Shown: positions 1 to 64,000 of the stretch, piece after piece
How positions within the stretch are numbered: position 1 is the first letter of the stretch
Layout: each line of letters begins with the position of its first letter
DNA from: Candidatus Latescibacterota bacterium
Lineage (GTDB): Bacteria > Latescibacterota > UBA2968 > UBA8231
Direction: 5' to 3'
Assembly (NCBI GenBank): GCA_965197905.1
Contig: CBDAOB010000003.1
Coordinates: forward strand, 352,001 to 416,000
DNA: 64,000 nucleotides
Made by a program: the position numbers and the translations under genes
The notes under the pieces: generated by a model
What the model saw: the letters and a program-made list of their open reading frames with translations, nothing else
Database searches by the model: none
Told to the model about the DNA's origin: nothing

Positions 1-1223
1 CGGTAGTCGCCGGGTGGAACCTGCACGCTGAACCGGCCGCTTTCCGAGTGATACTGGTCGAGACATCCGTGCGCGCGCGTTCGCGGCCCCAGATTCGGAG
101 ACTCGGTGTCATGGATGCCGATGAACTGCACTTTGCAGGGGGTGTTGCCATCCTCGTCGCGAATGTCGAAGGCGATGCTGGAAGCGCGAGCCATTTCCAG
201 ACTGAGCGACTGCGAACCACCGGCATCCACCTGGACCGATTGGTGGATCACCGGGCGTCCGGGATCGGTGACCTCGAGGTCGTACGAACCGGGAAGCAAG
301 GCCATCTCGAATCGTCCGGTGTCGTCGGGGTAGGCGATCAACGTGTCCAGACCGCTGCTGAGCAGGATGCGGGCAGTGGTTACCGGGCCGCCGTTCAGAC
401 TGGACACGACCCCCGACAAGATGCCCGTCTCTCCCTGTCGCATCGCTACTAGGCCGAAGGCCTCAGCCGGCGAAGTGCCGACAGCTAGAAATCGCCGCAA
501 CGTGACCTCGTCACCCGGTTCTAGTTCGAGGGTGTCTGTCGGCGCGTTGCCGATCCAACCAAAAGCGTAACCGGTCTTGTCCGCCGGATCGATGGCATCT
601 CCCACCATGTTGTAACCCACCTTTCGCAGATCCGACAACCACCGGATCTGGTCTCCGGTCGCGACCTGATGAGTTGAATCAGCCTCGTTGCGCATAGTCG
701 TGTCGATGAGCAGACCTTGCACATCATCCTCGAGGCTGTAGACATGCCGTTTGTAGAGGCCGTTGTTGTTGGCGGCGGAGATAACCGATTCGATGCTCGC
801 CTCTCCCGATTCGCCATTATCCAAGATCTGAACGTGGGTGACGTCCCCCCTCTGATCGAGAGGGGCAAACAGGGTCAGCTGGTCGTTGCCGTCGCCGCGC
901 AGGGAGAGGTCGTACACGCATCCGGGTGTGATATCCGCCCAATGGGTTAGCATGTTTGCTTTGCGTCGGGGCAGATCGCCAGAGATGGTCGCCTCGATCA
1001 GGTCGTTTCGTATCACGAAATCACCGAGGATGCCATCTGCCTCCTTGCCGGAGGGTAATTCCCGCTTGTTGGCCTCACCGACCTCGAACGCTTCTACCGC
1101 GAGGACCGAGGAAGCGGCCAAAAGCAGGGCAATCGATATCTGAATTGCGAGCGACGCAATTGATACTGCTGGGAAAACACCTGATCCATCACCGCGTCCG
1201 CGTTGAGAGTTCGTGGCGACCAT
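1..1223 (-). CDS. Secreted CehA/McbA-family metallohydrolase-like protein, N-terminal part (runs off window start; missing from ORF track)
   Basis: Manual translation from ATG at 1223 (GGAG upstream) is open to base 1: signal-like ISIALLLAASSVLA, ELPSGKEADGILGDFVIRND, TPCKVQFIG, RAHGCLDQYHSESGRFSVQVPPGDY. The catalytic domain would lie outside the window. Confidence 0.75.
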   Translation of the reverse strand, partial: MVATNSQRGRGDGSGVFPAVSIASLAIQISIALLLAASSVLAVEAFEVGEANKRELPSGKEADGILGDFVIRNDLIEATISGDLPRRKANMLTHWADITPGCVYDLSLRGDGNDQLTLFAPLDQRGDVTHVQILDNGESGEASIESVISAANNNGLYKRHVYSLEDDVQGLLIDTTMRNEADSTHQVATGDQIRWLSDLRKVGYNMVGDAIDPADKTGYAFGWIGNAPTDTLELEPGDEVTLRRFLAVGTSPAEAFGLVAMRQGETGILSGVVSSLNGGPVTTARILLSSGLDTLIAYPDDTGRFEMALLPGSYDLEVTDPGRPVIHQSVQVDAGGSQSLSLEMARASSIAFDIRDEDGNTPCKVQFIGIHDTESPNLGPRTRAHGCLDQYHSESGRFSVQVPPGDY

Positions 1224-1304
1224 GACATTTCTCCGGGTTTGATTCGAAGGTTACTCGAAAACTCTCGTCATCGGGATAAACAATGGCAAGCTGAAATGCT
1301 AGCT

Positions 1305-1378
1305 GGCCGTGCCCGAACCGCGAAGCGGTTGCGCGAAGGCGCGCCAGCGCCGAAGCCGGACACGGACGTGTTACGCGC
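1305..1378. repeat. Branched palindromic attC-like element, copy A
   Basis: Outer stem ccgtgccc/ggacacgg, inner hairpins aaccgcgaagcggtt and ggcgc-gcca-gcgcc; aligns closely with 10247-10335. Confidence 0.65.
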
Positions 1379-1469
1379 TGGCGGACAACTCTCCTCAAGT
1401 AGCGACTAACTAACGATAAGTCCGATTAACCTCGTATGCGAGTGTCGGATTCCAGCTGCGATTGCCACC

Positions 1470-1877
1470 TCAGTAGTAACAACCCAATACTCTCTTCGTC
1501 GACCGCTCGTAGAGCCACAGTCTCCTGAAAGGCCGTCGGCTTCCTCCACTCAGGAGTAGATCGACTTCCAACTGCTTCAAGCTATCGACTGCGCCTGGAG
1601 CTGGCTCAGGCTGTGGATAGCTCTCACAGTGGAGGAGCAAATCCACCGGCATCTCCGAACCTGGGAGTTCCATGTATTCATTGTACACCGGTGGAAGACC
1701 GCCTCCGGGAGGCACTTCGGCGATTTCGATCGCTACGATTTCATCGTCGTTCCAGCGAGCCCTGAATGCCGGCCTAGCAGAGGGGTGTTCCTCAATCGAG
1801 GCGAGATCGAACTCGACCCGCTCCGCGTCGCAGAACTCGAGGAGTATCTGACGTAGGACATCGAGGTCTTCAGTCAC
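1470..1877 (-). CDS. Hypothetical protein (cassette-like)
   Basis: 135 aa acidic, globular-looking ORF with GAGG upstream; co-oriented with neighbours; no family recognised. Confidence 0.55.
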   Translation of the reverse strand: MTEDLDVLRQILLEFCDAERVEFDLASIEEHPSARPAFRARWNDDEIVAIEIAEVPPGGGLPPVYNEYMELPGSEMPVDLLLHCESYPQPEPAPGAVDSLKQLEVDLLLSGGSRRPFRRLWLYERSTKRVLGCYY

Positions 1878-2014
1878 TCTTGCCTCTTGATCTTAGAGAA
1901 AGTGCCCTGCGGACTAAACAGACGCAGTGCAGTTGCCACGGACGCAGTACTCACTGACTTCGTGACTCTCACACTCAGCCTCCGGAGAAACCCCGGCGAA
2001 TCAGCTTGCGAGTA

Positions 2015-2640
2015 AGACTTCTATGTAAAGAAGAAAATGTAATACGTCTATGCGGCCACGCACTCACGAGCTGTCGGCACTCGATAAGGGCTTCCGCTCC
2101 TCCACACAGCATAGACGATATCGACCATTCGCCGTTTCAGACATCTGAATGCGTGCTTCGATGTTTTGCCTTCGGCTTTCTTTTTCACCAGATACGCCTG
2201 AGCGAGCGGAGTGTATCGGCTCTGTACCTGGGCAATCATGTGGAATATTGAATTCAGGCGACGATCTCCTTTCGGATTGACGCGATGATAGTAGTTGCCT
2301 GCAGTGCCCGCACGCAGTGGTGCCAGCCCCGCATGATGCGCCAACGATGCCGACGATGCGGTCCACTCAATGTGGCGGACACGAGCAATGAGCTGGCCCG
2401 CCCGTAGGATGCCAATGCCCTGTATGGAGAGTAATGAGGGGGCTAAACGCTCGACCAACGGAGTTAACTGTCCCTCCAGCTGTTGGATCTGCTCGCGCAA
2501 GGATCCAATGAGGCCGGCCAGTTGGCGCACGATCGTTACGCGCGTGGCCCGAATCGGGTCGCGCTTGGGTGACTCCAGGTACACCTGCTCATGAGTTGTC
2601 ATCACCGCCGAGCAGAACGGGGACAACATCTCGACGTTCG
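2015..2640 (-). mobile_element. IS110-family transposase, C-terminal half only (truncated)
   Basis: SLLSIQGIG...AGLAP...HRVNPKGDRRLN...YLVKKKAEGKT...CLKRR is the IS110 C-terminal domain; no DEDD N-terminal domain upstream. Boundaries approximate. Confidence 0.85.
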
Positions 2641-2955
2641 CCTTCCGCCTCTTGTGACGCAACCTCATAAGCACCAGAGAAGCGAATGTATCCTGCCGCC
2701 ACAACTAGTCGAATGGGTTTGTTTCGAAGAATGAGGTCGAGAACCTGTAGTATAATGCAGATTTCGCGCGAAATTCTTTATTATAATACAGTTTGCCAAC
2801 CTTGCGTCAGACATGGCGAGACCGTCTGGAAGGTTCAGGACCGAAGGACCAGTTGGATTCCCCGCTAACCGACTCTGGCGTCCCTCCGTGCGGTTGATTA
2901 TCCCATTGCCTTGTATCATGCCTTTGCCATCACCTTAATTCATAAGGAGTCCCCC

Positions 2956-3258
2956 ATGTCCAGACCACACGACCGGGGCGGCATGGCTGCCGGCTCCATC
3001 GATACCAGCGAACACGACCTGGCTCAGTGGGAGAAAAATACGCACGCCCTGATGGGCATTCTCTCCGGTGACCTCAAGCTGATCGGCGGCAGTCGTGCCG
3101 CGATCGAAAGTATCCCGCCCGATACTGCCGATATGCGCTATCTCGTCGTCCCGCAGCGTCCATCAGGTACGGAAAATCTCACAGAAGAAGAACTGGCCGA
3201 CCTCGTTACCCGTGACAGCATGATTGGCGTTGCCAAAGCCCTCTCGCCAGGAGAATAA
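2956..3258 (+). pseudogene. In-frame fusion of nitrile hydratase beta-like N-terminus and alpha-subunit C-terminus
   Basis: [24 protein letters not shown] (beta-like) joined to [34 protein letters not shown] (alpha C-terminus); the cysteine metal-binding motif is absent. Confidence 0.75.
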
Positions 3259-3676
3259 TCTTGCTTTCCCGCCTCTCCTTCGCGCTATTGGTGGGACGAG
3301 GCGTTCGGATGCCGGCGTGCACGGATAGTGCTCGCCACTGTATATCCGATTCCGCACCCTTTTGTGTCGTAACTAACGCGCCTCGATTCCGAGCCTGGGT
3401 TTCGCACATTTGCGTCATGGTAAATTGCCAGCGTTCCCGAGACGAAAAGACGCCTGTATTCCAGCTAGTCGCCCAAATGGGGAGCACTGATACCTACTCG
3501 ATCAATAAGGAGGCGAGCGCTGCCGACACGAACCATCTGCAAAACCGTGCGTGCCATGAACACGTAATACACGACCAGGATCAACGCGCCCAACCCCGTC
3601 GTCCAAATGACCGCCGGCGTAATCAAATCCACAGTGATGCTACCTTGCCTTCACAATTCACGAAGCCGAAGAATCA

Positions 3677-4555
3677 TTAGGTGTTTACATATTTTTCGAT
3701 GTTCTGTTTTAACCCTTCATTGCAATCATACTTTTCGTCATAGCCCAAGGTACTACGGATATTTGCCGTATCGACGTACCACGCTTGATCGTAGTCACAT
3801 TTATCTTCAATAGACGGATCAAGAATAATCTCACCTTCCCAATTCAAATGCGATCCTATTTTTCGACACCACTCTTCTTCCGTGTAATGAACGGGTTCAG
3901 CAACGTTGAATATTTGCTTACCGTTCTGGTTGATGCCAAGTGAAACGGCGTATCCACAATTTGTATTTAGGGCACGTGAAAATCTCCACTTTGCATCCTT
4001 AGGATGCATTCTTACAACATTGTCCTGTTGAATTTGATCTACGTATCCTTTGATTCTAAAGGTATCAGGCCATCCGTAAATGGCCGGGAGTCTAAATACT
4101 GTGACGTCCGTGTTTAGGGATAAATATTGCTTCTCAACATTCAGCTTGTCATAACGCTTGCCATCAGCTGTTAGTACTGTTCGAAGTTCATCTACTTCTC
4201 TGATTGGACACTGCTGATAAGGCGGGGACTCGATACGATGAAGAATATTGTGGGCCTTGTAGATATCGATGCTTGAGCACGCGATCAACGGCTTTCTTAT
4301 TTCTTCAATGATTTCACCCAATGCAATTGCTGCTTCTTCGGTCATTGGTATCATATCGATGATAATATCAGGATTAACTTCTATGATTTTTTCGCGTAAT
4401 ATCTTATTGTCGCGCCTGTCACATTGTATTCCTTCGCCACCGGATGGATTAACCCCTCTTCTATTGAGGCAAATTGTTTCATGACCTGCGGCTCCAAGCT
4501 CTTCTGTGACATAGGGTCCGACCAAGCCAGTGGCACCAATAATAAGAATTCTCAT
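3677..4555 (-). CDS. NAD-dependent epimerase/dehydratase family protein
   Basis: MRILIIGATGLVG Rossmann motif, SSIDIY, YDK, RLPAIYG; AT-richer than its flanks. Confidence 0.9.
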   Translation of the reverse strand: MRILIIGATGLVGPYVTEELGAAGHETICLNRRGVNPSGGEGIQCDRRDNKILREKIIEVNPDIIIDMIPMTEEAAIALGEIIEEIRKPLIACSSIDIYKAHNILHRIESPPYQQCPIREVDELRTVLTADGKRYDKLNVEKQYLSLNTDVTVFRLPAIYGWPDTFRIKGYVDQIQQDNVVRMHPKDAKWRFSRALNTNCGYAVSLGINQNGKQIFNVAEPVHYTEEEWCRKIGSHLNWEGEIILDPSIEDKCDYDQAWYVDTANIRSTLGYDEKYDCNEGLKQNIEKYVNT

Positions 4556-5237
4556 TTTGAGCCTGCCTCATTGAGTTTCGAATTTGTACATTTCTTGCGA
4601 AGTGGTGACGCGAATGCCATCGATCGAAAGGTCCGGGGCCGCCTCGATACTCCGTGAATCCGATGGCCAACCAGATCGGTACCCCGGGGGCGAACTGTAG
4701 GCCGGCACACATCACCGCGTCCAAACTTCGGTGCAGTCGCCGTCGGGAAGAGTACAGCCGGCTCTTGACGGTTTGGACCGGCACTCCGATGGCGTCCGCG
4801 ACCTGCTGTTGTGAGTAACCTTCGATGTAATACAGGCGAGTGGCTTCGCGCTCGCGGTCCGGAAGCGCCGCAATTCGCTCGGCTATTTGGCGCCGGAGGT
4901 CGCTGTCGATCAGCTGTCGTTCGGGGTCCGGCTCGTCTGAAGGCTGATTCTCGATCACTGCCAGCGGGACCGTTATCGGACTCTTTCGACGCCGCATACG
5001 ACTGCAGTGAGTGCCGACCAGGCGGAGCAGCCAGGCCGGAAACGCGCCCGGGTCCCGCAGTTGATCCATCTTTTGATAAGCTGTCGCGAACGCCTCCTGA
5101 GTGGCATCGTGGGCGAGGTGCGGGTCGTTCAATAGCGCGCACGCGCGTCTGTAAGCCAAACTGTAGTACTGCCCAACGAGCGCGTCGAACGACTTCCTGG
5201 ACAGTCCCTCTGTATCTGAATATGTCTCGCTGCTCAT
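4479..5237 (-). CDS. ECF sigma-70 family RNA polymerase sigma factor (C-terminal tail possibly read-through)
   Basis: AHDATQEAF..AY..QLRDPGAFPAWL (region 2); LPDREREATRLYYIEGYSQQQVADAIGVPVQTVKSRL (region 4); AAGGAG RBS. Confidence 0.9.
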   Translation of the reverse strand: MSSETYSDTEGLSRKSFDALVGQYYSLAYRRACALLNDPHLAHDATQEAFATAYQKMDQLRDPGAFPAWLLRLVGTHCSRMRRRKSPITVPLAVIENQPSDEPDPERQLIDSDLRRQIAERIAALPDREREATRLYYIEGYSQQQVADAIGVPVQTVKSRLYSSRRRLHRSLDAVMCAGLQFAPGVPIWLAIGFTEYRGGPGPFDRWHSRHHFARNVQIRNSMRQAQNENSYYWCHWLGRTLCHRRAWSRRS

Positions 5238-5274
5238 CGAGAACTCCTTTGGAATGAGTATAGATCCCTACATA

Positions 5275-5305
5275 TATAGAACCGGTGATGGCGCCAATGG
5301 TTGGA
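5275..5305 (-). promoter_or_regulatory. Possible ECF-type (auto)promoter
   Basis: Minus strand CAACC-N16-GTTCTA about 40 bp upstream of the sigma start; resembles AAC-containing ECF promoters. Confidence 0.3.
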
Positions 5306-5615
5306 ATAGAATTCGTGGCGATCCCGGAAAATGGTGGCTGTCCGCCGCCGATAATTTCATGTCGCGTCATGCCGAGTGCGGATGCCGACCCCGAACACGA
5401 CCTAGATTACCACATGTTAGCTGCTACAGCCTGTACACTTGACTCATGGGCAGAAACGGTCGATCTGCATCATTCGAAATGTTGCTTACCTGCGCCGACA
5501 TCCGAGCGCCTCGTCCCAGCGAAGCGGGCGCCGGAGTCCCGCGCCGATCGACGCGCAGTGGAATTGGTGTGATATATGCCGTGTTTTGGGTTCTCACCAA
5601 AGTTTGGGTGCCGAG

Positions 5616-6367
5616 TCAACGCAGACCGATGTACAATGCAAAAGCACTGAGCTTCCACAGAACATCGGTTTTCCTAAACCCAGCTTGTTTCAACAGATTC
5701 ATATGCTCGAATAACGGTAACGGATTGTCTTCGATAACCGCACCACGTAGGATGCCTGTTGCTGCCTCTTCACCAAAGGCCTGCTCCAAATGGCCACCCC
5801 AGTCTTGGAATGCAAGCATCGTAAGATCCAGGTCTGCGCCATATACGTGGTCGAGGCACACGAAAATACCGGCAGGTTTTAGCGAGCATGGATCTTCTGA
5901 TAGAGATCATGATAGCTCGATATCGATCGACCATGACAGATAGAGAAGGTTGAAAGAACGCAATCATATGTAGATCGAGCTAGCCGGAGTTTTGGATCAA
6001 ACATATCCCCCACGACAGTCTCGAATCTTCCATCATTCGCCGCCAGAACTTCCTGAGCGACATCCAGCTGACGTTCGGACACATCGAGCAGAGTGATATG
6101 CGCCTCGGGGAATGCCTCAAGGATACGGGCAGACAGACGGCCAGCCCCCGCCCCCATGTCCAGGAACTTACGCGAGCCTTGGAGGTGTTGAATCGATCGA
6201 ATTAGTAGGGTGTGCGCGTAGGCTGCCTGCGGACATATTTTGTCGAGTGCCGATGCGTCATAAACGTCTCTCTTTCGGAAGTGGGCATTGACTTCCTCCT
6301 GAGTCTCTTTCGCGTCTAGCCCCTGGGCAAGCATAGAGCGTAACTGTTCAACGTCTTCTTCCCGCAT
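5616..6367 (-). pseudogene. Class I SAM-dependent methyltransferase, frameshifted near 5880
   Basis: FLDMGAGAG motif I and YDCVLSTFSICH in 5879-6367; continuation CLDHV...LKQAGF..TDVLWK in 5616-5861. Confidence 0.8.
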
Positions 6368-6393
6368 CAGTCTACAGTCCTGTCGGACTCATG

Positions 6394-6497
6394 GTCTAAC
6401 TCGATCCATGTCATATATCGATTTGCCTTGCGCGAACCTGCGAAGCAGGTTGGGCCAAAGCCCGTCAGGGCTGAGCCGCGCAAGGTCCAGTTAAGCG
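6394..6497. repeat. Branched palindromic attC-like element, copy B
   Basis: Outer stem ccttgcgc/gcgcaagg, inner aacctgcgaagcaggtt and agccc-gtca-gggct; GTTAGAC on the minus strand at 6394-6400 just upstream of the next gene. Confidence 0.65.
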
Positions 6498-6545
6498 CCG
6501 TGCCTCTGACTTGATTGTGTTTCACGGCCAAGTGTCTTGGTTAGG

Positions 6546-7211
6546 TCAAGCGTACCGAAATGCCTCGAGTCTTCGGGACCAGTTCTGCAATGCCACTTGA
6601 CTCTCGGATAGTTCGTTCCAGCGTTGATAGGTCAGATTTCCGATGATCCCGTAAAGGGCGAAATCTATGTAAACGGGAACTTCTCCCAGGAGAAAGGGAG
6701 AGTGGCGCAATGTCTGTTCGAACCGATGCAAGAGTCGGTCCACTTCAACTCGCAACTGTGTCCTCTCCCGACGCCAGGTGTCCACGCATCCCCGGCCGAA
6801 TCGACATTCCTTGTGTCGAATCACCTGACTGCGGGCCACTAGGTCATCAATCATGTCAACGTAGGGAGGATCGACCAACTTGAATGTCACATCCTCCAGT
6901 TTCTCTTCAATATGTTCGAGCAAGATCTCTTGGATCCCTCTTGTTGCCTCCGGGAAAAGTCGTCCTTTGCCCCACTTTTCTTCTATGTATTGAGCAATGT
7001 CCTGGCTGTTTGCGGTTGATTCCCAGACTGATTCTCCACCGTCTCGCAGTAACGGGACTTGATAGTATTCGCCGTCGGTCAACTCCATGATAGCGGAGCG
7101 GTCCCAGTTCGGAACTTCGACGCGTTCGTAGTCGACCTTTAAACTGTCAAGGGCCCGAGTAACGGGGATGCAGAAAGGGCTGTGGGCCATCTCATAGATT
7201 ACCAGATTCAT
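6546..7211 (-). CDS. Glutathione S-transferase family protein
   Basis: HSPFC, YQVPLL, SQDIAQY, PFLLGEVPVYIDFALYG motifs. Confidence 0.9.
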   Translation of the reverse strand: MNLVIYEMAHSPFCIPVTRALDSLKVDYERVEVPNWDRSAIMELTDGEYYQVPLLRDGGESVWESTANSQDIAQYIEEKWGKGRLFPEATRGIQEILLEHIEEKLEDVTFKLVDPPYVDMIDDLVARSQVIRHKECRFGRGCVDTWRRERTQLRVEVDRLLHRFEQTLRHSPFLLGEVPVYIDFALYGIIGNLTYQRWNELSESQVALQNWSRRLEAFRYA

Positions 7212-7463
7212 GCATCTCTCCTATCTGAGTATTCCGCTACGCATGCTTACATGGAATGGCGCTTAACTTCCTCAAGACGAACCGTCGGTCCTGGCACCAT
7301 GCCGAAACGGTTCCATAGACGCACCAAACGTGCGGATACTAGTGGACAGTCACAAGCGGCATCCGAACGCTTCGTCCCAGCGACAGGGAAGCGATTTCTG
7401 TGGTAGTTTTGCGATCAGAAAAGCGATGCAGAGGCGACCATCACGCTTCTGTTCTTCGTTTTT

Positions 7464-7764
7464 TCAGGGTTTGACGGCCTGAGCAAAGAACAGACTCTGA
7501 GAATAATCGTCATACACCTTCCACTTGTGGATTTCGAAACCTGCTGTCTCGACTTCCTGAATCAAACTCTCTGGCAAGCCCCAATAACGTGTCGCAATGC
7601 CATCCTCTATCTTGCATCGGGTCACAGAATCAAACGGATAATCTGCATTCTTCGGCTCACCACACTTTGTCATCACGATGAATAAACCCTGAGACTTCAA
7701 CACACGATACACATTCTCCAAGAAAGTAATGCGATCTTCGCCGATGATACAATGCAAGCAAAGC
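7464..7764 (-). pseudogene. Class I SAM methyltransferase, C-terminal fragment
   Basis: LCLHCIIGEDR..FLENVYRVLKSQGLF..EVETAGF; N-terminus replaced by group II intron sequence. Confidence 0.7.
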
Positions 7765-8466
7765 GTTGGCTTTCGCCATAGCCCTCAGTCCGACTCCCAT
7801 CGCTACGTTTCCAGTTCCCGCCGCCTCAAACCGGACGTGCGGATCTCCCGCATCCGGCTTCCCGACGAACGTCACATCCAGGCACACGCCACAAGGACTT
7901 CACCTGGTAGTCAAGCTGCTTCCGATGCATACTAGTCTTACTGCTGGAGGCAATAGGCTCACGCCACTCTCCAACCCTCTGCACTTCCGCAGCATGTCCG
8001 AAGTCAGGCCCCTTCCCTCCACCGGAGTTACCCGGCTTCCTCGGTACTACGCGCCTGTCCGCCACCTCATCCAGCCCAGTCTGGCCCTCGCGGGTTACCG
8101 GTTGGAGGCACTCGCTGCTTCCACCGGATGAGGCTTCCCGTGTTGCGCCACATCTCCTCTTACACACATGCTGTCGCCACTACCCCGGCGGAACAGCTGG
8201 GTGCGCTTGTCGCTCGACTTCCCCAGCTGCAGCGGCCTTCCCTGGTTTACGGGCAGGTCGGCTTCCGCATTACACTTTTCGAGGCCTGCTCAGCGTTTAC
8301 TCACGTTACGGCCTGTGTGCTCGCCAAGTCGCCCAAGGCGACCCTCTACACCGGAGGCTTCAGCGGCTTCGTCGCCTCCACCACTGCTCCGATTGCTACC
8401 GGCTGGAGCGACCCTTGCCGGGTGGGATTCGCACCCACTGAAGATGTGCGCCTTAGCACGGCGCAC
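7765..8466 (-). mobile_element. ORF-less group II intron, 3'-truncated in domain VI
   Basis: 5' end GTGCG at 8466; domain V AAGCCGGATGCGGGAGATCCGCACGTCCGGTTT at about 7828-7860; only about 700 nt long with no RT ORF; no terminal AY found. Confidence 0.9.
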
Positions 8467-8526
8467 CGCAAACGGGTTGTTACCCGAAGTATACCCCGTT
8501 CAAGAAGTAGCCCGACATTCCAGGCA

Positions 8527-8883
8527 TTACTTTGTCCGCTCTCGAGGAATGATACGAATTGCGTCATCTAGCCGCTTTGACAGGGGTGCTAAATTTGATC
8601 CTGACCTTGGATCAACTACGAGGATCTTGTAGTCAACTGTAGTATCGGGATAAACTTGAACGATCTTGTAGTCGATGGAGGAATCCGGCTTAACGACGCT
8701 TATAGAATACGCAACGCCCGATTCAGGCACATGTAGTCGAGGCAGTTGTTTCAAAGCATGCTCAACCCTTTCTACTGAGGCGGAGTCACCTTGAACGACG
8801 AGGGGTAACGGAGCTTCAGTTGGCTCGCCACAGCCACTGACGGAAATTGCCCCTATAGTTAGCATCCGAATTGCTCTTCTCAT
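8527..8883 (-). CDS. Small putative lipoprotein, hypothetical
   Basis: MRRAIRMLTIGAISVSGC lipobox-like start at ATG 8883; internal repeat PDSSIDYKI/PDTTVDYKI. The longer ORF start lies within intron sequence. Confidence 0.65.
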   Translation of the reverse strand: MRRAIRMLTIGAISVSGCGEPTEAPLPLVVQGDSASVERVEHALKQLPRLHVPESGVAYSISVVKPDSSIDYKIVQVYPDTTVDYKILVVDPRSGSNLAPLSKRLDDAIRIIPRERTK

Positions 8884-8911
8884 TGTCGTTTCAATCTTCT
8901 CATATTTCGGG

Positions 8912-9075
8912 ATCACGGTAGGACGACCGGTTACCCGACCGCCCCCGCACAGATCCCGGCGAGCGGAATTACCGCACCGGGCTCTTCGAAGGTATTCGCT
9001 TGCGCACCCACACACCATCAGGAGGCGAGCTCAGTAATGCGTGGTGACACTAGGTGAAAGTGGTCCAATACCTGC
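8912..9075 (-). mobile_element. Second group II intron, 3' remnant (possible RT tail, domains V and VI)
   Basis: GAGCCCGGTGCGGTAATTCCGCTCGCCGGGATCTGTGCGGGGGCGGTCGGGTAACCGGTCGTCCTACCGTGAT is D5+D6 ending in AT; sequence differs from intron 1. Upstream boundary approximate. Confidence 0.88.
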
Positions 9076-9598
9076 ACGCACCGAAATTTGGCTCGTCGGG
9101 GTCAAATTTTCGACTTGTAGGTAAAGCAAGTCGCAGCTCAGTGTGCCTATAGCCCGTAACCTCTGGCGATCGCGATTTCACGATTTCCATTCCGTGCTTC
9201 CGATATAGGTTGATTGCCGGGTCGTTACCAAGTCGGGCGAGTGTCCATGCGTCCGGGCCGAGGGCATTCATGGCCTCGGTCATCATTCGGTTGCCAATGC
9301 CACGCCGGTGATATTCCGGATCGACGTAAAGCCAGGACAAGTAGCCGCTGCCGCGCCACTCACCGCGATCCCGCCAGGCGACGAATCCGACGATCCGACC
9401 ATCAACGCATGCAACCAAGGTAGAATTAAGATTCAAAAACTTGTCTATGTCCTCTTCGTCCGGCAATGGTCGAAAGGTATTGGGCTCGTCATCACTCAAA
9501 AGAAGTTCCTGAATTGCGGCCAGTCTATAGACTTCACAGACCGCTCCCCAATCTTCAGGTTCAATTGCGCGAATATTGACATCGGTTCGCGTCATCAT
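9050..9598 (-). CDS. GNAT family N-acetyltransferase
   Basis: IVGFVAW, LSWLYVDPEYHRRGIG, NDPAINLYRKHG. Confidence 0.9.
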   Translation of the reverse strand: MMTRTDVNIRAIEPEDWGAVCEVYRLAAIQELLLSDDEPNTFRPLPDEEDIDKFLNLNSTLVACVDGRIVGFVAWRDRGEWRGSGYLSWLYVDPEYHRRGIGNRMMTEAMNALGPDAWTLARLGNDPAINLYRKHGMEIVKSRSPEVTGYRHTELRLALPTSRKFDPDEPNFGACRYWTTFT

Positions 9599-9617
9599 GA
9601 TTTAGAATTATTCTGCT

Positions 9618-9675
9618 GAAAGCTACAGCTCAGCCGCGGTGCTTGTCACCGTCGGCTGCAGTGCCTGGTGGCCGT
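9618..9675 (-). repeat. Degenerate short attC-like site
   Basis: ggccaccaggcactgcagccgacggtgacaagcaccgcggctgagctgtag: imperfect palindrome cagccg-a-cggtg/caccg-cggctg with an extrahelical base; core boxes degenerate. Confidence 0.6.
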
Positions 9676-10144
9676 TTATTCCTTTGTCCAGGTCCACTCT
9701 GTACCGGCATGTCGGCCCGAATTCTCCTGGCTCCCGTTCGGTTTCGATAGTGTCGACATATGTCGCCTCGATCAACTCACAGGTCCTCCTGGATGCGTCG
9801 TTATCGGAACGGCAAGTGATCAACAGCGAGTCCAGTCCATGGCTAAGAGCAAGGGGGAACAGGAGGCGGCAACTGCGGGCAGCATATCTGTTCCCACGGT
9901 ATTCCTCCTGAACATCGTAGCTCAGGTTGCCTCCATACTGTTCGAGTCTTTCCGTGCACCGGGTCCTGAGGCAGATGCTGCCGATCGTCGCGCCGCTGCC
10001 AATAAGCCGCATCTCGAAACGGTACTCGGGCACCCGTCCCTTCTCAGAATCGAGCGGAAGCGTCTCGGTCAGGACAAGCTCAAGATCTCCGTCGACCAAG
10101 TGTCCTGGATCGTGGAATTCGCATTCGGAATTCTTTCGGGTCAT
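9623..10144 (-). CDS. GNAT family N-acetyltransferase reading into a degenerate attC
   Basis: GGNLSYDVQEEYRGNRYA, LITC..DNDASRRTCE; C-terminus HQALQPTVTSTAAEL is what attC arms typically translate to. Confidence 0.88.
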   Translation of the reverse strand: MTRKNSECEFHDPGHLVDGDLELVLTETLPLDSEKGRVPEYRFEMRLIGSGATIGSICLRTRCTERLEQYGGNLSYDVQEEYRGNRYAARSCRLLFPLALSHGLDSLLITCRSDNDASRRTCELIEATYVDTIETEREPGEFGPTCRYRVDLDKGINGHQALQPTVTSTAAEL

Positions 10145-10246
10145 CCGGTATTCTCTGCGGCCAACTTGTGATTGAACAGCGAATATGCAGTATGTCTCCA
10201 GAATATCGGGAGATACACTGCAAGCCCGACTTTACTTTTCCCATTT

Positions 10247-10335
10247 CATCTGACGTTTCCGCCGTGCCCGAACCGCGAACGCGGTTGCGCGAAGGGCGCA
10301 TGCCCGAAGCCCGGTACGGACGTGTAAAGCGTTGG
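10247..10335. repeat. Branched palindromic attC-like element, copy C
   Basis: gccgtgcccgaaccgcgaacgcggttgcgcgaagggcgcatgcccgaagcccggtacggacgtgt; homologous to copy A. Confidence 0.65.
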
Positions 10336-10364
10336 TGCAGCCTTGGGGAGATCCTATCAATGTT

Positions 10365-10947
10365 TCACCGTGGCTTGATCGCAATTGTGATCATCTGCTC
10401 ACTACTTCGATGAAAAGGCTCACCGGAGATTGATCCGTATATGTTCTCAACTCTCAGCCCAACTTGCTCAACGAGTCTCTTCATTTCGCGAGGTGTATAC
10501 CATTTCTAAGAGGATCGGTTTCGTGGATCATCGATACCGTTCAGGATCCTCCGTAAGTGCATCCTACCCGAGCGATGGTCCCACCTGGACTTGAACAAGA
10601 TCTCACCAATCTCGTGCTGCTTTCGAAGGTTTCGGAGAATCCGCTCGCGATTCAACTGATCGACGAGAAGCCGTCCGCCAGGGCGCAGTCCTCTGGCATA
10701 GCGATCCATCAAGTCGAGATTTTGTTGGTCGGCTGTCGACGAAGGTTCTTCGAATATCCATTCCTACGACATCGATGCCGCTACGGGCGAGTGGTAGCGA
10801 AACGCGACCCGCTCCGCAAGGAGCATATAGTGCGCGCTGATTCGTGCGAAGTCGTAGTGCGCGCTTTACGAATGCAGCCTCCTTCTCCCCGCCTTTGTCG
10901 GGTCGAAGCCACATCCTGTCGTCCATTGTTTCAAACCACTCAGGCAT
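10365..10947 (-). pseudogene. Class I SAM methyltransferase, disrupted (internal deletion/frameshift and stop)
   Basis: PCGAGRVSLPLARSGIDVVGMD in one frame, GLRPGGRLLVD in another, then YTPREMKRLVEQVGL after an in-frame stop. Confidence 0.75.
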
Positions 10948-10986
10948 ATACGAGCCTCGAATCTCGAGGGATTGAGCAGCACTTAC

Positions 10987-11076
10987 GCTTAACGTTTCTC
11001 CGGTTACCGAACTCGCGAAGCGAGTTGTCGGAGACCAAGGCAGCGTAGCTGACCCGGCGGCAATCGGTTGTTACCG
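10987..11076. repeat. Branched palindromic attC-like element, copy D (best-preserved ends)
   Basis: Starts gcttaac (GTTAAGC on minus), ends gttaccg; outer stem ccggttacc/ggcaatcgg; inner aactcgcgaagcgagtt and cagc-gta-gctg. Confidence 0.7.
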
Positions 11077-11188
11077 GATGTGAGATTTCGATTACCCAAA
11101 TACGCCGAGCTTGTCGAGGCCTTGCCCCCAAAGGGGCCAAGGCGTGTCAGCGCCGCAGCGCAAACTGTGTTCTTATGGGATTTGCCAC

Positions 11189-11485
11189 CTAATGAATCCG
11201 CCAATCCGACCAGGCGACTTCGTCTGGCACATTTGGGCAATTCACAAATAAACCCAAAATCTTCCACTCGCCCTCAATCTTACCGATAATCCAGGTGCTC
11301 TTTCGCTTGACCCAGGTTACGGGCCCTCGTCTTCCTGTTTCCTCGGTGACGATATTCTGCAAGCCCGTACCGCTTCCAAGCTTTCGGAAGGTCACGTGAT
11401 TGTCATAGGGAAACAAAGCCCAGCCGAAGTACAGGGCCGTTCCCAAGAGCAGCCATATTTGCATGCGCCTGACTGACGTTCTCAT
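11189..11485 (-). CDS. Hypothetical membrane-anchored protein, possibly internally deleted
   Basis: ATGA overlap with the upstream lipoprotein gene; N-terminal hydrophobic segment; C-terminal KIEGEWKI. Confidence 0.5.
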   Translation of the reverse strand: MRTSVRRMQIWLLLGTALYFGWALFPYDNHVTFRKLGSGTGLQNIVTEETGRRGPVTWVKRKSTWIIGKIEGEWKILGLFVNCPNVPDEVAWSDWRIH

Positions 11486-12903
11486 TGGAAGACCATTACC
11501 CCGTACCGGCCCGGGCGCCTAAGAAGCCCATAGGTGGGAGCCCACAACAGGCTCTCTCCCCCGTGAGCGACACGCACCCTGCCAACGTTCAACCCCCAGA
11601 TATCGCCTTCTTTGACTTCGTAATCGAGCAGGCTCTCGAAACTGATCTCCATCTCCGCGATCCAGTAATTGGGTTTGATCTGAACGCCAAGCCGCATGTC
11701 AGGGTCCCAGCTATAGTCTATGGAAGCCTCCTTCGACAGGTCCGCCCCGATATGTCGGTCCATCGTGGCGCCGATACTATTGATATAGATCTGGTAGTAC
11801 ACCCGCTGATCGAAGTTGGTATCGAGGAACAGCGCCACACTGTCGTCATCCCGCCAGATAGCGCCATCCCGCTTGGTGTATTTGGCGGCAAGCGTACTGG
11901 TATCTTCTTCGTATCCCTTCACGGCAAAGCAAAAGGTGTTGTCGGTGTAACCGATCCAGGCTTCGGTGCGTCCCGAACTGGGTACTGGGCGCATGAGATG
12001 AGCAAGACGGTAGAAACTGTCGACCCTTGCAGCCTGAGCCCAAACGGGGTCGTCCAACAGACCATCGATCTTCGGACTCTCTTTGAAGCGCGGCGCGCGC
12101 ACTAGCATCCCGTGTGCCGATAGAATATCGAGCCCCCGCTCGGTCTTCCCGTTCTGCAGGTAGAACTTGCCCAATCTCATGAGCGCGTTCTTGCTGCGAG
12201 GGCTGTATGCTGCGGCCCGCAGGTAGTGTTCCTCGGCGCCGGCAAGATCAGCCTTCAACGCAAGCTTATCGCCTTCTTGAGCAACCTGCGCAACTAGCTT
12301 CTCGAGTAGTTCCTGAGCCTGCTGACGAAGGCTGTCCGAACCCGCCCGTTCGTACGCGGCGCGGGTCCTCTCGAGCAGCAATTCTCTCTCATCGGCCGAC
12401 AGTTCGTTGCCGCCCGAGATTCTGAAAGCTCCGGTATTTCCCAGATAGTCCTCGCGCCACTTTCCAAGCATCTCCACCGACACGAAAATCTGCAGTAGCA
12501 CCTCCTCTTGCTCCTCCACCTTCAATCGTTGCAGCAGTGGATGAATCAGCTCGGAGCGTTCCCAGTGTCCGAAGGACCGCGCCACGGCGGCCCGTACCTT
12601 GGCCGCCGGATCATCGATCAATTCCTGGAACAGTTCCATTATGCGGGGATCGCTGTCGCGCAGGAACAGTTTGCGGCCAACCTCCACCAGGGCAACCCGA
12701 CCACTCGTCGGATGGGTCGCGTTCTCCAGCGCCGGAACCAATGCCGGAACCACGTCCGCCTTCGAAAGCACCAGATCCATGGCCGCTTCCCGATGATCGC
12801 CGCCCGATGTCACGACCTCCTCCACCAGACTTTCGGAGCGGTCACCGCATGCCAAAAGCGTCAACGTGGTTCCTATAGTCACGAGCACCGGAAGATAGGG
12901 CAT
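11482..12903 (-). CDS. HEAT-repeat/TPR/CBM9-like lipoprotein (satellite copy)
   Basis: Start at 12903 overlaps the permease stop; LTLLAC lipobox; DDPAAKVRAAVA HEAT; PKIDGLLDDPVW...DDDSVALFLD...WIAEMEI CBM9/DOMON-like motifs. Confidence 0.85.
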   Translation of the reverse strand: MPYLPVLVTIGTTLTLLACGDRSESLVEEVVTSGGDHREAAMDLVLSKADVVPALVPALENATHPTSGRVALVEVGRKLFLRDSDPRIMELFQELIDDPAAKVRAAVARSFGHWERSELIHPLLQRLKVEEQEEVLLQIFVSVEMLGKWREDYLGNTGAFRISGGNELSADERELLLERTRAAYERAGSDSLRQQAQELLEKLVAQVAQEGDKLALKADLAGAEEHYLRAAAYSPRSKNALMRLGKFYLQNGKTERGLDILSAHGMLVRAPRFKESPKIDGLLDDPVWAQAARVDSFYRLAHLMRPVPSSGRTEAWIGYTDNTFCFAVKGYEEDTSTLAAKYTKRDGAIWRDDDSVALFLDTNFDQRVYYQIYINSIGATMDRHIGADLSKEASIDYSWDPDMRLGVQIKPNYWIAEMEISFESLLDYEVKEGDIWGLNVGRVRVAHGGESLLWAPTYGLLRRPGRYGVMVFQ

Positions 12904-14324
12904 CAGTGGATCCGTGATCGCAGAAAGGCAAAGTACCCCAGCATGAAGAACACCACGTTCCACAGAACTAACAGCAGAAGATCTGGATACACCAGATTCA
13001 GTCGCTCTTTGAAACTCATGAACTTGAAATCGAACCGTGGGTAGTCAGTCATGTCGATGTTGTCGAACCGGGCCATATCTTCTGCCGTAAAGCGCATAGT
13101 TCCCGATTTTGACTGCTCGAGCATGAATGCGTCGTACTCCGTCCTTTTCTCCGCGATGAATTTCTGCCACGTGCTTCCATGGCTCTCAAGGGCTTCGACG
13201 AACCGGCTTTCCTGCGCTACCCCGGCAGCCGCCAGATCAAACGCCGCCAGGTTGAATGCGGTCACCGGCGAGAGCCGTGCGAAAACGCCAGACCAACGCG
13301 CTCGGTCCTCGAACCGAACCCGGTAGTCTTCCTCGACCCGTGCCGTCTGCTCTTCATACGTTTGCCACATCGAACGGGATTTCTCCTGGAACTGTTCATC
13401 GCCCCAGAAGTTGGCAATTCCGGTACGTTCCTTCTCTTCTTTCGCAAGCTCTTGCATGGCCTGCTGACCTTCGCGCTGAATCTCCTGCTTTTCACGATTC
13501 ACGCTGACACGCGAGGGAACATCGATCAGATGCCGCACTAGGTAGGGTGCCGTGTTGGGAACCGCCAGCACGAACCCTACCCAGAGGAGAAGCAGCGTCG
13601 TTATCGCAGTTGTGGGGCTCTGGGACATGGAAGAGACGAAGATGCCAACGGAAAACAGGGCGCCGATGAAGAGCAATGCGGCAACCAGAATGGCGAAAAC
13701 GGACAGGGAGGTTTCAAGAGAAGGAACCACCCGGGGCGAGAGAGTGGCTATCAACAAGGCTGCCAATACTGCCAACACGAAGGGCGCGATGAGAGCGACG
13801 TACCCGCCGATCCATTTGGCCAGAATCAGCTTATCCCGTGGAACGCTGTACGACATGACCAGCTTTAGCAGCCCGCTTTCCCGCTCGCCAGCGACACAAT
13901 CGTAGCTGAAAGCGAACGCCAGCAGGCTCATGATCACTCCGACGATGAAAACCAGATCCAGGCGAGGAAAGAGCAGAACGACGGGATTTTGCTCGGACCG
14001 TTCGGGAAAATCGATGCTGTGTCCTCGCGTGAATCGCACCGTTTCCGTGAGCTCGGGCGTGATACCGCGCACCAGCACATTCATCACGTTTGCGGGGCGA
14101 TCCAGCGCAATGCCTTTCCACAGATCTTGAATTTTAGTTCGGGCAACGATTTCGCCGTGATGACGAGCCACGTTGACGTTGTATTCAGAGGCCGCCTCGC
14201 TGAAATCGCGCGACGCCACCCCTGAGCTCAACAACAACACGACGAGGCAGAGAATGCTGGCGATAGCAAAACGCAAGGACAGCAGGTGATCGAGAAGCTC
14301 TCGACGAACCAGATGCAGCAGCAT
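12903..14324 (-). CDS. ABC-2-like transporter permease with large periplasmic domains
   Basis: RRELLDHLLSLRF, YDCVAGERESGLLKLVMSYSVPRDKLILAKWIGG, multiple TM helices. Confidence 0.9.
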   Translation of the reverse strand: MLLHLVRRELLDHLLSLRFAIASILCLVVLLLSSGVASRDFSEAASEYNVNVARHHGEIVARTKIQDLWKGIALDRPANVMNVLVRGITPELTETVRFTRGHSIDFPERSEQNPVVLLFPRLDLVFIVGVIMSLLAFAFSYDCVAGERESGLLKLVMSYSVPRDKLILAKWIGGYVALIAPFVLAVLAALLIATLSPRVVPSLETSLSVFAILVAALLFIGALFSVGIFVSSMSQSPTTAITTLLLLWVGFVLAVPNTAPYLVRHLIDVPSRVSVNREKQEIQREGQQAMQELAKEEKERTGIANFWGDEQFQEKSRSMWQTYEEQTARVEEDYRVRFEDRARWSGVFARLSPVTAFNLAAFDLAAAGVAQESRFVEALESHGSTWQKFIAEKRTEYDAFMLEQSKSGTMRFTAEDMARFDNIDMTDYPRFDFKFMSFKERLNLVYPDLLLLVLWNVVFFMLGYFAFLRSRIH

Positions 14325-14421
14325 AGATTATGCCCGCCGGGCTGGCACCAAAGAGCGGTGCTGTAGCGATAACCCGGATCGACCGACCGCTCGGATCTTG
14401 GATCGTACCGGAAGCCAGTTG

Positions 14422-15810
14422 CTAGGTGATGTCATAGCGTAGAAAGAAGAGATAGGATCCCATAAAAAAGACCACGTTGAACACGACCAGAAGTAAGCCG
14501 TCGAACATGACCGCGTTCAGGCTGTTGTTCAGACTCTCCCGAAAGAGTTCGAACCTGGGAAGATCACCAGGATTAAACCAGTCCGGATTCGTCGCCACAA
14601 CACCTCCTTGACTCCAGTCGAAATTGTCGCGGTTGTACAACACGTTTCGCCGATAGTCTTCCATGCCTTTTTGAAAACGGTCCCGAGCGATGTTGAACTG
14701 CTCGGATAGTAACAAGCCCGTGCCGGCAAGACGCGTGACCGCAAACAGATAGCTGGAAGCGGGCGATATGCGAGCAAGATTCTGGCTGAGCGAAACCTGT
14801 CCAGCCATCTTCCGTTGGTAGAACTCTTCCACGACCCGTTGATTGCGCTCACCCTCCGCTTTGATCTTCTCTATCCCTTCGTCGTTGAGATAGATCCGGC
14901 TTCGCCAGTGCCGGCGCTCGAGTAATCGCTGTTCCTGTTGCAGCGCCCGTTTTTCCGCCTCAACGACAAGACGGTCGGGCACCACCACCACCAGACGGGC
15001 GACTACGGGTGCCAGGTTCGGGATTACCAGAACCCAACCGATCCAGATCAGTAGTGCCACCAGCAATGCGGTGGCGCTTCGGTGTGTAAGGGTCGAGATC
15101 AACAATCCCAATGTGAAGAAGGTGGAGATGTAGAGAAGGGAGAGCGCTATGATCGTGAGGAAACGAGTCGAGTCCTCCGATGTGAGTTGCACGGCACCGT
15201 CGATTCTTACGTATACGAAGCCGGCGAATGCGGCCACAACGAACGGCAGAGCTGTCGTCACATAACCTCCAATCCACTTCCCCAGAAGAACGGTATCCCT
15301 GGGCACCGAGTTGGAGAGCAGCAGTTTGAGCGTCCCACGCTCTTTCTCGCCGCAGACCGAGTCGAAAACGAAGAGCAATGCGAGCAGGCTAAGCACGACA
15401 TGAACTACGAAGGCAAAATCAGGCGTCTGAATCAGTTCAAACAGCAGCTGACGGCTGTCGCGCTCCTCACTGGTGGACACGAACTGATGTCCGGTGCTCA
15501 CGTGGATGGGAAGCTTGCCATCCAGTCCTGTGGCAAGAATACTCAGGGCCATTGGCCGTCGCGTTCCGTTTACCCCTCCTTGGAGTGCCTGAAATTGATG
15601 ATTGGCATCTTCCATCCGGGTGAAACCCTCGACGCGCTCCTCTTCCTTGCGGATTTCCGTCGCCGCCACCTGCCGGCGCTCCAGAAAATCGCTGGTCATG
15701 AGGTACATCGCCATGAGAATCAGGCCGCACAGCATCATATACGCTGCAACGAACCTGAAACTCAGAATGTTGTTGACGATTTCTTTCCGAATGATGTGGA
15801 GGAGGGTCAT
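14422..15810 (-). CDS. ABC-2-like transporter permease
   Basis: RKEIVNNILSFRF, FDSVCGEKERGTLKLLLSNSVPRD, ends FLRYDIT. Confidence 0.9.
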   Translation of the reverse strand: MTLLHIIRKEIVNNILSFRFVAAYMMLCGLILMAMYLMTSDFLERRQVAATEIRKEEERVEGFTRMEDANHQFQALQGGVNGTRRPMALSILATGLDGKLPIHVSTGHQFVSTSEERDSRQLLFELIQTPDFAFVVHVVLSLLALLFVFDSVCGEKERGTLKLLLSNSVPRDTVLLGKWIGGYVTTALPFVVAAFAGFVYVRIDGAVQLTSEDSTRFLTIIALSLLYISTFFTLGLLISTLTHRSATALLVALLIWIGWVLVIPNLAPVVARLVVVVPDRLVVEAEKRALQQEQRLLERRHWRSRIYLNDEGIEKIKAEGERNQRVVEEFYQRKMAGQVSLSQNLARISPASSYLFAVTRLAGTGLLLSEQFNIARDRFQKGMEDYRRNVLYNRDNFDWSQGGVVATNPDWFNPGDLPRFELFRESLNNSLNAVMFDGLLLVVFNVVFFMGSYLFFLRYDIT

Positions 15811-15967
15811 ACGCACGGAGGGAGGCTCAGGCAGACCAAAGGCGCGTTGATTGAGAGAAGAGTGTTCCGTAGGGATCCGCCTGCCTGCGTGGACCGCTCT
15901 TGAAAGTTTATGAAAATGCTGCTAACGATCAGACGGATCCTCATGGGACAATCTTCTTGGTCACGAT

Positions 15968-16774
15968 CTAAACCGCTTGCTCCTGCCGGCGCGCCTCATG
16001 CACCATGGCGACCAATGCTGCGCGGGTCTGTTCGCTGTTGCGCACCTCATTCTCAAATGGGATGCGCACACTCTTCATACCCTCCCCGGTGGTCAACCGC
16101 AGCTGGAATCCGAGTCGGTCGATGGAAGTCATCCTGGCTTCACTCGCTTCGACGCCGGCAAAGACCTGAGCCAGCAGCAGACCGGCGTCGGCGTGATCGG
16201 TGTTCATGTGCTCCAGAATGGACGGCCCCTGGTTGGCCAGTGGATCGACCTCGGCAGCAGAGTAATCGGCCGCCGAAACCCAGCCCATGGCGCCGAAACC
16301 CCCGACGAAATAGAGGTCCTCGATCACCATCCGATAGAATGCGAAATCGTCGAAGTCGACCCAGTAACTGGCGTTTTCATAGCGCGCCAGATAACGCTCC
16401 CGGATCGAGTCCAGCTGCGCCTCGGGCACCCTGGTGGCTCGGCCCATCAAGGTCACTCGGCCAGCGCCCAGGGGGTCACCTTCGGTCTCCGTCTGGGTGA
16501 CCAGCAGACTGGTCCGCGGCTCGTCGGTCAAGTTCTGAGTGTGCATGGCCATTGTGCTGATCAGAAAGCAGGGGCTGCCTTCCTCATCCAGCCCATAGGG
16601 CATCACCGAGCCGAAGGGCCAGCCGGGATGCTTACGCGAGATAGTAGACAGGCTGCCGACACGGCCCAGATGGACGAGGGTGCGAGCCCGCTCAGCATGG
16701 CTGGGCTCGGGCAGGGGCTGCTGCTCTTGTTCCACTCTATTTCCGCCATGCTGGCGGGGCGGCTTGCTGGCCAT
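15968..16774 (-). CDS. HugZ/pyridoxamine 5'-phosphate oxidase-like protein with DUF2470-like C-terminus
   Basis: GWPFGSVMPY, LISTMAMHTQNL, YFVGGFGAMGWV, ILEHMNTDHAD, IDRLGF. Confidence 0.9.
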   Translation of the reverse strand: MASKPPRQHGGNRVEQEQQPLPEPSHAERARTLVHLGRVGSLSTISRKHPGWPFGSVMPYGLDEEGSPCFLISTMAMHTQNLTDEPRTSLLVTQTETEGDPLGAGRVTLMGRATRVPEAQLDSIRERYLARYENASYWVDFDDFAFYRMVIEDLYFVGGFGAMGWVSAADYSAAEVDPLANQGPSILEHMNTDHADAGLLLAQVFAGVEASEARMTSIDRLGFQLRLTTGEGMKSVRIPFENEVRNSEQTRAALVAMVHEARRQEQAV

Positions 16775-17244
16775 CTATGGAGCACCGGTGAGGGCGAGCA
16801 CGCAGTCTTCCTCAGTGGTCTGGTGTAGGAGATCCGCAATCCTGGCAACACTCGCGCTCAGCAGGTCGTCAAACAGCCGATATGTAGCCATGGTGCCTCC
16901 TTTGGTTGGTGTCCATTATCGGGTTGAAGATGAGGCAAATTCTGCTACGATTGCAAGGAAGAACGCCTCCGTAATCATTTCATCGCAGCGATCATCTTGT
17001 AGTGGAAGATAAACAGTTGGTGGCTCATAGGGCCGGAGGCGGGCGCCACATGTTACCTGAAGTTAGCACGGCCACATTCACGGCGAAGCCCTTCAGGAAG
17101 AGTATAGCGCACACCATTACCAAAGATCTTATTTTGATTTTGTTGCGGTTAGGAGATACGTGCCGGGAAGCGACTTTGTTTCTTCGAGGTTATCACCGAA
17201 TCGCCAACGAGCCCCGCTGGAATATTCAGAAAGATGGTCAATGC

Positions 17245-17565
17245 TCAGACCCGATGACACCAGAGCTGTGATGACGTCGCCCAGCGGCCAGATGAATTGA
17301 TACTTGGTTTCCTGCGCGTTCTTCCCGCCTTCGAAGTGCCTCCAACCTGATCCGATGTGGGCGTTCTCCGGCTGAAATAATCACGTTCTATCGTCAATCC
17401 GTCATCGCGTAAGATAAGACATCCTGCAATGGGGTGTTCCTCCAGCAGCAGCAGCCTTCCGCCATCACGTAAGGCGGACGAAACGCTACTTGCCCAAGCC
17501 TCGACATCTGGAATCCACATCAAGGAGCCACCGCCAGTATGCACCAAGTCGAATCCACCTGCCGT
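17245..17565 (-). pseudogene. SAM methyltransferase C-terminal fragment, frameshifted
   Basis: FDLVHTGGGSLMWIPDVEAWA..SALRDGGRLLLLEEHP; no N-terminus. Confidence 0.65.
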
Positions 17566-17616
17566 GAGTTCAAATCTTTCAAGCTCTCGGTTCGAGAAGA
17601 CGGTGGTTCTGGTCGC

Positions 17617-18438
17617 TCAGTCTAAGATGGGGCCACCCGCAATCAGATCATCGCACCTTCCACAAGGGATCTTAGCGCAATGGGTCACATAGGGATCCTG
17701 GGTGATGGCCTGTGTTGTGGCTTCCAGTACGCCTGAAGCTGGATAGACCTTCCAGTCGCTCTTTCCAACCATTCCAGCCCTTACCAGTGGTGACAATGCC
17801 GATTCGAAGTTAAGGAACCCATCAGAACACCCTCCAGCCTCCACTGCCACCGGCTGGCCATCAGGGCCATTTGCCCATCTCCTGTATAGGACCCGCCCAG
17901 CCTTCTTCTCCGCCAGATGTATCAGAGTCATTTTCGTCAGATCGACTCCCGCAAGAACCACACTGCCGCCTTCTTCAGCTAAGGCGTCCAAAGGAGCGTA
18001 GACGTCATTCGCCTGCTGTCCTTTCAACAACTGATCAGACAATGGTCCTACCGCAGCAAAGGAACAGATCGGATGGTTTCCCCTTACGCTTCCCGGCCAT
18101 CTCATAACGGCAACAGAGATGGTTCCCATATCCTGATCTATCTCCGAACTCGTTTCGGGATCGAAAACACTGTTCACGTCTGTTCGAGTTCGAGACAGGT
18201 ACTCGTAATCGGCGGCATTTCGACGAAACTACAAATGTGCTGGGGGAGAAACGGCGTACCCCCAGCTGAATGCTGGCACAAGCAATGTGCACTCCTCAGA
18301 AAGAAACGCTTCGACAACTGTCGGCGCCCGCCCCTCAACCCTACCGAATGACCGCAGTGATGAATGCAGGCATACAGGTTTGAGTTCAAGTCGTAGCTCG
18401 CGAATCGCGAATCGGAGCTCATCAGAGGTGACCATCAC
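17617..18438 (-). pseudogene. Aminoglycoside N(3)-acetyltransferase (AAC(3)) family, frameshifted near 18200
   Basis: CLHSSLRSFGRVEG..TLLVPAFS (18229-18438), then MGTIS, HPICSFAAVG, LAGV..MTLIHLAE, GCSDGF (17617-18177). Confidence 0.8.
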
Positions 18439-18659
18439 GCGTTCCGTCTAGAGGTGTCATGGTCGTCCGCCTCTCGTCGCTCTAATGGTCAAATCCTATC
18501 TATCGTGTGTAAACTACGCGTAAACCGTTCACAGACCAGAGGCATCGTCTTGTCCACCGACCGGGATCGGCAATTGGTTCTGTAACTTGAAGGATGAGAA
18601 CTCAAATGGTGTCCGACCCCACAACCACACTACCATCTTCTTCGAATCGAGAACTTGAA

Positions 18660-18787
18660 AATCCCGTTTCCGGGCTTGAGCGCCCCAGGCGTCCATCCGT
18701 GTCTCTCAGGCCGCGCACGAGCCCGTCGGCGACATGTGTCTTTCCCACGCAGGTATCGGTGCCCAGAATCACGAGGCCGGAGCTCAT
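18660..18787 (-). pseudogene. bioD: Dethiobiotin synthase N-terminal fragment
   Basis: GLVILGTDTCVGKT P-loop, followed by a frameshifted KP..TG motif, then truncation; ATGA overlap with the upstream KAS III gene. Confidence 0.75.
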
Positions 18788-19758
18788 GCGCAGACCTCGA
18801 GGAGCGTGGCACTCGCGTTGAGTCCCGCTCCAACGGAGGCGAGGAGGAGTCTGTCGCCGAACTCGAAGGAGTTTCGCTCTTCATCCAACAGGATTGGAAT
18901 GCTGGCGGCCGACGTGTTGCCGTAGCGGTCGAGATGATTGCTCACACGCTCCGCCGGAATGGTGAGTCGTTCCGCGATCATCTCGATGATCCGCGCGTTT
19001 GCCTGGTGCGGCAGGAAATGGTCGATGGTGGGATTGTCGGCCAGCAGTTCCGTCGCCACCTCGCACAACAGGTCCACGGCGCGTCGAAACGGTACCGGCC
19101 CCTTCTCGAAGCGCATGAGATGGGCCCCGGCCTCCAGAAGCGCGTGGTCCAACGGAGTCCGCGATCCACCGGCGGGAATCCAGACGGCGTCGCGATAAGC
19201 ACCGTCGCTTCGGCTCCGGTGAGCACCGAGGCGAAAGCGACCCTTTGACGATCCCGAAACGACCACTGCGCCCGCGCCATCGCCGAAGAGTGCCGCGGTG
19301 GATGGATCGTTCCAGGCCACGCGACGCGAGAGGATATTGGACGCCGCGACCAGAACGGGCGCTCCGCCTGTTAGGCACAATGCGCGCGCCTGCTCGAGCG
19401 CCAGCAGGAAGCCACAGCAGGCACCGGCAAGATCGAATGCGGGGGCATTGCTGCCGAGTCTATGCGCCAGTTCGAACGCGCTGGGGGGCAGCAGGTGATC
19501 GGGGGTACTCGTCGCGAGAATCACATGTCCAAGCTCCGCGGCATTCGTGCCCGCGTCTTCGAGCGCGGCGATGGACGCCCGCAACGCGAGGTCTACGCAT
19601 GCCTCGCCCTCCGCGGCCAGGCGCCTTGCCATGACTCCGGTGCGCCGCTCGATCCAGCCGGCCTCGAGTCGAAGCCGCTCCTCGAGTTCGCTGCTGAGAA
19701 GCTCTTTGGCGGGGAGAGCGCATCCCGTGCCGAGTATGTGAACGCTGGATTCAGGCAT
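18784..19758 (-). CDS. 3-oxoacyl-ACP synthase III (FabH-like; BioZ-like by context)
   Basis: WIERRTG, ATSTPD, GACCGF, FGDGAGA, PHQAN, GNTSAAS catalytic motifs. Confidence 0.9.
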   Translation of the reverse strand: MPESSVHILGTGCALPAKELLSSELEERLRLEAGWIERRTGVMARRLAAEGEACVDLALRASIAALEDAGTNAAELGHVILATSTPDHLLPPSAFELAHRLGSNAPAFDLAGACCGFLLALEQARALCLTGGAPVLVAASNILSRRVAWNDPSTAALFGDGAGAVVVSGSSKGRFRLGAHRSRSDGAYRDAVWIPAGGSRTPLDHALLEAGAHLMRFEKGPVPFRRAVDLLCEVATELLADNPTIDHFLPHQANARIIEMIAERLTIPAERVSNHLDRYGNTSAASIPILLDEERNSFEFGDRLLLASVGAGLNASATLLEVCA

Positions 19759-19828
19759 GGCTCGTTTCGGCGCGCCGCGATGACTTAGTGTACGGGTGTG
19801 GATATCGCCGATCGCCCGACGGGCTCAC

Positions 19829-20233
19829 TCATTGCTGGCCAGTATTTCTTGGTAGATTTCCATGTTTCGATCTCGTGGCGACAAACCAGTACAGCAAACC
19901 GTTTCCCACCAACGCTGCCGTCCCTAAAGCCAGCTGTATTTCCCGCGTCAAACCAGAGGGATACAACAGAGGGAAGATGTAGTTGCCGACGAAATCGCCC
20001 GAGTACGCACTTGCTCCTGCCATTGTGCGGTATTCGATTTCCAGGGGCGTGAGCGGACAGTTCCAACCCGCAATCTCGACGATGCCCGCCCACAAGACGG
20101 CTGGGATATGCAGCCAGGCGACACGGTGCCAACGCAAGACCAACAAGGCACCTAACGCGACGAAGAGCACAAAGGCGAAATGAACGGAGGCAACCGTGAC
20201 GAAGGCAAGTTGATTGATACAGGCCGCAATCAC
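19829..20233 (-). CDS. DUF2784-like membrane protein
   Basis: VHFAFVLFV, LHIPAVLW, CPLTPLE, YIFPLLYPSGLT. Confidence 0.85.
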   Translation of the reverse strand: MIAACINQLAFVTVASVHFAFVLFVALGALLVLRWHRVAWLHIPAVLWAGIVEIAGWNCPLTPLEIEYRTMAGASAYSGDFVGNYIFPLLYPSGLTREIQLALGTAALVGNGLLYWFVATRSKHGNLPRNTGQQ

Positions 20234-20318
20234 GGTACAAAAGCCCCTGAAGGTTAGGCGCTATCCCTATGCTGCCCGAATATCCATCGTACTCTGAATT
20301 CACAGCGCCAGGTAGTGC

Positions 20319-21186
20319 TCATGCTCTGCCACCCGGCTCTGGCTCTTCTCCGATATCGGCCAACAGGGCTTTGGCCCGACTATAGACATCTGCCGGCAGA
20401 GGTCCCGCCTTAGCCGCTTCCACGTTTGCCTGCAGGTGATCGAGGTCCGTCGTACCAACTATCGTGGTGTGGCAGGCTGGGTGGGTCAGAGTGAACCGCA
20501 GGACGAATTCATAGCGATCCATTCCCTCCGCAATTCCGTCTAGTTGAGCGCGATCCCACTTGGCCCAGCACTCTTCGCTCCCGCGCCTTCCTTGGGCGAC
20601 CCCCCCCGCGAATCACAACACCCGCTCCATTAACAGCTGCTTGCTGGATCATCTGTTCGTGTGCGCGTTCGAGGGCGGAATAAGGTACCTGAAACGAGTC
20701 GAATGCCCGCGTCTCCGCAAACGTCAAAAGATCCGGGGCCGTGGAAGAGACGCCGATGAAGCGCGTCTTCCCCGCTTGCCGAATTTCCTCGAGGACCTCC
20801 ACCAGCCCGCCTTGTTCAACCTCTTCCACGGAAGGATTGTGCATTTGTAATACATCCACATGATCGGTCATCATCCGGCTGAGGCTCTGGTCGATGTTTT
20901 GACGCAAGCGATCCGCTGTCCACAGATGTCCGGGGTCTAGTCTATCACCGTGTGAGTCGATGTTGCAGCCGCACTTGGTTGCAAGAAAAAATTCGTCGCG
21001 CCGGTGACTGATATACTTACCGATCCGCTCCTCGCTCCGATCGTAATCCGGCGCTGTGTCGATGAAGTTGATCCCGGCGTCTAGAACGGCATTCAGCACT
21101 CGTTCCGCTTGATCGTCACCAACCTCGCCACTGTAGGCCGTACCGAAGCCCAACTGGGTCACCTCGAGCCCCGTCAGACCAAGCAT
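20319..21186 (-). pseudogene. Aldo/keto reductase, frameshifted at a homopolymer near 20605
   Basis: LGFGT, GINFIDTAPDY, LATKCG, DVLQMHN; C-terminus TTIVGTTDLDHLQANV in another frame after a C run. Confidence 0.85.
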
Positions 21187-21367
21187 TCGTCGCTTCAGAT
21201 TTTCCGGCGTGTTAGCTCTGTCCGTTAAATTTGGCGAGTTAGAGCTGAGCAGTCATGTTCTTGGGAGGGCTTCCACGATCGAAGGGGGGCATTTGCGGGC
21301 TGACATTGGACAAACGAAACCCTCTCCAAAACACCCTCCTAGCGGGGATTAGATCGAGCTGGGATTC

Positions 21368-21970
21368 CTATGACTCATTGTGTACAACCGACTCAGGCAC
21401 CACCGCTTGAAGAGGGCCACTCGCATCCACGATCTGCTGCTCCGGTACTCCATCATCAAGCCGCAAAGAGCTGCCGTGGAACAAGGCTCCTTCGGCAACG
21501 GATAGAGTACGGGTGTGGATATCCCCGAAAAAACGCGCTTGATCATCCAGATGCACTTTGTCTGCACGTAGAGTGCCGTGAACGGTGCCCTGAACAACGA
21601 CAACGGTGCCTTCGAGATCTGCCTGGACCGCACCGGACAGACTTATCGTCAGCGTACCGCTACAAGAAAGTTCACCTCTAAAAACACCATCGATACGGGC
21701 GTTGTTTTCTACCTTCATGACGCCTTCGAGGTGGGTGCCGCGCCCGACGATGGTGTCGAGCGGCTTAGCTTCCAGAGTCACGTCGCGGCCATTTGACCAG
21801 AGGCGAATCCAACGCTGTGGCCCCGCCAAACGGGAGATATTCTGCATAGATAAACTGATCTTCTGAATCTCCGCGGTAGTAACCGGCCCCTGCGTCGCCA
21901 GTTGCTTGTAGAGATTGAGCACCCAGACACCACGGCTTTGAACCGCCCCTCCAAGTCGCGTTGACCTCAA
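21368..21970 (-). CDS. Bactofilin (polymer-forming cytoskeletal protein); start uncertain
   Basis: TIVGRGTHLEG..ARIDGVFRGEL..VVVQGTVHGTL..GDIHTRTLSVAEGALFHG beta-helix repeats. Confidence 0.85.
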   Translation of the reverse strand: MRSTRLGGAVQSRGVWVLNLYKQLATQGPVTTAEIQKISLSMQNISRLAGPQRWIRLWSNGRDVTLEAKPLDTIVGRGTHLEGVMKVENNARIDGVFRGELSCSGTLTISLSGAVQADLEGTVVVVQGTVHGTLRADKVHLDDQARFFGDIHTRTLSVAEGALFHGSSLRLDDGVPEQQIVDASGPLQAVVPESVVHNES

Positions 21971-22293
21971 GCTACGTTAAAATCTAGCGTCCAACCAATG
22001 AAGTGTCTTTTATGATAATTGTCGCCGACGAGCGGGAGCCCAGCAGAAAAACAAACCCCCGAGCGAGCGCAGCGGAGCGTGCACAGTCAGCAGTTCACTT
22101 CAGTTTCCGTGTGTTCGCTTCCGTTCCAATTAGAGGATAACTAGATAAAAGCGAATTCGGTTTGGCAGGATATTCTATATCCTGAATATTAATAACGTAT
22201 TAGAGCGCCCGGCCCTCTCAGTCGAACCAGTAGGAGGCTCTAGCGCCGGTCCAACGCTTGCCGGAACCTTCGCGAGCGGTCCCTCGAGAACGA

Positions 22294-22332
22294 AAAAACG
22301 GGTGCCGTCACTACTGACGATCCCCGTCTTTT
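22294..22332. terminator. Probable intrinsic terminator hairpin
   Basis: aaaaaacggg..cgtca-ctac-tgacg..cccgtctttt, stem flanked by A and T runs. Confidence 0.5.
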
Positions 22333-22400
22333 GCACCGCGTTTTCGAACCTAACTAGCTCCTACGCACTATTCCTGTCAATATGGACATTTCGCGCAGCA

Positions 22401-22760
22401 TTAGGGTGCCTGTAGCATAGCCTTGAATCTCTTTCGCTGCTCTGCAACCTCCTGACCCACCAGGTACCTCAAACGGGGCTCCGTGAGACGGGAGATCCTC
22501 CCGTCGTCATCTTCGAGGGCAAGGGCTGCCGACTGGACCTCGGCGTCGAGAGCCAGCAACCGGAGGTAGGCGGTAATGGTGGTGCGGGGAATGCCCAAGC
22601 GGCGGGACAGGTCTCCCTGGGAGTCTGCCTGCCCGGAGTCCAATAGCTCCTGGAAACAGTGGGCCCGCTTGATAGGGTTGGGGTGCTTGGCTATCTTCAA
22701 ACAGTGCGGTTTCCGCCCTTTCTGGCCGATTCGGATGTAGGGCGTGTTGGCCATATGTCC
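22401..22760 (-). CDS. ParB/Spo0J-type HTH small protein associated with recombinase remnant
   Basis: NPIKRAHCFQELLDSGQADSQGDLSRRLGIPRTTITAYLRLLAL HTH; start uncertain. Confidence 0.6.
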   Translation of the reverse strand, partial: GHMANTPYIRIGQKGRKPHCLKIAKHPNPIKRAHCFQELLDSGQADSQGDLSRRLGIPRTTITAYLRLLALDAEVQSAALALEDDDGRISRLTEPRLRYLVGQEVAEQRKRFKAMLQAP

Positions 22761-22779
22761 TTGATAAATATGGAACTTG

Positions 22780-23120
22780 TCCCAGACTAGGCCAATGTTC
22801 GATGAATCCGACGTCTGGGCTACCAGTTGATGCAACCCGCTGAACCTTGGATACTGCCTCCTGCCGTTCATCAAAGAGAGCGAGCTTGATCTCGTCGGGG
22901 GTCCAGACGAGCTGATTGATGCGGAGCCGAAGTTGCTCCCTGCGCTCTTCTGGCGTCGCCACGACGTAGAGATCGCGAAAGGTCGTGAGCGATTCGCACA
23001 GCGAGTCAGTGCTCACGACCTTCTTTTTTGCCGTCCCGGGGTCAACATCATAACCCAGGTTTTGACCACCGTTGTTCAGTTTCTCGCTCCGCTCTGCCAT
23101 TGCATTTTCTGGAAATCGAG
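22780..23120 (-). pseudogene. Large serine recombinase fragments
   Basis: NNGGQNLGYDVDP (recombinase-domain start) joined to ATPEERREQLRLRINQLVW (typical C-terminal segment); middle missing. Confidence 0.55.
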
Positions 23121-23124
23121 GAAG

Positions 23125-23351
23125 CCCAAATCCGCCGCCGATTTCGCTGGGGATCACCTTGACCTTCGACACCGGCACTTGCAGTACCGCCGAAACCTGA
23201 GCGCGGATATCGAAGGAGCCCTGATTACTGACCCAGACGGAGACGGAGCCTTCATCGCGCCCGTGAACGTGGTGTTGTGAGGTTCGATGTAGCCTTGGTG
23301 GATTGTCGCGGTGCGAAATTCGCGCTCCACCACTACATCTGCCCAAGGCAA
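23125..23351 (-). pseudogene. Xanthine dehydrogenase family molybdopterin-binding subunit, internal fragment
   Basis: ADVVVEREFRTATIHQGYIEPH, then after a frameshift VWVSNQG...KVKVIPSEIGGGFG. Confidence 0.8.
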
Positions 23352-23552
23352 CGCCAGCAGCCTTTGGGCAAACCAGTCAACATGAATCTAAAGCAGCAAG
23401 AAAAGACCAGCTGTTCTACCCCCCGCAAATGGCCAGTGACGCCAGCACGGAAATGGTCCGCGAGATCGGTTCGAAAATTTGTGTAAGGGAGAGGAATTGT
23501 TGACGGCGTAGCTTACATCAGGCGGTACTGCCCCCACTGAGAATGCGGACGA

Positions 23553-24287
23553 TCATGGCCCGCCTCCTGGGGCTGGTGGTGTTTGGTCTCGCTCTAACTC
23601 CCGCTTCACGGCCTCCAGCTTATCCTCAATAGCCTGGCCGGCTCCGAGCTCGTCTAGTCCTCGCTGTACAGCATCGGTCCTAGGCTGGCTCAGATCCTCC
23701 AGGGTACCGGCCTCTACCAACTCGTCAATGGCAGATGCCCGGGCATGCATCTCTTCCGTCTTCTGCCGCGTGCGCTCCAGGCTCAGGCTCAGATCACTTA
23801 GCTCCCCGGACAAACCGCTGAGAGCTTCGCTGATGAGAACCTGCGCCTCGCTAGCCGCGTAACGTGCAGAGATAGTTTCCTGGCGGCTGCGGAGGGTCTC
23901 CATCTTCGCGGCTAGGCGTTGCTCCCCCACGGTGAGCACCTTCTCCTCCTGCTCCAAACCCGTGATCTGCCGGTCTAGGGCCTGGCACTCCAGATGGATA
24001 GTCTGGAAGGACCATAGGACTTGGCGAGCCAGATCTTCCCGTCCCTCCAATAGGTGGCGGCGAGCCTGGTCGTCCCACTCGGTAAGCTTCCCCTGCATCT
24101 GCTGGGCCTGGAGCTGGAGCCGCTGCTTGGACATCTCTATTTGCACGATCCCCTGCCTCATTCTCGCTAGAAGCTCTGCCTCCCGCTCTAGGGGAGAAAC
24201 CCGTCTCTGCCGAGGGTCTTCAGCCGGCGCGAGAAGAGCCTTGGTCAGGCTCCTGATTAAGCTCGCAAGCCGTCGAAGCAGGCTCAC
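23553..24287 (-). CDS. PspA/IM30 family protein
   Basis: AEDPRQ, long coiled coil, GREDLAR, ARASAIDELVEAG. Confidence 0.85.
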   Translation of the reverse strand: MSLLRRLASLIRSLTKALLAPAEDPRQRRVSPLEREAELLARMRQGIVQIEMSKQRLQLQAQQMQGKLTEWDDQARRHLLEGREDLARQVLWSFQTIHLECQALDRQITGLEQEEKVLTVGEQRLAAKMETLRSRQETISARYAASEAQVLISEALSGLSGELSDLSLSLERTRQKTEEMHARASAIDELVEAGTLEDLSQPRTDAVQRGLDELGAGQAIEDKLEAVKRELERDQTPPAPGGGP

Positions 24288-24323
24288 AATCCACTCTCCC
24301 TGTTTCAGCCCGGGGGTCCTAGG

Positions 24324-24947
24324 CTAACCGCCAGAGCTTGATTCCCCTAGCTCGTTCAGCAGCGCTCCCTGCGCCTCCTGCGCGCCGCGCCGCGCTTCGC
24401 GCTGGATGCGCCAGTACATGGTTCCCACCATCCCAGTAGCAACAAGAGTCACTAGACGGATCACGACGGTGGGGGCTCCACCCTCCGCTCCGAGACCCGC
24501 GAAAAGGCAAATCCCAACATAGACGATACAGGTCAAGGAGATTCCTATGGCAGTAATCGACCTGGCGAACACCAGCGCGAAGGCCAGCAAAACCGGGTAG
24601 TAAAAGATGTAGAAAGGATTGTCTAATCCGAACTGTCCCCGTGGCAGACCAAGAGAGATTACCACCGAAATAACTAGCAAATCCAAGACACTGGAAAACC
24701 AGATTAACGCCCTCCCTGCCGGCCGCTCCATCATGTAGCGACCGTGGAGGTAAAAGTTCAGGGCTATTAAAGCTATGATGGGGAGAATCTTGAGTTGGAT
24801 GTCTCTCACGTCCTGAGCCCCCCACAGAGTCAGCAGCAGCACACCCGCGATAAGGAACCAACGCGCCCCGATAATGTTGATTTGACCGTAAAAGATGTCC
24901 TCGATTTGCTCGTCGGCAGAGGTGCGCACGTCCAATCGATACGACAT
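24324..24947 (-). CDS. Multi-pass membrane protein (paralog of 25084-25641)
   Basis: YGQINIIGARW, NFYLH, FYYPVLLAFALVF; GGAG RBS. Confidence 0.8.
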   Translation of the reverse strand: MSYRLDVRTSADEQIEDIFYGQINIIGARWFLIAGVLLLTLWGAQDVRDIQLKILPIIALIALNFYLHGRYMMERPAGRALIWFSSVLDLLVISVVISLGLPRGQFGLDNPFYIFYYPVLLAFALVFARSITAIGISLTCIVYVGICLFAGLGAEGGAPTVVIRLVTLVATGMVGTMYWRIQREARRGAQEAQGALLNELGESSSGG

Positions 24948-25083
24948 TGCTCACTCTCCTTTCGATGGACAGTCAGTAGGCCGTGCGCGCGGATGTTCAG
25001 GAGAAGTGCTAATGGAGCAGCTCCATTCCGCCGCTGCGCCGGTTCCTGCAAGAGGGACGGGGCACATCGTTTCAGTTCCTCCA

Positions 25084-25641
25084 TTAAGGCTTTGACGGGA
25101 AGAGTGCTTCAAGGCGTCGCCTTTCGACAACTCGATACCAGTATCCCAAATATGAAACGGCGACAATCACGAGCAACCGCGTGACGAGGATTTGCTGATT
25201 TAACTCGCTGTTGATAAGCTCGGGCATGGAAATAAGGCCGTATACTGCTATGAGCCCGGCCGTAAGAAGCAGGCCTATTGGGGCCGGGAACACCAGCGAA
25301 TAGGCCAGAACAGCGGGATAATAGAAGACGAAAGTATCTGCAGTAAAGCCCGCCCCTTCCCCTGTGATAACAATCAGCGAGATCACCACAAGGTCTGCGA
25401 GACTCATCCCGTAAGCCAATCTGCGGGCAATGGGCCGGTCTCTGAGGATCTGTACGTGCAAGAAAAAGTTCACTACTGCTAGGGCTAGCACCACCAAGAT
25501 GCCAATCGTGAACCCCCGCAAGTCACCCGGACGCCATATCAGCAGCAAGAGCCCCATTAGGACCAGCGCCCATCGGGCAGTCACGATGACAATCTGGCCG
25601 TACCGCAGTTCCTCAGCCCTCGTCTCCTCTTCTTCTTTCAT
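25084..25641 (-). CDS. Multi-pass membrane protein
   Basis: YGQIVIVTARW, NFFLH, FYYPAVLAYSLVF. Confidence 0.8.
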   Translation of the reverse strand: MKEEEETRAEELRYGQIVIVTARWALVLMGLLLLIWRPGDLRGFTIGILVVLALAVVNFFLHVQILRDRPIARRLAYGMSLADLVVISLIVITGEGAGFTADTFVFYYPAVLAYSLVFPAPIGLLLTAGLIAVYGLISMPELINSELNQQILVTRLLVIVAVSYLGYWYRVVERRRLEALFPSKP

Positions 25642-25776
25642 TCTCTGAGGATGCCCCCGCCCATGTTCCTATTCCCTCCGAGTAAGAAATCGTGACAGAT
25701 CGTCCGAACGTCGTCAAGATCTATTAGAGACGGCGTTCCTCCAACAAGGTGAAAGCGACCAAGCGCTGTTTCTCTA

Positions 25777-27114
25777 TCAGGTTTCCGCCGCCAGGTAGCG
25801 TTCTTTGAGCACGTCGAGCTCTTTTATGATGTCAGAGCGCTCATCAGCAAGTCGCCTCATGTGGTGCCGGCGTCTGCGGTCACCCCAAAGGGCACCCTCC
25901 CAAAGCGACAATCTCTGCAGGATCTGTTCATCGTACGCGAGGGTAAGAAGACCGCTTAACGGCAGTGAAACACCGTAATACACCGCACTCATGGCACCGA
26001 CGAGCGCCCCCGCCGCTCCCGCGAGAATGATGTACCACAGCGCGAACAAGCCAGCCCCGGTCGTCATCTTGACCGTCGCGATCATCTCCGGCTCCTGTCG
26101 ATACGGGCGCGAGAGAAGGCGTGGAATATAGTACGGCAGAGCGTTGTGGATGAACCCGTAAAGAGCCAATGGCGACAGCAGCACAGCGAGCAACAGGCGC
26201 AGCGGCTGCAAGGGCGCTCTCGGCGTCGACAAGGAATCACGGCGCAGGCCCAAGCGTCTGAGCTTGCGGTGGTGCGCGCGCAGCATTCTGGCAAACGACC
26301 GCACCAGTTCGGGTTCGGTCTCCGAGAAATGCTCCACACCGCGGATGATTTCCTGTTCCGCACGTAATCTTCTGCTCAACTCCTCTGATTCGGGCAGCTG
26401 CGCCATCACCTCGTCGGCATAGATGGCAGACAGATCTCTGATGGTCGTTTCGAGGTCGGTGTGCTCGACGTGTGGCGTGAGGACAGACAGGCGCTCGTGA
26501 ATGAGCCTGGTCAACTCCTGCTCGGAGGCGCGACGGCTCTCCTGGGTCGTCTTCATGAACGGATGCACCGCGATCGCATCGCCGAAATGGACGTCGACGT
26601 CACTGCGAAAAACACCGGGGTCCGAGTAGGTCAGGCCGATCGGGATGATTTGCACGCCGGCCCCACCCTCCAGCTCCGATTGAGCCCTGAGGGCGATGCG
26701 GGCGAGACCCGGTTCCAGTTCGTGGACGCGCATCTGCGCATGGCTCAAGCCCTCGGGGAAGATCGCCAGTGCCCCGCCCCCGCGCAGCACCTGATGGGCG
26801 GAGCGCAGCATGTCACGATTGGCGGACATCCGAGAGCCCCCATCTCGAGCGCGGGCGACGGCGATCACTCCGAGCTGGCGCAGAAACCAGGCGAACAGGG
26901 GGTACTTGAAAAGCGTACCCTTGCCGAGAAAGTGGGGGACCTTGCCAGGAGTTTTGAAGCCGACAATGAGGGGATCCATCATCACGTTGGGGTGATTGGC
27001 CACGAAGATCAGGGGTACGCCCGCCGGGACTTTATCCCGACCTCTGACGTCGATGTCCCGGAAGAACACCCACAGGGCCAAGCGGATGACAGGATGCACT
27101 ATATGCGCCAGCAT
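25777..27114 (-). CDS. Lysophospholipid/glycerol acyltransferase family protein
   Basis: NHPNVMMD (HX4D), IFPEG, IIPIGLTY, C-terminal TM helices. Confidence 0.9.
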   Translation of the reverse strand: MLAHIVHPVIRLALWVFFRDIDVRGRDKVPAGVPLIFVANHPNVMMDPLIVGFKTPGKVPHFLGKGTLFKYPLFAWFLRQLGVIAVARARDGGSRMSANRDMLRSAHQVLRGGGALAIFPEGLSHAQMRVHELEPGLARIALRAQSELEGGAGVQIIPIGLTYSDPGVFRSDVDVHFGDAIAVHPFMKTTQESRRASEQELTRLIHERLSVLTPHVEHTDLETTIRDLSAIYADEVMAQLPESEELSRRLRAEQEIIRGVEHFSETEPELVRSFARMLRAHHRKLRRLGLRRDSLSTPRAPLQPLRLLLAVLLSPLALYGFIHNALPYYIPRLLSRPYRQEPEMIATVKMTTGAGLFALWYIILAGAAGALVGAMSAVYYGVSLPLSGLLTLAYDEQILQRLSLWEGALWGDRRRRHHMRRLADERSDIIKELDVLKERYLAAET

Positions 27115-27175
27115 GTGTCAATCCCGCGCGTGAGCCTGGTGATTCGCTCTGAGCACCGAGTCATGTTAAACTCGC

Positions 27176-28534
27176 TCATCCTTCGGGGTTCTCAAAACTC
27201 CAGCGCAGCCGCGATGCCCGGGCTTCTTCCACATTCACCCTGGCCAGCAGCCCAGCACCCGCGACGAGGAGGATGACGATGGACAGAATGGCGTATCGGC
27301 CCGAGCCCGTAGCGACGCTGACGATTCCGTAAATGAAAGGCCCCCAGATTGCGGAAAATTTGGAGAAAACGGAGTAGAAGCCGTAGAACTCGGCGGAAGC
27401 CGCCTCCGGTATCATCGAGCCGTACAGACTGCGGCTCAACGACTGAGTGCCTCCCAGTACCAAGCCCACGAAGGCTCCCAGAGCAAGAAACCGGATGGCG
27501 GCTCCTTCCGGCAGGAAGAAGGCATTGACGATGGTCAGGCTCCACAAGCCGAGTGACACCAACACCGCCCGCTGGGTGCCGACGCGTTCTGCCAAAGCGC
27601 CAAAGACGAACGCGCCCACGAAGGCGACGATCTGGATTACCAGCATGGCCGCCATGATGACCCACAACTTGAGCTTCAAGGTGTCGGTGGCGAAGGATGC
27701 GGACATCGCGATCACCGTCTGCACACCGTCGTTGTAGATCATGTAGGCGAGCAGAAACAGGGTCAGCTGCCGGAAGCCCACGAGCTTGCGCGCCGTATCC
27801 CAAGTGCGGCCAAAACCCATACGGACGTAGGCGATGAGCCGTAGCCGGGTGCGGTAGGCCGCCTGCAATGCCTGGCGGTCCCCCGTTTCCCGCAGCCGCG
27901 TGAACGCGACCGTGGAGAACGCGAACCACCACACGCCGACCATGGCGAGGGACAGCTGGACGGCGGATTCCTCCGAGATTCCGAAGTGAGCGTGCAGTTG
28001 GACCAAGATCAGGGACAGGGCGAACTGCAGCCCACCGCCGAGATAGCCGAAGGCATACCCTCTTGCGGAGACGCGGTCGATCGTGTCGGGAGTGGAGATG
28101 TCGGGGAGGAAACCGTCGTAGAAGACGTTGGCACCGACAAACCCCATCTGCGAGATCAGAAAAAGCACCATGGTCAGTATGACGTCGCCGCTGCCCACGA
28201 AACACAGCAACGTCGCGAACAGCGACCCGCCGTAGGCGAAGACGCGCAGGAAGCGTTTCTTGGAAGCCGTGAAATCGGCGATCGCGCCGAGCATCGGCGT
28301 TAGCAAGAACACGAAAAAAGCGGCGAAACTCACCAGAAAAGCCCAAAGTTCCTGCCCCTCCCAGAAACGGCCCCAGAGTGGGTAACCTCCCTCCGGGACG
28401 ATCGAACCGGAGAACACGGCGGGCAAAACAGCGGCCACGGTGGTCGTGGCGTACGCCGAGTTGGCCCAGTCGTACATCCCCCACCCAAAAATGGTCCGCC
28501 GGTCGTTTTTCAGTTTCGGCTTCGAATCGATCAC
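27176..28534 (-). CDS. MFS transporter, UMF1/ATG22-like
   Basis: WGMYDWANSAY, FYDGFLP, IYNDGVQT, QSLSRSLY, EFYGFY. Confidence 0.92.
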   Translation of the reverse strand: MIDSKPKLKNDRRTIFGWGMYDWANSAYATTTVAAVLPAVFSGSIVPEGGYPLWGRFWEGQELWAFLVSFAAFFVFLLTPMLGAIADFTASKKRFLRVFAYGGSLFATLLCFVGSGDVILTMVLFLISQMGFVGANVFYDGFLPDISTPDTIDRVSARGYAFGYLGGGLQFALSLILVQLHAHFGISEESAVQLSLAMVGVWWFAFSTVAFTRLRETGDRQALQAAYRTRLRLIAYVRMGFGRTWDTARKLVGFRQLTLFLLAYMIYNDGVQTVIAMSASFATDTLKLKLWVIMAAMLVIQIVAFVGAFVFGALAERVGTQRAVLVSLGLWSLTIVNAFFLPEGAAIRFLALGAFVGLVLGGTQSLSRSLYGSMIPEAASAEFYGFYSVFSKFSAIWGPFIYGIVSVATGSGRYAILSIVILLVAGAGLLARVNVEEARASRLRWSFENPEG

Positions 28535-30116
28535 AATACACCATTCTGATCAGCGACCAGCTCTTCAGCAAGCTGTTCCAGCTTTTTCAGATCGCGTTTG
28601 CCCGTGCCGAGAATTGGGAGCTCGTTCACCTTGTAGGCATCGCGCTCTTTGGGTTTGAACAGCGCTGGAAGATCCCTGGCTCGGTTAAAAAGCTCACGCG
28701 GAGCACATGGAAGGCTTGTGTAGATCAGTAGAAGCCTTTCTCCCTTTGCCTTGTCGGAGACCTTGGCGACCGCCAATTCATGGTCGTGATCTGCTCCAGC
28801 GATCTCCTGAAGTGCCTCCATGAGTTTTTCCTCGACCAAATCCATCGGCACCATTTCTCCACCAATCTTGGCGAAACGAGCCAGTCGTCCGGTGATGAAG
28901 ATGAAGCCGTCGTTGTCCACATGTCCGATATCACCGGTGTTGTAGCCACCGTGCAGGAAAATTTCATCGGTCAGATCATCTCGCCCGAGATATCCGAGCA
29001 TTCTGGCTGGTGAGCGTACCAGGAGCAGACCGGTCTCTCCCGGAGGGAGAATGTCTTCGGTGTCCGGGTCAATGGTCACGACTTCGATGCCTGGGAGGGG
29101 TCGACCTACAGAGCCAGGCTTGCTCCCCGTCTTGGGTAGCCGTCAACACGATAGTCCGGCCGGTTCCCAGAGATTGCAGGAGCGAGTTCGGTGCAGCCAT
29201 AGGCCTCGAAAAGCTCGGTATCGTATTTCTCTCTGAAGGATGTGCGAAGGTCCTCCGGACACTTCTCCGCGCCAACAACGATAAAACGAAGTGAAGCGAA
29301 TTGCTCTTTACTAACTCGCCGCATGTAACTGCGGACGAATGTGGGCGTCCCGATGAGTAGGGTGGGTTTGTGTTGATCGGCAAGCCTGCCGATGGCTCCT
29401 CCGTCGAACGGATCCGGATGTGCCGCCAGGCCGAGCCCGCAAACCAGGGGCAGCCACATGCCGGCCGAGACACCGAACGAGTGGAAGAGGGGGAGGGGAG
29501 AAAGAAGCCCGTCGACGTTCTCTTCCAATTCAAAATGCGCCCGGACGCCGGTGAGATTGGCCAGGATTTGTCGATGGGTCAGCTGCACACCCTTTGGGTC
29601 ACCGGTAGATCCGGAACTGAAGACCAAGCAGGCGACGTCATCTGGATTGGCATCTGCCAAACTTGTAGCCGGCACGAGCAAGACCTTGAGCATGTTGAGG
29701 ACCACGCTGAACTTCGAGATCCTCGGGATCAATTCCTGCACATCCACCCAGCGGACACCTAGCTCAGGTTTGCCGATTTTGGCCGTGTATTTCTCGGCGG
29801 TAATTATCGTCTGCACGTCTGCCAATTTACACATGCGTTTGAGGCCACTGTCTCCGACGGTATGATTCAAGTTGACCGCCGTGCGTCCCATAAGAGCAAG
29901 TGTGAGGTTGACGATGGAACCACCTTTTCCAGGCGGCAACAAAATGCCGACGTTCTTCTCATTCTCAGCAAGCCCGAGATGACGGCGCAACGCCAAGGCG
30001 GCACCTGCTAACTTGATGCGACTCATGTTTCCTGATATATCGCAGACCGCAGTGGCGCCAGGATGTCTGCGCGCCATCTGCAAGGTTGCACTTGCAAGGT
30101 TACGCCGGTCATTCAT
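28531..30116 (-). pseudogene. Aas-like acyl-ACP synthetase (AMP-binding), frameshifted near 29135
   Basis: FSSGSTGDPKGV, GAEK, EAYGCTE in 29106-30116; GSVGRPLPG, YNTGD, GRLARFAKIGGEMV, LGTGK in the next frame. Confidence 0.85.
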
Positions 30117-30213
30117 GGTGTTTTCAGCACGATTCGATAACTAGGTTGGAGCATCATTTCCATCTTTGTTTTCGTGAACTTCGAACAAATCACGGGCTCG
30201 CTATGGTAATTCC

Positions 30214-30570
30214 TTACAGTGCGTAATGTCCGAGCCCCGCCATGATGGGAGCTGTGACTCGAGCTACGATCCCGCTCAGGCAGTAGAGGGCGATGGCGGT
30301 GAAACCTCCCACCGCCGCGCAGTAGACGAGGGAGCTCCCATCCCGCGAGCGCAGCCATTCGCCAATCCCGAAGCCCGTCATCGCCTGTCCCGAGATTCGC
30401 AGGTGACGGTTTGCGCGAAACCCCCTGGTAGCGACGATCCCGGTGCCGATCAGCACCGCCAACGGTCCCGGGTAGTGGAAAGGGACGACGAAATAGGCCA
30501 TACCGAGAAAGAGTGTGGCTCCCCCGAGGAGTACCACCCATCTGAACTGAGCAAGCGTCTGGCGGTCCAT
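30214..30570 (-). CDS. Small four-TM membrane protein
   Basis: AAGGAG RBS, four hydrophobic segments; first gene after the sigma-54 promoter. Confidence 0.65.
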   Translation of the reverse strand: MDRQTLAQFRWVVLLGGATLFLGMAYFVVPFHYPGPLAVLIGTGIVATRGFRANRHLRISGQAMTGFGIGEWLRSRDGSSLVYCAAVGGFTAIALYCLSGIVARVTAPIMAGLGHYAL

Positions 30571-30686
30571 CGCGAATCTCCTTGTTTTGGGTGCTGGCGT
30601 TCGATTTCAGGTCATGTAGTGGTGAGAGCCGGTGGGTTGGTAAGACGATCGCCTGCCAGCGCCTCAACCACTTGCAATGCTCCCAT

Positions 30687-30702
30687 TGCAACCTCGGTGC
30701 CA
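30687..30702 (-). promoter_or_regulatory. Sigma-54 (-24/-12) promoter
   Basis: Minus strand TGGCACCGAGGTTGCA = TGGCAC-N5-TTGCA consensus. Confidence 0.8.
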
Positions 30703-30818
30703 TGAAACAAAAAAGCCACGTGAACTATGTAGTCCAAGTGGCTGTTCGTAAAAGCTTTATGTGTATTTTCGAACCCGAGTACGAGCCGTGGATCGCGGCA
30801 GGATCAATCAGCGTCGAA

Positions 30819-30903
30819 TCGATATATCGACGTCTCACATCCTCATTTTTGTCATAACATAGTGATATTTTTAAGTTTAAGTTAGCCCGTCGATATACCG
30901 ACG
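30819..30903. promoter_or_regulatory. Two palindromic putative enhancer (UAS) sites
   Basis: TCGATATATCGA (30819-30830) and CGTCGATATACCGACG (30888-30903), separated by an AT-rich tract, about 120-200 bp upstream of the sigma-54 promoter. Confidence 0.55.
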
Positions 30904-30922
30904 TACGTTCAGTATATGGATG

Positions 30923-33336
30923 TCACTGGCGCTCGATGCCGAGCTTCTTCATACGGCTGTAGAGAGTCGATGGTTTCATTCCCAGTATCTCAGCCGCACC
31001 GCGGTCGCCGCGAATCACCCAATTCGTCTGGTCCAAAATCAATTGTATGTACTGCCTTTCGTGCTCCTCCAGGGTGTGAATTGGTTGGTTCGCTGTGGCG
31101 CTGCCCTCTTCTTCAAAATGCAGGTGACGCGGCTCCACATCGGCGCCACGACTCTCGATGAGGGCTCGCCGGATGATATTCATCAACTCGCGCACATTGC
31201 CCGGAAATGAGTAGCCCATCAGACTGGCGACGGCTTGCGGGCTGAGCTCGGGGGGCTCGTGACCCATCTCCTCCGCAGAGAGTTGCAGGAAGTGCTGCGC
31301 CAGGAGTGGGATGTCCTCCCGCCGGTCCCGGTCGCGCAACGGCGCAATCGTCACTGTGAAGCGGGCGATGCGGAAATACAGATCGGCGCGAAAGCGCTCC
31401 TCCTGGATGCGCCGCTGCAGATCGACATTGGTCGCTGCCACGGCGCGCACGTCTACCTTCCGTCCCTCGCGAGCGCCAACGCGCCAAACCAGACCGTCCT
31501 CGAGGACGCGCAGCAGCTTGGGTTGCAGCTCCACCGGCATTTCGCCCAACTCGTCCAGGAAGAGTGTGCCCTCGTGGGCCATCTCGAAGTAGCCCACCCG
31601 GTCGGAGTCAGCCCCGGTAAAGGCCCCTTTGAGGTGGCCGAAAAGCAGCGATTCGGCAAGTTCGCGAGGAATGGAGGCGCAGTTCACGGGCACGAAAGGC
31701 CCTTCCCGCCGCTCCGAACCATAGTGGATGGCGCGGGCGATGAGTTCCTTGCCCGTTCCGTTCTCACCGGAAATCAGCACAGAAGTGGCGGGGTTCTCCT
31801 GCAACAGGCGAATGTCATCGAAAATCCGCTGAACCGTCGCACTCCTGCCGACGAAACCCTCCAAGCCCCAATGCTCGGCCTCGCGTTCGGACAGCATCGA
31901 CAGCTGCCCTTTGAGCGCTTTGCGCAACGCGGCTTCTTCCTCAAAGGCCCGGTTTTTTTCCTCCAACTCCTCATTGCTAGCTTCAAGCTCCCGGGTTCGT
32001 TCGAGGACTCGCTGTTCCAGGCTCTCATTGACCTCCAGCAGGCTGTCCGAGAGTGATTTCGTCCGTTCCAGCTCCAACTCTAAGGCGCAGTGCGTCTGTG
32101 CGAAGTCAAAGGACAGATAGACGGATAAGGACATCAGGAACAAGACCACACCGAACAGATAGGGGTACTCGAGACCAGCCGGCGCCTCAAAGATTTCCAG
32201 ATTGAGAAGGATCTGATAGCCGCTCAGCAGCACAAAGCCGATCACTCCGGGCGGGATGATCCAGAGGGGATGCATGCCAGCGCCGCTGCCGATTCCGGCC
32301 GCGATTCGCCTGTCGGCGGATCGCTGGCGCATCAGCAAGGTCGCTACAACTCGAAGGATTTCCACACAGATCACCAGAACAAACAGATACACGAAGTCCT
32401 GCAGTGACAGCCGTACGCAAGCGGCCACTCCCAAACCCACAGCGACCATCGCAAAACCCCAGAATCGCCGCGGCGTATGCGCCGAGAGCGCGTAGACGAC
32501 GCGCAGGCCCATCAGCGCGACCACGAGCACGAGTACGCGCCACAGCCTCTCATACAGGGTGTCCTGAGCCAGATCGGTGGCGAAGAGTGGATCTGAAAAT
32601 TGGTGAAGACCAAGGCGGTCAATGCGCCGCAGAGCAGGGCCAAATCGAGATGGGTTCGCTGTCTGCGGTAGAGCAGGAACAGGACGAGATGCAGCAACGC
32701 GAAAGTGATCAGTAGACCGCAGAAAAACCGCTGGTAATTGCGGTATGTTTCGACCTCCCTGAGGCGGCGATCTATTGCACTCGCCAACGTGCCGAGGGCC
32801 AGCGCGAAACCGGCGTCCGTGTCGGTGCGATACAGGGTGACGGCGGAGAAATTAGAATGCCTGACTGCGATCAAGTGATCGCCGGCCGGGTCCAGGTGGA
32901 GGAGTCGCGGCTCGCGATCCCGGTGCGTCTCCTCGTCACCGGCGGACGTACCGACGCGCCCGAAGCGGTAGATCAACAGGCCGTCAAGATACACCTCCGA
33001 GGCGCCGAACTGCCGGTTGAGGGAGAGCGCCAACGGTATGTCCGCAACGGTCGAGTCGGTCTGGATGTGCAGTCGGAACCAGCCGATGTGCGGCCAACCG
33101 CCGCGCGGGAGGTCGTCGGGCTCCAAGAGCGTCGCAGCGCTCTCCCAGGAAGCATCATCGTGGGCGGGAGCGGCCCACTCGGGCTGATCGCCCGCGTGGT
33201 ACTTCCACAAGCCGTCCAACTCGAGCCCGGCCTGCAGCCCGCTCAGAGACACAGCGATATAGCCATCGGACTGAGCCCAACCCGGTGCGGTCGAGGCAGG
33301 TCCGAACCCCAGCAGGACCAACAGTAGCCGTTTCAT
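30923..33336 (-). pseudogene. Membrane-bound sigma-54 activator (periplasmic sugar-binding-like + 7TM + AAA+ + HTH), frameshifted near 32560
   Basis: WKYHAGDQPEWA..GWFRL periplasmic domain and TMs in 32512-33336; [26 protein letters not shown] and HTH in 30923-32530. Confidence 0.85.
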
Positions 33337-33728
33337 TACCCGTTTTTCCAAAATGGCATCCAAAGACTGTCAGCGCGGAGGAATGAGTGGATGGTAGAGA
33401 AGAATTAAGCGCAGTACGCGGCCATCGGTCAACGGACTCGGCGCACTGACGCACTGCGTTATTCTTGCCACCAGCCGGAGAGAGCGCTTCGGGCCAATCC
33501 GCAAGTGCCGAGCTATTTTCAAAGGAGATGTTTCGCTCCGGGGTTTGGGAACAAAGCGAGACGGATTTTCTGTGGGGTCCAGACGAGGCGGCAGACGCGC
33601 AGCTGGATACGTCGCTCCTCATGGGTCGCTACCTCGTAGAGTTCTCCAAAGGTCGTCAGCGAGGCGCCTAGTGCTTGCGCGTTGACGACCTTCATGCTTA
33701 CCGGCCGCTGCGCTGGCGATGATTTTCG

Positions 33729-35099
33729 TTACATCACATCGTAGCGCAGGAACGAGAAGTACGCCCCCAAAAAGAACACGATATTCCACACACAGAGAAT
33801 GAGAATGTCGATCCAGTTGAGCCGATCTGAGATGGCCGAGTCCTCGTAGGTAAACTGTGGATACCCCTCGATGTTCCGCGAACGCCAGTCATCCCGCTTG
33901 TTCGCTTCGATGTACACATCCAACCCGAAGTCTGTAATCTCGCGACGATATTGGGGCAGCTGATCGAGAAAGAGGTTGCGGTCGCGAATACCGGTTCCCG
34001 CCAGATCAGACGCAGCATAGGCGAACGAAGCAAATGGCGACGCCCTGGAGATGTTCTGCGCCAACGCAATCTGAGCATTCATGGTCTTCTGAAACTGCTC
34101 GTTGATGCGATCCTGAATGTCCATGACCTTCGGCAGGTGATCCTTCTGCATCGTGTTGTAGTTGGCCCACCATTTGGAGCCGTACCGCCTTGGAATGTCG
34201 GGATTCGCCTCCGCCCACACATCGACTTCCGCCTGAAATCTCTTCTCCTCCTCTCGCTTGAGCTGGTTTTTTTCCTTTTCGACCAGCACGAACGATCGTA
34301 CCGAAGTCAACTGTGAAGCGATATACGGCGCAGTGTTGGGAATGACGAGAACCATCAGGACCCAGACCATGAGAAGGATGGTAATGGACGTAGAGGCCAG
34401 ATGAGTGCGCGAGGAGATAAACATGCCAAGGGAGTAGATGACAGACAGATATAGAAGCGCCACCAGGAGAATGAGGCCGAGGAACGCCCAGTGCTCCTCG
34501 CGTAACTCGACGGTGGGAAAGAGCACTACAACCACGAGGCCACATAGCAGCGAGATGATAAACGGACCAATCATGGCAAGGTAGCCGCCGATCCATTTGG
34601 CAAGAATCACGACATCTCGAGGCACGCTGTAGGACATTAACAGCTTCAGAGTGCCCAACTCCTTCTCTCCGGATATGGAATCATAGCTAAAGGCTATGGC
34701 CAGCAGGCTCATCACGATGCCGATGAAGAACAGCAAGTCGATGGGCGGAAAGAGAAATGATACGGGATTGCCTTCGTAGTCGGCTTCGAATTGGGGTTCG
34801 CGAACACCACTAACTTTCGCAGTAACGGTCAGCTCTTCGTTGATGCCTTTGAAGAAGATCTGCATGGGATTCAACGGCTTGTCCACTTTGATGCCATCGA
34901 AAGCCAGATCCCTGGACTCTTCGATCTCGGTCTTATGCATGACGAGATTGGTCCGATAATCCGACAGTGCCTCCTTGTAATCTCTTGTCAGCACAAATGA
35001 GCTGGAGAGCATGATCACCAGGCAGATGATACACGCCAGAGCGAAGCGGAGGCTCAGCAGCTGTTCGAGCAGCTCCTTACGTATTAGCAGGAATAACAT
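33729..35099 (-). CDS. ABC-2-like transporter permease
   Basis: RKELLEQLLSLRF, YDSISGEKELGTLKLLMSYSVPRD, ends FLRYDVM; GGAGG RBS. Confidence 0.92.
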   Translation of the reverse strand: MLFLLIRKELLEQLLSLRFALACIICLVIMLSSSFVLTRDYKEALSDYRTNLVMHKTEIEESRDLAFDGIKVDKPLNPMQIFFKGINEELTVTAKVSGVREPQFEADYEGNPVSFLFPPIDLLFFIGIVMSLLAIAFSYDSISGEKELGTLKLLMSYSVPRDVVILAKWIGGYLAMIGPFIISLLCGLVVVVLFPTVELREEHWAFLGLILLVALLYLSVIYSLGMFISSRTHLASTSITILLMVWVLMVLVIPNTAPYIASQLTSVRSFVLVEKEKNQLKREEEKRFQAEVDVWAEANPDIPRRYGSKWWANYNTMQKDHLPKVMDIQDRINEQFQKTMNAQIALAQNISRASPFASFAYAASDLAGTGIRDRNLFLDQLPQYRREITDFGLDVYIEANKRDDWRSRNIEGYPQFTYEDSAISDRLNWIDILILCVWNIVFFLGAYFSFLRYDVM

Positions 35100-35117
35100 C
35101 GATACCTCCCGAGATTT

Positions 35118-36504
35118 TCAAGTTACGTCGTAACGCAGAAAGAATAGGTACGACAACATTAAAAAAAGCACGTTGAGAACGATAATCACAAGTAGCTCGA
35201 TCATCACCTCATCGATGGCATCGTCGACGCGCGCCGGAACCACCTGCAGCACGGGAAACACTTCATTTTGAAACCAACGCGGGTTCAGTACTCCCTCGTG
35301 AAACCTGTAATGCCATTCCTCGCCCCAACTATCGTACTCGGTGCGGAACCGGGCGTAGGAGGTCTTGAACCTGTCGGATAGATCTACTCCAGTACTGGCC
35401 AGCCCGGTGGCGGCGTAGGTGTAACTTGCGGACGGAGAGAGGCGCGACAACATTTTGCTCAAGTCGATCTGCTGCTGCAATCGTTCCCGGTAATGCTGAT
35501 CTAGCTTCCTTTTTCGATTCTCGCCTTCCTCGCGAACCTTGTTGCGCGCCTCCTGCATCTTTGTACCGAAAAAATACATGCTCGAGTTGAGGCGGTTCAC
35601 CCGCAACCGTGTCTCCCGGTCGATCGACGCCTTTTCAGCGGCGATCTTCTGTGCTGTGGGAACGGGTGACAGCACGCGCGCAAAGACCGGCGCGATATTG
35701 GGTATGACCAGAATCCAACAGATCCACGCGAACAGCGACACCAGCAGGGCCGTAGAGGCCTTGTGAGTCAGGGTTGAAATCATCAACCCCAATGCGAAGA
35801 ACATCGAGATGTAGAGCAGTGAGACGGCAAGTATCCAAATCAGACGCTCCGCCGCCTCACCGCTCAGCTGCACCGAGCCGGTGAACGTACGCGAAGCCGC
35901 CGAACACGGATACCATGAACGGGACCGCCAGCGATGCAAATCCCCCTATCCACTTGCCCATCAGCACCAGGTCGCGGGGCACGGAATTGGCGAGAAGGAG
36001 CTTGAGGGTTCCGCGTTCCTTTTCACCGCAGACGGTATCGAAAACAAACAGCACAGCCAATAGGCTGATAACGATGTTGACAATGTAGACGAAATCGGGC
36101 GTGGCGAACAAAGCGAATAAAGGATTGCGGTAGGGACCTTCGTTGATCTTGCGCGCCCCGTTGAGCCAGACATTCACCTGGGTCGGCAGCTTGCGTTCCA
36201 ACCCGAGGGCGAACATGCTGAGACGACCGGGCCGCCGCCCATGATAACTTCCTTCGGCGGAGAGCATCTCGTCGTGAAACCGTTGGTTGAAATCCTGTTC
36301 ATCCTTGCTATCGGAGTAGAGATTGCTAATGGCGCTCCGGTGCTCCGAGCGAGCCGCCTCGAAGCTGGCCACCGATCTGGCATACTCATCGCTGAGAATG
36401 AATATGCTGGCCTGAATGAGCACGAAGAACAAAACAAAGGTCACCATGAACCGCAGACTCAGTATGTTGGCAGCGATCTCTTTTACGATGAGCGAGACTA
36501 GCAT
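35118..36504 (-). pseudogene. ABC-2-like permease, frameshifted near 35885
   Basis: N-half (35857-36504) and C-half (35118-35939) together align with intact paralog 45059-46423. Confidence 0.88.
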
Positions 36505-36519
36505 CTATCGATGGACGCG

Positions 36520-37977
36520 TTAGTCGAATATGATCCAGCCGTACCTGTCTGGCCGGCGCGTCAATCCATACGTCGGCGTCCACATCGCAAGCTCCGAGTC
36601 CTTGGCGCTGCGCAGCCTGCCGACGCTGAACCCCCAGACGTCCCCCTTCTTTACAGGGGCATCGCTCACTGAAGGGAACATGATCTCGCACTCCATAGCC
36701 CAGGACTTGGGATTCACCTGCGTAGCGCTCTTCAGGTCGGCGTCCCACGTCCAGTCGAGGGAAGGACCTTTCCCGAAACCGATGCTGCGATCGCCGACCA
36801 CTCCGATGCTGTTTATGTAGATGTGGTGGAAAGCCCACTCGTCACGGTCTGCGTCGATGAAGATCTGCATACATGGGTCCTTATGGGTCGCGCCGTCGTC
36901 CTTCTCCTTTGACCACGTTTGCAGATCGCCGGTATCCTCCTCGTACCCTTTAACCGCCACCAACAAACTGCTATCCGTGTACGCCACGTACGCTTCGCTG
37001 CGGCCCGTACCGGGGATAGAACTCATGACCCTGATCATCTTGTAGAACTGGTCGATGCGTGCCGCGTTCTTCCAGACCGGATCGCTGAGGTCTCCGTCGA
37101 TCTGTACCGCCTCCCGCAGCCGAGGAACACGCAGGGCCATCTGATTCTTTTCCAACATGTCCAGTCCCCGCAGGCGCTGCCCGTTGTTGAAATAGAACTT
37201 CCCCAACCGCATCGTCGGATTCTTGCTGTCCGGTTTGAATCTGTGGGCTTTTAGATAGGCCTCCTCGGCGCCGTCCAGGTTCGCCTTGAGCGCTAGCTTG
37301 TCCCCTTCCTGGACCATTTGGGCCACCATTTTTTCCATAAGCTCCCCCGCGTGGCGGCGCAAGGTATCGTCAGTGGTCGCGTTGTAGATCTCCGCGGTCT
37401 TGTCGGCAAGCTCTTTCAGCTCCGCCTCAGTCAACTCCTTACCGCCTATGATCCGGTGGGCTCCCCGCGTGCCGATTCTTTGTGACCGCCACCCTCCGAG
37501 AAACTGAATAGCGCGCACCAGTTCCAATTGGGGTCTGGTTGCCGTTTCGACGTCCAGACGTCGCACGAGGTCGTGGATGAGCTCCTTTTTCCCGGAGTTG
37601 CCGAGCCGGCGGATGGCGATGGCTCGCACTTCTGGCGCCTCGTCGTGGGCCAGCTGCTTCAACGCGACGAGGATGCTCTGGGTAGCTTCGCGCTGGTAGA
37701 TGCGTCCAACCACATCTATGAGATCTACACGCCCGGAAACAGGTTTGGTCGGGTCGGCGGCTGCCTCCAGGATCGCAGGAAGCGACTCAGCATCGCTCAG
37801 CACCAGATCCATCCTGGCGCGCTCGCGGTCCTCACCCCCAGATATCACATCATCAATGGAATCTGAAGTAGGATCGCCGCAGCCCAGGCACAGAGCCAGC
37901 ACTCCGTAGGCCGCCACGAACCTGAAACTCAGGATGTTGTTGACGATTTCTTTACGAATGATATAGAGGAGGATCAT
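36520..37977 (-). CDS. HEAT/TPR/CBM9-like lipoprotein with permease-derived N-terminus
   Basis: MILLYIIRKEIVNNILSFRFVAAY, then LCLGCGD, DEAPEVRAIA, VQIDGDLSDPVW, YGWIIFD. Confidence 0.85.
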   Translation of the reverse strand: MILLYIIRKEIVNNILSFRFVAAYGVLALCLGCGDPTSDSIDDVISGGEDRERARMDLVLSDAESLPAILEAAADPTKPVSGRVDLIDVVGRIYQREATQSILVALKQLAHDEAPEVRAIAIRRLGNSGKKELIHDLVRRLDVETATRPQLELVRAIQFLGGWRSQRIGTRGAHRIIGGKELTEAELKELADKTAEIYNATTDDTLRRHAGELMEKMVAQMVQEGDKLALKANLDGAEEAYLKAHRFKPDSKNPTMRLGKFYFNNGQRLRGLDMLEKNQMALRVPRLREAVQIDGDLSDPVWKNAARIDQFYKMIRVMSSIPGTGRSEAYVAYTDSSLLVAVKGYEEDTGDLQTWSKEKDDGATHKDPCMQIFIDADRDEWAFHHIYINSIGVVGDRSIGFGKGPSLDWTWDADLKSATQVNPKSWAMECEIMFPSVSDAPVKKGDVWGFSVGRLRSAKDSELAMWTPTYGLTRRPDRYGWIIFD

Positions 37978-37989
37978 GCACCCGGAGGT

Positions 37990-38712
37990 TCAGGCAGCTT
38001 GCTCCACCTCTCGGCTGACGTACTCCACGTAGAGCCGTTCGAGGTCTTCGTTGGCCAGCTCATCCCGGGTGAAGATGCGCACCAGGCTGCCCTCGATCAT
38101 GATGCCCACGCGGTCAGCGATCTCCTTGGCGCGAAAAATGTCGTGGGTGGTCATCCACACCGCCTTGTTCTCGCCGCGAAGATCGGCCAGCAACTGCAGA
38201 AATTCAGCCCCGGATTTGGGATCGAGGCCCGAGGTAGGCTCATCCAGCAGGATTACTTCGGCGTTCTTCACGATGGCGATCGCGATTCCCAACTTCTGTC
38301 GCATGCCTTTGGAAAATCCCTTCACGCGCCGGTTGAAGGCATCGCGCTGCAGTCCTACGCGCTCCATTATCTGTTCATACTCCGCATCGGTACTATCCTT
38401 GCGACCGCCGAGTTTTGCAAAGAAATCCAGGTTCTGCCGTGCCGTAAAATTTCCGTAAAGCATGACATTCTCGGACACATAAGCCACGTGTTTCTTGGCC
38501 TCCAGCGGATTCTTGGCCACGTCGATGCCACAGATCTTGACCGTCCCCGCAGTGGGTTCGGTAAAACCGAGGGAAACCATCAAGGTCGTGGTTTTGCCGG
38601 CCCCGTTGGCGCCAAGCATGGTAAAGATCTCGCCTGGCTGAATGGTCAGATCGAGGTTGTTCACCGCCCGGACATCGCCATAGTGCTTGGTCAAACCTTG
38701 GATCTCCAGCAT
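37990..38712 (-). CDS. ABC transporter ATP-binding protein (ABC-2 type)
   Basis: GANGAGKTT Walker A, FSKGMRQK signature, LLDEPTSGLD Walker B; GGAGG RBS. Confidence 0.96.
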   Translation of the reverse strand: MLEIQGLTKHYGDVRAVNNLDLTIQPGEIFTMLGANGAGKTTTLMVSLGFTEPTAGTVKICGIDVAKNPLEAKKHVAYVSENVMLYGNFTARQNLDFFAKLGGRKDSTDAEYEQIMERVGLQRDAFNRRVKGFSKGMRQKLGIAIAIVKNAEVILLDEPTSGLDPKSGAEFLQLLADLRGENKAVWMTTHDIFRAKEIADRVGIMIEGSLVRIFTRDELANEDLERLYVEYVSREVEQAA

Positions 38713-38800
38713 TGTTGCCTCCGTGAAAACTGGCCTGAAAGGGTTGGCGCCAGGTGACGGCAGGGGTGCGCGTCAGCAGCTATTAGGATACGATGTGACG

Positions 38801-38819
38801 GCGGAGTTAACAATGTCAA
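38801..38819 (-). promoter_or_regulatory. Shared regulatory motif, copy 1 (upstream of ATPase operon)
   Basis: TTGACATTGTTAACTCCGC on minus; 18/19 identical to 43481-43499 on plus. Confidence 0.6.
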
Positions 38820-38917
38820 TTGCATTAGTGCATGCGCCGGCGATATCTGGATCTATTCCATCTTCATATATAATTGTTTATTAGCAACTTACGGGTCTTT
38901 TTCGTGGCCGATCAGGC

Positions 38918-38946
38918 TTGACATGGTGCACCTTGCCCGCTAACGT
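38918..38946 (+). promoter_or_regulatory. Sigma-70 promoter for the tolC operon
   Basis: TTGACA-17 bp-TAACGT, 58 bp upstream of ATG 39005. Confidence 0.65.
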
Positions 38947-39004
38947 TGGCCACAAACCCCGAAAATCAAGCTCCATTCTGAAGAAACCGACTAACAGCAC
39001 TCTT

Positions 39005-40348
39005 ATGTTTTGTGGCGCAAGGAGGTTCTTGAGCGGCTTGGGCCTCTGTTTTTTTACGGCCGCGTCGGCGGACGATCGTGTCCAACTCGACATGAGCTTC
39101 TGTCTCGACTCGGCCCTGGAACACAATCGCACCCTGGTGCAGGGGCGGGAGAAGATCAAGGAGGAGGAGAGCGGCAGGGTTGTCGTGCACTCACGGTTCA
39201 TGCCCCACCTGGATCTGACTGCAAATTACGATGCGCTGCGTACGGATCGGCGGGGCGTGACGGATGATGAGATCTCCAGCAGGTTGCGTTTCACCCAGCG
39301 GCTGCTGGAGTTCGGACCCGACCTTGCGGCCGAAGTGCAGCTACGCGCCGACCTCCGTGAGGCGATCTACTCCTACCAGGACCAGATCTACGCTGTCTTT
39401 TCAGAGGTGTGGCGCACCTATCACCTGATTCTCCTGCAGGATCGCCAGCTTGCCATTCGCCAACAATCCCGGCAGGGGTTTCAGGAGGTCTACGAGCGCA
39501 AGCAGGCCCGATTCGAGCGCCGGCTCTCTGATGAGGAGGAGGTGCTCACCGCCTATTTGAATGTGCTCAACGAAGAGCTGGCCATCAACAACGTGGAGCG
39601 CGCCCAGTTCAACAACAAGATGACGCTGCTACGATTGATTGGGCGCCCCATCGGAACGCAAGTGGAACTTGCATCCAGCGAGGTGGGATTCACCCCCGAT
39701 CCCGACAGTTCGGTCCAGGTAGCGATGGGAAACAGCGTCCAGGTTGCACTTGCCGAGAAACGTCTAGAAGAGCAACAGCGCGTGGTGAGCGAGATCGGCT
39801 GGGACTACACCCCCAATCTAAAGGTAGGCGCCGGTGTGGAAGACGGCAGGCGCGACGCCAGCGTCAACGTCGACAAAGACGGCGAAACCTGGGGCGTGGA
39901 CGTGGAGTCGCGGTTGCGGTTGAGCGAGAAGGAGACCGAACCCGGGCCCGGAGATGAGACCCAGTGGTTTGCCCGGGTCGAGGCGCGCATTCCGATCTTT
40001 GAAGGGGGATCGCGCGTTGGGCGGGAGCGTTTGGAGAAGGCTCGGGAACGTCAGGTACAGGTCGAGGTCGCGGACCTGCGCGCCGCCACCGAGCTCCAGG
40101 TGCGACAGGCGTATCAGTCGATGCTGGAAGCAGAGGGGCGGCAGCAGATTCAGGAGGAGCAGGTGCGCATTGCCCGGCGCCGCCTGGAGATCAACCAGAT
40201 CCTCAAAGACAAGGGGCAGGCAGACGAGAGCAAGCTGGAACAGATACGCACCCAGTTCTTTGCAGCCCAGGATATCCTGTTCCAGAATCAGGCCACCTTC
40301 ATCGACCGTCAGGCCGATCTGCGCAAACGTATGGGCTACTTCGAATGA
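39005..40348 (+). CDS. TolC family outer membrane factor
   Basis: Signal peptide, LDMSFCLDSALEHNRTL, PHLDLTANY, RIPIFEGG, ELQVRQAY, two OEP-like halves. Confidence 0.88.
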   Translation: MFCGARRFLSGLGLCFFTAASADDRVQLDMSFCLDSALEHNRTLVQGREKIKEEESGRVVVHSRFMPHLDLTANYDALRTDRRGVTDDEISSRLRFTQRLLEFGPDLAAEVQLRADLREAIYSYQDQIYAVFSEVWRTYHLILLQDRQLAIRQQSRQGFQEVYERKQARFERRLSDEEEVLTAYLNVLNEELAINNVERAQFNNKMTLLRLIGRPIGTQVELASSEVGFTPDPDSSVQVAMGNSVQVALAEKRLEEQQRVVSEIGWDYTPNLKVGAGVEDGRRDASVNVDKDGETWGVDVESRLRLSEKETEPGPGDETQWFARVEARIPIFEGGSRVGRERLEKARERQVQVEVADLRAATELQVRQAYQSMLEAEGRQQIQEEQVRIARRRLEINQILKDKGQADESKLEQIRTQFFAAQDILFQNQATFIDRQADLRKRMGYFE

Positions 40349-41862
40349 CGCAGCGCAAGGTTCCCCACCTTCTTCTGTTGCTTTTGGTGCATGCTGCTGC
40401 GGCCTTCGGCGAGCAGAGCCTGACCAAGGAACAGCAACTGAGCAAGCTGAAGCTAAGAGAGCGGATTTTGGCATTGGAAGAACGACGTACAAGCTTGCAG
40501 ACCCACCGAGAAGAGCTGCAGACGACGAGAGAGCTCTTCGACGGAGGTTTCGTCGCGTTGCAGAAGCTCAAACAGACGCGCAATCGTTTCGAGCAGGCCC
40601 GCCTCGATTACGAGTGGGCGGAGATTGAACTCGAGGAGGCCAAGCTGGAACTGTTGAGAACAGCGACGCACATCATCGTCTCGGAGGCACGCAAGTACAA
40701 GACCGAAGAGGGCAAGTTCATGGTTGACGTCGTTCTTGAAAACGCTTCCGACATTCGCGACGCCCTGCTCGTGGACGCGGCGCTGACGGAGGAGGAGTTG
40801 CGCACTCTCCTGAAGGTAGAGCACATCTTTGCGTCGGTGAGTTATGGTCCGATCGTAGGCGAGCCTTACGAGATCCGCATCCCGTCTCTGGAGGTGGGGG
40901 AGCAACGCAAGATCACCTACCGCCTGCTTCGGGACGAAGAGGCGGTCTACGTCAACCTGAAGTATCTGGATATCAAAGATGAGAAGCCGGTGATCCTCAA
41001 GAAGGGAAGCCAGCAAGATCTTCCCAGCATCAACTCGGCGCAGTTCTCCCAGGAAGGCGAGCTCAATCAAACAGTGAGGTTCGGTCTAACACTCCAGCGC
41101 CTGGCGGAGGAGGAACGTAACTTCGCCCTCGCCGTGATTGGGCTGCCACCGCGGATCGACTACGCCTTCGTAAATCAGGGAGCGAAAGTCAATCAGATAA
41201 AATTCGACGAAACTACCTCGGAGGTGAAACTATCGCTGGAAATGGATATCCCGGAGAAGCTTGATCGGAAGCTGGTCGAGGTAACACGCACCTTTTTCGC
41301 TCTGGTTACGAACGTCAGCGAGTACGCCAAAATCAATGAGCTCCGCGCTCGCTACGGCGAAAACCAAGTCCAGGAAGAAGACGTGAAGTTGCTCAAAGCC
41401 AACTACGTTCGTCTCGAGCTGATTCCCAAGGGTATCGGCAAACTGGAGGTGCTGATCTCCAATCGGTACCTGGAGACCGAAGTCGGCGAGGAGCTGCAGT
41501 TTCGCGTCGAATTCCTCAACCGCGGCACGGTAGCGGTGCAGAATATCCGGGCCGAGCTCGACTTACCGTATGAATGGGAAAGCAGCGTTGAGCCGAAGCT
41601 CTTCAAGCTGCTTGAGCCCGGGGAGAGCGGTCCCATCTCGATCTGGTCCCGCCCGCCCGAGAACATCGCTGTAGGAGACTATGAAGTAGGGGTCGAAGCC
41701 CAGGGACAAGTTGGTACGGAAAACATCGAATCTCTGGAAAAGAACATCACCGTCCGCATCGGTGCCCGCTCCAACATTACCGGAAATGCCATTCTCATCG
41801 GGGTTCTCGTGTTGATGGTTGTGGGTATAGGTGTGGCCAGCGTCAAGATCAGTCGCAAGTAA
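40345..41862 (+). CDS. Signal peptide + alpha-hairpin + Ig-like/NEW3-like domains + C-terminal TM protein A (COG1470-like)
   Basis: VEFLNRGTVAVQNI..LPYEWESSVEP..LEPGES..PENIAVGDYEV NEW3-like motif; TM + KISRK tail. Confidence 0.8.
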   Translation: MTQRKVPHLLLLLLVHAAAAFGEQSLTKEQQLSKLKLRERILALEERRTSLQTHREELQTTRELFDGGFVALQKLKQTRNRFEQARLDYEWAEIELEEAKLELLRTATHIIVSEARKYKTEEGKFMVDVVLENASDIRDALLVDAALTEEELRTLLKVEHIFASVSYGPIVGEPYEIRIPSLEVGEQRKITYRLLRDEEAVYVNLKYLDIKDEKPVILKKGSQQDLPSINSAQFSQEGELNQTVRFGLTLQRLAEEERNFALAVIGLPPRIDYAFVNQGAKVNQIKFDETTSEVKLSLEMDIPEKLDRKLVEVTRTFFALVTNVSEYAKINELRARYGENQVQEEDVKLLKANYVRLELIPKGIGKLEVLISNRYLETEVGEELQFRVEFLNRGTVAVQNIRAELDLPYEWESSVEPKLFKLLEPGESGPISIWSRPPENIAVGDYEVGVEAQGQVGTENIESLEKNITVRIGARSNITGNAILIGVLVLMVVGIGVASVKISRK

Positions 41863-41864
41863 TC

Positions 41865-43397
41865 ATGCCAGCGCTTCGTAGAGTCCTCATGTCGGCAGTT
41901 CTCCTGCTCGCGGTTTTCAATGCTGGCGCCAAGGATCTGCGGACCAAAGAGCAGCGCCTGTACGATATTCAGCTGCGCAAATCCCAGTGGAAGGTGGACA
42001 ACGCCAGGCTCGACATGGAAATCAAGTTGAGCGACTACGAAGAGATCCAAGATCTCTTTAACCAGAAGATCGGCACCCTGGACGGCTTGAACGAAGCGCG
42101 ACGCAAATCGCAGCAGGCCAGGCTGAAATACGACCATGCCGTCATCGACCTGGAGTCCAGACGCCTCTCCTTCCTGCGCGACGCCACCCACATTTCGATC
42201 ATAGAGGCCAAGAAGTACAAAACGCCTGAAGGATACCGAAAGGTAGAGATCACCCTCGAAAACGCGTCCAATCTCAATCAGGCAGCCTCCCTCAATCCGG
42301 ACAAGAGCCTCGATCAGGTGCGCGACCTGCTGGAGATCCAGAACGTACAGGTCTCCTTGCGCCAGAGGGACAACTTGATCATTGGCGAGCCTTACGAGGT
42401 GCTGGTTCCCTCATTGAAATTGGGCGCCCGGCGCAAGCTCATGTTTCGCCTGTTGAACGACCGAGAATCGGTCAAGCTTTCTCTCACACTTCGCGACAAC
42501 CAACGCAAGGACGTACGCGTAGTTCTGCGCAAGGAGTCGCTGCAGGACATACCCACCATCAACTCGGTCCAGTTCTCCCAAGAGGGTGATCTGAACTCCA
42601 AGGTGGACTTCGATATCATTCTGGAACGGCTCGCGGAAGACGAAAAGACCTTTCGCCTGGCCGTAGTAAATCTGCCGAGTGAAATCGACTTTGCTTTCCT
42701 GGACAAGGCCACCAATGCCAGCTTGACCCAGGTGAAGTTCAGCGAGCAGGTTACCCGTCAGCAATTGGAATTGGAGATTCAGATTCCGGAGAAATTGAGC
42801 CGCCATTTCGTAGATCAGACGGTTGAATTCTACGTTTTCGTGACCGACGCGGAAGGATTCCAGCAGATCAGTAAGCTGAACAAGAAATACGGCACGAAAC
42901 GGATGGAGCTCGAGGATATAAATACGGTGAAGGGCAACAAAGAACGCTTCGAGCTCGTTCCGCGGGGCAAGGGCGCGCTCGAGACCATCATCGCCAACCG
43001 GTATCAGGAAATCAAGGTCGGCGAAGAGGTCACCGTACGCGTCGACTTGCTCAACACCGGGACCCTTGAAGTGGCAGATTCCCACATGATCCTTACAGCA
43101 CCGCTGGATTGGACCTACGAAGTGGTGCCGGACACGATTGCACGGATCATACCTGGCGAAAAGGAACCGGTGAACATAACATTCGTGCCCCCCGAAGAGA
43201 TGGGAGTGGGCGAGTATGGGATTCGTGTCGAAGCTGCCGGTTACGTCGGTGTAGAGAAGGTCGAAGCACCGGAGAAGGACCTGACTATTCGAGTGGAAGC
43301 CCAAGCCAGCGTCATCCGCAACGTCCTGATAATCGGCGCGGTTATCACCCTCGTCGTGGGAGTAGCTGTCGCGAGCATCAAGGTGAGTCGCCGGTGA
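41865..43397 (+). CDS. Signal peptide + alpha-hairpin + Ig-like/NEW3-like domains + C-terminal TM protein B
   Basis: Full-length paralog of A (ATHI..EA.KYKT.EG, P.INS.QFSQEG.LN, LLNTGTL..PLDW..PGEK..GEY); TM + KVSRR tail. Confidence 0.8.
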   Translation: MPALRRVLMSAVLLLAVFNAGAKDLRTKEQRLYDIQLRKSQWKVDNARLDMEIKLSDYEEIQDLFNQKIGTLDGLNEARRKSQQARLKYDHAVIDLESRRLSFLRDATHISIIEAKKYKTPEGYRKVEITLENASNLNQAASLNPDKSLDQVRDLLEIQNVQVSLRQRDNLIIGEPYEVLVPSLKLGARRKLMFRLLNDRESVKLSLTLRDNQRKDVRVVLRKESLQDIPTINSVQFSQEGDLNSKVDFDIILERLAEDEKTFRLAVVNLPSEIDFAFLDKATNASLTQVKFSEQVTRQQLELEIQIPEKLSRHFVDQTVEFYVFVTDAEGFQQISKLNKKYGTKRMELEDINTVKGNKERFELVPRGKGALETIIANRYQEIKVGEEVTVRVDLLNTGTLEVADSHMILTAPLDWTYEVVPDTIARIIPGEKEPVNITFVPPEEMGVGEYGIRVEAAGYVGVEKVEAPEKDLTIRVEAQASVIRNVLIIGAVITLVVGVAVASIKVSRR

Positions 43398-43480
43398 GTC
43401 GCCGGTAAGCCGCTTCGTTTAACCGTTGGTTTCTAGTCGGGTACCGAGCTGTCTTCGCTTCCGGTGCCGAGCTAAAAACG

Positions 43481-43499
43481 TTGACATTGTTAACTTCGC
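43481..43499 (+). promoter_or_regulatory. Shared regulatory motif, copy 2 (upstream of lipoprotein array)
   Basis: TTGACATTGTTAACTTCGC. Confidence 0.6.
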
Positions 43500-43631
43500 A
43501 GCATAGCTCTGGTAGAGACGGTTTGGTGCCGCAGCAAGCCTGTAAAGCGCAGCCGACCAACCGGAGACCATCAACCGGCTGAAATGTCCTTCATCCCTGG
43601 ATGCAACGCACCCGCACTCTCGGAGCGCAAA

Positions 43632-44993
43632 ATGCGTCATGTCTTACGACGCGTTATTTATGTTCGCTTTTGGAGCGCTGTCCTCATAGCCTCGCCGTGG
43701 CTGGCAGCGTGTGGCACCTCCTACGAAGACAGTATCGACAAACTTAGCGGTGGCCCGGACGAACGCACCATGGGCAAACATGAGCTGTTGTTGGCCAAGG
43801 CCGATGCCATCGATCCGATCATTGCTGCGTTGGAAGGGCCGGATCTCGGACAACGCTCCGATCTCGCCGAGGTAATGGTCAACCTCTCTTTGCGGCTCGA
43901 AGATGACCGGATCGCAGCAGCGCTCAAGAAACATCTTATCGATGACTCCGATTCACAGGTACGTGCGCGAATTGCCGACAGATTAGGGCTGCACATAAAG
44001 GAGGAGTATATCGACGCCTTCATGCGGGCCGTGACCGATCCTTCGCCAAGAGTGCGGGCGCCCGCTTTGGATGCCCTGAGCAACGTGTTGGCGAAGCTGA
44101 GTGAAGAGCAGATTCAGACATTGCGCGAACGGACGGCGCAAAACGCCGTGGATGAGGATCGGGAGGTGCGCGAAGCGGCGCTCTACCTGGTTGAGGAGTT
44201 CGTCGGCCGCTGGGCCCATGACGCCCGCGAGCAAGCATTGAAGGCAAACCTTTCGGCCGCCGACTCGATTTACAACCGGGCCCTGGCGTACGCCCCGACC
44301 AGCAAACAAGCCAACTACTACATGGGCACCTATTGTTACGAGTACGGTGACCGCGAACGGGGGTTGCAGCTACTACGCGAGAGCAGCCTCCTCCTGGACG
44401 TGCCCAGATTCCCTTCACCCCCGACGATTGATGGTCGACTGGACGACCCGATCTGGGGCCATGCCGTCAGGATCGACTCGTTTTACGCCTATGGAAAGTC
44501 CCGCACCAGCCTTCCTCCCTTGGTCTCGAGCCGGGCGTTTGTGGGTTATTCGGATCAATCTCTCTACCTGGGGGTTCACTGTTTCGACGCCCACCCAGAA
44601 AGCCTGGTCGTAAAACCGTTCGACGATGCGAGTTACGGCAACGCGCGCCAGGATCTGGTCGAGCTCTTCTTTGACCGCAACAGGGACCAGACAACCTTCT
44701 CCGTCGTCAAAATCAACACCGACGGATCGGTGAGAGGCGGGAGGAATGATTTCAGCAAGGGCCACACGCGGGATCTTTCGTGGGATCTCGAAGGTGCCGC
44801 GGCTGTTTTTGTCGGGGATGATTTCTGGTCTGTCGAATTGCAGCTCGACTGGGACGCGGAGCAACTTCACCGGCCCGTTCCGGGCGATCTGGCGGGTATG
44901 AATATTCACAGGTTGTTTCGTGCCGTCGAATACAGCCAGCCGTTTCGCGATTATGATGAAAACAGGGCGCCGGGTTATTTACTTTTCGAATAG
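43632..44993 (+). CDS. HEAT/TPR/CBM9-like lipoprotein
   Basis: GGAG RBS before ATG 43632; LAAC lipobox; HEAT repeats; PTIDGRLDDPIW. Confidence 0.88.
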   Translation: MRHVLRRVIYVRFWSAVLIASPWLAACGTSYEDSIDKLSGGPDERTMGKHELLLAKADAIDPIIAALEGPDLGQRSDLAEVMVNLSLRLEDDRIAAALKKHLIDDSDSQVRARIADRLGLHIKEEYIDAFMRAVTDPSPRVRAPALDALSNVLAKLSEEQIQTLRERTAQNAVDEDREVREAALYLVEEFVGRWAHDAREQALKANLSAADSIYNRALAYAPTSKQANYYMGTYCYEYGDRERGLQLLRESSLLLDVPRFPSPPTIDGRLDDPIWGHAVRIDSFYAYGKSRTSLPPLVSSRAFVGYSDQSLYLGVHCFDAHPESLVVKPFDDASYGNARQDLVELFFDRNRDQTTFSVVKINTDGSVRGGRNDFSKGHTRDLSWDLEGAAAVFVGDDFWSVELQLDWDAEQLHRPVPGDLAGMNIHRLFRAVEYSQPFRDYDENRAPGYLLFE

Positions 44994-45058
44994 AACTATT
45001 CACGTGGCCCCGCCACCGGGTTGGCGGTTGCCTCACTATTGCGCTAGGAGATACAGGC

Positions 45059-46423
45059 ATGTTGCTCACACTGATTAATAAAGAGATCGTCGCCAACGTG
45101 CTCAGCTTGCGCTTCATGGTCACCTTCGTGCTGTTCTTCGTGCTGATACAGGTGAGCATTTTCGTTCTGAGCGGTGAATATGGAAGGGATGCTGCGACCT
45201 ACGAAGCCAGTAGATCTGTCCAGCGCGACCATATCAACGTGCTCGAGGGTCTCGAGGATTTCAACAAAAGATTTCACGATGATATCATCTACGGAGAGGG
45301 GATCTACGATTCGGTCCAGCCGCAGCCGTTGAGCATCTTCGTGCACGGACTGGTGAATCAGTTGCCCGTTCAAGTAAACAGTTCCTACGAGAACGACTCG
45401 TTTACGATCAACCTCGAGTTCTACCGCAACCCTCTGCTGTCCCTGTTTGCGACACCGGATTACAGCTACATCGTTAACATAGTCGTCAGTCTGCTCTCTC
45501 TGCTGTTCGTCTTCGATGCGATTTGCGGCGAAAAGGAACGGGGCACGCTCAAGTTGCTCCTGTCCAATTCCGTTCCACGTGATCTCGTACTCCTCGGCAA
45601 GTGGATCGGTGGATTTATCTCACTGGCGGTCCCGTTCCTCGTCGCCCTGTTCGGCGGTCTGATCATGATATACTGGACCGGCGCTATTCAGCTCCACGAG
45701 GAAGTCCTCGTGCGATTCATTTGGATCGCCGGCGTTTCACTGCTCTACGTCCTTTTGTTCTTCGCGCTTGGAATGATGATCTCAACCCTCACCCACAAGG
45801 CATCGACCGCGCTATTGGTCTCGTTGTTCGTGTGGGTTTGCTGGGTCCTCGTTGTCCCGAACCTGGCGCCGGTTGCGGCGCGCATCGTATCGCCGATTCC
45901 GCCCCGCGCTGTCATCGACGCGGAGAAGATCGCCATCCAGCAGGAGGGTGAAGTCAGGGAGAGCATCTTCTGGAAGAGAGGCGCCCTGGACAAAGTGGAA
46001 AAGGTTCGCGACGAGGTGCGGCAGGATCAGCAGTCATTGGAGGTATTCTATGAAACCAAAATGCGGACTCAGATCGAGCTGGCACGGACGCTTTCTCGCA
46101 TCTCTCCATCCGCCAGCTTCACCTACCTTGGCAGTGATCTCGCCAACACCGGGATCGGAATTTTCAGCAACTTCAAAAGATCCTTCCACCGGTTCGACGC
46201 GGAATTCAAGGAATGGGGAGAGGCTTGGGACAAGAAGTTCCACAGTGGTGGACATGATGAAAACTGGTATCAAGAAGAGCAACTGCCGACGATGAACTTC
46301 GCTGCCGCCCGCCTCGACGACACCCTCAATGCCTCCATGGGCGACCTCCTTCTGATGCTGATTTTCAATGTCCTCTTTTTCATGCTTTCCTACCTCTTCT
46401 TCCTGCGCTACGACGTGACCTGA
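45059..46423 (+). CDS. ABC-2-like transporter permease
   Basis: AGGAG RBS; KEIVANVLSLRF, FDAICGEKERGTLKLLLSNSVPRD, ends FLRYDVT. Confidence 0.92.
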   Translation: MLLTLINKEIVANVLSLRFMVTFVLFFVLIQVSIFVLSGEYGRDAATYEASRSVQRDHINVLEGLEDFNKRFHDDIIYGEGIYDSVQPQPLSIFVHGLVNQLPVQVNSSYENDSFTINLEFYRNPLLSLFATPDYSYIVNIVVSLLSLLFVFDAICGEKERGTLKLLLSNSVPRDLVLLGKWIGGFISLAVPFLVALFGGLIMIYWTGAIQLHEEVLVRFIWIAGVSLLYVLLFFALGMMISTLTHKASTALLVSLFVWVCWVLVVPNLAPVAARIVSPIPPRAVIDAEKIAIQQEGEVRESIFWKRGALDKVEKVRDEVRQDQQSLEVFYETKMRTQIELARTLSRISPSASFTYLGSDLANTGIGIFSNFKRSFHRFDAEFKEWGEAWDKKFHSGGHDENWYQEEQLPTMNFAAARLDDTLNASMGDLLLMLIFNVLFFMLSYLFFLRYDVT

Positions 46424-46426
46424 TAG

Positions 46427-47782
46427 ATGCGGGGGGAGACACGCTTCGTTGTGAGATGTTGTGTGACCCTTGTGATAGTTATAGGGCTTTCCAGCTGCGG
46501 CCCATCCGTCGAAGACAACATCGAGAATCTCGGCGCCGGTCCAGATGAACGAGCCATGGCAAGGCACGAGCTCATTCTCGCCAAAGAGGGCGCCGTCGAG
46601 CCGATTGTCGCCGCGTTGGAGTCTCGAGATAGCCCCGAGATTCGTCCCGACCTGGCAGAGGTGTTGGTGGATTTGCTGCTGCGCGCGGAAGACGAGCGAA
46701 TCTGGGCCGTACTAGAAAAACATCTCCTCGACGATTCCGACCCAAGAGTGCGTGGCCGCATCGCCGATAAGCTCGGAGCTCGCCTCCGCCCCGAGTATTT
46801 CGACATTTTCCTGCAAGCGGGATCCGATTCTTCGCCCATGGTGCAGGCCCCCATCCTGCAGGCCATGAGCGACGTGCTCAAAAAGCTCAGCGACGAGCAG
46901 ACTCGGACGTTGCATCAGCTCGCCCGCAGAAGCGCAGGATCCGAAGATCGGGAGGTACGCGAAGCAGCCTTGTTCTTGGTGGAGGAGTTCATCGCCAGCT
47001 GGGCAAAAGAAGCGCGCCAGGAAGCTCTGAAAGCGAATCTCTCAAGAGCCGACTCGATCTACAATTTGGCGTTGGCCTACGCACCCACGAGCAAACAGTC
47101 AAACTACTATATGGGTACGTTTTATCTGGAGTACGGGGATCGGGAGCGTGGGCTACAGCTGTTGCGGGAAACCCGCCTGCTGGTCGACGTTCCTCGGTTC
47201 TCGTCGGCTCCACGGATCGATGGTAGGTTAGACGACGAGGTTTGGGAAGGTGCCGGCAGGATAGATTCCTTTTACGTCCATTTCCCCAGAACTCGTACGA
47301 CACTTCAACCCCGGGCTCAATCCAACGGGTTTCTGGGTTACACGGCCGAGGCTCTGTATTGGGGCATTCGCTGCTTCGATGCGCACCCTGAAAGCCTGAT
47401 GGTCACACCACTCGAAGACAAATTTGGCGGCGAGCGCCACGACCGGGTCACCTTCCGGTTCGATCGCAACCTCGACAAAAAGACCCTCTCCTACATGACC
47501 GTAAACAGCGTGGGAGCCGTGAATCATAGCTGGCGTGACTATAGCATCAGCCGCTTCCCCGATTACACCTGGAACGCGCTCGGGAGCGGAGCGGCCCATG
47601 TCGGCGACGACTTCTGGACGGCCGAATTCGAGCTTCGTTGGGACCCGAAATACCACCCCCGGCCCGTTCCTGGTGAGATCTCGGGCATTGACCTTACCCG
47701 GTTGTTCCGCACGGTGGAGTACAGTGAAGCGTTTCGTGGGTATGACGATGTGTATGCATCCGGATACGCCCTCTTTCAATAG
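46427..47782 (+). CDS. HEAT/TPR/CBM9-like lipoprotein, array copy 1
   Basis: LSSC lipobox; family motifs GPDERAM..HEL, AYAPTSKQ.NYY, PRIDGRLDD, FDAHPESL, VGDDFW. Confidence 0.9.
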   Translation: MRGETRFVVRCCVTLVIVIGLSSCGPSVEDNIENLGAGPDERAMARHELILAKEGAVEPIVAALESRDSPEIRPDLAEVLVDLLLRAEDERIWAVLEKHLLDDSDPRVRGRIADKLGARLRPEYFDIFLQAGSDSSPMVQAPILQAMSDVLKKLSDEQTRTLHQLARRSAGSEDREVREAALFLVEEFIASWAKEARQEALKANLSRADSIYNLALAYAPTSKQSNYYMGTFYLEYGDRERGLQLLRETRLLVDVPRFSSAPRIDGRLDDEVWEGAGRIDSFYVHFPRTRTTLQPRAQSNGFLGYTAEALYWGIRCFDAHPESLMVTPLEDKFGGERHDRVTFRFDRNLDKKTLSYMTVNSVGAVNHSWRDYSISRFPDYTWNALGSGAAHVGDDFWTAEFELRWDPKYHPRPVPGEISGIDLTRLFRTVEYSEAFRGYDDVYASGYALFQ

Positions 47783-47806
47783 GTTTGCGTCGCGACGAAC
47801 CTGACC

Positions 47807-49195
47807 ATGATCGAACATCCTTGGATTCGCCAGTATCGCGCGACGGTCGCGTCCACACTGAGGAAGCTCTGGGTCGTAGCCGCGTTTTTGTACCTCGCCG
47901 CTTGCGGACCATCCATAGAAGAGAGCATCGAGAAGCTCGGCGCCGGTCCAGACGAGCGAGCCATGGGCAAACACGAGCTGGTTCTGGCCAGGGATCTAGC
48001 CATTGGGCCGATTATCGCCGCGTTGGAGTCGCAGGACAGGAGAGAGGTCCGGCCCGACCTGGCCGACGTATTGGTTAGCATGATGCTGCGCGCGGATGAC
48101 AAACGGATCGAAGCCTCGCTCAAGAAACACCTGCTTGATGATGCGGACCCCCGAGTGCGCGCCCGGATCGCCGATAAACTGGGTCTTCATATGAAATCCG
48201 AGTTTTTTGAGGTATTCCTGCTGGCCGCCTCCGACACATCACCCTCGGTGCGAACTCCCGTACTGAACGCCCTGAGCAACTCGCTTTCCCACCTCTCAGA
48301 CGGGCAGATTGAGACGTTGCACCGGCTCGCCCGCGAAGGCGCGGATGCCGAAGATCGGGACCTTCGCGAAGCCGCCTTATACATAGTGGAGGAGTTCGTC
48401 GCCCGTTGGGCGAAGGATGCCCGCGAGGAAGCCCTCAAGGCGAATCTCTCAAGCGCCGACTCAATCTACAATGTGGCATTGGCCTATGCACCAACGAGCA
48501 AACAGGCAAACTATTATATGGGTACGTTCTACTTCGAATACGGTGACCGCGAGCGCGGGATGCAACTGCTGCGGGAAAACCGCCTGCTGTTCGACCTACC
48601 CAGGTTCGTATCAACACCGCAGATCGACGGCCGGTTGGACGATTCGGTTTGGGAAGGTGCCGCCAGCATTGATTCGTTTTACACGCATTCAGGCGATTCC
48701 CGCACCTCGCTTCAACCCAAGGTTCAGACCCGAGCGCTGATGGGTTACTCTGATGAGGCGCTCTATTGGGGTATGCATTGCTCCGACGCCCATCCGGAGA
48801 GTTTGATCGTCTTGCCATACGGCGACAGCTCCCAACGCAACAGGTACCAGGACATCGTCGAGTTCTTCTTCGATCGCAATCTGGACAGAAAGACCATCTC
48901 GGTGATGAAAGTGAACAGCGCCGGAGTCGTTAGAGATGGCCTGGATGACTACAACATTAGCCGCGAGCGCGATCTTTCCTGGAACGCAAAAGGGGCTGCC
49001 GCCGCTTATGTCGGAGACGACTTCTGGTCGGTCGAATTCGAGCTTCGCTGGGACCGGAAATACCATCCCGTGCCGGTTCCGGGTGAGGTCTCCGGCGTAG
49101 ACTTTCACCGTCTGTTTCGCGCAATCGAGTGGAGCCAGCCGTTTCGCGGATATGACGGTCTCAGAGCAACCGGATACGTGGTCTATCAACAATGA
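47807..49195 (+). CDS. HEAT/TPR/CBM9-like lipoprotein, array copy 2
   Basis: LAAC lipobox; same family motifs. Confidence 0.9.
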   Translation: MIEHPWIRQYRATVASTLRKLWVVAAFLYLAACGPSIEESIEKLGAGPDERAMGKHELVLARDLAIGPIIAALESQDRREVRPDLADVLVSMMLRADDKRIEASLKKHLLDDADPRVRARIADKLGLHMKSEFFEVFLLAASDTSPSVRTPVLNALSNSLSHLSDGQIETLHRLAREGADAEDRDLREAALYIVEEFVARWAKDAREEALKANLSSADSIYNVALAYAPTSKQANYYMGTFYFEYGDRERGMQLLRENRLLFDLPRFVSTPQIDGRLDDSVWEGAASIDSFYTHSGDSRTSLQPKVQTRALMGYSDEALYWGMHCSDAHPESLIVLPYGDSSQRNRYQDIVEFFFDRNLDRKTISVMKVNSAGVVRDGLDDYNISRERDLSWNAKGAAAAYVGDDFWSVEFELRWDRKYHPVPVPGEVSGVDFHRLFRAIEWSQPFRGYDGLRATGYVVYQQ

Positions 49196-50580
49196 TCCAT
49201 CACCGGTTGAGTCGCCATCTTCATTTCCGCACAAAAGCAGCGTCGGGGCTGAAGGGTATTTGTGCGGCAACCACGACGGCATACCTTGCCGCCTGCGGTC
49301 CGTCGATCGAGGACAGCATCGACAAGCTCGCTGCCGGTCCCGACGAGCGAGCCATGGGCAAACACGAGCTCATTCTTGCCAAGGATCAAGCCATCGAGCC
49401 GATTATCACCGCGTTGGAGTCGCAGGACAGGGCGGAGGTCCGACCCGATCTGGCCGAGGTACTGGTGAGCATGATGTTGAGATCGGACAACCCGCGGATC
49501 GAAGACGCACTCAAGCATCACCTGCTTGACGATCCCGACCCGAGGGTACGCGGTCGCATCTCCGACAAACTTGGTCTGCACCTGAAATCCGAATTTTTTG
49601 ACGTTTTTCTGCAGGCAGTCGACGACACCTCGCCTACGGTGCAAACCGCAGCTATGCTCGCCCTGGAACCTGTGCTCCACAAGCTAGACGAGGAACAGAC
49701 TCGGACGTTGCGTCAGCTTTCCCGCGAAAACGCAAGAGCCGAAGATCGGGAAGTGCGCGAAGGAGCCTTGTTCTTGGTGGAGGAGTTCGTCGGCGGCTGG
49801 GCAAAGAAAGCCCGCGAGGCAGCTCTCAAAGCTGATCTCTCCAAGGCGGACTCGCTCTACAACGTAGCGTTAGACTACGCGCCAAATAGCAGACAAGCCC
49901 GCTACTACCTGGGAACATTCTACTTCGAGTATGGCGACCGCGAGCGGGCGTTACGATTTCTGCGGGAAAATCGACTCTTGATCGACCTTCCCAGGCTCGC
50001 GTCGGCTCCGAAGATAGACGGCCGGTTGGACGATCAAGCCTGGGAGGGTGCCGTGAGAATCGATTCATTTTACGTCCACGCGGAATCCCGCACCACGCTT
50101 CCGCCGTTGGTCGAATCGTATGCGGTGATGGGCTACTCCGACGAGGCCCTCTATTGGGGTGTGCACTGCTTCGACGCCCATCCGGAGAGCCTGATAGTCA
50201 AGCCGTACGGAGACGACGGTTCGGCTGACGGACGCCAGGACTACGTCATGTTCCGTTTCGATCGCAACCTTGACCGCAAGACGCACGTCCAGGTGGCGGT
50301 AAATAGCGCTGGTGCCTTGAGAGATGGTCGGAGTGACTTCAACAAAAGTCACAGACGCGATTTCACCTGGGATGCCGACGCGACGGCGGCCACCTATGTC
50401 GGAGACGATTTTTGGTCCGTCGAGCTGGAGTTTCGCTGGGAACCGGAATATCATCCCCTACCCGCTCCGGGTGAGATCTCAGGCATTGACATTGTCCGCC
50501 TTTTCCGCTGGACTCAGTGGAGTCAACCGTTTCGCGGGTACGACAATCTCTACGCAACCGGGTACATGGTCTATCAATAG
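49192..50580 (+). CDS. HEAT/TPR/CBM9-like lipoprotein, array copy 3
   Basis: LAAC lipobox (weakly hydrophobic signal); ATGA overlap; same family motifs. Confidence 0.9.
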   Translation: MIHHRLSRHLHFRTKAASGLKGICAATTTAYLAACGPSIEDSIDKLAAGPDERAMGKHELILAKDQAIEPIITALESQDRAEVRPDLAEVLVSMMLRSDNPRIEDALKHHLLDDPDPRVRGRISDKLGLHLKSEFFDVFLQAVDDTSPTVQTAAMLALEPVLHKLDEEQTRTLRQLSRENARAEDREVREGALFLVEEFVGGWAKKAREAALKADLSKADSLYNVALDYAPNSRQARYYLGTFYFEYGDRERALRFLRENRLLIDLPRLASAPKIDGRLDDQAWEGAVRIDSFYVHAESRTTLPPLVESYAVMGYSDEALYWGVHCFDAHPESLIVKPYGDDGSADGRQDYVMFRFDRNLDRKTHVQVAVNSAGALRDGRSDFNKSHRRDFTWDADATAATYVGDDFWSVELEFRWEPEYHPLPAPGEISGIDIVRLFRWTQWSQPFRGYDNLYATGYMVYQ

Positions 50581-50605
50581 GTTTTCGTCACGACGTAACC
50601 TGACG

Positions 50606-51988
50606 ATGATGATCGAACAACCTTGGATTCCCCATCATCGATTCCGCTCGACAGCCGCTTCCGCGATGAGTGGGATCTGTGTTACGGCTTTATTCCTAGC
50701 CGCCTGCGGACCTTCCGTAGAAGAGAGCATCGCGAAGCTCGGCGCAGGACCTGACGAGCGAGCCATGGGCAAGCACGAGCTCATTCTGTCCAGGGATCTA
50801 GCCATCGAGCCGGTGATCGCCGCGCTGGAAACCCAAGATGTCAAAGAGATTCGTTCCGACTTGACGGAGGTGTTGGTGGCTCTGCTCCTGCGCTCGAAAA
50901 ACATGCGGATCTGGGCCGTGCTCGAGAAGCTCCTGCTTGAGGATCCCGACCCCAAGGTGCGCGGCCGCATTGCCGACAAGCTGGGGCTCCACCTGCGCTC
51001 CGAGTACTTTGACGCTTTCCTGCAGGCGGTTTCCGATACGTCGCCTGCGGTGCACACCCCCGCCCTGCTCGCCCTGGGAAACGTGCTCCATCAGCTGAGT
51101 AACGAACAGACTCGAACCCTGCGCCTGCTCGCCAGGGAACGAGCGAAGTCCGAGGAGCAGGGGGTCCGCGACGCGGCGTTATACCTAGTGGAGGAGTTCG
51201 TCGCCCTCTGGGCAAAACAAGCCAATGAAGAAACCCTGAAAGCGAATCTATCGGAAGCCGACTCCATCTACGGAAAGGCGGTGGCGTACGCACCTACCAG
51301 CAAACAGGCCAACTATTACCTGGGCACGTTCTACTTCGAACACGGCGACCGCCAGCGGGGGCTTCAGCTACTGCGGGAAAACCGCCTGCTAATCGACGTG
51401 CCGAGGTTCGCGTCGACTCCACGGATCGACGGACGGTTGGACGATTTGGTTTGGGAAGGTGCGGCCAGGATAGATTCGTTTTACACGCATTCTCCCGAAT
51501 CACGCACGACGCTTCAACCTATGGTACAGACCCACGCGTTCATGGGTTACTCCGACGACGCGTTTTTTTGGGGCGTTCACTGTTTCGACGCCCACCCCGA
51601 AAGCTTGATCGTTCTGCCTTACGACGATGAGCCAGGCAGCATCTCGAGATACCAGGACCTGGTCGAGTTCTTTTTCGATCGGAACCTGGACAAGAAGACG
51701 ATAGCTGTAATGAAGGTAAACAGCGCGGGAACCGTGCGAGATGGCTTGGATGGTTACAAGGGTCAGCGCGATCACAGCTGGGATGCGGGAGGGTCCGCGG
51801 CCACGTATGTCGGCGACGATTTCTGGTCCGTCGAATTCGAGCTCCGCTGGGACCAGTACAATCCCCGACCCGTTCCCGGTGAGGTCTCCGGCGTAGACTT
51901 TCATCGACTGTTTCGTGCGGCCGAGTGGAGTCAGACCTTTCGCGGATACGACGGTAACGACGTGCCTGGCTATCTACTCTATCAATGA
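50606..51988 (+). CDS. HEAT/TPR/CBM9-like lipoprotein, array copy 4
   Basis: Start reassigned by alignment with paralogs (MMIEQPWIP); LAAC lipobox. Confidence 0.9.
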   Translation: MMIEQPWIPHHRFRSTAASAMSGICVTALFLAACGPSVEESIAKLGAGPDERAMGKHELILSRDLAIEPVIAALETQDVKEIRSDLTEVLVALLLRSKNMRIWAVLEKLLLEDPDPKVRGRIADKLGLHLRSEYFDAFLQAVSDTSPAVHTPALLALGNVLHQLSNEQTRTLRLLARERAKSEEQGVRDAALYLVEEFVALWAKQANEETLKANLSEADSIYGKAVAYAPTSKQANYYLGTFYFEHGDRQRGLQLLRENRLLIDVPRFASTPRIDGRLDDLVWEGAARIDSFYTHSPESRTTLQPMVQTHAFMGYSDDAFFWGVHCFDAHPESLIVLPYDDEPGSISRYQDLVEFFFDRNLDKKTIAVMKVNSAGTVRDGLDGYKGQRDHSWDAGGSAATYVGDDFWSVEFELRWDQYNPRPVPGEVSGVDFHRLFRAAEWSQTFRGYDGNDVPGYLLYQ

Positions 51989-52007
51989 GATCGGCGGTCG
52001 TCTCACA

Positions 52008-52280
52008 ATGATCGAATATCCATTGAATCCCCACCGTGGCCTCCCCGTGATAGTTGCTTCCGCACTGAGGGCGGGTTACATCCCAGCCGTCGCTCTGTGC
52101 CTGGCCGCCTGCGAATCATCTATTGATGACAGTATCAATGATCTTTCCGAGGGCCCCGATGAGCGTGCCGCCGCAAGACACGAGCTCATTTTAGCCTCGG
52201 ACAAAGCCATTGAGCCACTTATCGCCGCGCTGGAATCGCGAGATGACACAAAGGCCCGTGCCGACGTAGCCGATATTTTG
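52008..52280 (+). pseudogene. Array copy 5, N-terminal part, interrupted by IS
   Basis: Near-identical to the 56491 copy up to gccgatattttg, then homology stops at GGGGACTATACG. Confidence 0.88.
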
Positions 52281-52285
52281 GGGGA

Positions 52286-52477
52286 CTATACGTCTGACTT
52301 GACAAAGGGAGAGAGGTTGTCGATCTTCCCTGCGTGACAGGTTGGCTTGCGGAGCAATGCTCGCCCTACGTCGGCGGGCGTTGCTCCTTGGTAGCGTGGG
52401 TTTGGGGACGGAGTGGTCGACCACTCCTCTACTGCCGCGTGGCGCTCCTTCTCCGTGGGCTTGCGCGAGTGAGTCAT
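52286..52477 (-). CDS. Small IS-associated hypothetical protein
   Basis: ATGA overlap with the methylase gene; PNPRYQGATPADVGRALL; ends at the IS boundary. Confidence 0.5.
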   Translation of the reverse strand: MTHSRKPTEKERHAAVEEWSTTPSPNPRYQGATPADVGRALLRKPTCHAGKIDNLSPFVKSDV

Positions 52478-54977
52478 TGCCGAACCCCCAGTTTTGTTAT
52501 CAACTCTTCGGCCTCTTGGCGCCGCTCCACGATTCGCTTCATCCGACTCTTGATTCTTGACCGTTGCCTCGCATCTTTGGCCACAGGCAACTTCAGGTCC
52601 TTCCAGCGATCCCCGATGTTTGGCAGGGTCGTGTCAATAAAGACCTTGGATGGGATTTGTAGACGCGTCAGCGGGTGAGATAGCAGATAGGCCAAATACA
52701 ATCCGTCTATGCCATATGGATTGGGGGATTTTATGGCGCGAAGCACGACACAGTGGCTATTCAACAGAATCTCGGTGTCCGTTGGAAGCACGATCCCAAC
52801 ATCACCGGTGCGGTAACTTCCCTCTTTGACAAGCAATAGGTCCCACGGCTGTAAGTCTACGCCACTGCCCTTCACATCCAAGTAGACGTGCCTCGGAACA
52901 CTTGCCGTTGGATTCTTGTAGATGGACCAGTTGCCAATATCCCCATTGCGCACATATGGCACAGGTCCAGTTCCCTTATAAGCATTGTCGGGGGACCCGT
53001 GTCCCCTGAAGACAGTAATGACGCCCTCTCTGATTAGCCGATTCACTGTAACCATTTGAAGGCCCTGTCCCTTGGCCTGAACTCTCAATTGTTCGTCGTA
53101 GCCCTTCCAGTAGTAGCGAGGGACAAATACGTCGTTACGAATCGCGCTTGGTTCCACGATGAAAACATGCTCGTTATTCTTGTTAGACGAGTGTCTCAGT
53201 TCCTTCCTGATTATCTCGGTATCATCCCATTTCTCTTCCGTTACGATGCCATCCCGGACGCGGTACTTTGTCTTCCCCAAGTGATCGCGTCCCATCTCCT
53301 CAGCCACGCCAAAAACCACGGGTTTCTGCGGACGCCCCTTCTCGATGATCCAAAGAAGCGTCTTGGCGTTGCAGTGTGGCCTGAATGTGTTGTGCGGCAG
53401 ATCAATAACTGCCTTCACCCGCCCCCGCCTCTTGATGTAATCAACGATATACTTCTTCGATGGTGCATGGGCGTATGTTTCAGGGAGAACAATTGCAAGC
53501 CGCCCGCCGCTCTTCAGCATGTCGAGGCAACGCTCAATGAATAATTCCTGAGTGGGCGTTTTGCGCGGCTTCTCTTCACGTACCCCCCCCTTACGTGACC
53601 ACGAGTGGCCAAGATCGAACTCCGCAGATTCCGTTTGTGAAACTTTCGTATGCTTACTTCCAAATGGTGGATTTGTAAGGATCACGTCGAACTGGCGCAA
53701 TTGACCGCCCTCATCAATTGCAACGTCTCTGGCTGCACCTTCGAACTCCTCGGCGCGATGCAGGGAATTGGCTTGGGCAATGCAGCTCTTCCCGTCGCCG
53801 ATGATAGCCATATAGGCTTTCGTGATCTTGACGAGATCATTCTCTTTGTCAAGTCCGTGAGATCGTGTTCTTGGCGATATTGCGCTTCGCCTCTTCACGC
53901 TTATTTGGGGACAAGTTGGCCCACTTGCGCCCATGGTTCATGGTAGACTACATGTGTTGCAGGGCCGAAATGCAGGAAGGCGTCCACTGCCACACGCGGG
54001 GTCCATAATCGTTTCCCCGGGCCGTGGGTTGATTAGCTGGATTGCCGTCTTGACAACCTCTCGGGGAGTGAAGAACTCTCCCTTCTCTCCTGCAAACTTG
54101 CTCTCGGCGAAGACTTCAAACGCACCTCCTACTACGTCCTCGTCAGTCTCCAAGAGAGAGTATTCCTGTAGTTCGCCCACGACGTATGCAAGTGACTTGT
54201 TTTCAAGAAGAATCGTCTCGCCAGGATCAAATACTCCTTCCCCCGACAGCTCTCGCTTTACTCTGCCGAAAAGTTCATCTACGCGCCGCCGAACTTCGGA
54301 AAAACCGTTGTCGGCATCATGCCTGCCAACCCTGAACTCCGGGGTGGTATTGCGCGAAACAGCGCCGTGTTGTTCGTCCATGAGCTTGCAGAACAGAAGC
54401 TTCGTCATCTCGCTGCCGAGCTTTGCCCGACGGCTGATGTTCGTGTTTGTATACAACTCATTCAGGAGCCGCCGAAACGTTGCCTTCAAATGGGTGGCTT
54501 GGCGGAGATCGGAATATGTGTGCGTGCCGATGTCGTCAAGGCTTTGCCCGCATGTTGGAACTGCGAAAATGACACCGCTCGAAATAGTTGCAGATTCCGG
54601 TTCCTTGAGCAGGTATTCGATTTCCTTGCCATTTGTCCAAGCGCCCCACAGCGCCGATGTAGCGGTCATGTAGCTCTGTAATTGACCATCGCCGCACTGC
54701 GGTTATCCCTCTTGAAGGCGAGGATTCCGGCGATGTCAAGGTTCTGACTTCTCCTTGACGGATCATCCGGCCGATAGACTGCTAGCCCGGTCTCGGAAAA
54801 CAAGCGCCCGCTCTCGGGCCGCGCTGCCACGTTGGATTACGACTTCGATGTCAATGTGGCCCTTCGCATATCCATGGTCGGCAAGCGCCTCTTCAAAGTC
54901 CTGGCGCACGCGCTCTTCTGGCTTAGATGTATCGACTGACTTGCCGGTTGCGAAGTCGGGAACTTTTAGGTTGCTCA
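52474..54977 (-). pseudogene. Fused restriction-modification protein (HsdR_N-like + N6-adenine methylase + TRD/S-like), multiple frameshifts
   Basis: KPEERVRQ..GY..IDIEVVIQRGS; GEFFTPREVV, MDPACGSG (motif I); ILTNPPFG (motif IV); FIERCLDMLKSGGRLAIVLP; C-terminal TRD-like region. Confidence 0.85.
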
Positions 54978-55925
54978 CGCATACAAGGTCCTTGTAGAGA
55001 ACTCGGACTTGCCGACCATGGCGGCGACCACGTGTTGCATCTTTGCCAGCGTGTCCAGCTTGCAGGACGTTGTGGCGGCCGGCGAACTCCGTGGACGTAG
55101 CGGTGCAGGTGCTTGGCCGAGAGCCTCTGCTAGACGCCCTTGTGGGCAACGCTTGAGCATCGACCAGAAGCTCTCCACGCCGTTGGTGTGGATCCCGCAA
55201 CGAACATACTCTCCGCCACTGTGGTAGACCGCCTCGTGCCGCCTGCGGCCCTTGTAGGCGCTGGAGCCATCGGCGTAGACCATGAGCTTCCTTGTCCGAA
55301 GAGGAAGCAGTCCACTGGTGGAGAAGGTCCGCAAGGTCTCTTGGTCCGTCTGGTGGATCACTCTCGCCACAACTTGGTTCGTCTCTCGGTCCTTCGCACC
55401 GACCACCGCCACCTTGGGCAAAGGTCCAGGGCCCGCGAGCAACCTGTCTTTCTCGTGCAAAGTTCTGTTCCCTGCCTCCAACGTGAAGTCCGACTCCACC
55501 TCTACGGGGCCGGAGAACTTGGCTGCCACGTCCGAGTACGCTTCCCTGATCCGGTGCAGCATGAACCACGCCGTGGCCTGGCGGACACCGAGATCCCGAT
55601 GGAGCTTCATCGAGGATACGCCTTTGAGGCTGGTCATCTCACGATAGAACGCCCAAGCCGAGACGCGGAGGGGCAGCTTGCTGATCTTCCATCGCTGTGC
55701 CCGTCTGCAGGCTGAAGTATTTCTTGCATTCCCGGCAACGATAAGGCATGGGCTGGCCGCCATCGACTCGATAGGCTCCCTCAGTGATCCCGCACTTCAA
55801 GCAGCACATCTGCCCATCCGGCCAGTGCAGGCCCTCGAACCATTCAACGGCTTTCTCCTCGGTCCCGAACATCTCCGCCATCTCCATAACGGTGACGCCC
55901 TCTCGGTAGTGCTTGCCTGGTCCCA
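54975..55925 (-). pseudogene. IS1595-family transposase, heavily frameshifted, start missing
   Basis: GPGKHYREG..WPDG..CLKCG..PYRCRECKKYFS zinc ribbon; KGVSSMKLHRDLGV..TAWFMLHRIRE; GPVEV; VYADG; HTNGVESFWSMLKR; EFAGRHN. Confidence 0.9.
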
Positions 55926-55959
55926 AGAATCTGATTTCCCCCCTTCCACCAAAGAAGAT

Positions 55960-56469
55960 ACCCATTCGGGGTCCTTGACTACGCTGCCGCCCCGGGTTCA
56001 GACCAACACACTGATGGGTTACACCGACGAGGCGATGTACTGGGGTATCCGCTGTTTCGACGCCCACCCCGAAAGCCTGGTGGTCCTGCCGTTCGAAGAC
56101 AAGGATGACGCCAACAGGAAGCAAGATATCATCTCCTTGTTTTTCGATCGGAATCGAGACCGCAAGACGATCTCCGTAATGCTGATAAACAGCGAGGGAT
56201 ACGTGAGGGATGGCTATGATGATTACAACAAAAGCCGCCAGCGGGACCACTCCTGGGATGCGGACGGGACCGCGGCTACCTACGTCGGCGACGATTACTG
56301 GTCCGTTGAATTCGAGCTTCGCTGGGATCCTAAATACAATCCCCCCCCCGCTCCAGGTGACGTTTCTGGCCTAGACATTCCTCGCCTGTTTCGCGGGGGT
56401 GTCGAATGGAGTCAGCCGTTTCGCGGATACGGCGATCTCAATGCACCCGGCTATTTGGTCTATCGTTAG
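55960..56469 (+). pseudogene. Array lipoprotein, C-terminal CBM9-like fragment
   Basis: THSGSLTTLPPRVQTN...PGYLVYR aligns with the 57886 and 59299 copies; HEAT/TPR part absent. Confidence 0.88.
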
Positions 56470-56490
56470 GATCTTGCTACGAATCCTACC

Positions 56491-57861
56491 ATGGCAATCG
56501 AACATCCTTTGATTCCCCACCCATTCGCACTGAGAGTGGGTTGCGTCCCAGCCGTCGCTCTGTGCCTGGTGGCCTGCGAATCATCCATTGAAGACAGTAT
56601 CAATGATCTTTCCAGCGGTCCCGATGAGCGTGCCGCCGCAAGACACGAGCTCATTTTAGCCTCGGACAAAGCCGTTGAGCCACTTATCGCCGCGCTGGAA
56701 TCGCGAGATGACACAAAGGCCCGTGCCGAGGTGGCCGATATTTTGGTAGGCATAATGGCGCGATCGAGAAACGAGCGAGTCGCAGGTGTGCTCAAGAAAC
56801 ATCTACTTGACGATCCCAACCCGATGGTGCGCGGACGTATTGCCGAGGAGCTCGGACTCTATTTGCGCTCCGAGTTTTTTGACGTTTTTCTGCAGGCGGC
56901 TTCCGATCCCTCGCCGCTGGTGCAAACTCCTGCGCTGCATGTTCTGGCCAACGTGATCGACCGGCTGAATGAAGAGCAGACCCAAACCTTGCGCCAGCTC
57001 GCCAGCGAGCGCGCCGGAGCCCAAGAGCGATCCGTCCGCGACGCCGCCCTGTACCTCGTGGAGGAATTTGTCGGCCGTTGGGCTCAAAAGGCTAGGGAAG
57101 CAGCACTAAAGGCGGATCTGTCGGTAGCGGATTCTATCTACAACGTGGTACTGACCTACGCACCTGCCAGCAGACAAGCAAACTACTACATGGGTAGCTT
57201 CTATCTCGAATACGGCGACCGCGAACACGGGTTGCAGCTGTTGCGGGAAAATCGCCTGCTGGTGGACGCGCCCCGGTTCCCGGCAGCACCGCGGATTGAC
57301 GGCCGACTGGACGATCCGGTTTGGGAGCATGCCGCCAGGATAGATTCGTTCTACACCCATTCCTCCGGATTACGAGCAACACTTCAACCCCGAGTTCAAA
57401 CCAACGTGTTCATCGGCTACACTGACGAGGCGTTGTATTGGGGTGTACACTGTTTCGACGCGCACCCTGATAGCCTGATTGTCGTGCGATACGACGACCT
57501 GACAGGGGGCGAGCAACACGACAGAATCTCGTTCCGTTTCGACCGCAACCTGGACAGGAAGACGATTGCCATGGTAGGTGTAAATAGCGCAGGGGTGGTG
57601 AGAGACGGCTGGAATGACTTCAACAAGAGCATCGAGCGCGACTACCATTGGGATGCGGAGGGCAGCGCAGCGGCGTATGTCGGCGACGATTTCTGGTCCC
57701 TCGAATTCGAGCTTCGTTGGGACCCGAAGTACCACCCCCGGCCGGTTCCTGGCGAGATGTCGGGCATAGATTTTGTCCGCATGTTCCGCACAGTCGAGTA
57801 CAGTCAAGCCTTTCCTGGGTATGATTACCTCAAGGCGACTGGATACCTGGTCTATCAATAA
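56491..57861 (+). CDS. HEAT/TPR/CBM9-like lipoprotein, array copy 6
   Basis: LVAC lipobox; family motifs. Confidence 0.9.
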   Translation: MAIEHPLIPHPFALRVGCVPAVALCLVACESSIEDSINDLSSGPDERAAARHELILASDKAVEPLIAALESRDDTKARAEVADILVGIMARSRNERVAGVLKKHLLDDPNPMVRGRIAEELGLYLRSEFFDVFLQAASDPSPLVQTPALHVLANVIDRLNEEQTQTLRQLASERAGAQERSVRDAALYLVEEFVGRWAQKAREAALKADLSVADSIYNVVLTYAPASRQANYYMGSFYLEYGDREHGLQLLRENRLLVDAPRFPAAPRIDGRLDDPVWEHAARIDSFYTHSSGLRATLQPRVQTNVFIGYTDEALYWGVHCFDAHPDSLIVVRYDDLTGGEQHDRISFRFDRNLDRKTIAMVGVNSAGVVRDGWNDFNKSIERDYHWDAEGSAAAYVGDDFWSLEFELRWDPKYHPRPVPGEMSGIDFVRMFRTVEYSQAFPGYDYLKATGYLVYQ

Positions 57862-57885
57862 GATCTTGCTACGGGGTAACCTGCC

Positions 57886-59277
57886 ATGGCGATCCAGCAT
57901 CTCTTGATTCCCCACCACCGCTCCCGCGTGGCGACCGCGCTCGCGCTGAGAGGCCTCCATATCGTAGCCACGGCTTTGTTCCTCGCCGCTTGCGGGCCTT
58001 CCGTAGAAGACAGTATCGAGAAGCTGGGTGCCGGACCTGACGAGCGAGCCATGGGCAAACACGAGCTCATCCTGGCGAAGGACGAACACGTCGAGCCAAT
58101 CATCGCGGCGCTGGAAAGGCAGGATGGCAGCGACGTCCGTCCTGACTTGGCAGAGGTGCTAGTGGCCCGGTTCCTGCGATCGGAGAGCAAACGAATCTGG
58201 TCCGTTCTCGAAAAACACCTGCTGGAAGATTCCGACTCGCGGGTGCGCAGCCGTATTGCTGAAAAACTCGGGCTTCACCTCCGTTCCGAGCTTTTTGAGG
58301 TTTTCCTGCAGGCTGTTTCCGATCCGTCACCTGCGGTGCAATCCCCTGCGCTGCTCGCTCTTGGCAACGTTCTCGACCGCCTGACCATCGAACAGACCCA
58401 AACCTTGCGCCAGCTAGCCAGCGAGAGCGCGAAGGCTCAGGATCAGTCTGTTCGCGAAGCAGCACAATACTTGGTTGAGGAGTTCGTCGCCCGCTGGGCA
58501 GAGAAGGCGCGTGAGGAAGTTCTCAAGGCCAACGTTTCCCGCGCGGACTCGATTTACAATGTGGCGTTGGCTTATGCCCCGACCAGCAAGCAGGCAAACT
58601 ATTACCTTGGAAAATTCTATTACGAGAACGGCGAGCGCGAGCGCGGATTCCAGCTGCTGCGGGAACACCGTCTGCTGATCGACGTGCCCAGGTTCGCTTC
58701 AGCTCCACGAATCGACGGACGGCTGGATGACCGGATCTGGACAGGTGCCGGTAGAATCGATTCGTTTTACACCCATTCAAGTTCCCTCACAACACTGCCG
58801 CCCCGCGCGCAGACCAATGCGTTGATGGGCTACACCGACGAGGCTATCTACTGGGGGATTCGTTGCTTCGACGCGCACCCCGAAAGCCTCGTCGTCCTGC
58901 CGCTAGAAGACAAGGAAGACTCCAACCGGCATCAAGATATCATCAGTTGGTTCTTCGATCGAAACCTGGACCGGAAGACGTTCGCCATAATCCTGATAAA
59001 CAGCGAAGGATACATACGGGATGGCTGGGATGACCGCGAAAAAAGCCAGCAGCGGGACCACACCTGGGATGCGGACGCAACCGCGGCTACCTACGTCGGC
59101 GACGATTTCTGGTCCGTCGAACTCGAGCTTCGCTGGGATCCTAAATACCATCCGCCGCCGGTTCCCGGTGACGTCTCGGGTTTGGATATACCCCGTTTTT
59201 TCCGCGCTATAGAGTGGAGTCAGCCGTTTCGAGGATACCGGGGTGTGGACGCACCAGGGTATTTAGTCTATCAGTAA
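57886..59277 (+). CDS. HEAT/TPR/CBM9-like lipoprotein, array copy 7
   Basis: LAAC lipobox; family motifs. Confidence 0.9.
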   Translation: MAIQHLLIPHHRSRVATALALRGLHIVATALFLAACGPSVEDSIEKLGAGPDERAMGKHELILAKDEHVEPIIAALERQDGSDVRPDLAEVLVARFLRSESKRIWSVLEKHLLEDSDSRVRSRIAEKLGLHLRSELFEVFLQAVSDPSPAVQSPALLALGNVLDRLTIEQTQTLRQLASESAKAQDQSVREAAQYLVEEFVARWAEKAREEVLKANVSRADSIYNVALAYAPTSKQANYYLGKFYYENGERERGFQLLREHRLLIDVPRFASAPRIDGRLDDRIWTGAGRIDSFYTHSSSLTTLPPRAQTNALMGYTDEAIYWGIRCFDAHPESLVVLPLEDKEDSNRHQDIISWFFDRNLDRKTFAIILINSEGYIRDGWDDREKSQQRDHTWDADATAATYVGDDFWSVELELRWDPKYHPPPVPGDVSGLDIPRFFRAIEWSQPFRGYRGVDAPGYLVYQ

Positions 59278-59298
59278 GATCTTGCTAAGTAGCCTACC

Positions 59299-60684
59299 AT
59301 GGCAATCGAAGATCCTTTGATCCCCCACCATCGATTCCGCTCGACAGCCGCTTCCGCGATAAGCGGGATCTGTGTCACGGCTTTCTTCCTCGCCGCGTGC
59401 GGACCTTCTATAGAAGACAGCATCGAAAAGCTGGGTGCCGGACCCGACGAGCGGGCAATGGGCAAACACGAGCTCATCCTGGCTGGGGACGAAGACGTCG
59501 AGCCGATCATCGCGGCGCTGGAAAGGCAGAATGGCAACGAGGTTCGTCCCGATTTAGCCGAGGTTCTGGTGGCCCGGCTCCTGCGATCGGAAAGCAAGCG
59601 AATCTCGTCCGTTCTCGAAGAACACCTGCTGAAAGATCCCGACTCGCAGGTGCGCAGCCGTATTGCCAATAAACTCGGGCTTCACCTGCGCTCCGAGCAT
59701 TTTGACGTTTTCCTGCACGCCGTCTCCGATCCGTCACCTGCGGTGCAATCCCCTGCACTGCTCTCCCTGGGCAACGTGCTCGACCAGCTGACCGACGAAC
59801 AGAGTCAAACCTTGCGCCGACTCGCCAGCGAGGGCGCGAAGGCTCAGGATCAATCTGTGCGCGAAGCGGCACTCTACTTGGTGGAAGAGTTCGTCGCACG
59901 GTTGGCAGAGAAGGCGCGTGAAGAAGTTCTCAAGGCCAACGTGTCCCTAGCCGACTCGATCTACAACGTAGCACTGGCTTATGCCCCTACCAGCAAACAG
60001 GCAAACTATTACCTTGGGAAATTCTATTACGAGAACGGCCAGCGCGAGCGCGGATTCCAGCTGTTGCGGGAACACCGCCTGCTGGTCGACGTGCCCAGGT
60101 TCGCATCGGCTCCGCGGATCGACGGACGATTGGATGACCCGATCTGGGCAGGTGCTGGAAGAATTGATTCGTTTTACACCAATTCAAGATCGCTCACGAC
60201 GCTGCCGCCCCGCGTTCAGACCAATGCATTGATGGGCTACACCGACAAGGCTATCTACTGGGGGATTCGCTGCTTCGACGCGCACCCCGAAAGCCTCGTC
60301 GTCCTACCGCTCGAAGACAAAGACGACTCCAACCGGCAACAAGATATCATCCAATGGTTCTTCGATCGAAACCTGGACCGAAAGACATTCGCCGTGATCC
60401 TGATAAACAGCGAAGGATACATACGGGATGGCTGGGATGACCGCAACAAAAGCCAACAGCGGGACCACACCTGGGATGCGGACGCGACCGCGGCTGCCTA
60501 CGTCGGCGACGATTTCTGGTCCGTCGAACTTGAGCTTCGCTGGGATCCTATATACAATCCGCAGCCGGTTCCCGGTGACATCTCGGGCTTGGACTTACCC
60601 CGTCTTTTCCGCGTTATGGAGTGGAGTCAGCCGTTTCGGGGATACCGGGGTGTCGACGCACCGGGGTATTTGGTCTATGAGTAG
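59299..60684 (+). CDS. HEAT/TPR/CBM9-like lipoprotein, array copy 8
   Basis: LAAC lipobox; closest to copy 7 after the signal peptide. Confidence 0.9.
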   Translation: MAIEDPLIPHHRFRSTAASAISGICVTAFFLAACGPSIEDSIEKLGAGPDERAMGKHELILAGDEDVEPIIAALERQNGNEVRPDLAEVLVARLLRSESKRISSVLEEHLLKDPDSQVRSRIANKLGLHLRSEHFDVFLHAVSDPSPAVQSPALLSLGNVLDQLTDEQSQTLRRLASEGAKAQDQSVREAALYLVEEFVARLAEKAREEVLKANVSLADSIYNVALAYAPTSKQANYYLGKFYYENGQRERGFQLLREHRLLVDVPRFASAPRIDGRLDDPIWAGAGRIDSFYTNSRSLTTLPPRVQTNALMGYTDKAIYWGIRCFDAHPESLVVLPLEDKDDSNRQQDIIQWFFDRNLDRKTFAVILINSEGYIRDGWDDRNKSQQRDHTWDADATAAAYVGDDFWSVELELRWDPIYNPQPVPGDISGLDLPRLFRVMEWSQPFRGYRGVDAPGYLVYE

Positions 60685-60689
60685 TTCTG

Positions 60690-61859
60690 TCAGTCGCCCG
60701 AAGGCAACCCATGGCCTGGGAGCGAGAATCTCAACGTAGCATTGGCGGTTTGGATGGCCCACTGATCCGGTCGCGTATCTTCGAGGTCTGTCAGCACATC
60801 AATCTGATAGTCCGAAAGTCCTGGAGTTCCAACACTAGCCCATTTGTCTATCAGAGCTGCAATATCAGCAGCGAATCTCGAATCTCCCCGCCAGTGAATA
60901 GCGCGGCACTCGGAATCTAGTGAAACAGTTGAATGTGATTCCTTGTGATAGACAGTAGGGGCACAACTTAACGAACTATTGTGATCAACAAGGCTACGGA
61001 GCTCGACACCCTCTAAATGGGCAAAAAGGAGAAAATCGATGTTAGCCCTAGTCTCAGTCGCGATCTCTTTCGGGGCTTTCGTCAAAAGACTTGCTAGTTC
61101 CGCATCAAAGGGCGGCTGCAGTGGATCTGCGATGTTAGTCCAATATTCTCCCTGCAATGTGTTGAAACCAGACCAACCCACGAACGAACCTGTCAACCCT
61201 GCACTACTCTTTCGCAATCGTAAGAGCGGATCGCCCACCGCGCCCACTTTGAACGGCACAAGCAGTACCCCGCCGTCCGCCAATTGCTGGTGCCATGCCG
61301 GTGGAATGTCGGGTGACCCCACAGTTACGATAATCCTATCAAAAGGAGCCCGGTCCTCCCAGCCGAAGCCACCATCGCCGCTCGCGAGGCGCACCTCAGA
61401 GTAACCTGCTACGTGCAGATGGCGGCGAGCCGCGTCGACAAGATCGGCTTGAAGATCAATTGAGTGCACCAATTCGTCGTTGCCAACCCGGAAAGCCATG
61501 AGGGCGGCGTTCCAGCCGCTGCCCGTACCGATCTCAAGTACGCGCATCCCCGGTTCCAGCGTCAGGGCAACGAGCATCCGCATTACAAGAGCTGGCTGCG
61601 ACGCAGCACTATGATTTGGCGGTTTTCGAGACATGAGGCCGCGGTCGGAGTAGATAGTTTGGAGATCGATGTAGGAGACCCTCGTGAAATCCACGATCAC
61701 CGGTTCCTCGGCCTCCATCGTTTCATAATACTGGTCAATGAATAAATGTCGCGGCACAGACACGACCGCGTGGTGGAGCCACTCTGCACTGAGACATCCA
61801 GCTTTGCCAAGACTATCTCGAAATCGCGTCAGAAATTGTTCGACGTTAGGCGTTTCCAT
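60690..61859 (-). CDS. Protein-L-isoaspartate O-methyltransferase (PCMT) family with C-terminal extension
   Basis: VPRHLF, SAASQP, RVLEIGTGSGWNAALM, GDG..G..APFDRIIVT, QLADGGVLLVP. Confidence 0.85.
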   Translation of the reverse strand: METPNVEQFLTRFRDSLGKAGCLSAEWLHHAVVSVPRHLFIDQYYETMEAEEPVIVDFTRVSYIDLQTIYSDRGLMSRKPPNHSAASQPALVMRMLVALTLEPGMRVLEIGTGSGWNAALMAFRVGNDELVHSIDLQADLVDAARRHLHVAGYSEVRLASGDGGFGWEDRAPFDRIIVTVGSPDIPPAWHQQLADGGVLLVPFKVGAVGDPLLRLRKSSAGLTGSFVGWSGFNTLQGEYWTNIADPLQPPFDAELASLLTKAPKEIATETRANIDFLLFAHLEGVELRSLVDHNSSLSCAPTVYHKESHSTVSLDSECRAIHWRGDSRFAADIAALIDKWASVGTPGLSDYQIDVLTDLEDTRPDQWAIQTANATLRFSLPGHGLPSGD

Positions 61860-61932
61860 GTCTCACTCTTTGGTCATCATGGCATCTAACGCATGAGGAC
61901 CTCCAACTCTCCCTAGTCAGCAGCGTGGCTCG

Positions 61933-63435
61933 CTACTCTTCCTGACTCTCCTGCCCCAGGACTCGATCGATCTTGTTGCGACTCGTCCCTAGGAGCCTGG
62001 CGGCTTCGGAAATATTGCCGTGGTTCTCTTCGATGGCGCGCTGAACGACCCAGAGCTGGGCCTGAGCAGCAGCTTGCTCCAGATCTAAGGGTAGCCTTGG
62101 TATCGGAGCGGTTTCTGGACCAGGTGTAGCGGTGGCGGAGGTTACGGTTGCAGCAAGGTGGAGGTGATGCAGCATGATATCGGCGCCGCTGCTTTCTATG
62201 AGCGCGCGCTCAATGACGTTCTTGAGCTCCCGCACGTTTCCGGGAAAGCGGTGGGCTGTCAATCGTTCAATAACCTCCGGGCTCAGCGCCGGCGCCTCCC
62301 GTCCCATTTCCTGCGCAAACATTTCGAGAAAGTGCTGCGTCAGCAAAGGAATATCTGCCCGCCGCTCGCGCAGCGGCGGGGCTTCAACCGTGTACCGGGC
62401 TAGGCGGAAATAGAGGTCCTGGCGAAACGTAATTGCCTGTATACGCTCCTGTAGATTCACGTTCGTCGCTGCCAGGACGCGCACATCCACTTCCCTACTC
62501 TTGTTAGCGCCGACAGGCCAGACCTGGCCATCTTCGAGCACGCGCAGCAGCTTGCCCTGCAACTCCAGCGGCATATCGCCGATTTCATCAAGGAACAGGG
62601 TGCCTTCGTGCGCCATCTCGAAATATCCGGTCCGATCCGTGTCCGCCCCGGTGAAGGCACCGCGCATGTGTCCGAATAGCAGCGATTCAACCAATTCACC
62701 CGGAACCGCGGCGCAATTGACCGGTACAAACGGTCCGTCCTTGCGCGCGCTACCAAAATGAATGGCCCGCGCGATCAGTTCCTTGCCTGTCCCGCTTTCA
62801 CCCATGATCAACACAGTGGTGGCTATGTTCTCTTGCATGAGACGGATCTCTTTTACGATTCGCTGAAGCGTCTGGCTTTTGCCGACGAACCATTTCAGTC
62901 CCCAACGCTCCACCTCCCGTTGGGAGATCATGGACAGCCGGCCCCTGAGCGCCTTGCGCTGCGCTATCTCCACTTCCAATTCAAGGTTCTTCTCTACCAG
63001 TTCTTCGTTTTTCGCCGCCAGCTCTCCGGCCATTTTGTTCATGCGCACATGGGTGCGCACCCGGACTAGCACCTCCTCCTCCTCCTGTATCGGTTTGGTG
63101 ATGTAGTCCACGCCACCGGCCTCAAAGCCGGCCACGATATCCTCCTTCAAGTCTCTACCGGTTATGAAAATCACCGGAATCTGCTCGGTCGTAGGGTCCT
63201 GTTTGAGCCGGCGGCAGACCTCGTAGCCGTCCATCTCAGGCATCGTCACGTCCAGCAGGATCAGATCGGGAATGACCCGTGCTGCGCTCTTGAGGGCAAC
63301 CTGACCATTTGGCGCCAGCAAGACATCGTAACCTTCGAGTTCGAGCAAGCGGCACAGGAGATCCAAATTGGCCGGCTGGTCGTCCACCAGCAGGATCTTC
63401 GCCCCATCATTCATATCCGAGCTCTCGCTAGACAC
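61933..63435 (-). CDS. Sigma-54-dependent response regulator (REC + AAA+ + HTH)
   Basis: [49 protein letters not shown]. Confidence 0.93.
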
Positions 63436-64000
63436 GGCGCACTTCGGCTAGTATGTTGAGGATCGATTCCATGTCGTGTTGTTGTTTCAACTTCCGCACG
63501 TGCCCGGCCAAGCTCCGTTGGGCATCACCCAGTCTCTCCATCTCCTTAAGACAATTCTCCATCTGGGTCACACTGTAGATCTCGGCGGTCTCCTTCAAAC
63601 GCCCGTGCAGTTCCACGGGCAATTCGACGTGGCCCCAGTCGACTATGTTGCCAGTTGCGGCGGCCGCTTCCACGTATTCCGCGGATTCGAACTCCACCTC
63701 CAGATGTTTGGCAAGGCAAGCACAGATCTGTTCGAAACGAACAGGTTTAGCCAGGAAATCGTCAAAACCGGCGGCTAGATACTCCTGGCGCTCGTGCTCC
63801 AAGACGGATGCCGATATCGCCACCACCTTCACCTGTTGCGAGATACCCTGTTCATGCATCCGCTTCATGACTTCCAGCCCATCTACGACAGGCATGCGAA
63901 TATCCAGGAAGACGATATCCGGTCGCGATTTCTCCAGACAATCAAGAGCTTGCTGGCCATCTTCGGCTAGCACTACCTCTACCCCAATGTCGGTCAGCAT
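63428..64000 (-). CDS. C-terminal receiver domain of a probable hybrid sensor kinase (partial, 5' end outside window)
   Basis: PDIVFLDIRMP, AISASV, AGFDDFLAKP; overlaps the response regulator start. Confidence 0.85.
   Translation of the reverse strand: MLTDIGVEVVLAEDGQQALDCLEKSRPDIVFLDIRMPVVDGLEVMKRMHEQGISQQVKVVAISASVLEHERQEYLAAGFDDFLAKPVRFEQICACLAKHLEVEFESAEYVEAAAATGNIVDWGHVELPVELHGRLKETAEIYSVTQMENCLKEMERLGDAQRSLAGHVRKLKQQHDMESILNILAEVRRV

Follow-up and report, generated by a model that had tools for sequence, protein, structure and literature searches.

Among ABC transporters, a 2021 review includes only those of types IV and VII in tripartite assemblies (PMC8277102). MacAB-TolC, which belongs to type VII, is an ATP-driven pump with a hairpin-bearing adaptor and a transporter whose periplasmic domain is large. 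In Escherichia coli YbhGFSR(-TolC), a heterodimer of two unlike ABC-2 permease subunits works with a separate ATPase and an adaptor that likely couples it to TolC, the tripartite assembly being itself only predicted (PMC13585988, PMC13739795). TriABC-OpmH of Pseudomonas aeruginosa uses two unlike adaptors, 36% identical to each other and presumed to have nonequivalent roles (PMC13328181). The adaptors covered by a 2015 review are anchored at the N terminus (PMC4446572).

The locus described here lies in a stretch of 64,000 nt (the window) from Candidatus Latescibacterota bacterium (GCA_965197905.1, contig CBDAOB010000003.1, positions 352,001 to 416,000 of the forward strand), where it occupies positions 33729 to 60684. 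The source genome comprises 6.69 Mb and 29,923 open reading frames (ORFs), and 151 genomes of the phylum were surveyed for comparison. The locus consists of two divergent units. The minus-strand unit encodes an ABC ATPase (37990 to 38712), a lipoprotein (36520 to 37977), and two permeases (35118 to 36504 and 33729 to 35099). The plus-strand unit encodes a TolC-family outer membrane factor (38918 to 40348, likely start at 39005), two NEW3 proteins (40345 to 41862 and 41865 to 43397), a third permease (45059 to 46423), and eight further intact lipoproteins. ORF, Pfam, and identity comparisons agreed with the first-pass annotation on the divergent operons, the ATPase, TolC, the NEW3 pair, and the nine intact lipoproteins of one family, each of which has a lipobox cysteine. 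A Pfam scan of 32 ORFs likewise found neither the solute-binding protein nor the glycoside hydrolase that it had reported missing. The system reaches past this interval, with two satellite cassettes and 10 further near-full-length lipoprotein genes, one of them broken, elsewhere in the genome.

The 240-residue ATPase (Pfam ABC_tran) has intact Walker A, signature, Walker B, and H-loop motifs. The genome encodes no other close member of this subfamily, the second-best match being 34% identical, and its orthologues at adaptor loci share 61 to 98% identity. The subunit A permease at 33729 to 35099 (456 residues; ABC2_membrane_2, E of 5e-32, and DUF3526) has two large periplasmic domains. The best PDB match of the permease family profile is NosY (7o0y, E of 1.3e-16, profile positions 134 to 258), and a tree separates the permeases into A and B clades that occur in pairs. 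MacB_PCD and FtsX were absent from the permeases in Pfam, in a library that picks up both in a true MacB (L071). The TolC-family protein matches Pfam OEP (E of 3.6e-33) and scores below the model cutoff of TIGR01844 (E of 7e-18); its orthologue in the same-genus genome G002 has 447 residues.

Three permease loci are present, as first annotated, but only two are intact. A 5-bp deletion near position 35884, relative to the intact gene of G002, breaks the subunit B gene at 35118 to 36504 into two ORFs that each cover part of the family, and the deleted version appears without a gap on contigs of two samples, which come from two studies. The intact B-type permease at 45059 to 46423 (Pfam E of 1.2e-35), which stands alone within the lipoprotein array, is 61% identical to one half of the broken copy and 49% identical to the other, and could replace it. 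Each satellite cassette contains a permease pair and a lipoprotein. In the window, on the minus strand, these are a clade A lipoprotein of the HEAT-TPR-CBM9 fold (11482 to 12963, 44% identical to the one at 36520), an A-type permease (12903 to 14324, 39% to 33729 to 35099), and a B-type permease (14422 to 15816, 42% to 45059 to 46423); the other cassette is at C5:722287-726510. In all, the genome holds seven permease genes and one ATPase, one TolC, and one adaptor set.

The NEW3 proteins, here adaptors A (40345 to 41862) and B (41865 to 43397), are 40% identical, share one architecture, and have no other copies in the genome. In the AlphaFold model of adaptor A (pLDDT of 94), an alpha-hairpin (residues 28 to 107) leads into three Ig domains, of which NEW3 is the last, and then into a C-terminal membrane helix (residues 478 to 504) that is conserved in the adaptors together with its basic tail. 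The hydrophobic stretch at the N terminus resembles a signal peptide, putatively cleaved. The model superimposes on AcrA (Z of 10.7, rmsd of 1.4 over 80 residues), a match that is unspecific because F-BAR, MORC2, and ROP reach the same Z of about 10 against the hairpin. Against 177,635 PDB sequences, the family profile gave 28 matches at E of ≤1. Periplasmic adaptors account for 19 of them (MexJ, ZneB, MacA, MexA, AcrA, and EmrA included), and all of these lie within profile positions 25 to 96, in the hairpin only. The best match, 6vej_P (E of 8.4e-5), is a fusion of two adaptors, which we take to be TriAB. A hairpin-only HMM run against the ORFs of the source genome had three off-family matches at E of <1e-3, all HlyD-family adaptors adjoining RND pumps. 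On this evidence, the NEW3 pair is assigned as noncanonical periplasmic adaptors with a hairpin homologous to that of the AcrA/MexA/MacA type. The lipoyl and beta-barrel domains that flank such hairpins were not found, there was no HlyD or lipoyl match in Pfam, and an N-terminal lipoyl half would not fit, since the hairpin directly follows the signal helix. The earlier statement that the locus has no canonical membrane fusion protein holds for that architecture only, as the NEW3 proteins carry the homologous hairpin.

The hairpin tips were compared with the RLS motif of known adaptors (R, L+4, S+11). Across 108 family rows, Leu is present in 98, Ser or Thr in 86, and Arg in 41; the two tips of the window read T-L-A and E-L-T, both without the canonical Arg. 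Conservation of this motif is not absolute among the known adaptors reviewed in 2015 (PMC4446572). A tip Gly is present in 12 of 14 A-type rows and replaced in most B-type rows (by Lys in 9 of 16), and the first TolC tip lacks Gly at 14/14 paired-adaptor loci and has it at 13/13 single-adaptor loci. Because the paired-adaptor genomes belong mostly to one family, these tip counts, like the co-occurrences given below, represent few independent events. Clustering at 50% yielded 495 adaptor relatives, and in families f3 and f4 the hairpin is one heptad shorter. The adaptors are annotated as "NEW3 domain-containing" or "hypothetical," labels because of which annotation misses these pumps.

In the window, the genes for the ABC proteins, the adaptors, and the outer membrane factor are all adjacent, the genetic linkage by which tripartite ABC-adaptor-TolC systems are recognized. 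A tripartite pump is the likely product of these core genes, with a NosY-like ABC-2 heterodimer and two unlike adaptors working with TolC. Literature searches returned no description of a pump of this composition, which we class as a variant of the tripartite type rather than as a categorically new machine. It resembles YbhGFSR in its paired A and B permeases and differs from it in having NosY/DUF3526-type permeases, a dedicated TolC, accessory lipoproteins, and a single nucleotide-binding domain in place of the two fused in YbhF. YbhG is a canonical adaptor, whereas the adaptors here form an Ig-stalk pair. MacAB-TolC shares the homologous hairpin, but its adaptor has lipoyl and beta-barrel domains, and the adaptors here are predicted to be anchored at the C terminus rather than at the N terminus. 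TriABC offers the precedent for two unlike adaptors, although TriA and TriB are canonical and TriC is a proton-driven RND pump rather than an ABC-2 system.

The nine intact lipoproteins are of the HEAT-TPR-CBM9 fold. In the model of lipoprotein 3 (47807 to 49195; pLDDT of 94), a HEAT solenoid rises from the lipid anchor and leads through one TPR to a CBM9-fold domain. This domain aligns with the carbohydrate-binding module 1i82 (Z of 19.6, rmsd of 2.3, 171 residues aligned; Foldseek E of 2e-9), and the sequence match to CBM9 (TmCBM9-2, CkCBM9.3) is weak (E of 7e-5). Unlike CBM9, which is attached to hydrolases, the domain sits on a lipidated HEAT-TPR stalk. The lipoprotein of the ATPase operon, a clade A member of the same fold with its lipobox at Cys33, begins with 34 residues that are 74% identical to the permease at 14422 to 15816, so that its signal peptide resembles a permease start. 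The other eight form the array, all on the plus strand: lipoproteins 1 (43584 to 44993), 2 (46427 to 47782), 3, 4 (49192 to 50580), 5 (50324 to 51988, likely start near 50606), 7 (56491 to 57861), 8 (57886 to 59277), and 9 (59299 to 60684, 86% identical to lipoprotein 8). They belong to a genus-specific clade B (22 rows, SH-aLRT of 99 in a quick tree). At the position equivalent to the CBM9 clamp Trp71 (PMC8280721), Trp is found in 0 of the 22 clade B rows and in 21 of 32 members outside the clade, and the clade A lipoprotein of the ATPase operon has His. The "glycan/polymer handling" of the first-pass annotation consequently has the fold in its favor and the missing clamp of the expanded clade against it, and is unproven. 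Among paralogues, mean entropy was 1.12 for the CBM, only slightly above that of HEAT (1.07), and 0.88 for the TPR.

The array is interrupted by DNA that is no part of the machine. A minus-strand stretch at about 52285 to 55960 carries N6-methyltransferase/HsdR-like and IS1595 remnants (Pfam N6_Mtase, HSDR_N_2, and DDE_Tnp_IS1595) and is absent from G002. On either side, on the plus strand, are an N-terminal lipoprotein fragment (52008 to 52284, 78% identical to lipoprotein 7 residues 3 to 85) and a C-terminal one (55960 to 56469, start approximate, 80% to lipoprotein 8 residues 296 to 463). A 14-bp motif, TTGACATTGTTAAC, a candidate promoter or operator, is common to the ATPase operon (38806 to 38819, minus strand) and the array (43481 to 43494, plus strand), lying upstream of each. 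These are its only two exact copies in the genome, against 0.015 expected from base composition, and the copy at the ATPase operon is kept in G002.

The survey bore out the co-occurrence of TolC, adaptor, ATPase, and permeases across the phylum, and with the adaptor assignment it supports the predicted function of a trans-envelope exporter. Adaptors occur in 67 of the 151 genomes; at 37 adaptor loci, the fetched DNA contains TolC at 26 and an ATPase or permease at 29, and six of the 11 without TolC are in families f3 and f4. In one genome (G102), 11 permease matches accompany a single adaptor, so the arrangement of one motor with many permeases recurs. Full-length lipoproteins are found in 22 genomes. 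A tandem adaptor pair is present in 32 genomes, 20 of which have them; among the 35 with a nontandem adaptor 0 have them, and among the 84 without an adaptor 2 do (G005 and G018, the former also without a permease match). The lipoproteins are missing from 47 of the 67 adaptor-bearing genomes and are therefore not a core part.

We slightly favor a tripartite export pump on which the lipoproteins dock, at the permease, as optional and exchangeable ligand-catching modules. The ATPase would drive the permease heterodimer, and a predicted ring of six adaptors, A and B in three copies each, would join it to the TolC-type channel. Each adaptor would be tethered by its C-terminal helix and lifted on three Ig domains, with A and B contacting two different tips per TolC subunit as TriA and TriB do in TriABC. 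This single set may serve several permease pairs, given one of each component and seven permease genes. A lipoprotein would dock, probably by its HEAT/TPR part, on the periplasmic domain of permease B and keep in its CBM9-fold domain a ligand that is most likely a glycan or glycoconjugate; ATP-driven permease movement, as in NosDFY and MacB, would then draw this ligand out of the periplasm or outer leaflet and push it through the duct. Complex prediction for the C5 satellite permease B and its lipoprotein, a clade A protein and not an array member, scored 0.40 against 0.00 for the best control (at least 58% of contacts common to the runs, pLDDT of the partner at least 82). Of 157 solved pairs, 116 reached the mark used, as did 2 of 215 mismatched pairs; at ≤0.60, it was reached by only 18 solved pairs and by both mismatched ones, and the model lends such a complex weak support. 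The proposal of interchangeable specificity modules draws moderate support from this prediction, the nested distribution, the satellite cassettes, and the 14-bp motif, and has against it the 47 adaptor-bearing genomes without these lipoproteins.

It is unlikely, by comparison, that the lipoproteins are bystanders of the pump, expanded in the genus at a rearrangement hotspot and serving a separate envelope function. Their absence from most adaptor genomes, their presence in two genomes without an adaptor, and the genus-specific array broken up by inserted DNA would fit, as would their positions: 10 of the 21 copies in the genome lie away from permeases, and a permease adjoins only 5 of 35 lipoprotein-centered loci in relatives, with none nearby at 30 (some contigs are short). 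Against it, cassettes of lipoprotein and permease pair repeat, the 14-bp motif is shared, the complex prediction points weakly the other way, and lipoproteins lie inside the core operon in several genera (G027, G021) and in another family (G068).

We consider it still less likely that the lipoproteins are cargo, which the pump would pull out of the inner membrane much as LolCDE does and then release or display at the surface, their CBM9-fold domains binding external glycans there. One pump then faces 21 diversified and mostly scattered genes, a sugar-binding fold would be of more use outside the cell, and the neighboring slot in relatives holds other secreted or periplasmic proteins (TPR, DUF1573, heparinase II/III, and DsbA-like). 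However, a folded 48-kDa solenoid and beta-sandwich is hard to fit through a duct of the dimensions of TolC. In the lipoprotein 3 model a helix begins 4 residues past the lipidated Cys, which leaves no flexible tether, and most pump-bearing genomes have no such lipoproteins.

The kinship with NosY, the closest solved permease, raises the improbable case of a mechanical device that shuttles a ligand or cofactor between a lipoprotein and a periplasmic partner, with TolC and adaptor as scaffold or release valve rather than a continuous duct. The NosDFY ATP cycle binds and releases the ligand-carrying lipoprotein NosL, with no sulfur transport in the reported cryo-EM maps (PMC13685413), and the CBM9 fold includes heme-binding domains (2ivf_C, Z of 15.1). 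NosY is small and homodimeric, carries NosD on top, and works without TolC or adaptor, and NosL is a copper chaperone unrelated to these lipoproteins. Against such a device, neither the Pfam scan (32 ORFs) nor the NCBIfam scan (18 ORFs) turned up a NosD beta-helix, NosL, or nosZ, and TolC and the docking hairpin are kept across the phylum. Very improbable is an importer in reverse, with TolC held open and the lipoproteins as noncanonical solute-binding proteins for glycans: the many ligand-fold lipoproteins at a locus without a classical solute-binding protein would suit it, but the permeases have the exporter-type ABC-2 fold, the interval has no glycoside hydrolase, and we know of no TolC-based importer.

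As a tripartite pump, this family would bring in a NosY-like transporter whose link to TolC is an adaptor with a borrowed hairpin, an Ig stalk, and an anchor at the opposite end; a hairpin set on an Ig stalk would imply that this element by itself is a portable module for docking to TolC. More tentatively, one ATPase, one heterohexameric Ig-stalk adaptor, and one TolC may be common to several permease pairs, with some 20 HEAT-TPR-CBM9-fold lipoproteins programming periplasmic capture and expulsion. Exporter specificity would then come from exchangeable binding lipoproteins, the mirror image of the solute-binding proteins of importers. If the lipoproteins do set specificity, the locus would offer a testable model of how uncultured Latescibacterota diversify envelope function without duplicating motor or channel.

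Scans of the called ORFs with Pfam and NCBIfam placed an ABC ATPase (37990-38712), an OEP/TolC protein (38918-40348) and two NEW3 proteins, adaptors A and B (40345-41862 and 41865-43397), at the locus. Three genes for ABC-2 permeases accompany them, as do nine intact lipoproteins, every one with a lipobox Cys. The components listed by the first-pass annotation are thus present, with the amendments that the permease gene at 35118-36504 carries a 5-bp deletion relative to the same-genus genome G002, and that an N6-methyltransferase/IS1595 stretch (~52285-55960), absent from G002, lies in the lipoprotein array between two lipoprotein fragments. Its statement that solute-binding proteins and hydrolases are lacking held, none being found in the 32 ORFs scanned. 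Contigs from two samples, obtained in two studies, share the deletion, and this rules out an assembly error behind the frameshift. The region at 52285-56250 comprises fragmented N6-methyltransferase/HsdR-like genes plus an IS1595 remnant, and a search for the inserted stretch found no second copy in the genome and none in G002. It is doubtful that the flanking fragments are one split gene, since the N-terminal part resembles lipoprotein 7 (56491-57861) and the C-terminal part lipoprotein 8 (57886-59277).

Genome-wide there is a single ATPase and a single TolC of this type, and two adaptors; permease genes number seven and near-full-length lipoprotein genes 21, one of which is broken. Two satellite cassettes, at 11482-15816 in the window and at C5:722287-726510 (L001) elsewhere in the genome, each comprise permease B, permease A and a lipoprotein, and neither has its own ATPase, adaptor or TolC.

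The nature of the NEW3 proteins was explored by running the profile of their family against all 177,635 PDB sequences (E≤1). The 28 matches comprised 19 periplasmic adaptors, six NEW3-type domains (of sialidases or lacto-N-biosidases) and three unrelated proteins. The adaptors, among them 6vej_P (E 8.4e-5), MexJ, ZneB, MacA, MexA, AcrA and EmrA, were all matched within profile positions 25-96. A hairpin-only HMM applied to the 29,923 ORFs of the same genome retrieved three proteins outside the family at E<1e-3, each an HlyD-family adaptor adjoining an RND pump. In relatives, the adaptor profile also detected two MacA-like genes whose hairpins align gap-free, one of them in a Pfam-confirmed MacAB-TolC operon. 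The model of adaptor A (pLDDT 94, 108-row alignment) has a signal helix, a hairpin (28-66/72-107), three beta-sandwich domains and a C-terminal helix. Structural alignment of the hairpin gave Z 10.7 and rmsd 1.4 with AcrA and Z 10.9 with EmrA, a match that is unspecific, as F-BAR and ROP score similarly. A single-sequence PDB search with adaptor A gave nothing useful, and Foldseek with the whole model returned generic Ig-chain proteins only, at TM-scores of ~0.3 or less. The tip motif, described for MexA as R119, L123 and S130 in the accessible part of PMC4446572, is represented in the 108 family rows by Arg in 41, Leu in 98 and Ser/Thr in 86; both window adaptors lack the Arg.

Known adaptors have lipoyl and beta-barrel domains and an N-terminal anchor, whereas those of the window have an Ig stalk and, probably, an anchor at the C-terminus. 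Because the hairpin is homologous while the usual domains and, probably, the usual anchor are replaced, the NEW3 proteins are predicted to work like adaptors, yet are not canonical members. The earlier claim that no canonical membrane fusion protein is present therefore stands for the canonical domains but overlooked the adaptor hairpin on both proteins. Three adaptor relatives of 718-797 aa (P0012, P0014 and P0022) repeat the first Ig domain; their stalk is longer and might reach across a wider periplasm.

Of 151 genomes of the phylum, 68 matched the adaptor profile (E≤1e-10). One did so by a MacA hairpin only, and among the remaining 67 a tandem pair is present in 32. The adaptors of G002, the genome most closely related, are 96-98% identical to those of the window. 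Clustering at 50% gave 495 adaptor relatives, some of them labelled Aminicenantes, Acidobacteriota and Gemmatimonadota. Co-occurrence of the components was examined at 37 adaptor loci from relatives, picked non-randomly from hit lists: TolC lay in the fetched DNA at 26 and an ATPase or permease at 29. Of the 11 lacking TolC, three sit at contig ends, two appear disrupted and six come from families whose hairpin is one heptad shorter. The permeases fall into A and B clades in a tree and are found as pairs; among solved structures NosY is nearest to them (E 1.3e-16). Taken alone, a tripartite core is probable. In 11 loci of family f1 (L033-L036 and L038-L044, excluding L037), the adaptor pair is followed by genes for a conserved 260-aa UVR-motif protein and for dihydrodipicolinate synthase-like proteins. 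In G102:C1 (L053 and elsewhere) the permeases have expanded in the absence of these lipoproteins, with 11 matches and only one adaptor gene.

In paired systems the tip Gly is mostly kept in adaptor A (12/14) and mostly replaced in adaptor B, by Lys in 9/16. Gly is missing from what we take, by analogy, to be the first TolC tip in 14/14 paired loci and is present there in 13/13 single-adaptor loci. This pattern fits two docking surfaces, by analogy with TriA/TriB, two unlike adaptors (PMC13328181), but across the paired loci it may represent a single evolutionary event.

Full-length lipoproteins occur in 22 of 151 genomes when at most 11 candidates per genome are scored: in 20 of 32 with paired adaptors, none of 35 with non-tandem adaptors and two of 84 without adaptor. 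They lie within the core operon in three genomes (G027, G021 and G068), and of 35 further loci centred on a lipoprotein, 5 have an adjoining permease. Lipoprotein clade broadly tracks permease type, with two exceptions, both in the window: clade A accompanies type I permeases (L001, main operon, L097, L099 and L105), and clade B is found with type II (L037, L040 and L084). The array falls in a genus-specific clade of 22 rows (SH-aLRT 99, quick tree). Complex prediction for the permease B of the L001 cassette and its lipoprotein scored 0.40 against 0.00 for the best control, with contact agreement of at least 58% and partner pLDDT of at least 82. Among solved pairs 116 of 157 reached the mark used, as did 2 of 215 mismatched ones; at 0.60 or under it was reached by only 18 solved pairs and by both mismatched ones, so that the prediction lends weak support to a complex. 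Longer proteins were searched for lipoprotein-permease fusions; none of the five matches was one, which is weak evidence. Against a core role count the 47 of 67 adaptor genomes without lipoprotein, the scattering of most copies, and the presence of the lipoprotein without adaptor in G005 and G018. These observations suit lipoproteins that are bystanders of the pump, a reading that we consider unlikely beside the linkage to permease cassettes and core operons. The interchangeable modules of the first-pass annotation draw moderate support from that linkage and from the distribution among genomes with adaptor pairs, and are weakened by those absences.

Over 34 aa, the signal peptide of the clade A lipoprotein at 36520-37977 shares 74% identity with the N-terminus of the type II permease B (14422-15816), which suggests that a permease start was recruited through rearrangement to serve as the signal peptide of a lipoprotein; G002 has the same junction.

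In the lipoprotein model (pLDDT 94), a HEAT solenoid begins four residues past the lipidated Cys and is followed by a single TPR and then by a CBM9-fold domain. The latter matches 1i82 (Z 19.6; Foldseek E 2e-9; sequence E 7e-5), and haem-binding relatives of the fold rank lower (2ivf_C, Z 15.1). The equivalent of the clamp residue Trp71 (PMC8280721, as far as available) is found in 0/22 lipoproteins of the expanded clade and 21/32 others, so simple glycan binding is disfavoured. Variation among paralogues is highest in the CBM-domain loops (residues 301-360), but strong diversification restricted to the ligand domain is unsupported, the CBM mean (1.12) being close to that of HEAT (1.07). That the lipoproteins are instead the cargo is unlikely, slightly more so than that they are bystanders. 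CBM9-like domains also occur beside permeases in a nucleotidyltransferase (NTP_transf_5)-CBM9 fusion (L069:6476-8296, G152) and at the N-terminus of a protein of 866+ aa (L105:1-2598, G033).

We favour, at slightly better than even, an export pump driven by ATP. Movement of the permease, like that in NosDFY (PMC13685413) and MacB, would strip the ligand from a docked lipoprotein; the ligand would then pass via an A3B3 adaptor ring to TolC, and one motor and duct would be common to several permease-lipoprotein cassettes. Of the trans-envelope exporter or polymer-handling complex proposed earlier, the exporter is thus the most likely form, given the adaptor hairpin and the linked TolC, ATPase and permease. 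A non-exporting mechanical device, with which the relationship to NosY is compatible, is improbable beside that same hairpin and linkage. Reverse import through the same components is very improbable.

The genome has exactly two copies of a 14-bp motif (0.015 expected), one upstream of the ATPase operon (38806-38819, minus strand) and one upstream of the array (43481-43494, plus strand). The motif is kept in G002 and suggests either regulation in common or duplication of a promoter. A sigma-70/terminator scan performed at chance level and did not output the motif, and no sigma-54 box was found at the promoters of the machine. At loci L060, L065 and L066, in some distant relatives, NtrC-type regulators adjoin the pump. 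In the window, a perfect sigma-54-type box (30688-30702, minus strand) lies upstream of a split AMP-binding gene (29106-30116 and 28531-29079), adjoined by a sigma-54 activator (30923-32530) whose sensor part is a separate ORF (32512-33363). Directly after the array lies a PCMT-like methyltransferase (60690-61859, minus strand) nearest to those of peptide-maturase systems (TIGR04188, E 1e-53, below cut-off), where G002 has other genes. At 61933-64000 and L009:3-5760 lie at least two tandem NtrC-type sigma-54 regulators and, after them, a 1443-aa propeller-sensor hybrid kinase.

The closest systems are YbhGFSR-TolC (PMC13585988 and PMC13739795, available portions), MacAB-TolC, TriABC and NosDFY-NosL, each with a defining feature that the system of the window lacks. 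The accessible part of PMC8277102 names type IV and VII alone among ABC transporters in tripartite assemblies. Within the main texts of open-licence PMC/bioRxiv literature we found no description of the system; nothing was retrieved there for a Latescibacterota ABC transporter/TolC in a sponge context, DUF3526, or a Latescibacter lipoprotein with CBM9 and HEAT repeat, and NEW3 domain/ABC transporter/COG1470/COG1277 returned only papers that, in the portions available, were unrelated. The window contributes a paired adaptor, satellite permease cassettes and a linked lipoprotein repertoire.

Follow-up and report, generated by a model that had tools for sequence, protein, structure and literature searches.

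The window, i.e., the whole stretch of 64,000 nucleotides analysed from a Candidatus Latescibacterota bacterium, contains a tolC-family gene followed by two paralogous genes, here called A and B, together with genes of an ABC transporter, laid out as follows.

33729..35099, minus strand: ABC-2 permease, intact; its type V fold is NosY-like and includes long periplasmic helices (PF12679; model pLDDT 91)
35118..36504, minus strand: ABC-2 permease gene interrupted by a frameshift, shorter by 5 bases than its counterpart in locus L003
36520..37977, minus strand: gene for a HEAT-repeat lipoprotein-like product, from a set of 22 paralogues
37990..38712, minus strand: ABC ATPase of 240 aa, transcribed away from tolC; the genome has no other ATPase of its subfamily (PF00005)
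39005..40348, plus strand: tolC-family outer-membrane factor (OMF); the frame is open from TTG 38918, and with ATG 39005 as start the product has 447 aa, the length seen in L003 (PF02321 in two stretches, E 3.6e-33)
40345..41862, plus strand: gene A, 505 aa, with signal peptide, hairpin, three beta-sandwiches and C-terminal membrane helix
40426..40665, plus strand: adaptor-type alpha-hairpin of A, residues 28-107, with the invariant L64 at 40534-40536 (AlphaFold2 model, fold search, profile searches)
40672..41430, plus strand: beta-sandwiches 1 and 2 of A with helical inserts, residues ~110-220 and ~225-362 (model; without Pfam family)
41437..41769, plus strand: NEW3 domain of A, residues ~365-475 (PF10633, E 1.6e-11, residues 379-453)
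41788..41844, plus strand: C-terminal membrane helix of A, residues 482-500, followed by KISRK (hydrophobicity)
41865..43397, plus strand: gene B, 510 aa, paralogue of A with an architecture identical in kind
41946-42185, plus strand: hairpin of B
43323-43379, plus strand: C-terminal membrane helix of B, residues 487-505, followed by a basic tail (hydrophobicity)
45059..46423, plus strand: another intact ABC-2 permease of the same family

The coordinates, reading frames and motifs given for A and B in a preliminary description of this DNA proved exact when checked against the sequence, and its statement that A is coupled to tolC holds: the tolC stop overlaps the A start (ATGA, 40345-40348), and the same 4-base overlap is found in 26 of the 29 paired loci holding tolC. 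The two proteins are 40% identical over 501 aa, ungapped in the hairpin, and it is through this alignment that B too is assigned a hairpin. Their sequences suggest that the signal peptide is cleaved and that both are exported by Sec; only ~5 residues separate signal peptide and hairpin, with no strand ahead of the hairpin, the lipobox cysteine is absent, and the hydrophobic helix is strong at the C-terminus and weak at the N-terminus. The membrane anchor is C-terminal, as had been described, and a helix with a basic tail closes 288 of 291 family members. The term NEW3-like, applied earlier to the whole proteins, suits the last beta-sandwich, in which PF10633 scores 44.6 and 38.7 bits in A and B against a Pfam cut-off of 24.4, and not the other two. 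By fold search the NEW3 domain of A resembles sialidase 1eut (Z 12.0, rmsd 1.9, 99 aligned); in Foldseek the complete model of A matched nothing but generic Ig-repeat proteins, e.g., integrins and Hydin-like chains, and the ESM Atlas matches of the family are NEW3/COG1470 clusters only. The stalk is variable in length, the first beta-sandwich being repeated in members of 718-797 aa.

The likely inner-membrane partner of A and B, overlooked earlier, is encoded by the ABC-2 ATPase and permease genes that run divergently at 33729-38712. The closest solved fold to the permease model, whose periplasmic helices measure ~30-45 residues, is NosY (Z 25.8, rmsd 2.9, 253 aligned). The genome has 8 permease ORFs to one ATPase, and the frameshifted permease form recurs in contigs of two samples. 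A canonical adaptor gene was reported to be lacking and indeed none is found on the window's contig (TIGR01730, PF13437, PF13533). No sigma-54-type site was found at 33-46 kb.

In the AlphaFold2 model of A (pLDDT 87) a helix of residues 28-66, a turn and a helix of residues 72-107 superpose on the AcrA hairpin with an rmsd of 1.4 Å over 80 residues, so that the region is a hairpin and not one long helix. The coiled coil broken by a turn that had been read from the letters is thus present in the model of A, at ~80 rather than ~70 aa, and its proposed likeness to an adaptor hairpin is confirmed. A fold search with this hairpin retrieves HlyD (Z 11.2), EmrA (10.9), AcrA (10.8) and MacA (10.1), and unrelated helical hairpins score as high (F-BAR 10.6, MORC2 10.4, designed bundles). 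At the level of sequence, A as a single query gave nothing significant against PDB sequences; a profile of 80 family sequences gave 29 matches at E<=10, 19 of them in the hairpin region, and in that region every one of the 16 matches at E<1 is to a periplasmic adaptor (MexJ 0.0013, TriAB fusion 0.0033, MacA, MexA, AcrA, EmrA). When the hairpin of the paired clade is used alone as a profile, the top four matches are again adaptors (MexJ 1.7e-4), and CmeC and OprM of the TolC family also match (E 0.02-0.04), a likeness seen as well in an OEP match in 16 of 23 members. PF25893 and PF25876, which we take to be adaptor helical-hairpin families, are precomputed on 35 and 1 of 120 relatives among those listed and were left out of the evidence.

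In the register of AcrA, the positions of the RLS tip motif read T60/L64/A71 in A and E60/L64/T71 in B, L64 corresponding to AcrA L132; R and S are therefore lost, in agreement with the preliminary description, and L is retained. The leucine is present in 30/30 A, 30/30 B and 22/22 single-copy proteins. The full motif occurs in 0/30 A and 0/30 B, in 17 of 22 single-copy loci and in 34 of 94 distant representatives (three broken or short single-copy genes and two gapped representatives being left out of the count); many relatives carry the tip as RxxxLxxxxxxS, and the pattern is found in 74 of 116 further relatives. Loss of R and S was considered as a mark of the heteromer and rejected: R is missing also from most single-copy Latescibacterota genes (kept in 14 of 40), so its absence does not go with having an A/B pair.

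Gene linkage was counted over 94 non-duplicate loci after removal of 4 duplicates, short flanks dropping 11 from the OEP count and 17 from the ABC count. Of 83 informative loci, 74 have an OEP gene no more than 3 kb away, and in 72 the distance is at most 500 bp; it is placed upstream in certain lineages and downstream in others. A NosY-like ABC-2 ATPase or permease lies within 6 kb in 74 of 77, these counts not being independent since the loci are related to one another. The linkage to both TolC and ABC-2 transporter spans several phyla. Nine of the 83 have no nearby OEP gene (L072, L086-L089, L091, L092, L094, L095); five of these genomes were checked and all have OEP genes elsewhere, so that a TolC could be shared, and the A/B pair of L092 lacks both tolC and ABC genes within 7 kb. 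With a purpose-built HMM, canonical adaptors appear near 3 of 94 family loci, 6.8-7.2 kb off, an undercount since the HMM missed HlyD-type genes in L088 and L094, which belong to a separate ABC cluster; the canonical adaptor of L018, the only one of the three checked, adjoins an AcrB gene. In one lineage permease and adaptor are fused in 5 full-length proteins (65-78% identity between clusters), and at L068 the fusion is one ORF in the DNA with the ATPase next after it. Hairpin-less relatives, a control that excludes two close members (P0168 and P0179), lie beside ATPase and permease in 3/3 cases, with no OEP gene within 6 kb.

A and B are neighbours in constant order in 30/30 paired loci, among which no lone A or B of the paired clade was found, and one tolC and one ATPase serve both. 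A quick tree search places them in separate clades with matching inner groupings; both are under purifying selection (dN/dS 0.03-0.12), with conservation of 57-77% across the clade. On this sequence evidence they are old paralogues with fixed, different tips, which supports the proposed heteromer indirectly; the pair is not required by the family, many relatives being single-copy. The first hairpin tip of the tolC product is without the usual Gly, which is absent from tip 1 in 30/30 paired loci and present in 39 of 42 single-copy loci; in the adaptors of paired loci a tip Gly is found in 1/30 B and 28/30 A. The Gly pattern amounts to one evolutionary event, and some single-copy adaptors likewise have no Gly.

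A and B are probably a non-canonical periplasmic adaptor pair joining a NosY-like ABC-2 transporter to TolC. The adaptor role already proposed gains support from the sequence specificity of the hairpin, the RLS motif restored in relatives, the linkage to TolC and ABC-2 genes and the permease fusion, observations that stand beside the domain order and the predicted hairpin fold. A complex prediction of a single TolC protomer with A(24-222) and B(24-225) scored 0.02 against a mark of 0.32 and, having no folded controls, counts neither way. In the proposed mechanism Sec would export A and B, the C-terminal helix would stop in the inner membrane, and this helix and NEW3 would pack onto a pair of permeases powered by the 240-aa ATPase. 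The beta-sandwiches would cross the periplasm and six hairpins would make a ring contacting six TolC tips, tip to tip via L64, with A and B alternating (A3B3) in the Latescibacterota lineage, one per TolC tip type, as proposed for TriA/TriB; ATP-driven motion would open TolC and export the cargo. The word inverted, used earlier for this arrangement, fits the chain polarity and the anchor, not the hairpin, which would still face the outer membrane.

A and B share with AcrA, MexA, MacA, HlyD and EmrA the fold, length and tip register of the alpha-hairpin, and, like canonical adaptors, are encoded beside an OMF and an inner-membrane transporter; nevertheless, they are not members of the HlyD/AcrA family. 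Their hairpin is N-terminal and outside any lipoyl domain, whereas the canonical hairpin is inserted in a lipoyl domain to which both halves of the chain contribute, and their chain runs only once from hairpin to membrane, via three beta-sandwiches. No lipoyl or HlyD Pfam match is found in A or B at E<=0.1, TIGR01730 covers residues 30-106 only (13.5 bits against a cut-off of 94.9), and the fold search lists no adaptor barrel or lipoyl match for A residues 110-475, which is no exclusion. Their anchor is C-terminal, unlike that of the known adaptors covered in PMC4446572, which are anchored at the N-terminus; the same text records deviations from RLS among true adaptors. A parallel for the pair itself is TriABC-OpmH of Pseudomonas aeruginosa, with two paralogous adaptors 36% identical, both required and with distinct roles according to PMC4338810 and PMC13328181; however, TriA and TriB are canonical adaptors of an RND pump, and the transporter of A and B is a type V ABC. 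MacAB-TolC is alike in that an ATP-driven two-fold transporter is predicted to meet a three-fold OMF via six hairpins, but MacB is a type VII ABC working with canonical MacA, and the A/B system has a separate ATPase, NosY-like permease paralogues and a stalk protein. Compared with NosDFY, its permease is longer by ~190 residues, most of which form long periplasmic helices, no NosD is seen, and tolC and the hairpin proteins are present. The COG1470-type triads (Bacteroides finegoldii, Chondrinema litorale, a Hyphomicrobiales plasmid), for which the literature search found no characterisation, have the signal peptide, NEW3-type domains, C-terminal helix and basic tail of A and B, and homologous ATPase and permease next door, but no hairpin, no adjacent OEP gene and a shorter permease. 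An older ABC triad of this kind (hairpin-less COG1470-type stalk, ATPase, permease) likely acquired the hairpin and a TolC gene.

NosDFY serves to move a protein of the periplasm and is not known to export cargo, and A and B might similarly be periplasmic arms of such an ABC machine, the hairpin serving self-assembly or permease contact and TolC being a separate, frequent neighbour. The NosY-like fold and long periplasmic helices of the permease agree with this, as do the complete triads of hairpin-less relatives, the nine loci without an adjacent OEP gene and, according to PMC4446572, the adaptor hairpins of Gram-positive bacteria, which have no TolC. It is nonetheless quite unlikely, given the 72 loci whose OEP gene is no farther than 500 bp away, on one side or the other by lineage, the conserved 4-base overlap, conserved residues that are those of the TolC-docking tip, and three hairpin-less triads without tolC. 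The two proteins could also be the cargo of the neighbouring system, since they resemble sorted surface or S-layer-like proteins in their NEW3/CARDB-like domains and in a C-terminal helix ending in a basic tail, here nearly invariable, and the stalk varies in length; fusion to a polytopic permease, which ties the protein to the inner membrane, and a conservation and an invariant adaptor-type tip unlike those of variable surface cargo make this very improbable.

If both are instead TolC adaptors, it is still conceivable, though unlikely, that they form separate homo-oligomeric rings for different permease pairs or conditions, single-copy relatives showing that one gene can be enough and the genome offering 8 permease ORFs to a single ATPase. 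However, single-adaptor loci also hold up to 6-8 permeases, both A and B are kept where only two permeases are nearby (L017, L018, L022, L029), their tips are fixed and different, and neither occurs alone in the 30 paired loci. Granted the adaptor role, a strict A3B3 ring is somewhat more probable than not. A wider scenario, to which we give slightly less than even weight, is that an adaptor/OMF-type hairpin on a COG1470 stalk is a separate adaptor architecture which may have made the NosY-like triad a trans-envelope exporter in several diderm phyla, with a Latescibacterota duplication leading to A3B3, each subunit fitted to one of two TolC tips.

No description of the A/B family was found in the literature, in a search that covered subscription papers thinly. 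In the reviews consulted, adaptors are chains anchored at the N-terminus that run out and back and include lipoyl and barrel domains, and tail-anchored hairpin proteins joining an ABC transporter to TolC would be an undescribed pump design. If the family docks TolC, the hairpin would by itself be a docking unit transferable between proteins, and tripartite pumps could be assembled from a stalk of unrelated kind together with a NosY-like type V ABC transporter. Natural experiments are on offer within the family: triads without a hairpin, single-copy forms with RLS, a fusion to the permease, stalks of greater length and the A/B pair, the last of which would allow a direct test of how two non-equivalent TolC sites are served, as asked for TriA/TriB. 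The reading also gives a testable role to at least 428 clusters annotated only as ‘NEW3 domain-containing’.

The neighbouring genes A (40345-41862, forward) and B (41865-43397, forward) encode proteins of 505 and 510 aa, which share 40% identity over their full length and are the sole members of their protein family in the source genome. Both ORFs and the motifs quoted for them in the preliminary description were found in the sequence as claimed, and in each protein a signal-like N-terminal segment precedes a helical region; beta-rich domains come next, and the chain closes with a hydrophobic C-terminal helix and a basic tail, in agreement with the membrane anchor proposed there. The label "NEW3-like" applies to the last domain only, where Pfam matches NEW3; the same scan found no other family in A and B, and NCBIfam gave a single weak match for A, to the efflux adaptor model TIGR01730 (residues 30-106, E 0.026). 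An AlphaFold2 model of A from 32 sequences (pLDDT 87, pTM 0.49) contains a helix at 28-66, a turn and a helix at 72-107, that is, a hairpin rather than one long helix, then three beta-sandwiches and the C-terminal helix. Stalk length varies in the family, since the first beta-sandwich is present at least three times in members of 718-797 aa (P0115, P0116, P0128, P0133 and P0135); the hairpin is shorter in Aminicenantes members and missing from two close family members, P0168 and P0179.

Among 48,161 solved chains, the hairpin of A is best matched by the periplasmic adaptors HlyD (Z 11.2, rmsd 1.6, 83 aligned), EmrA (Z 10.9) and AcrA (Z 10.8, rmsd 1.4, 80 aligned), as the supposed resemblance predicted; F-BAR and designed bundles score equally, so the fold by itself is unspecific. 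The hairpin sequence discriminates better: of the 29 PDB matches at E<=10 to a profile built on 80 family members, 19 lie within the hairpin region, where all 16 matches at E<1 are periplasmic adaptors. With a second profile of 23 hairpins, for the most part from the paired clade, the leading matches are MexJ, a Bacteroides adaptor, ZneB and MacA, closely trailed by the outer-membrane factors (OMFs) CmeC and OprM, and the Pfam OEP family weakly matches 16 of the 23; therefore, by sequence, the hairpin is grouped with the tip hairpins of adaptors and OMFs, either of which may have been the donor.

By the AcrA offset, L64 corresponds to AcrA L132, and the leucine of the RLS docking motif is invariant. 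The reported loss of the canonical R and S extends to 30/30 A and 30/30 B proteins, while the full motif occurs in 17/22 single-copy loci (for the most part Aminicenantes that are close kin of one another) and 34/94 distant representatives. R is kept in just 14/40 of a wider single-copy set, so its loss is older than the A/B pair; true adaptors likewise depart from RLS (available part of PMC4446572).

The gene upstream of A encodes a TolC-family factor whose stop codon overlaps the A start, in line with the coupling already claimed for the window, and this overlap recurs in 26/29 paired loci. The ABC ATPase and ABC-2 permeases are divergent from tolC. No normal adaptor gene is present on this contig, as had been stated; the canonical adaptors of the source genome lie on other contigs, mostly adjoining their own OEP genes. 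The family comprises 428 clusters at 50% identity and is present in 67/151 sampled genomes of the phylum and 43/63 of the source organism's taxonomic family. Of the 98 mapped loci, 4 were removed as duplicates; among the rest, 74/83 with sufficient flank have an OEP gene at most 3 kb away (21 of 23 candidate neighbours scanned were Pfam-confirmed), and in 74/77 the distance to an ATPase or permease gene is no more than 6 kb; tolC is upstream in certain lineages and downstream in others. The nine loci missing an adjacent tolC are real exceptions, eight retaining ABC genes and one being a pair by itself. Other OEP genes occur elsewhere in 5/5 such genomes checked, and a tolC shared from elsewhere in the genome, as in E. 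coli, would explain these loci.

Seven loci (L086-L089, L091, L094, L095) form a clade that has adaptor, ATPase and permease genes, no tolC next to them and the tip AxxxLxxxxxxS/A. The isolated pair (L092:6898-10202), downstream of an integrase-like gene, is possibly a disrupted module. HlyD-type adaptor genes (L088:13469-14527, L094:15477-16535) are part of another ABC cluster, one with small permeases, that lies immediately downstream of the module. At Aminicenantes-type loci (L039, L040, L044, L048, L050, L051, L055-L057) a sensor kinase and a sigma-54-type response regulator, read from ORF starts, adjoin it; Eubacteriales labels on several such records are doubtful, since they group with Aminicenantes and carry tolC.

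A and B are neighbours in the order A-B in 30/30 paired loci, and purifying selection acts on both genes, also on the hairpins where measurable. In a quick tree of 74 rows, the 17 B rows cluster together, as do, separately, 16/17 A rows (the exception is L031_A), and the two clades agree in their inner groupings. The tip carries Gly in 28/30 A and 1/30 B, and Thr occupies the S position in 30/30 B; the first tip of TolC lacks Gly in 30/30 paired loci and has it in 39/42 single-copy loci. This pattern fits specialised A and B sites but counts as a single evolutionary event. TriA/TriB provide a precedent for two adaptors that are both required (PMC4338810, PMC13328181, parts available).

The association with the ABC transporter is direct in five full-length proteins (P0259, P0265, P0286-P0288; nearest named relative, a Holophagales permease), natural fusions of an ABC-2 permease with an entire hairpin-stalk protein whose former signal segment is a membrane helix; at L068:2-2857 the fusion is a single ORF followed by the ATPase. 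Three hairpin-less relatives from cultured or named bacteria lie within triads of NEW3 protein, ATPase and permease, and their surroundings contain no OEP gene up to 6 kb away. These few cases suggest that the stalk represents an ancient ABC subunit and that the hairpin and tolC are later additions.

The permease is predicted to adopt the type V ABC membrane fold, with NosY as the nearest structure, and the main rival explanation is that the proteins form a machine of NosDFY type in the periplasm, tolC being a neighbour. Adaptor hairpins exist in Gram-positive bacteria (PMC4446572, in part), therefore a hairpin does not necessarily imply TolC docking. We nevertheless consider A/B to be probably an adaptor for TolC. 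The C-terminal helix and NEW3 domain would most likely be seated on the permease pair, the stalk would cross the periplasm, and six hairpins, A and B in alternation, would meet TolC tip to tip; this stoichiometry, docking and export are proposed on the model of MacAB-TolC. A/B would function in the same manner as periplasmic adaptors, but two features, lipoyl insertion and anchor, place them outside that family. The available parts of four reviews (PMC4446572, PMC8277102, PMC13328181, PMC4338810) contain no C-anchored Ig-stalk adaptor; the literature searched yielded no description of the family, and COG1470 matched one unrelated mention.

Further genes of the window are:

35118-36504, reverse strand: frameshifted permease gene, the closest to the ATPase and 5 bases shorter than its L003 counterpart
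45059-46423 and 12903-15816: intact permease paralogues
11482-12963, 36520-37977, 43584-51988 and 55678-60684: tandemly arrayed lipoprotein genes, HEAT-repeat and CBM9-like
52474-53934, reverse strand: N6 DNA methyltransferase gene, inside the lipoprotein array beside a truncated paralogue

The frameshifted permease is likely a real pseudogene, because the same gap-free form occurs in contigs from two samples. The ATPase, tolC and A/B pair of the system each occur once in the source genome, against eight permease ORFs, which suggests that permease pairs are interchangeable. Every permease cluster is flanked by one HEAT-repeat lipoprotein gene, of which the genome holds 22 paralogues and few other loci show any; these lipoproteins are possibly cargo or an accessory subunit of the system.
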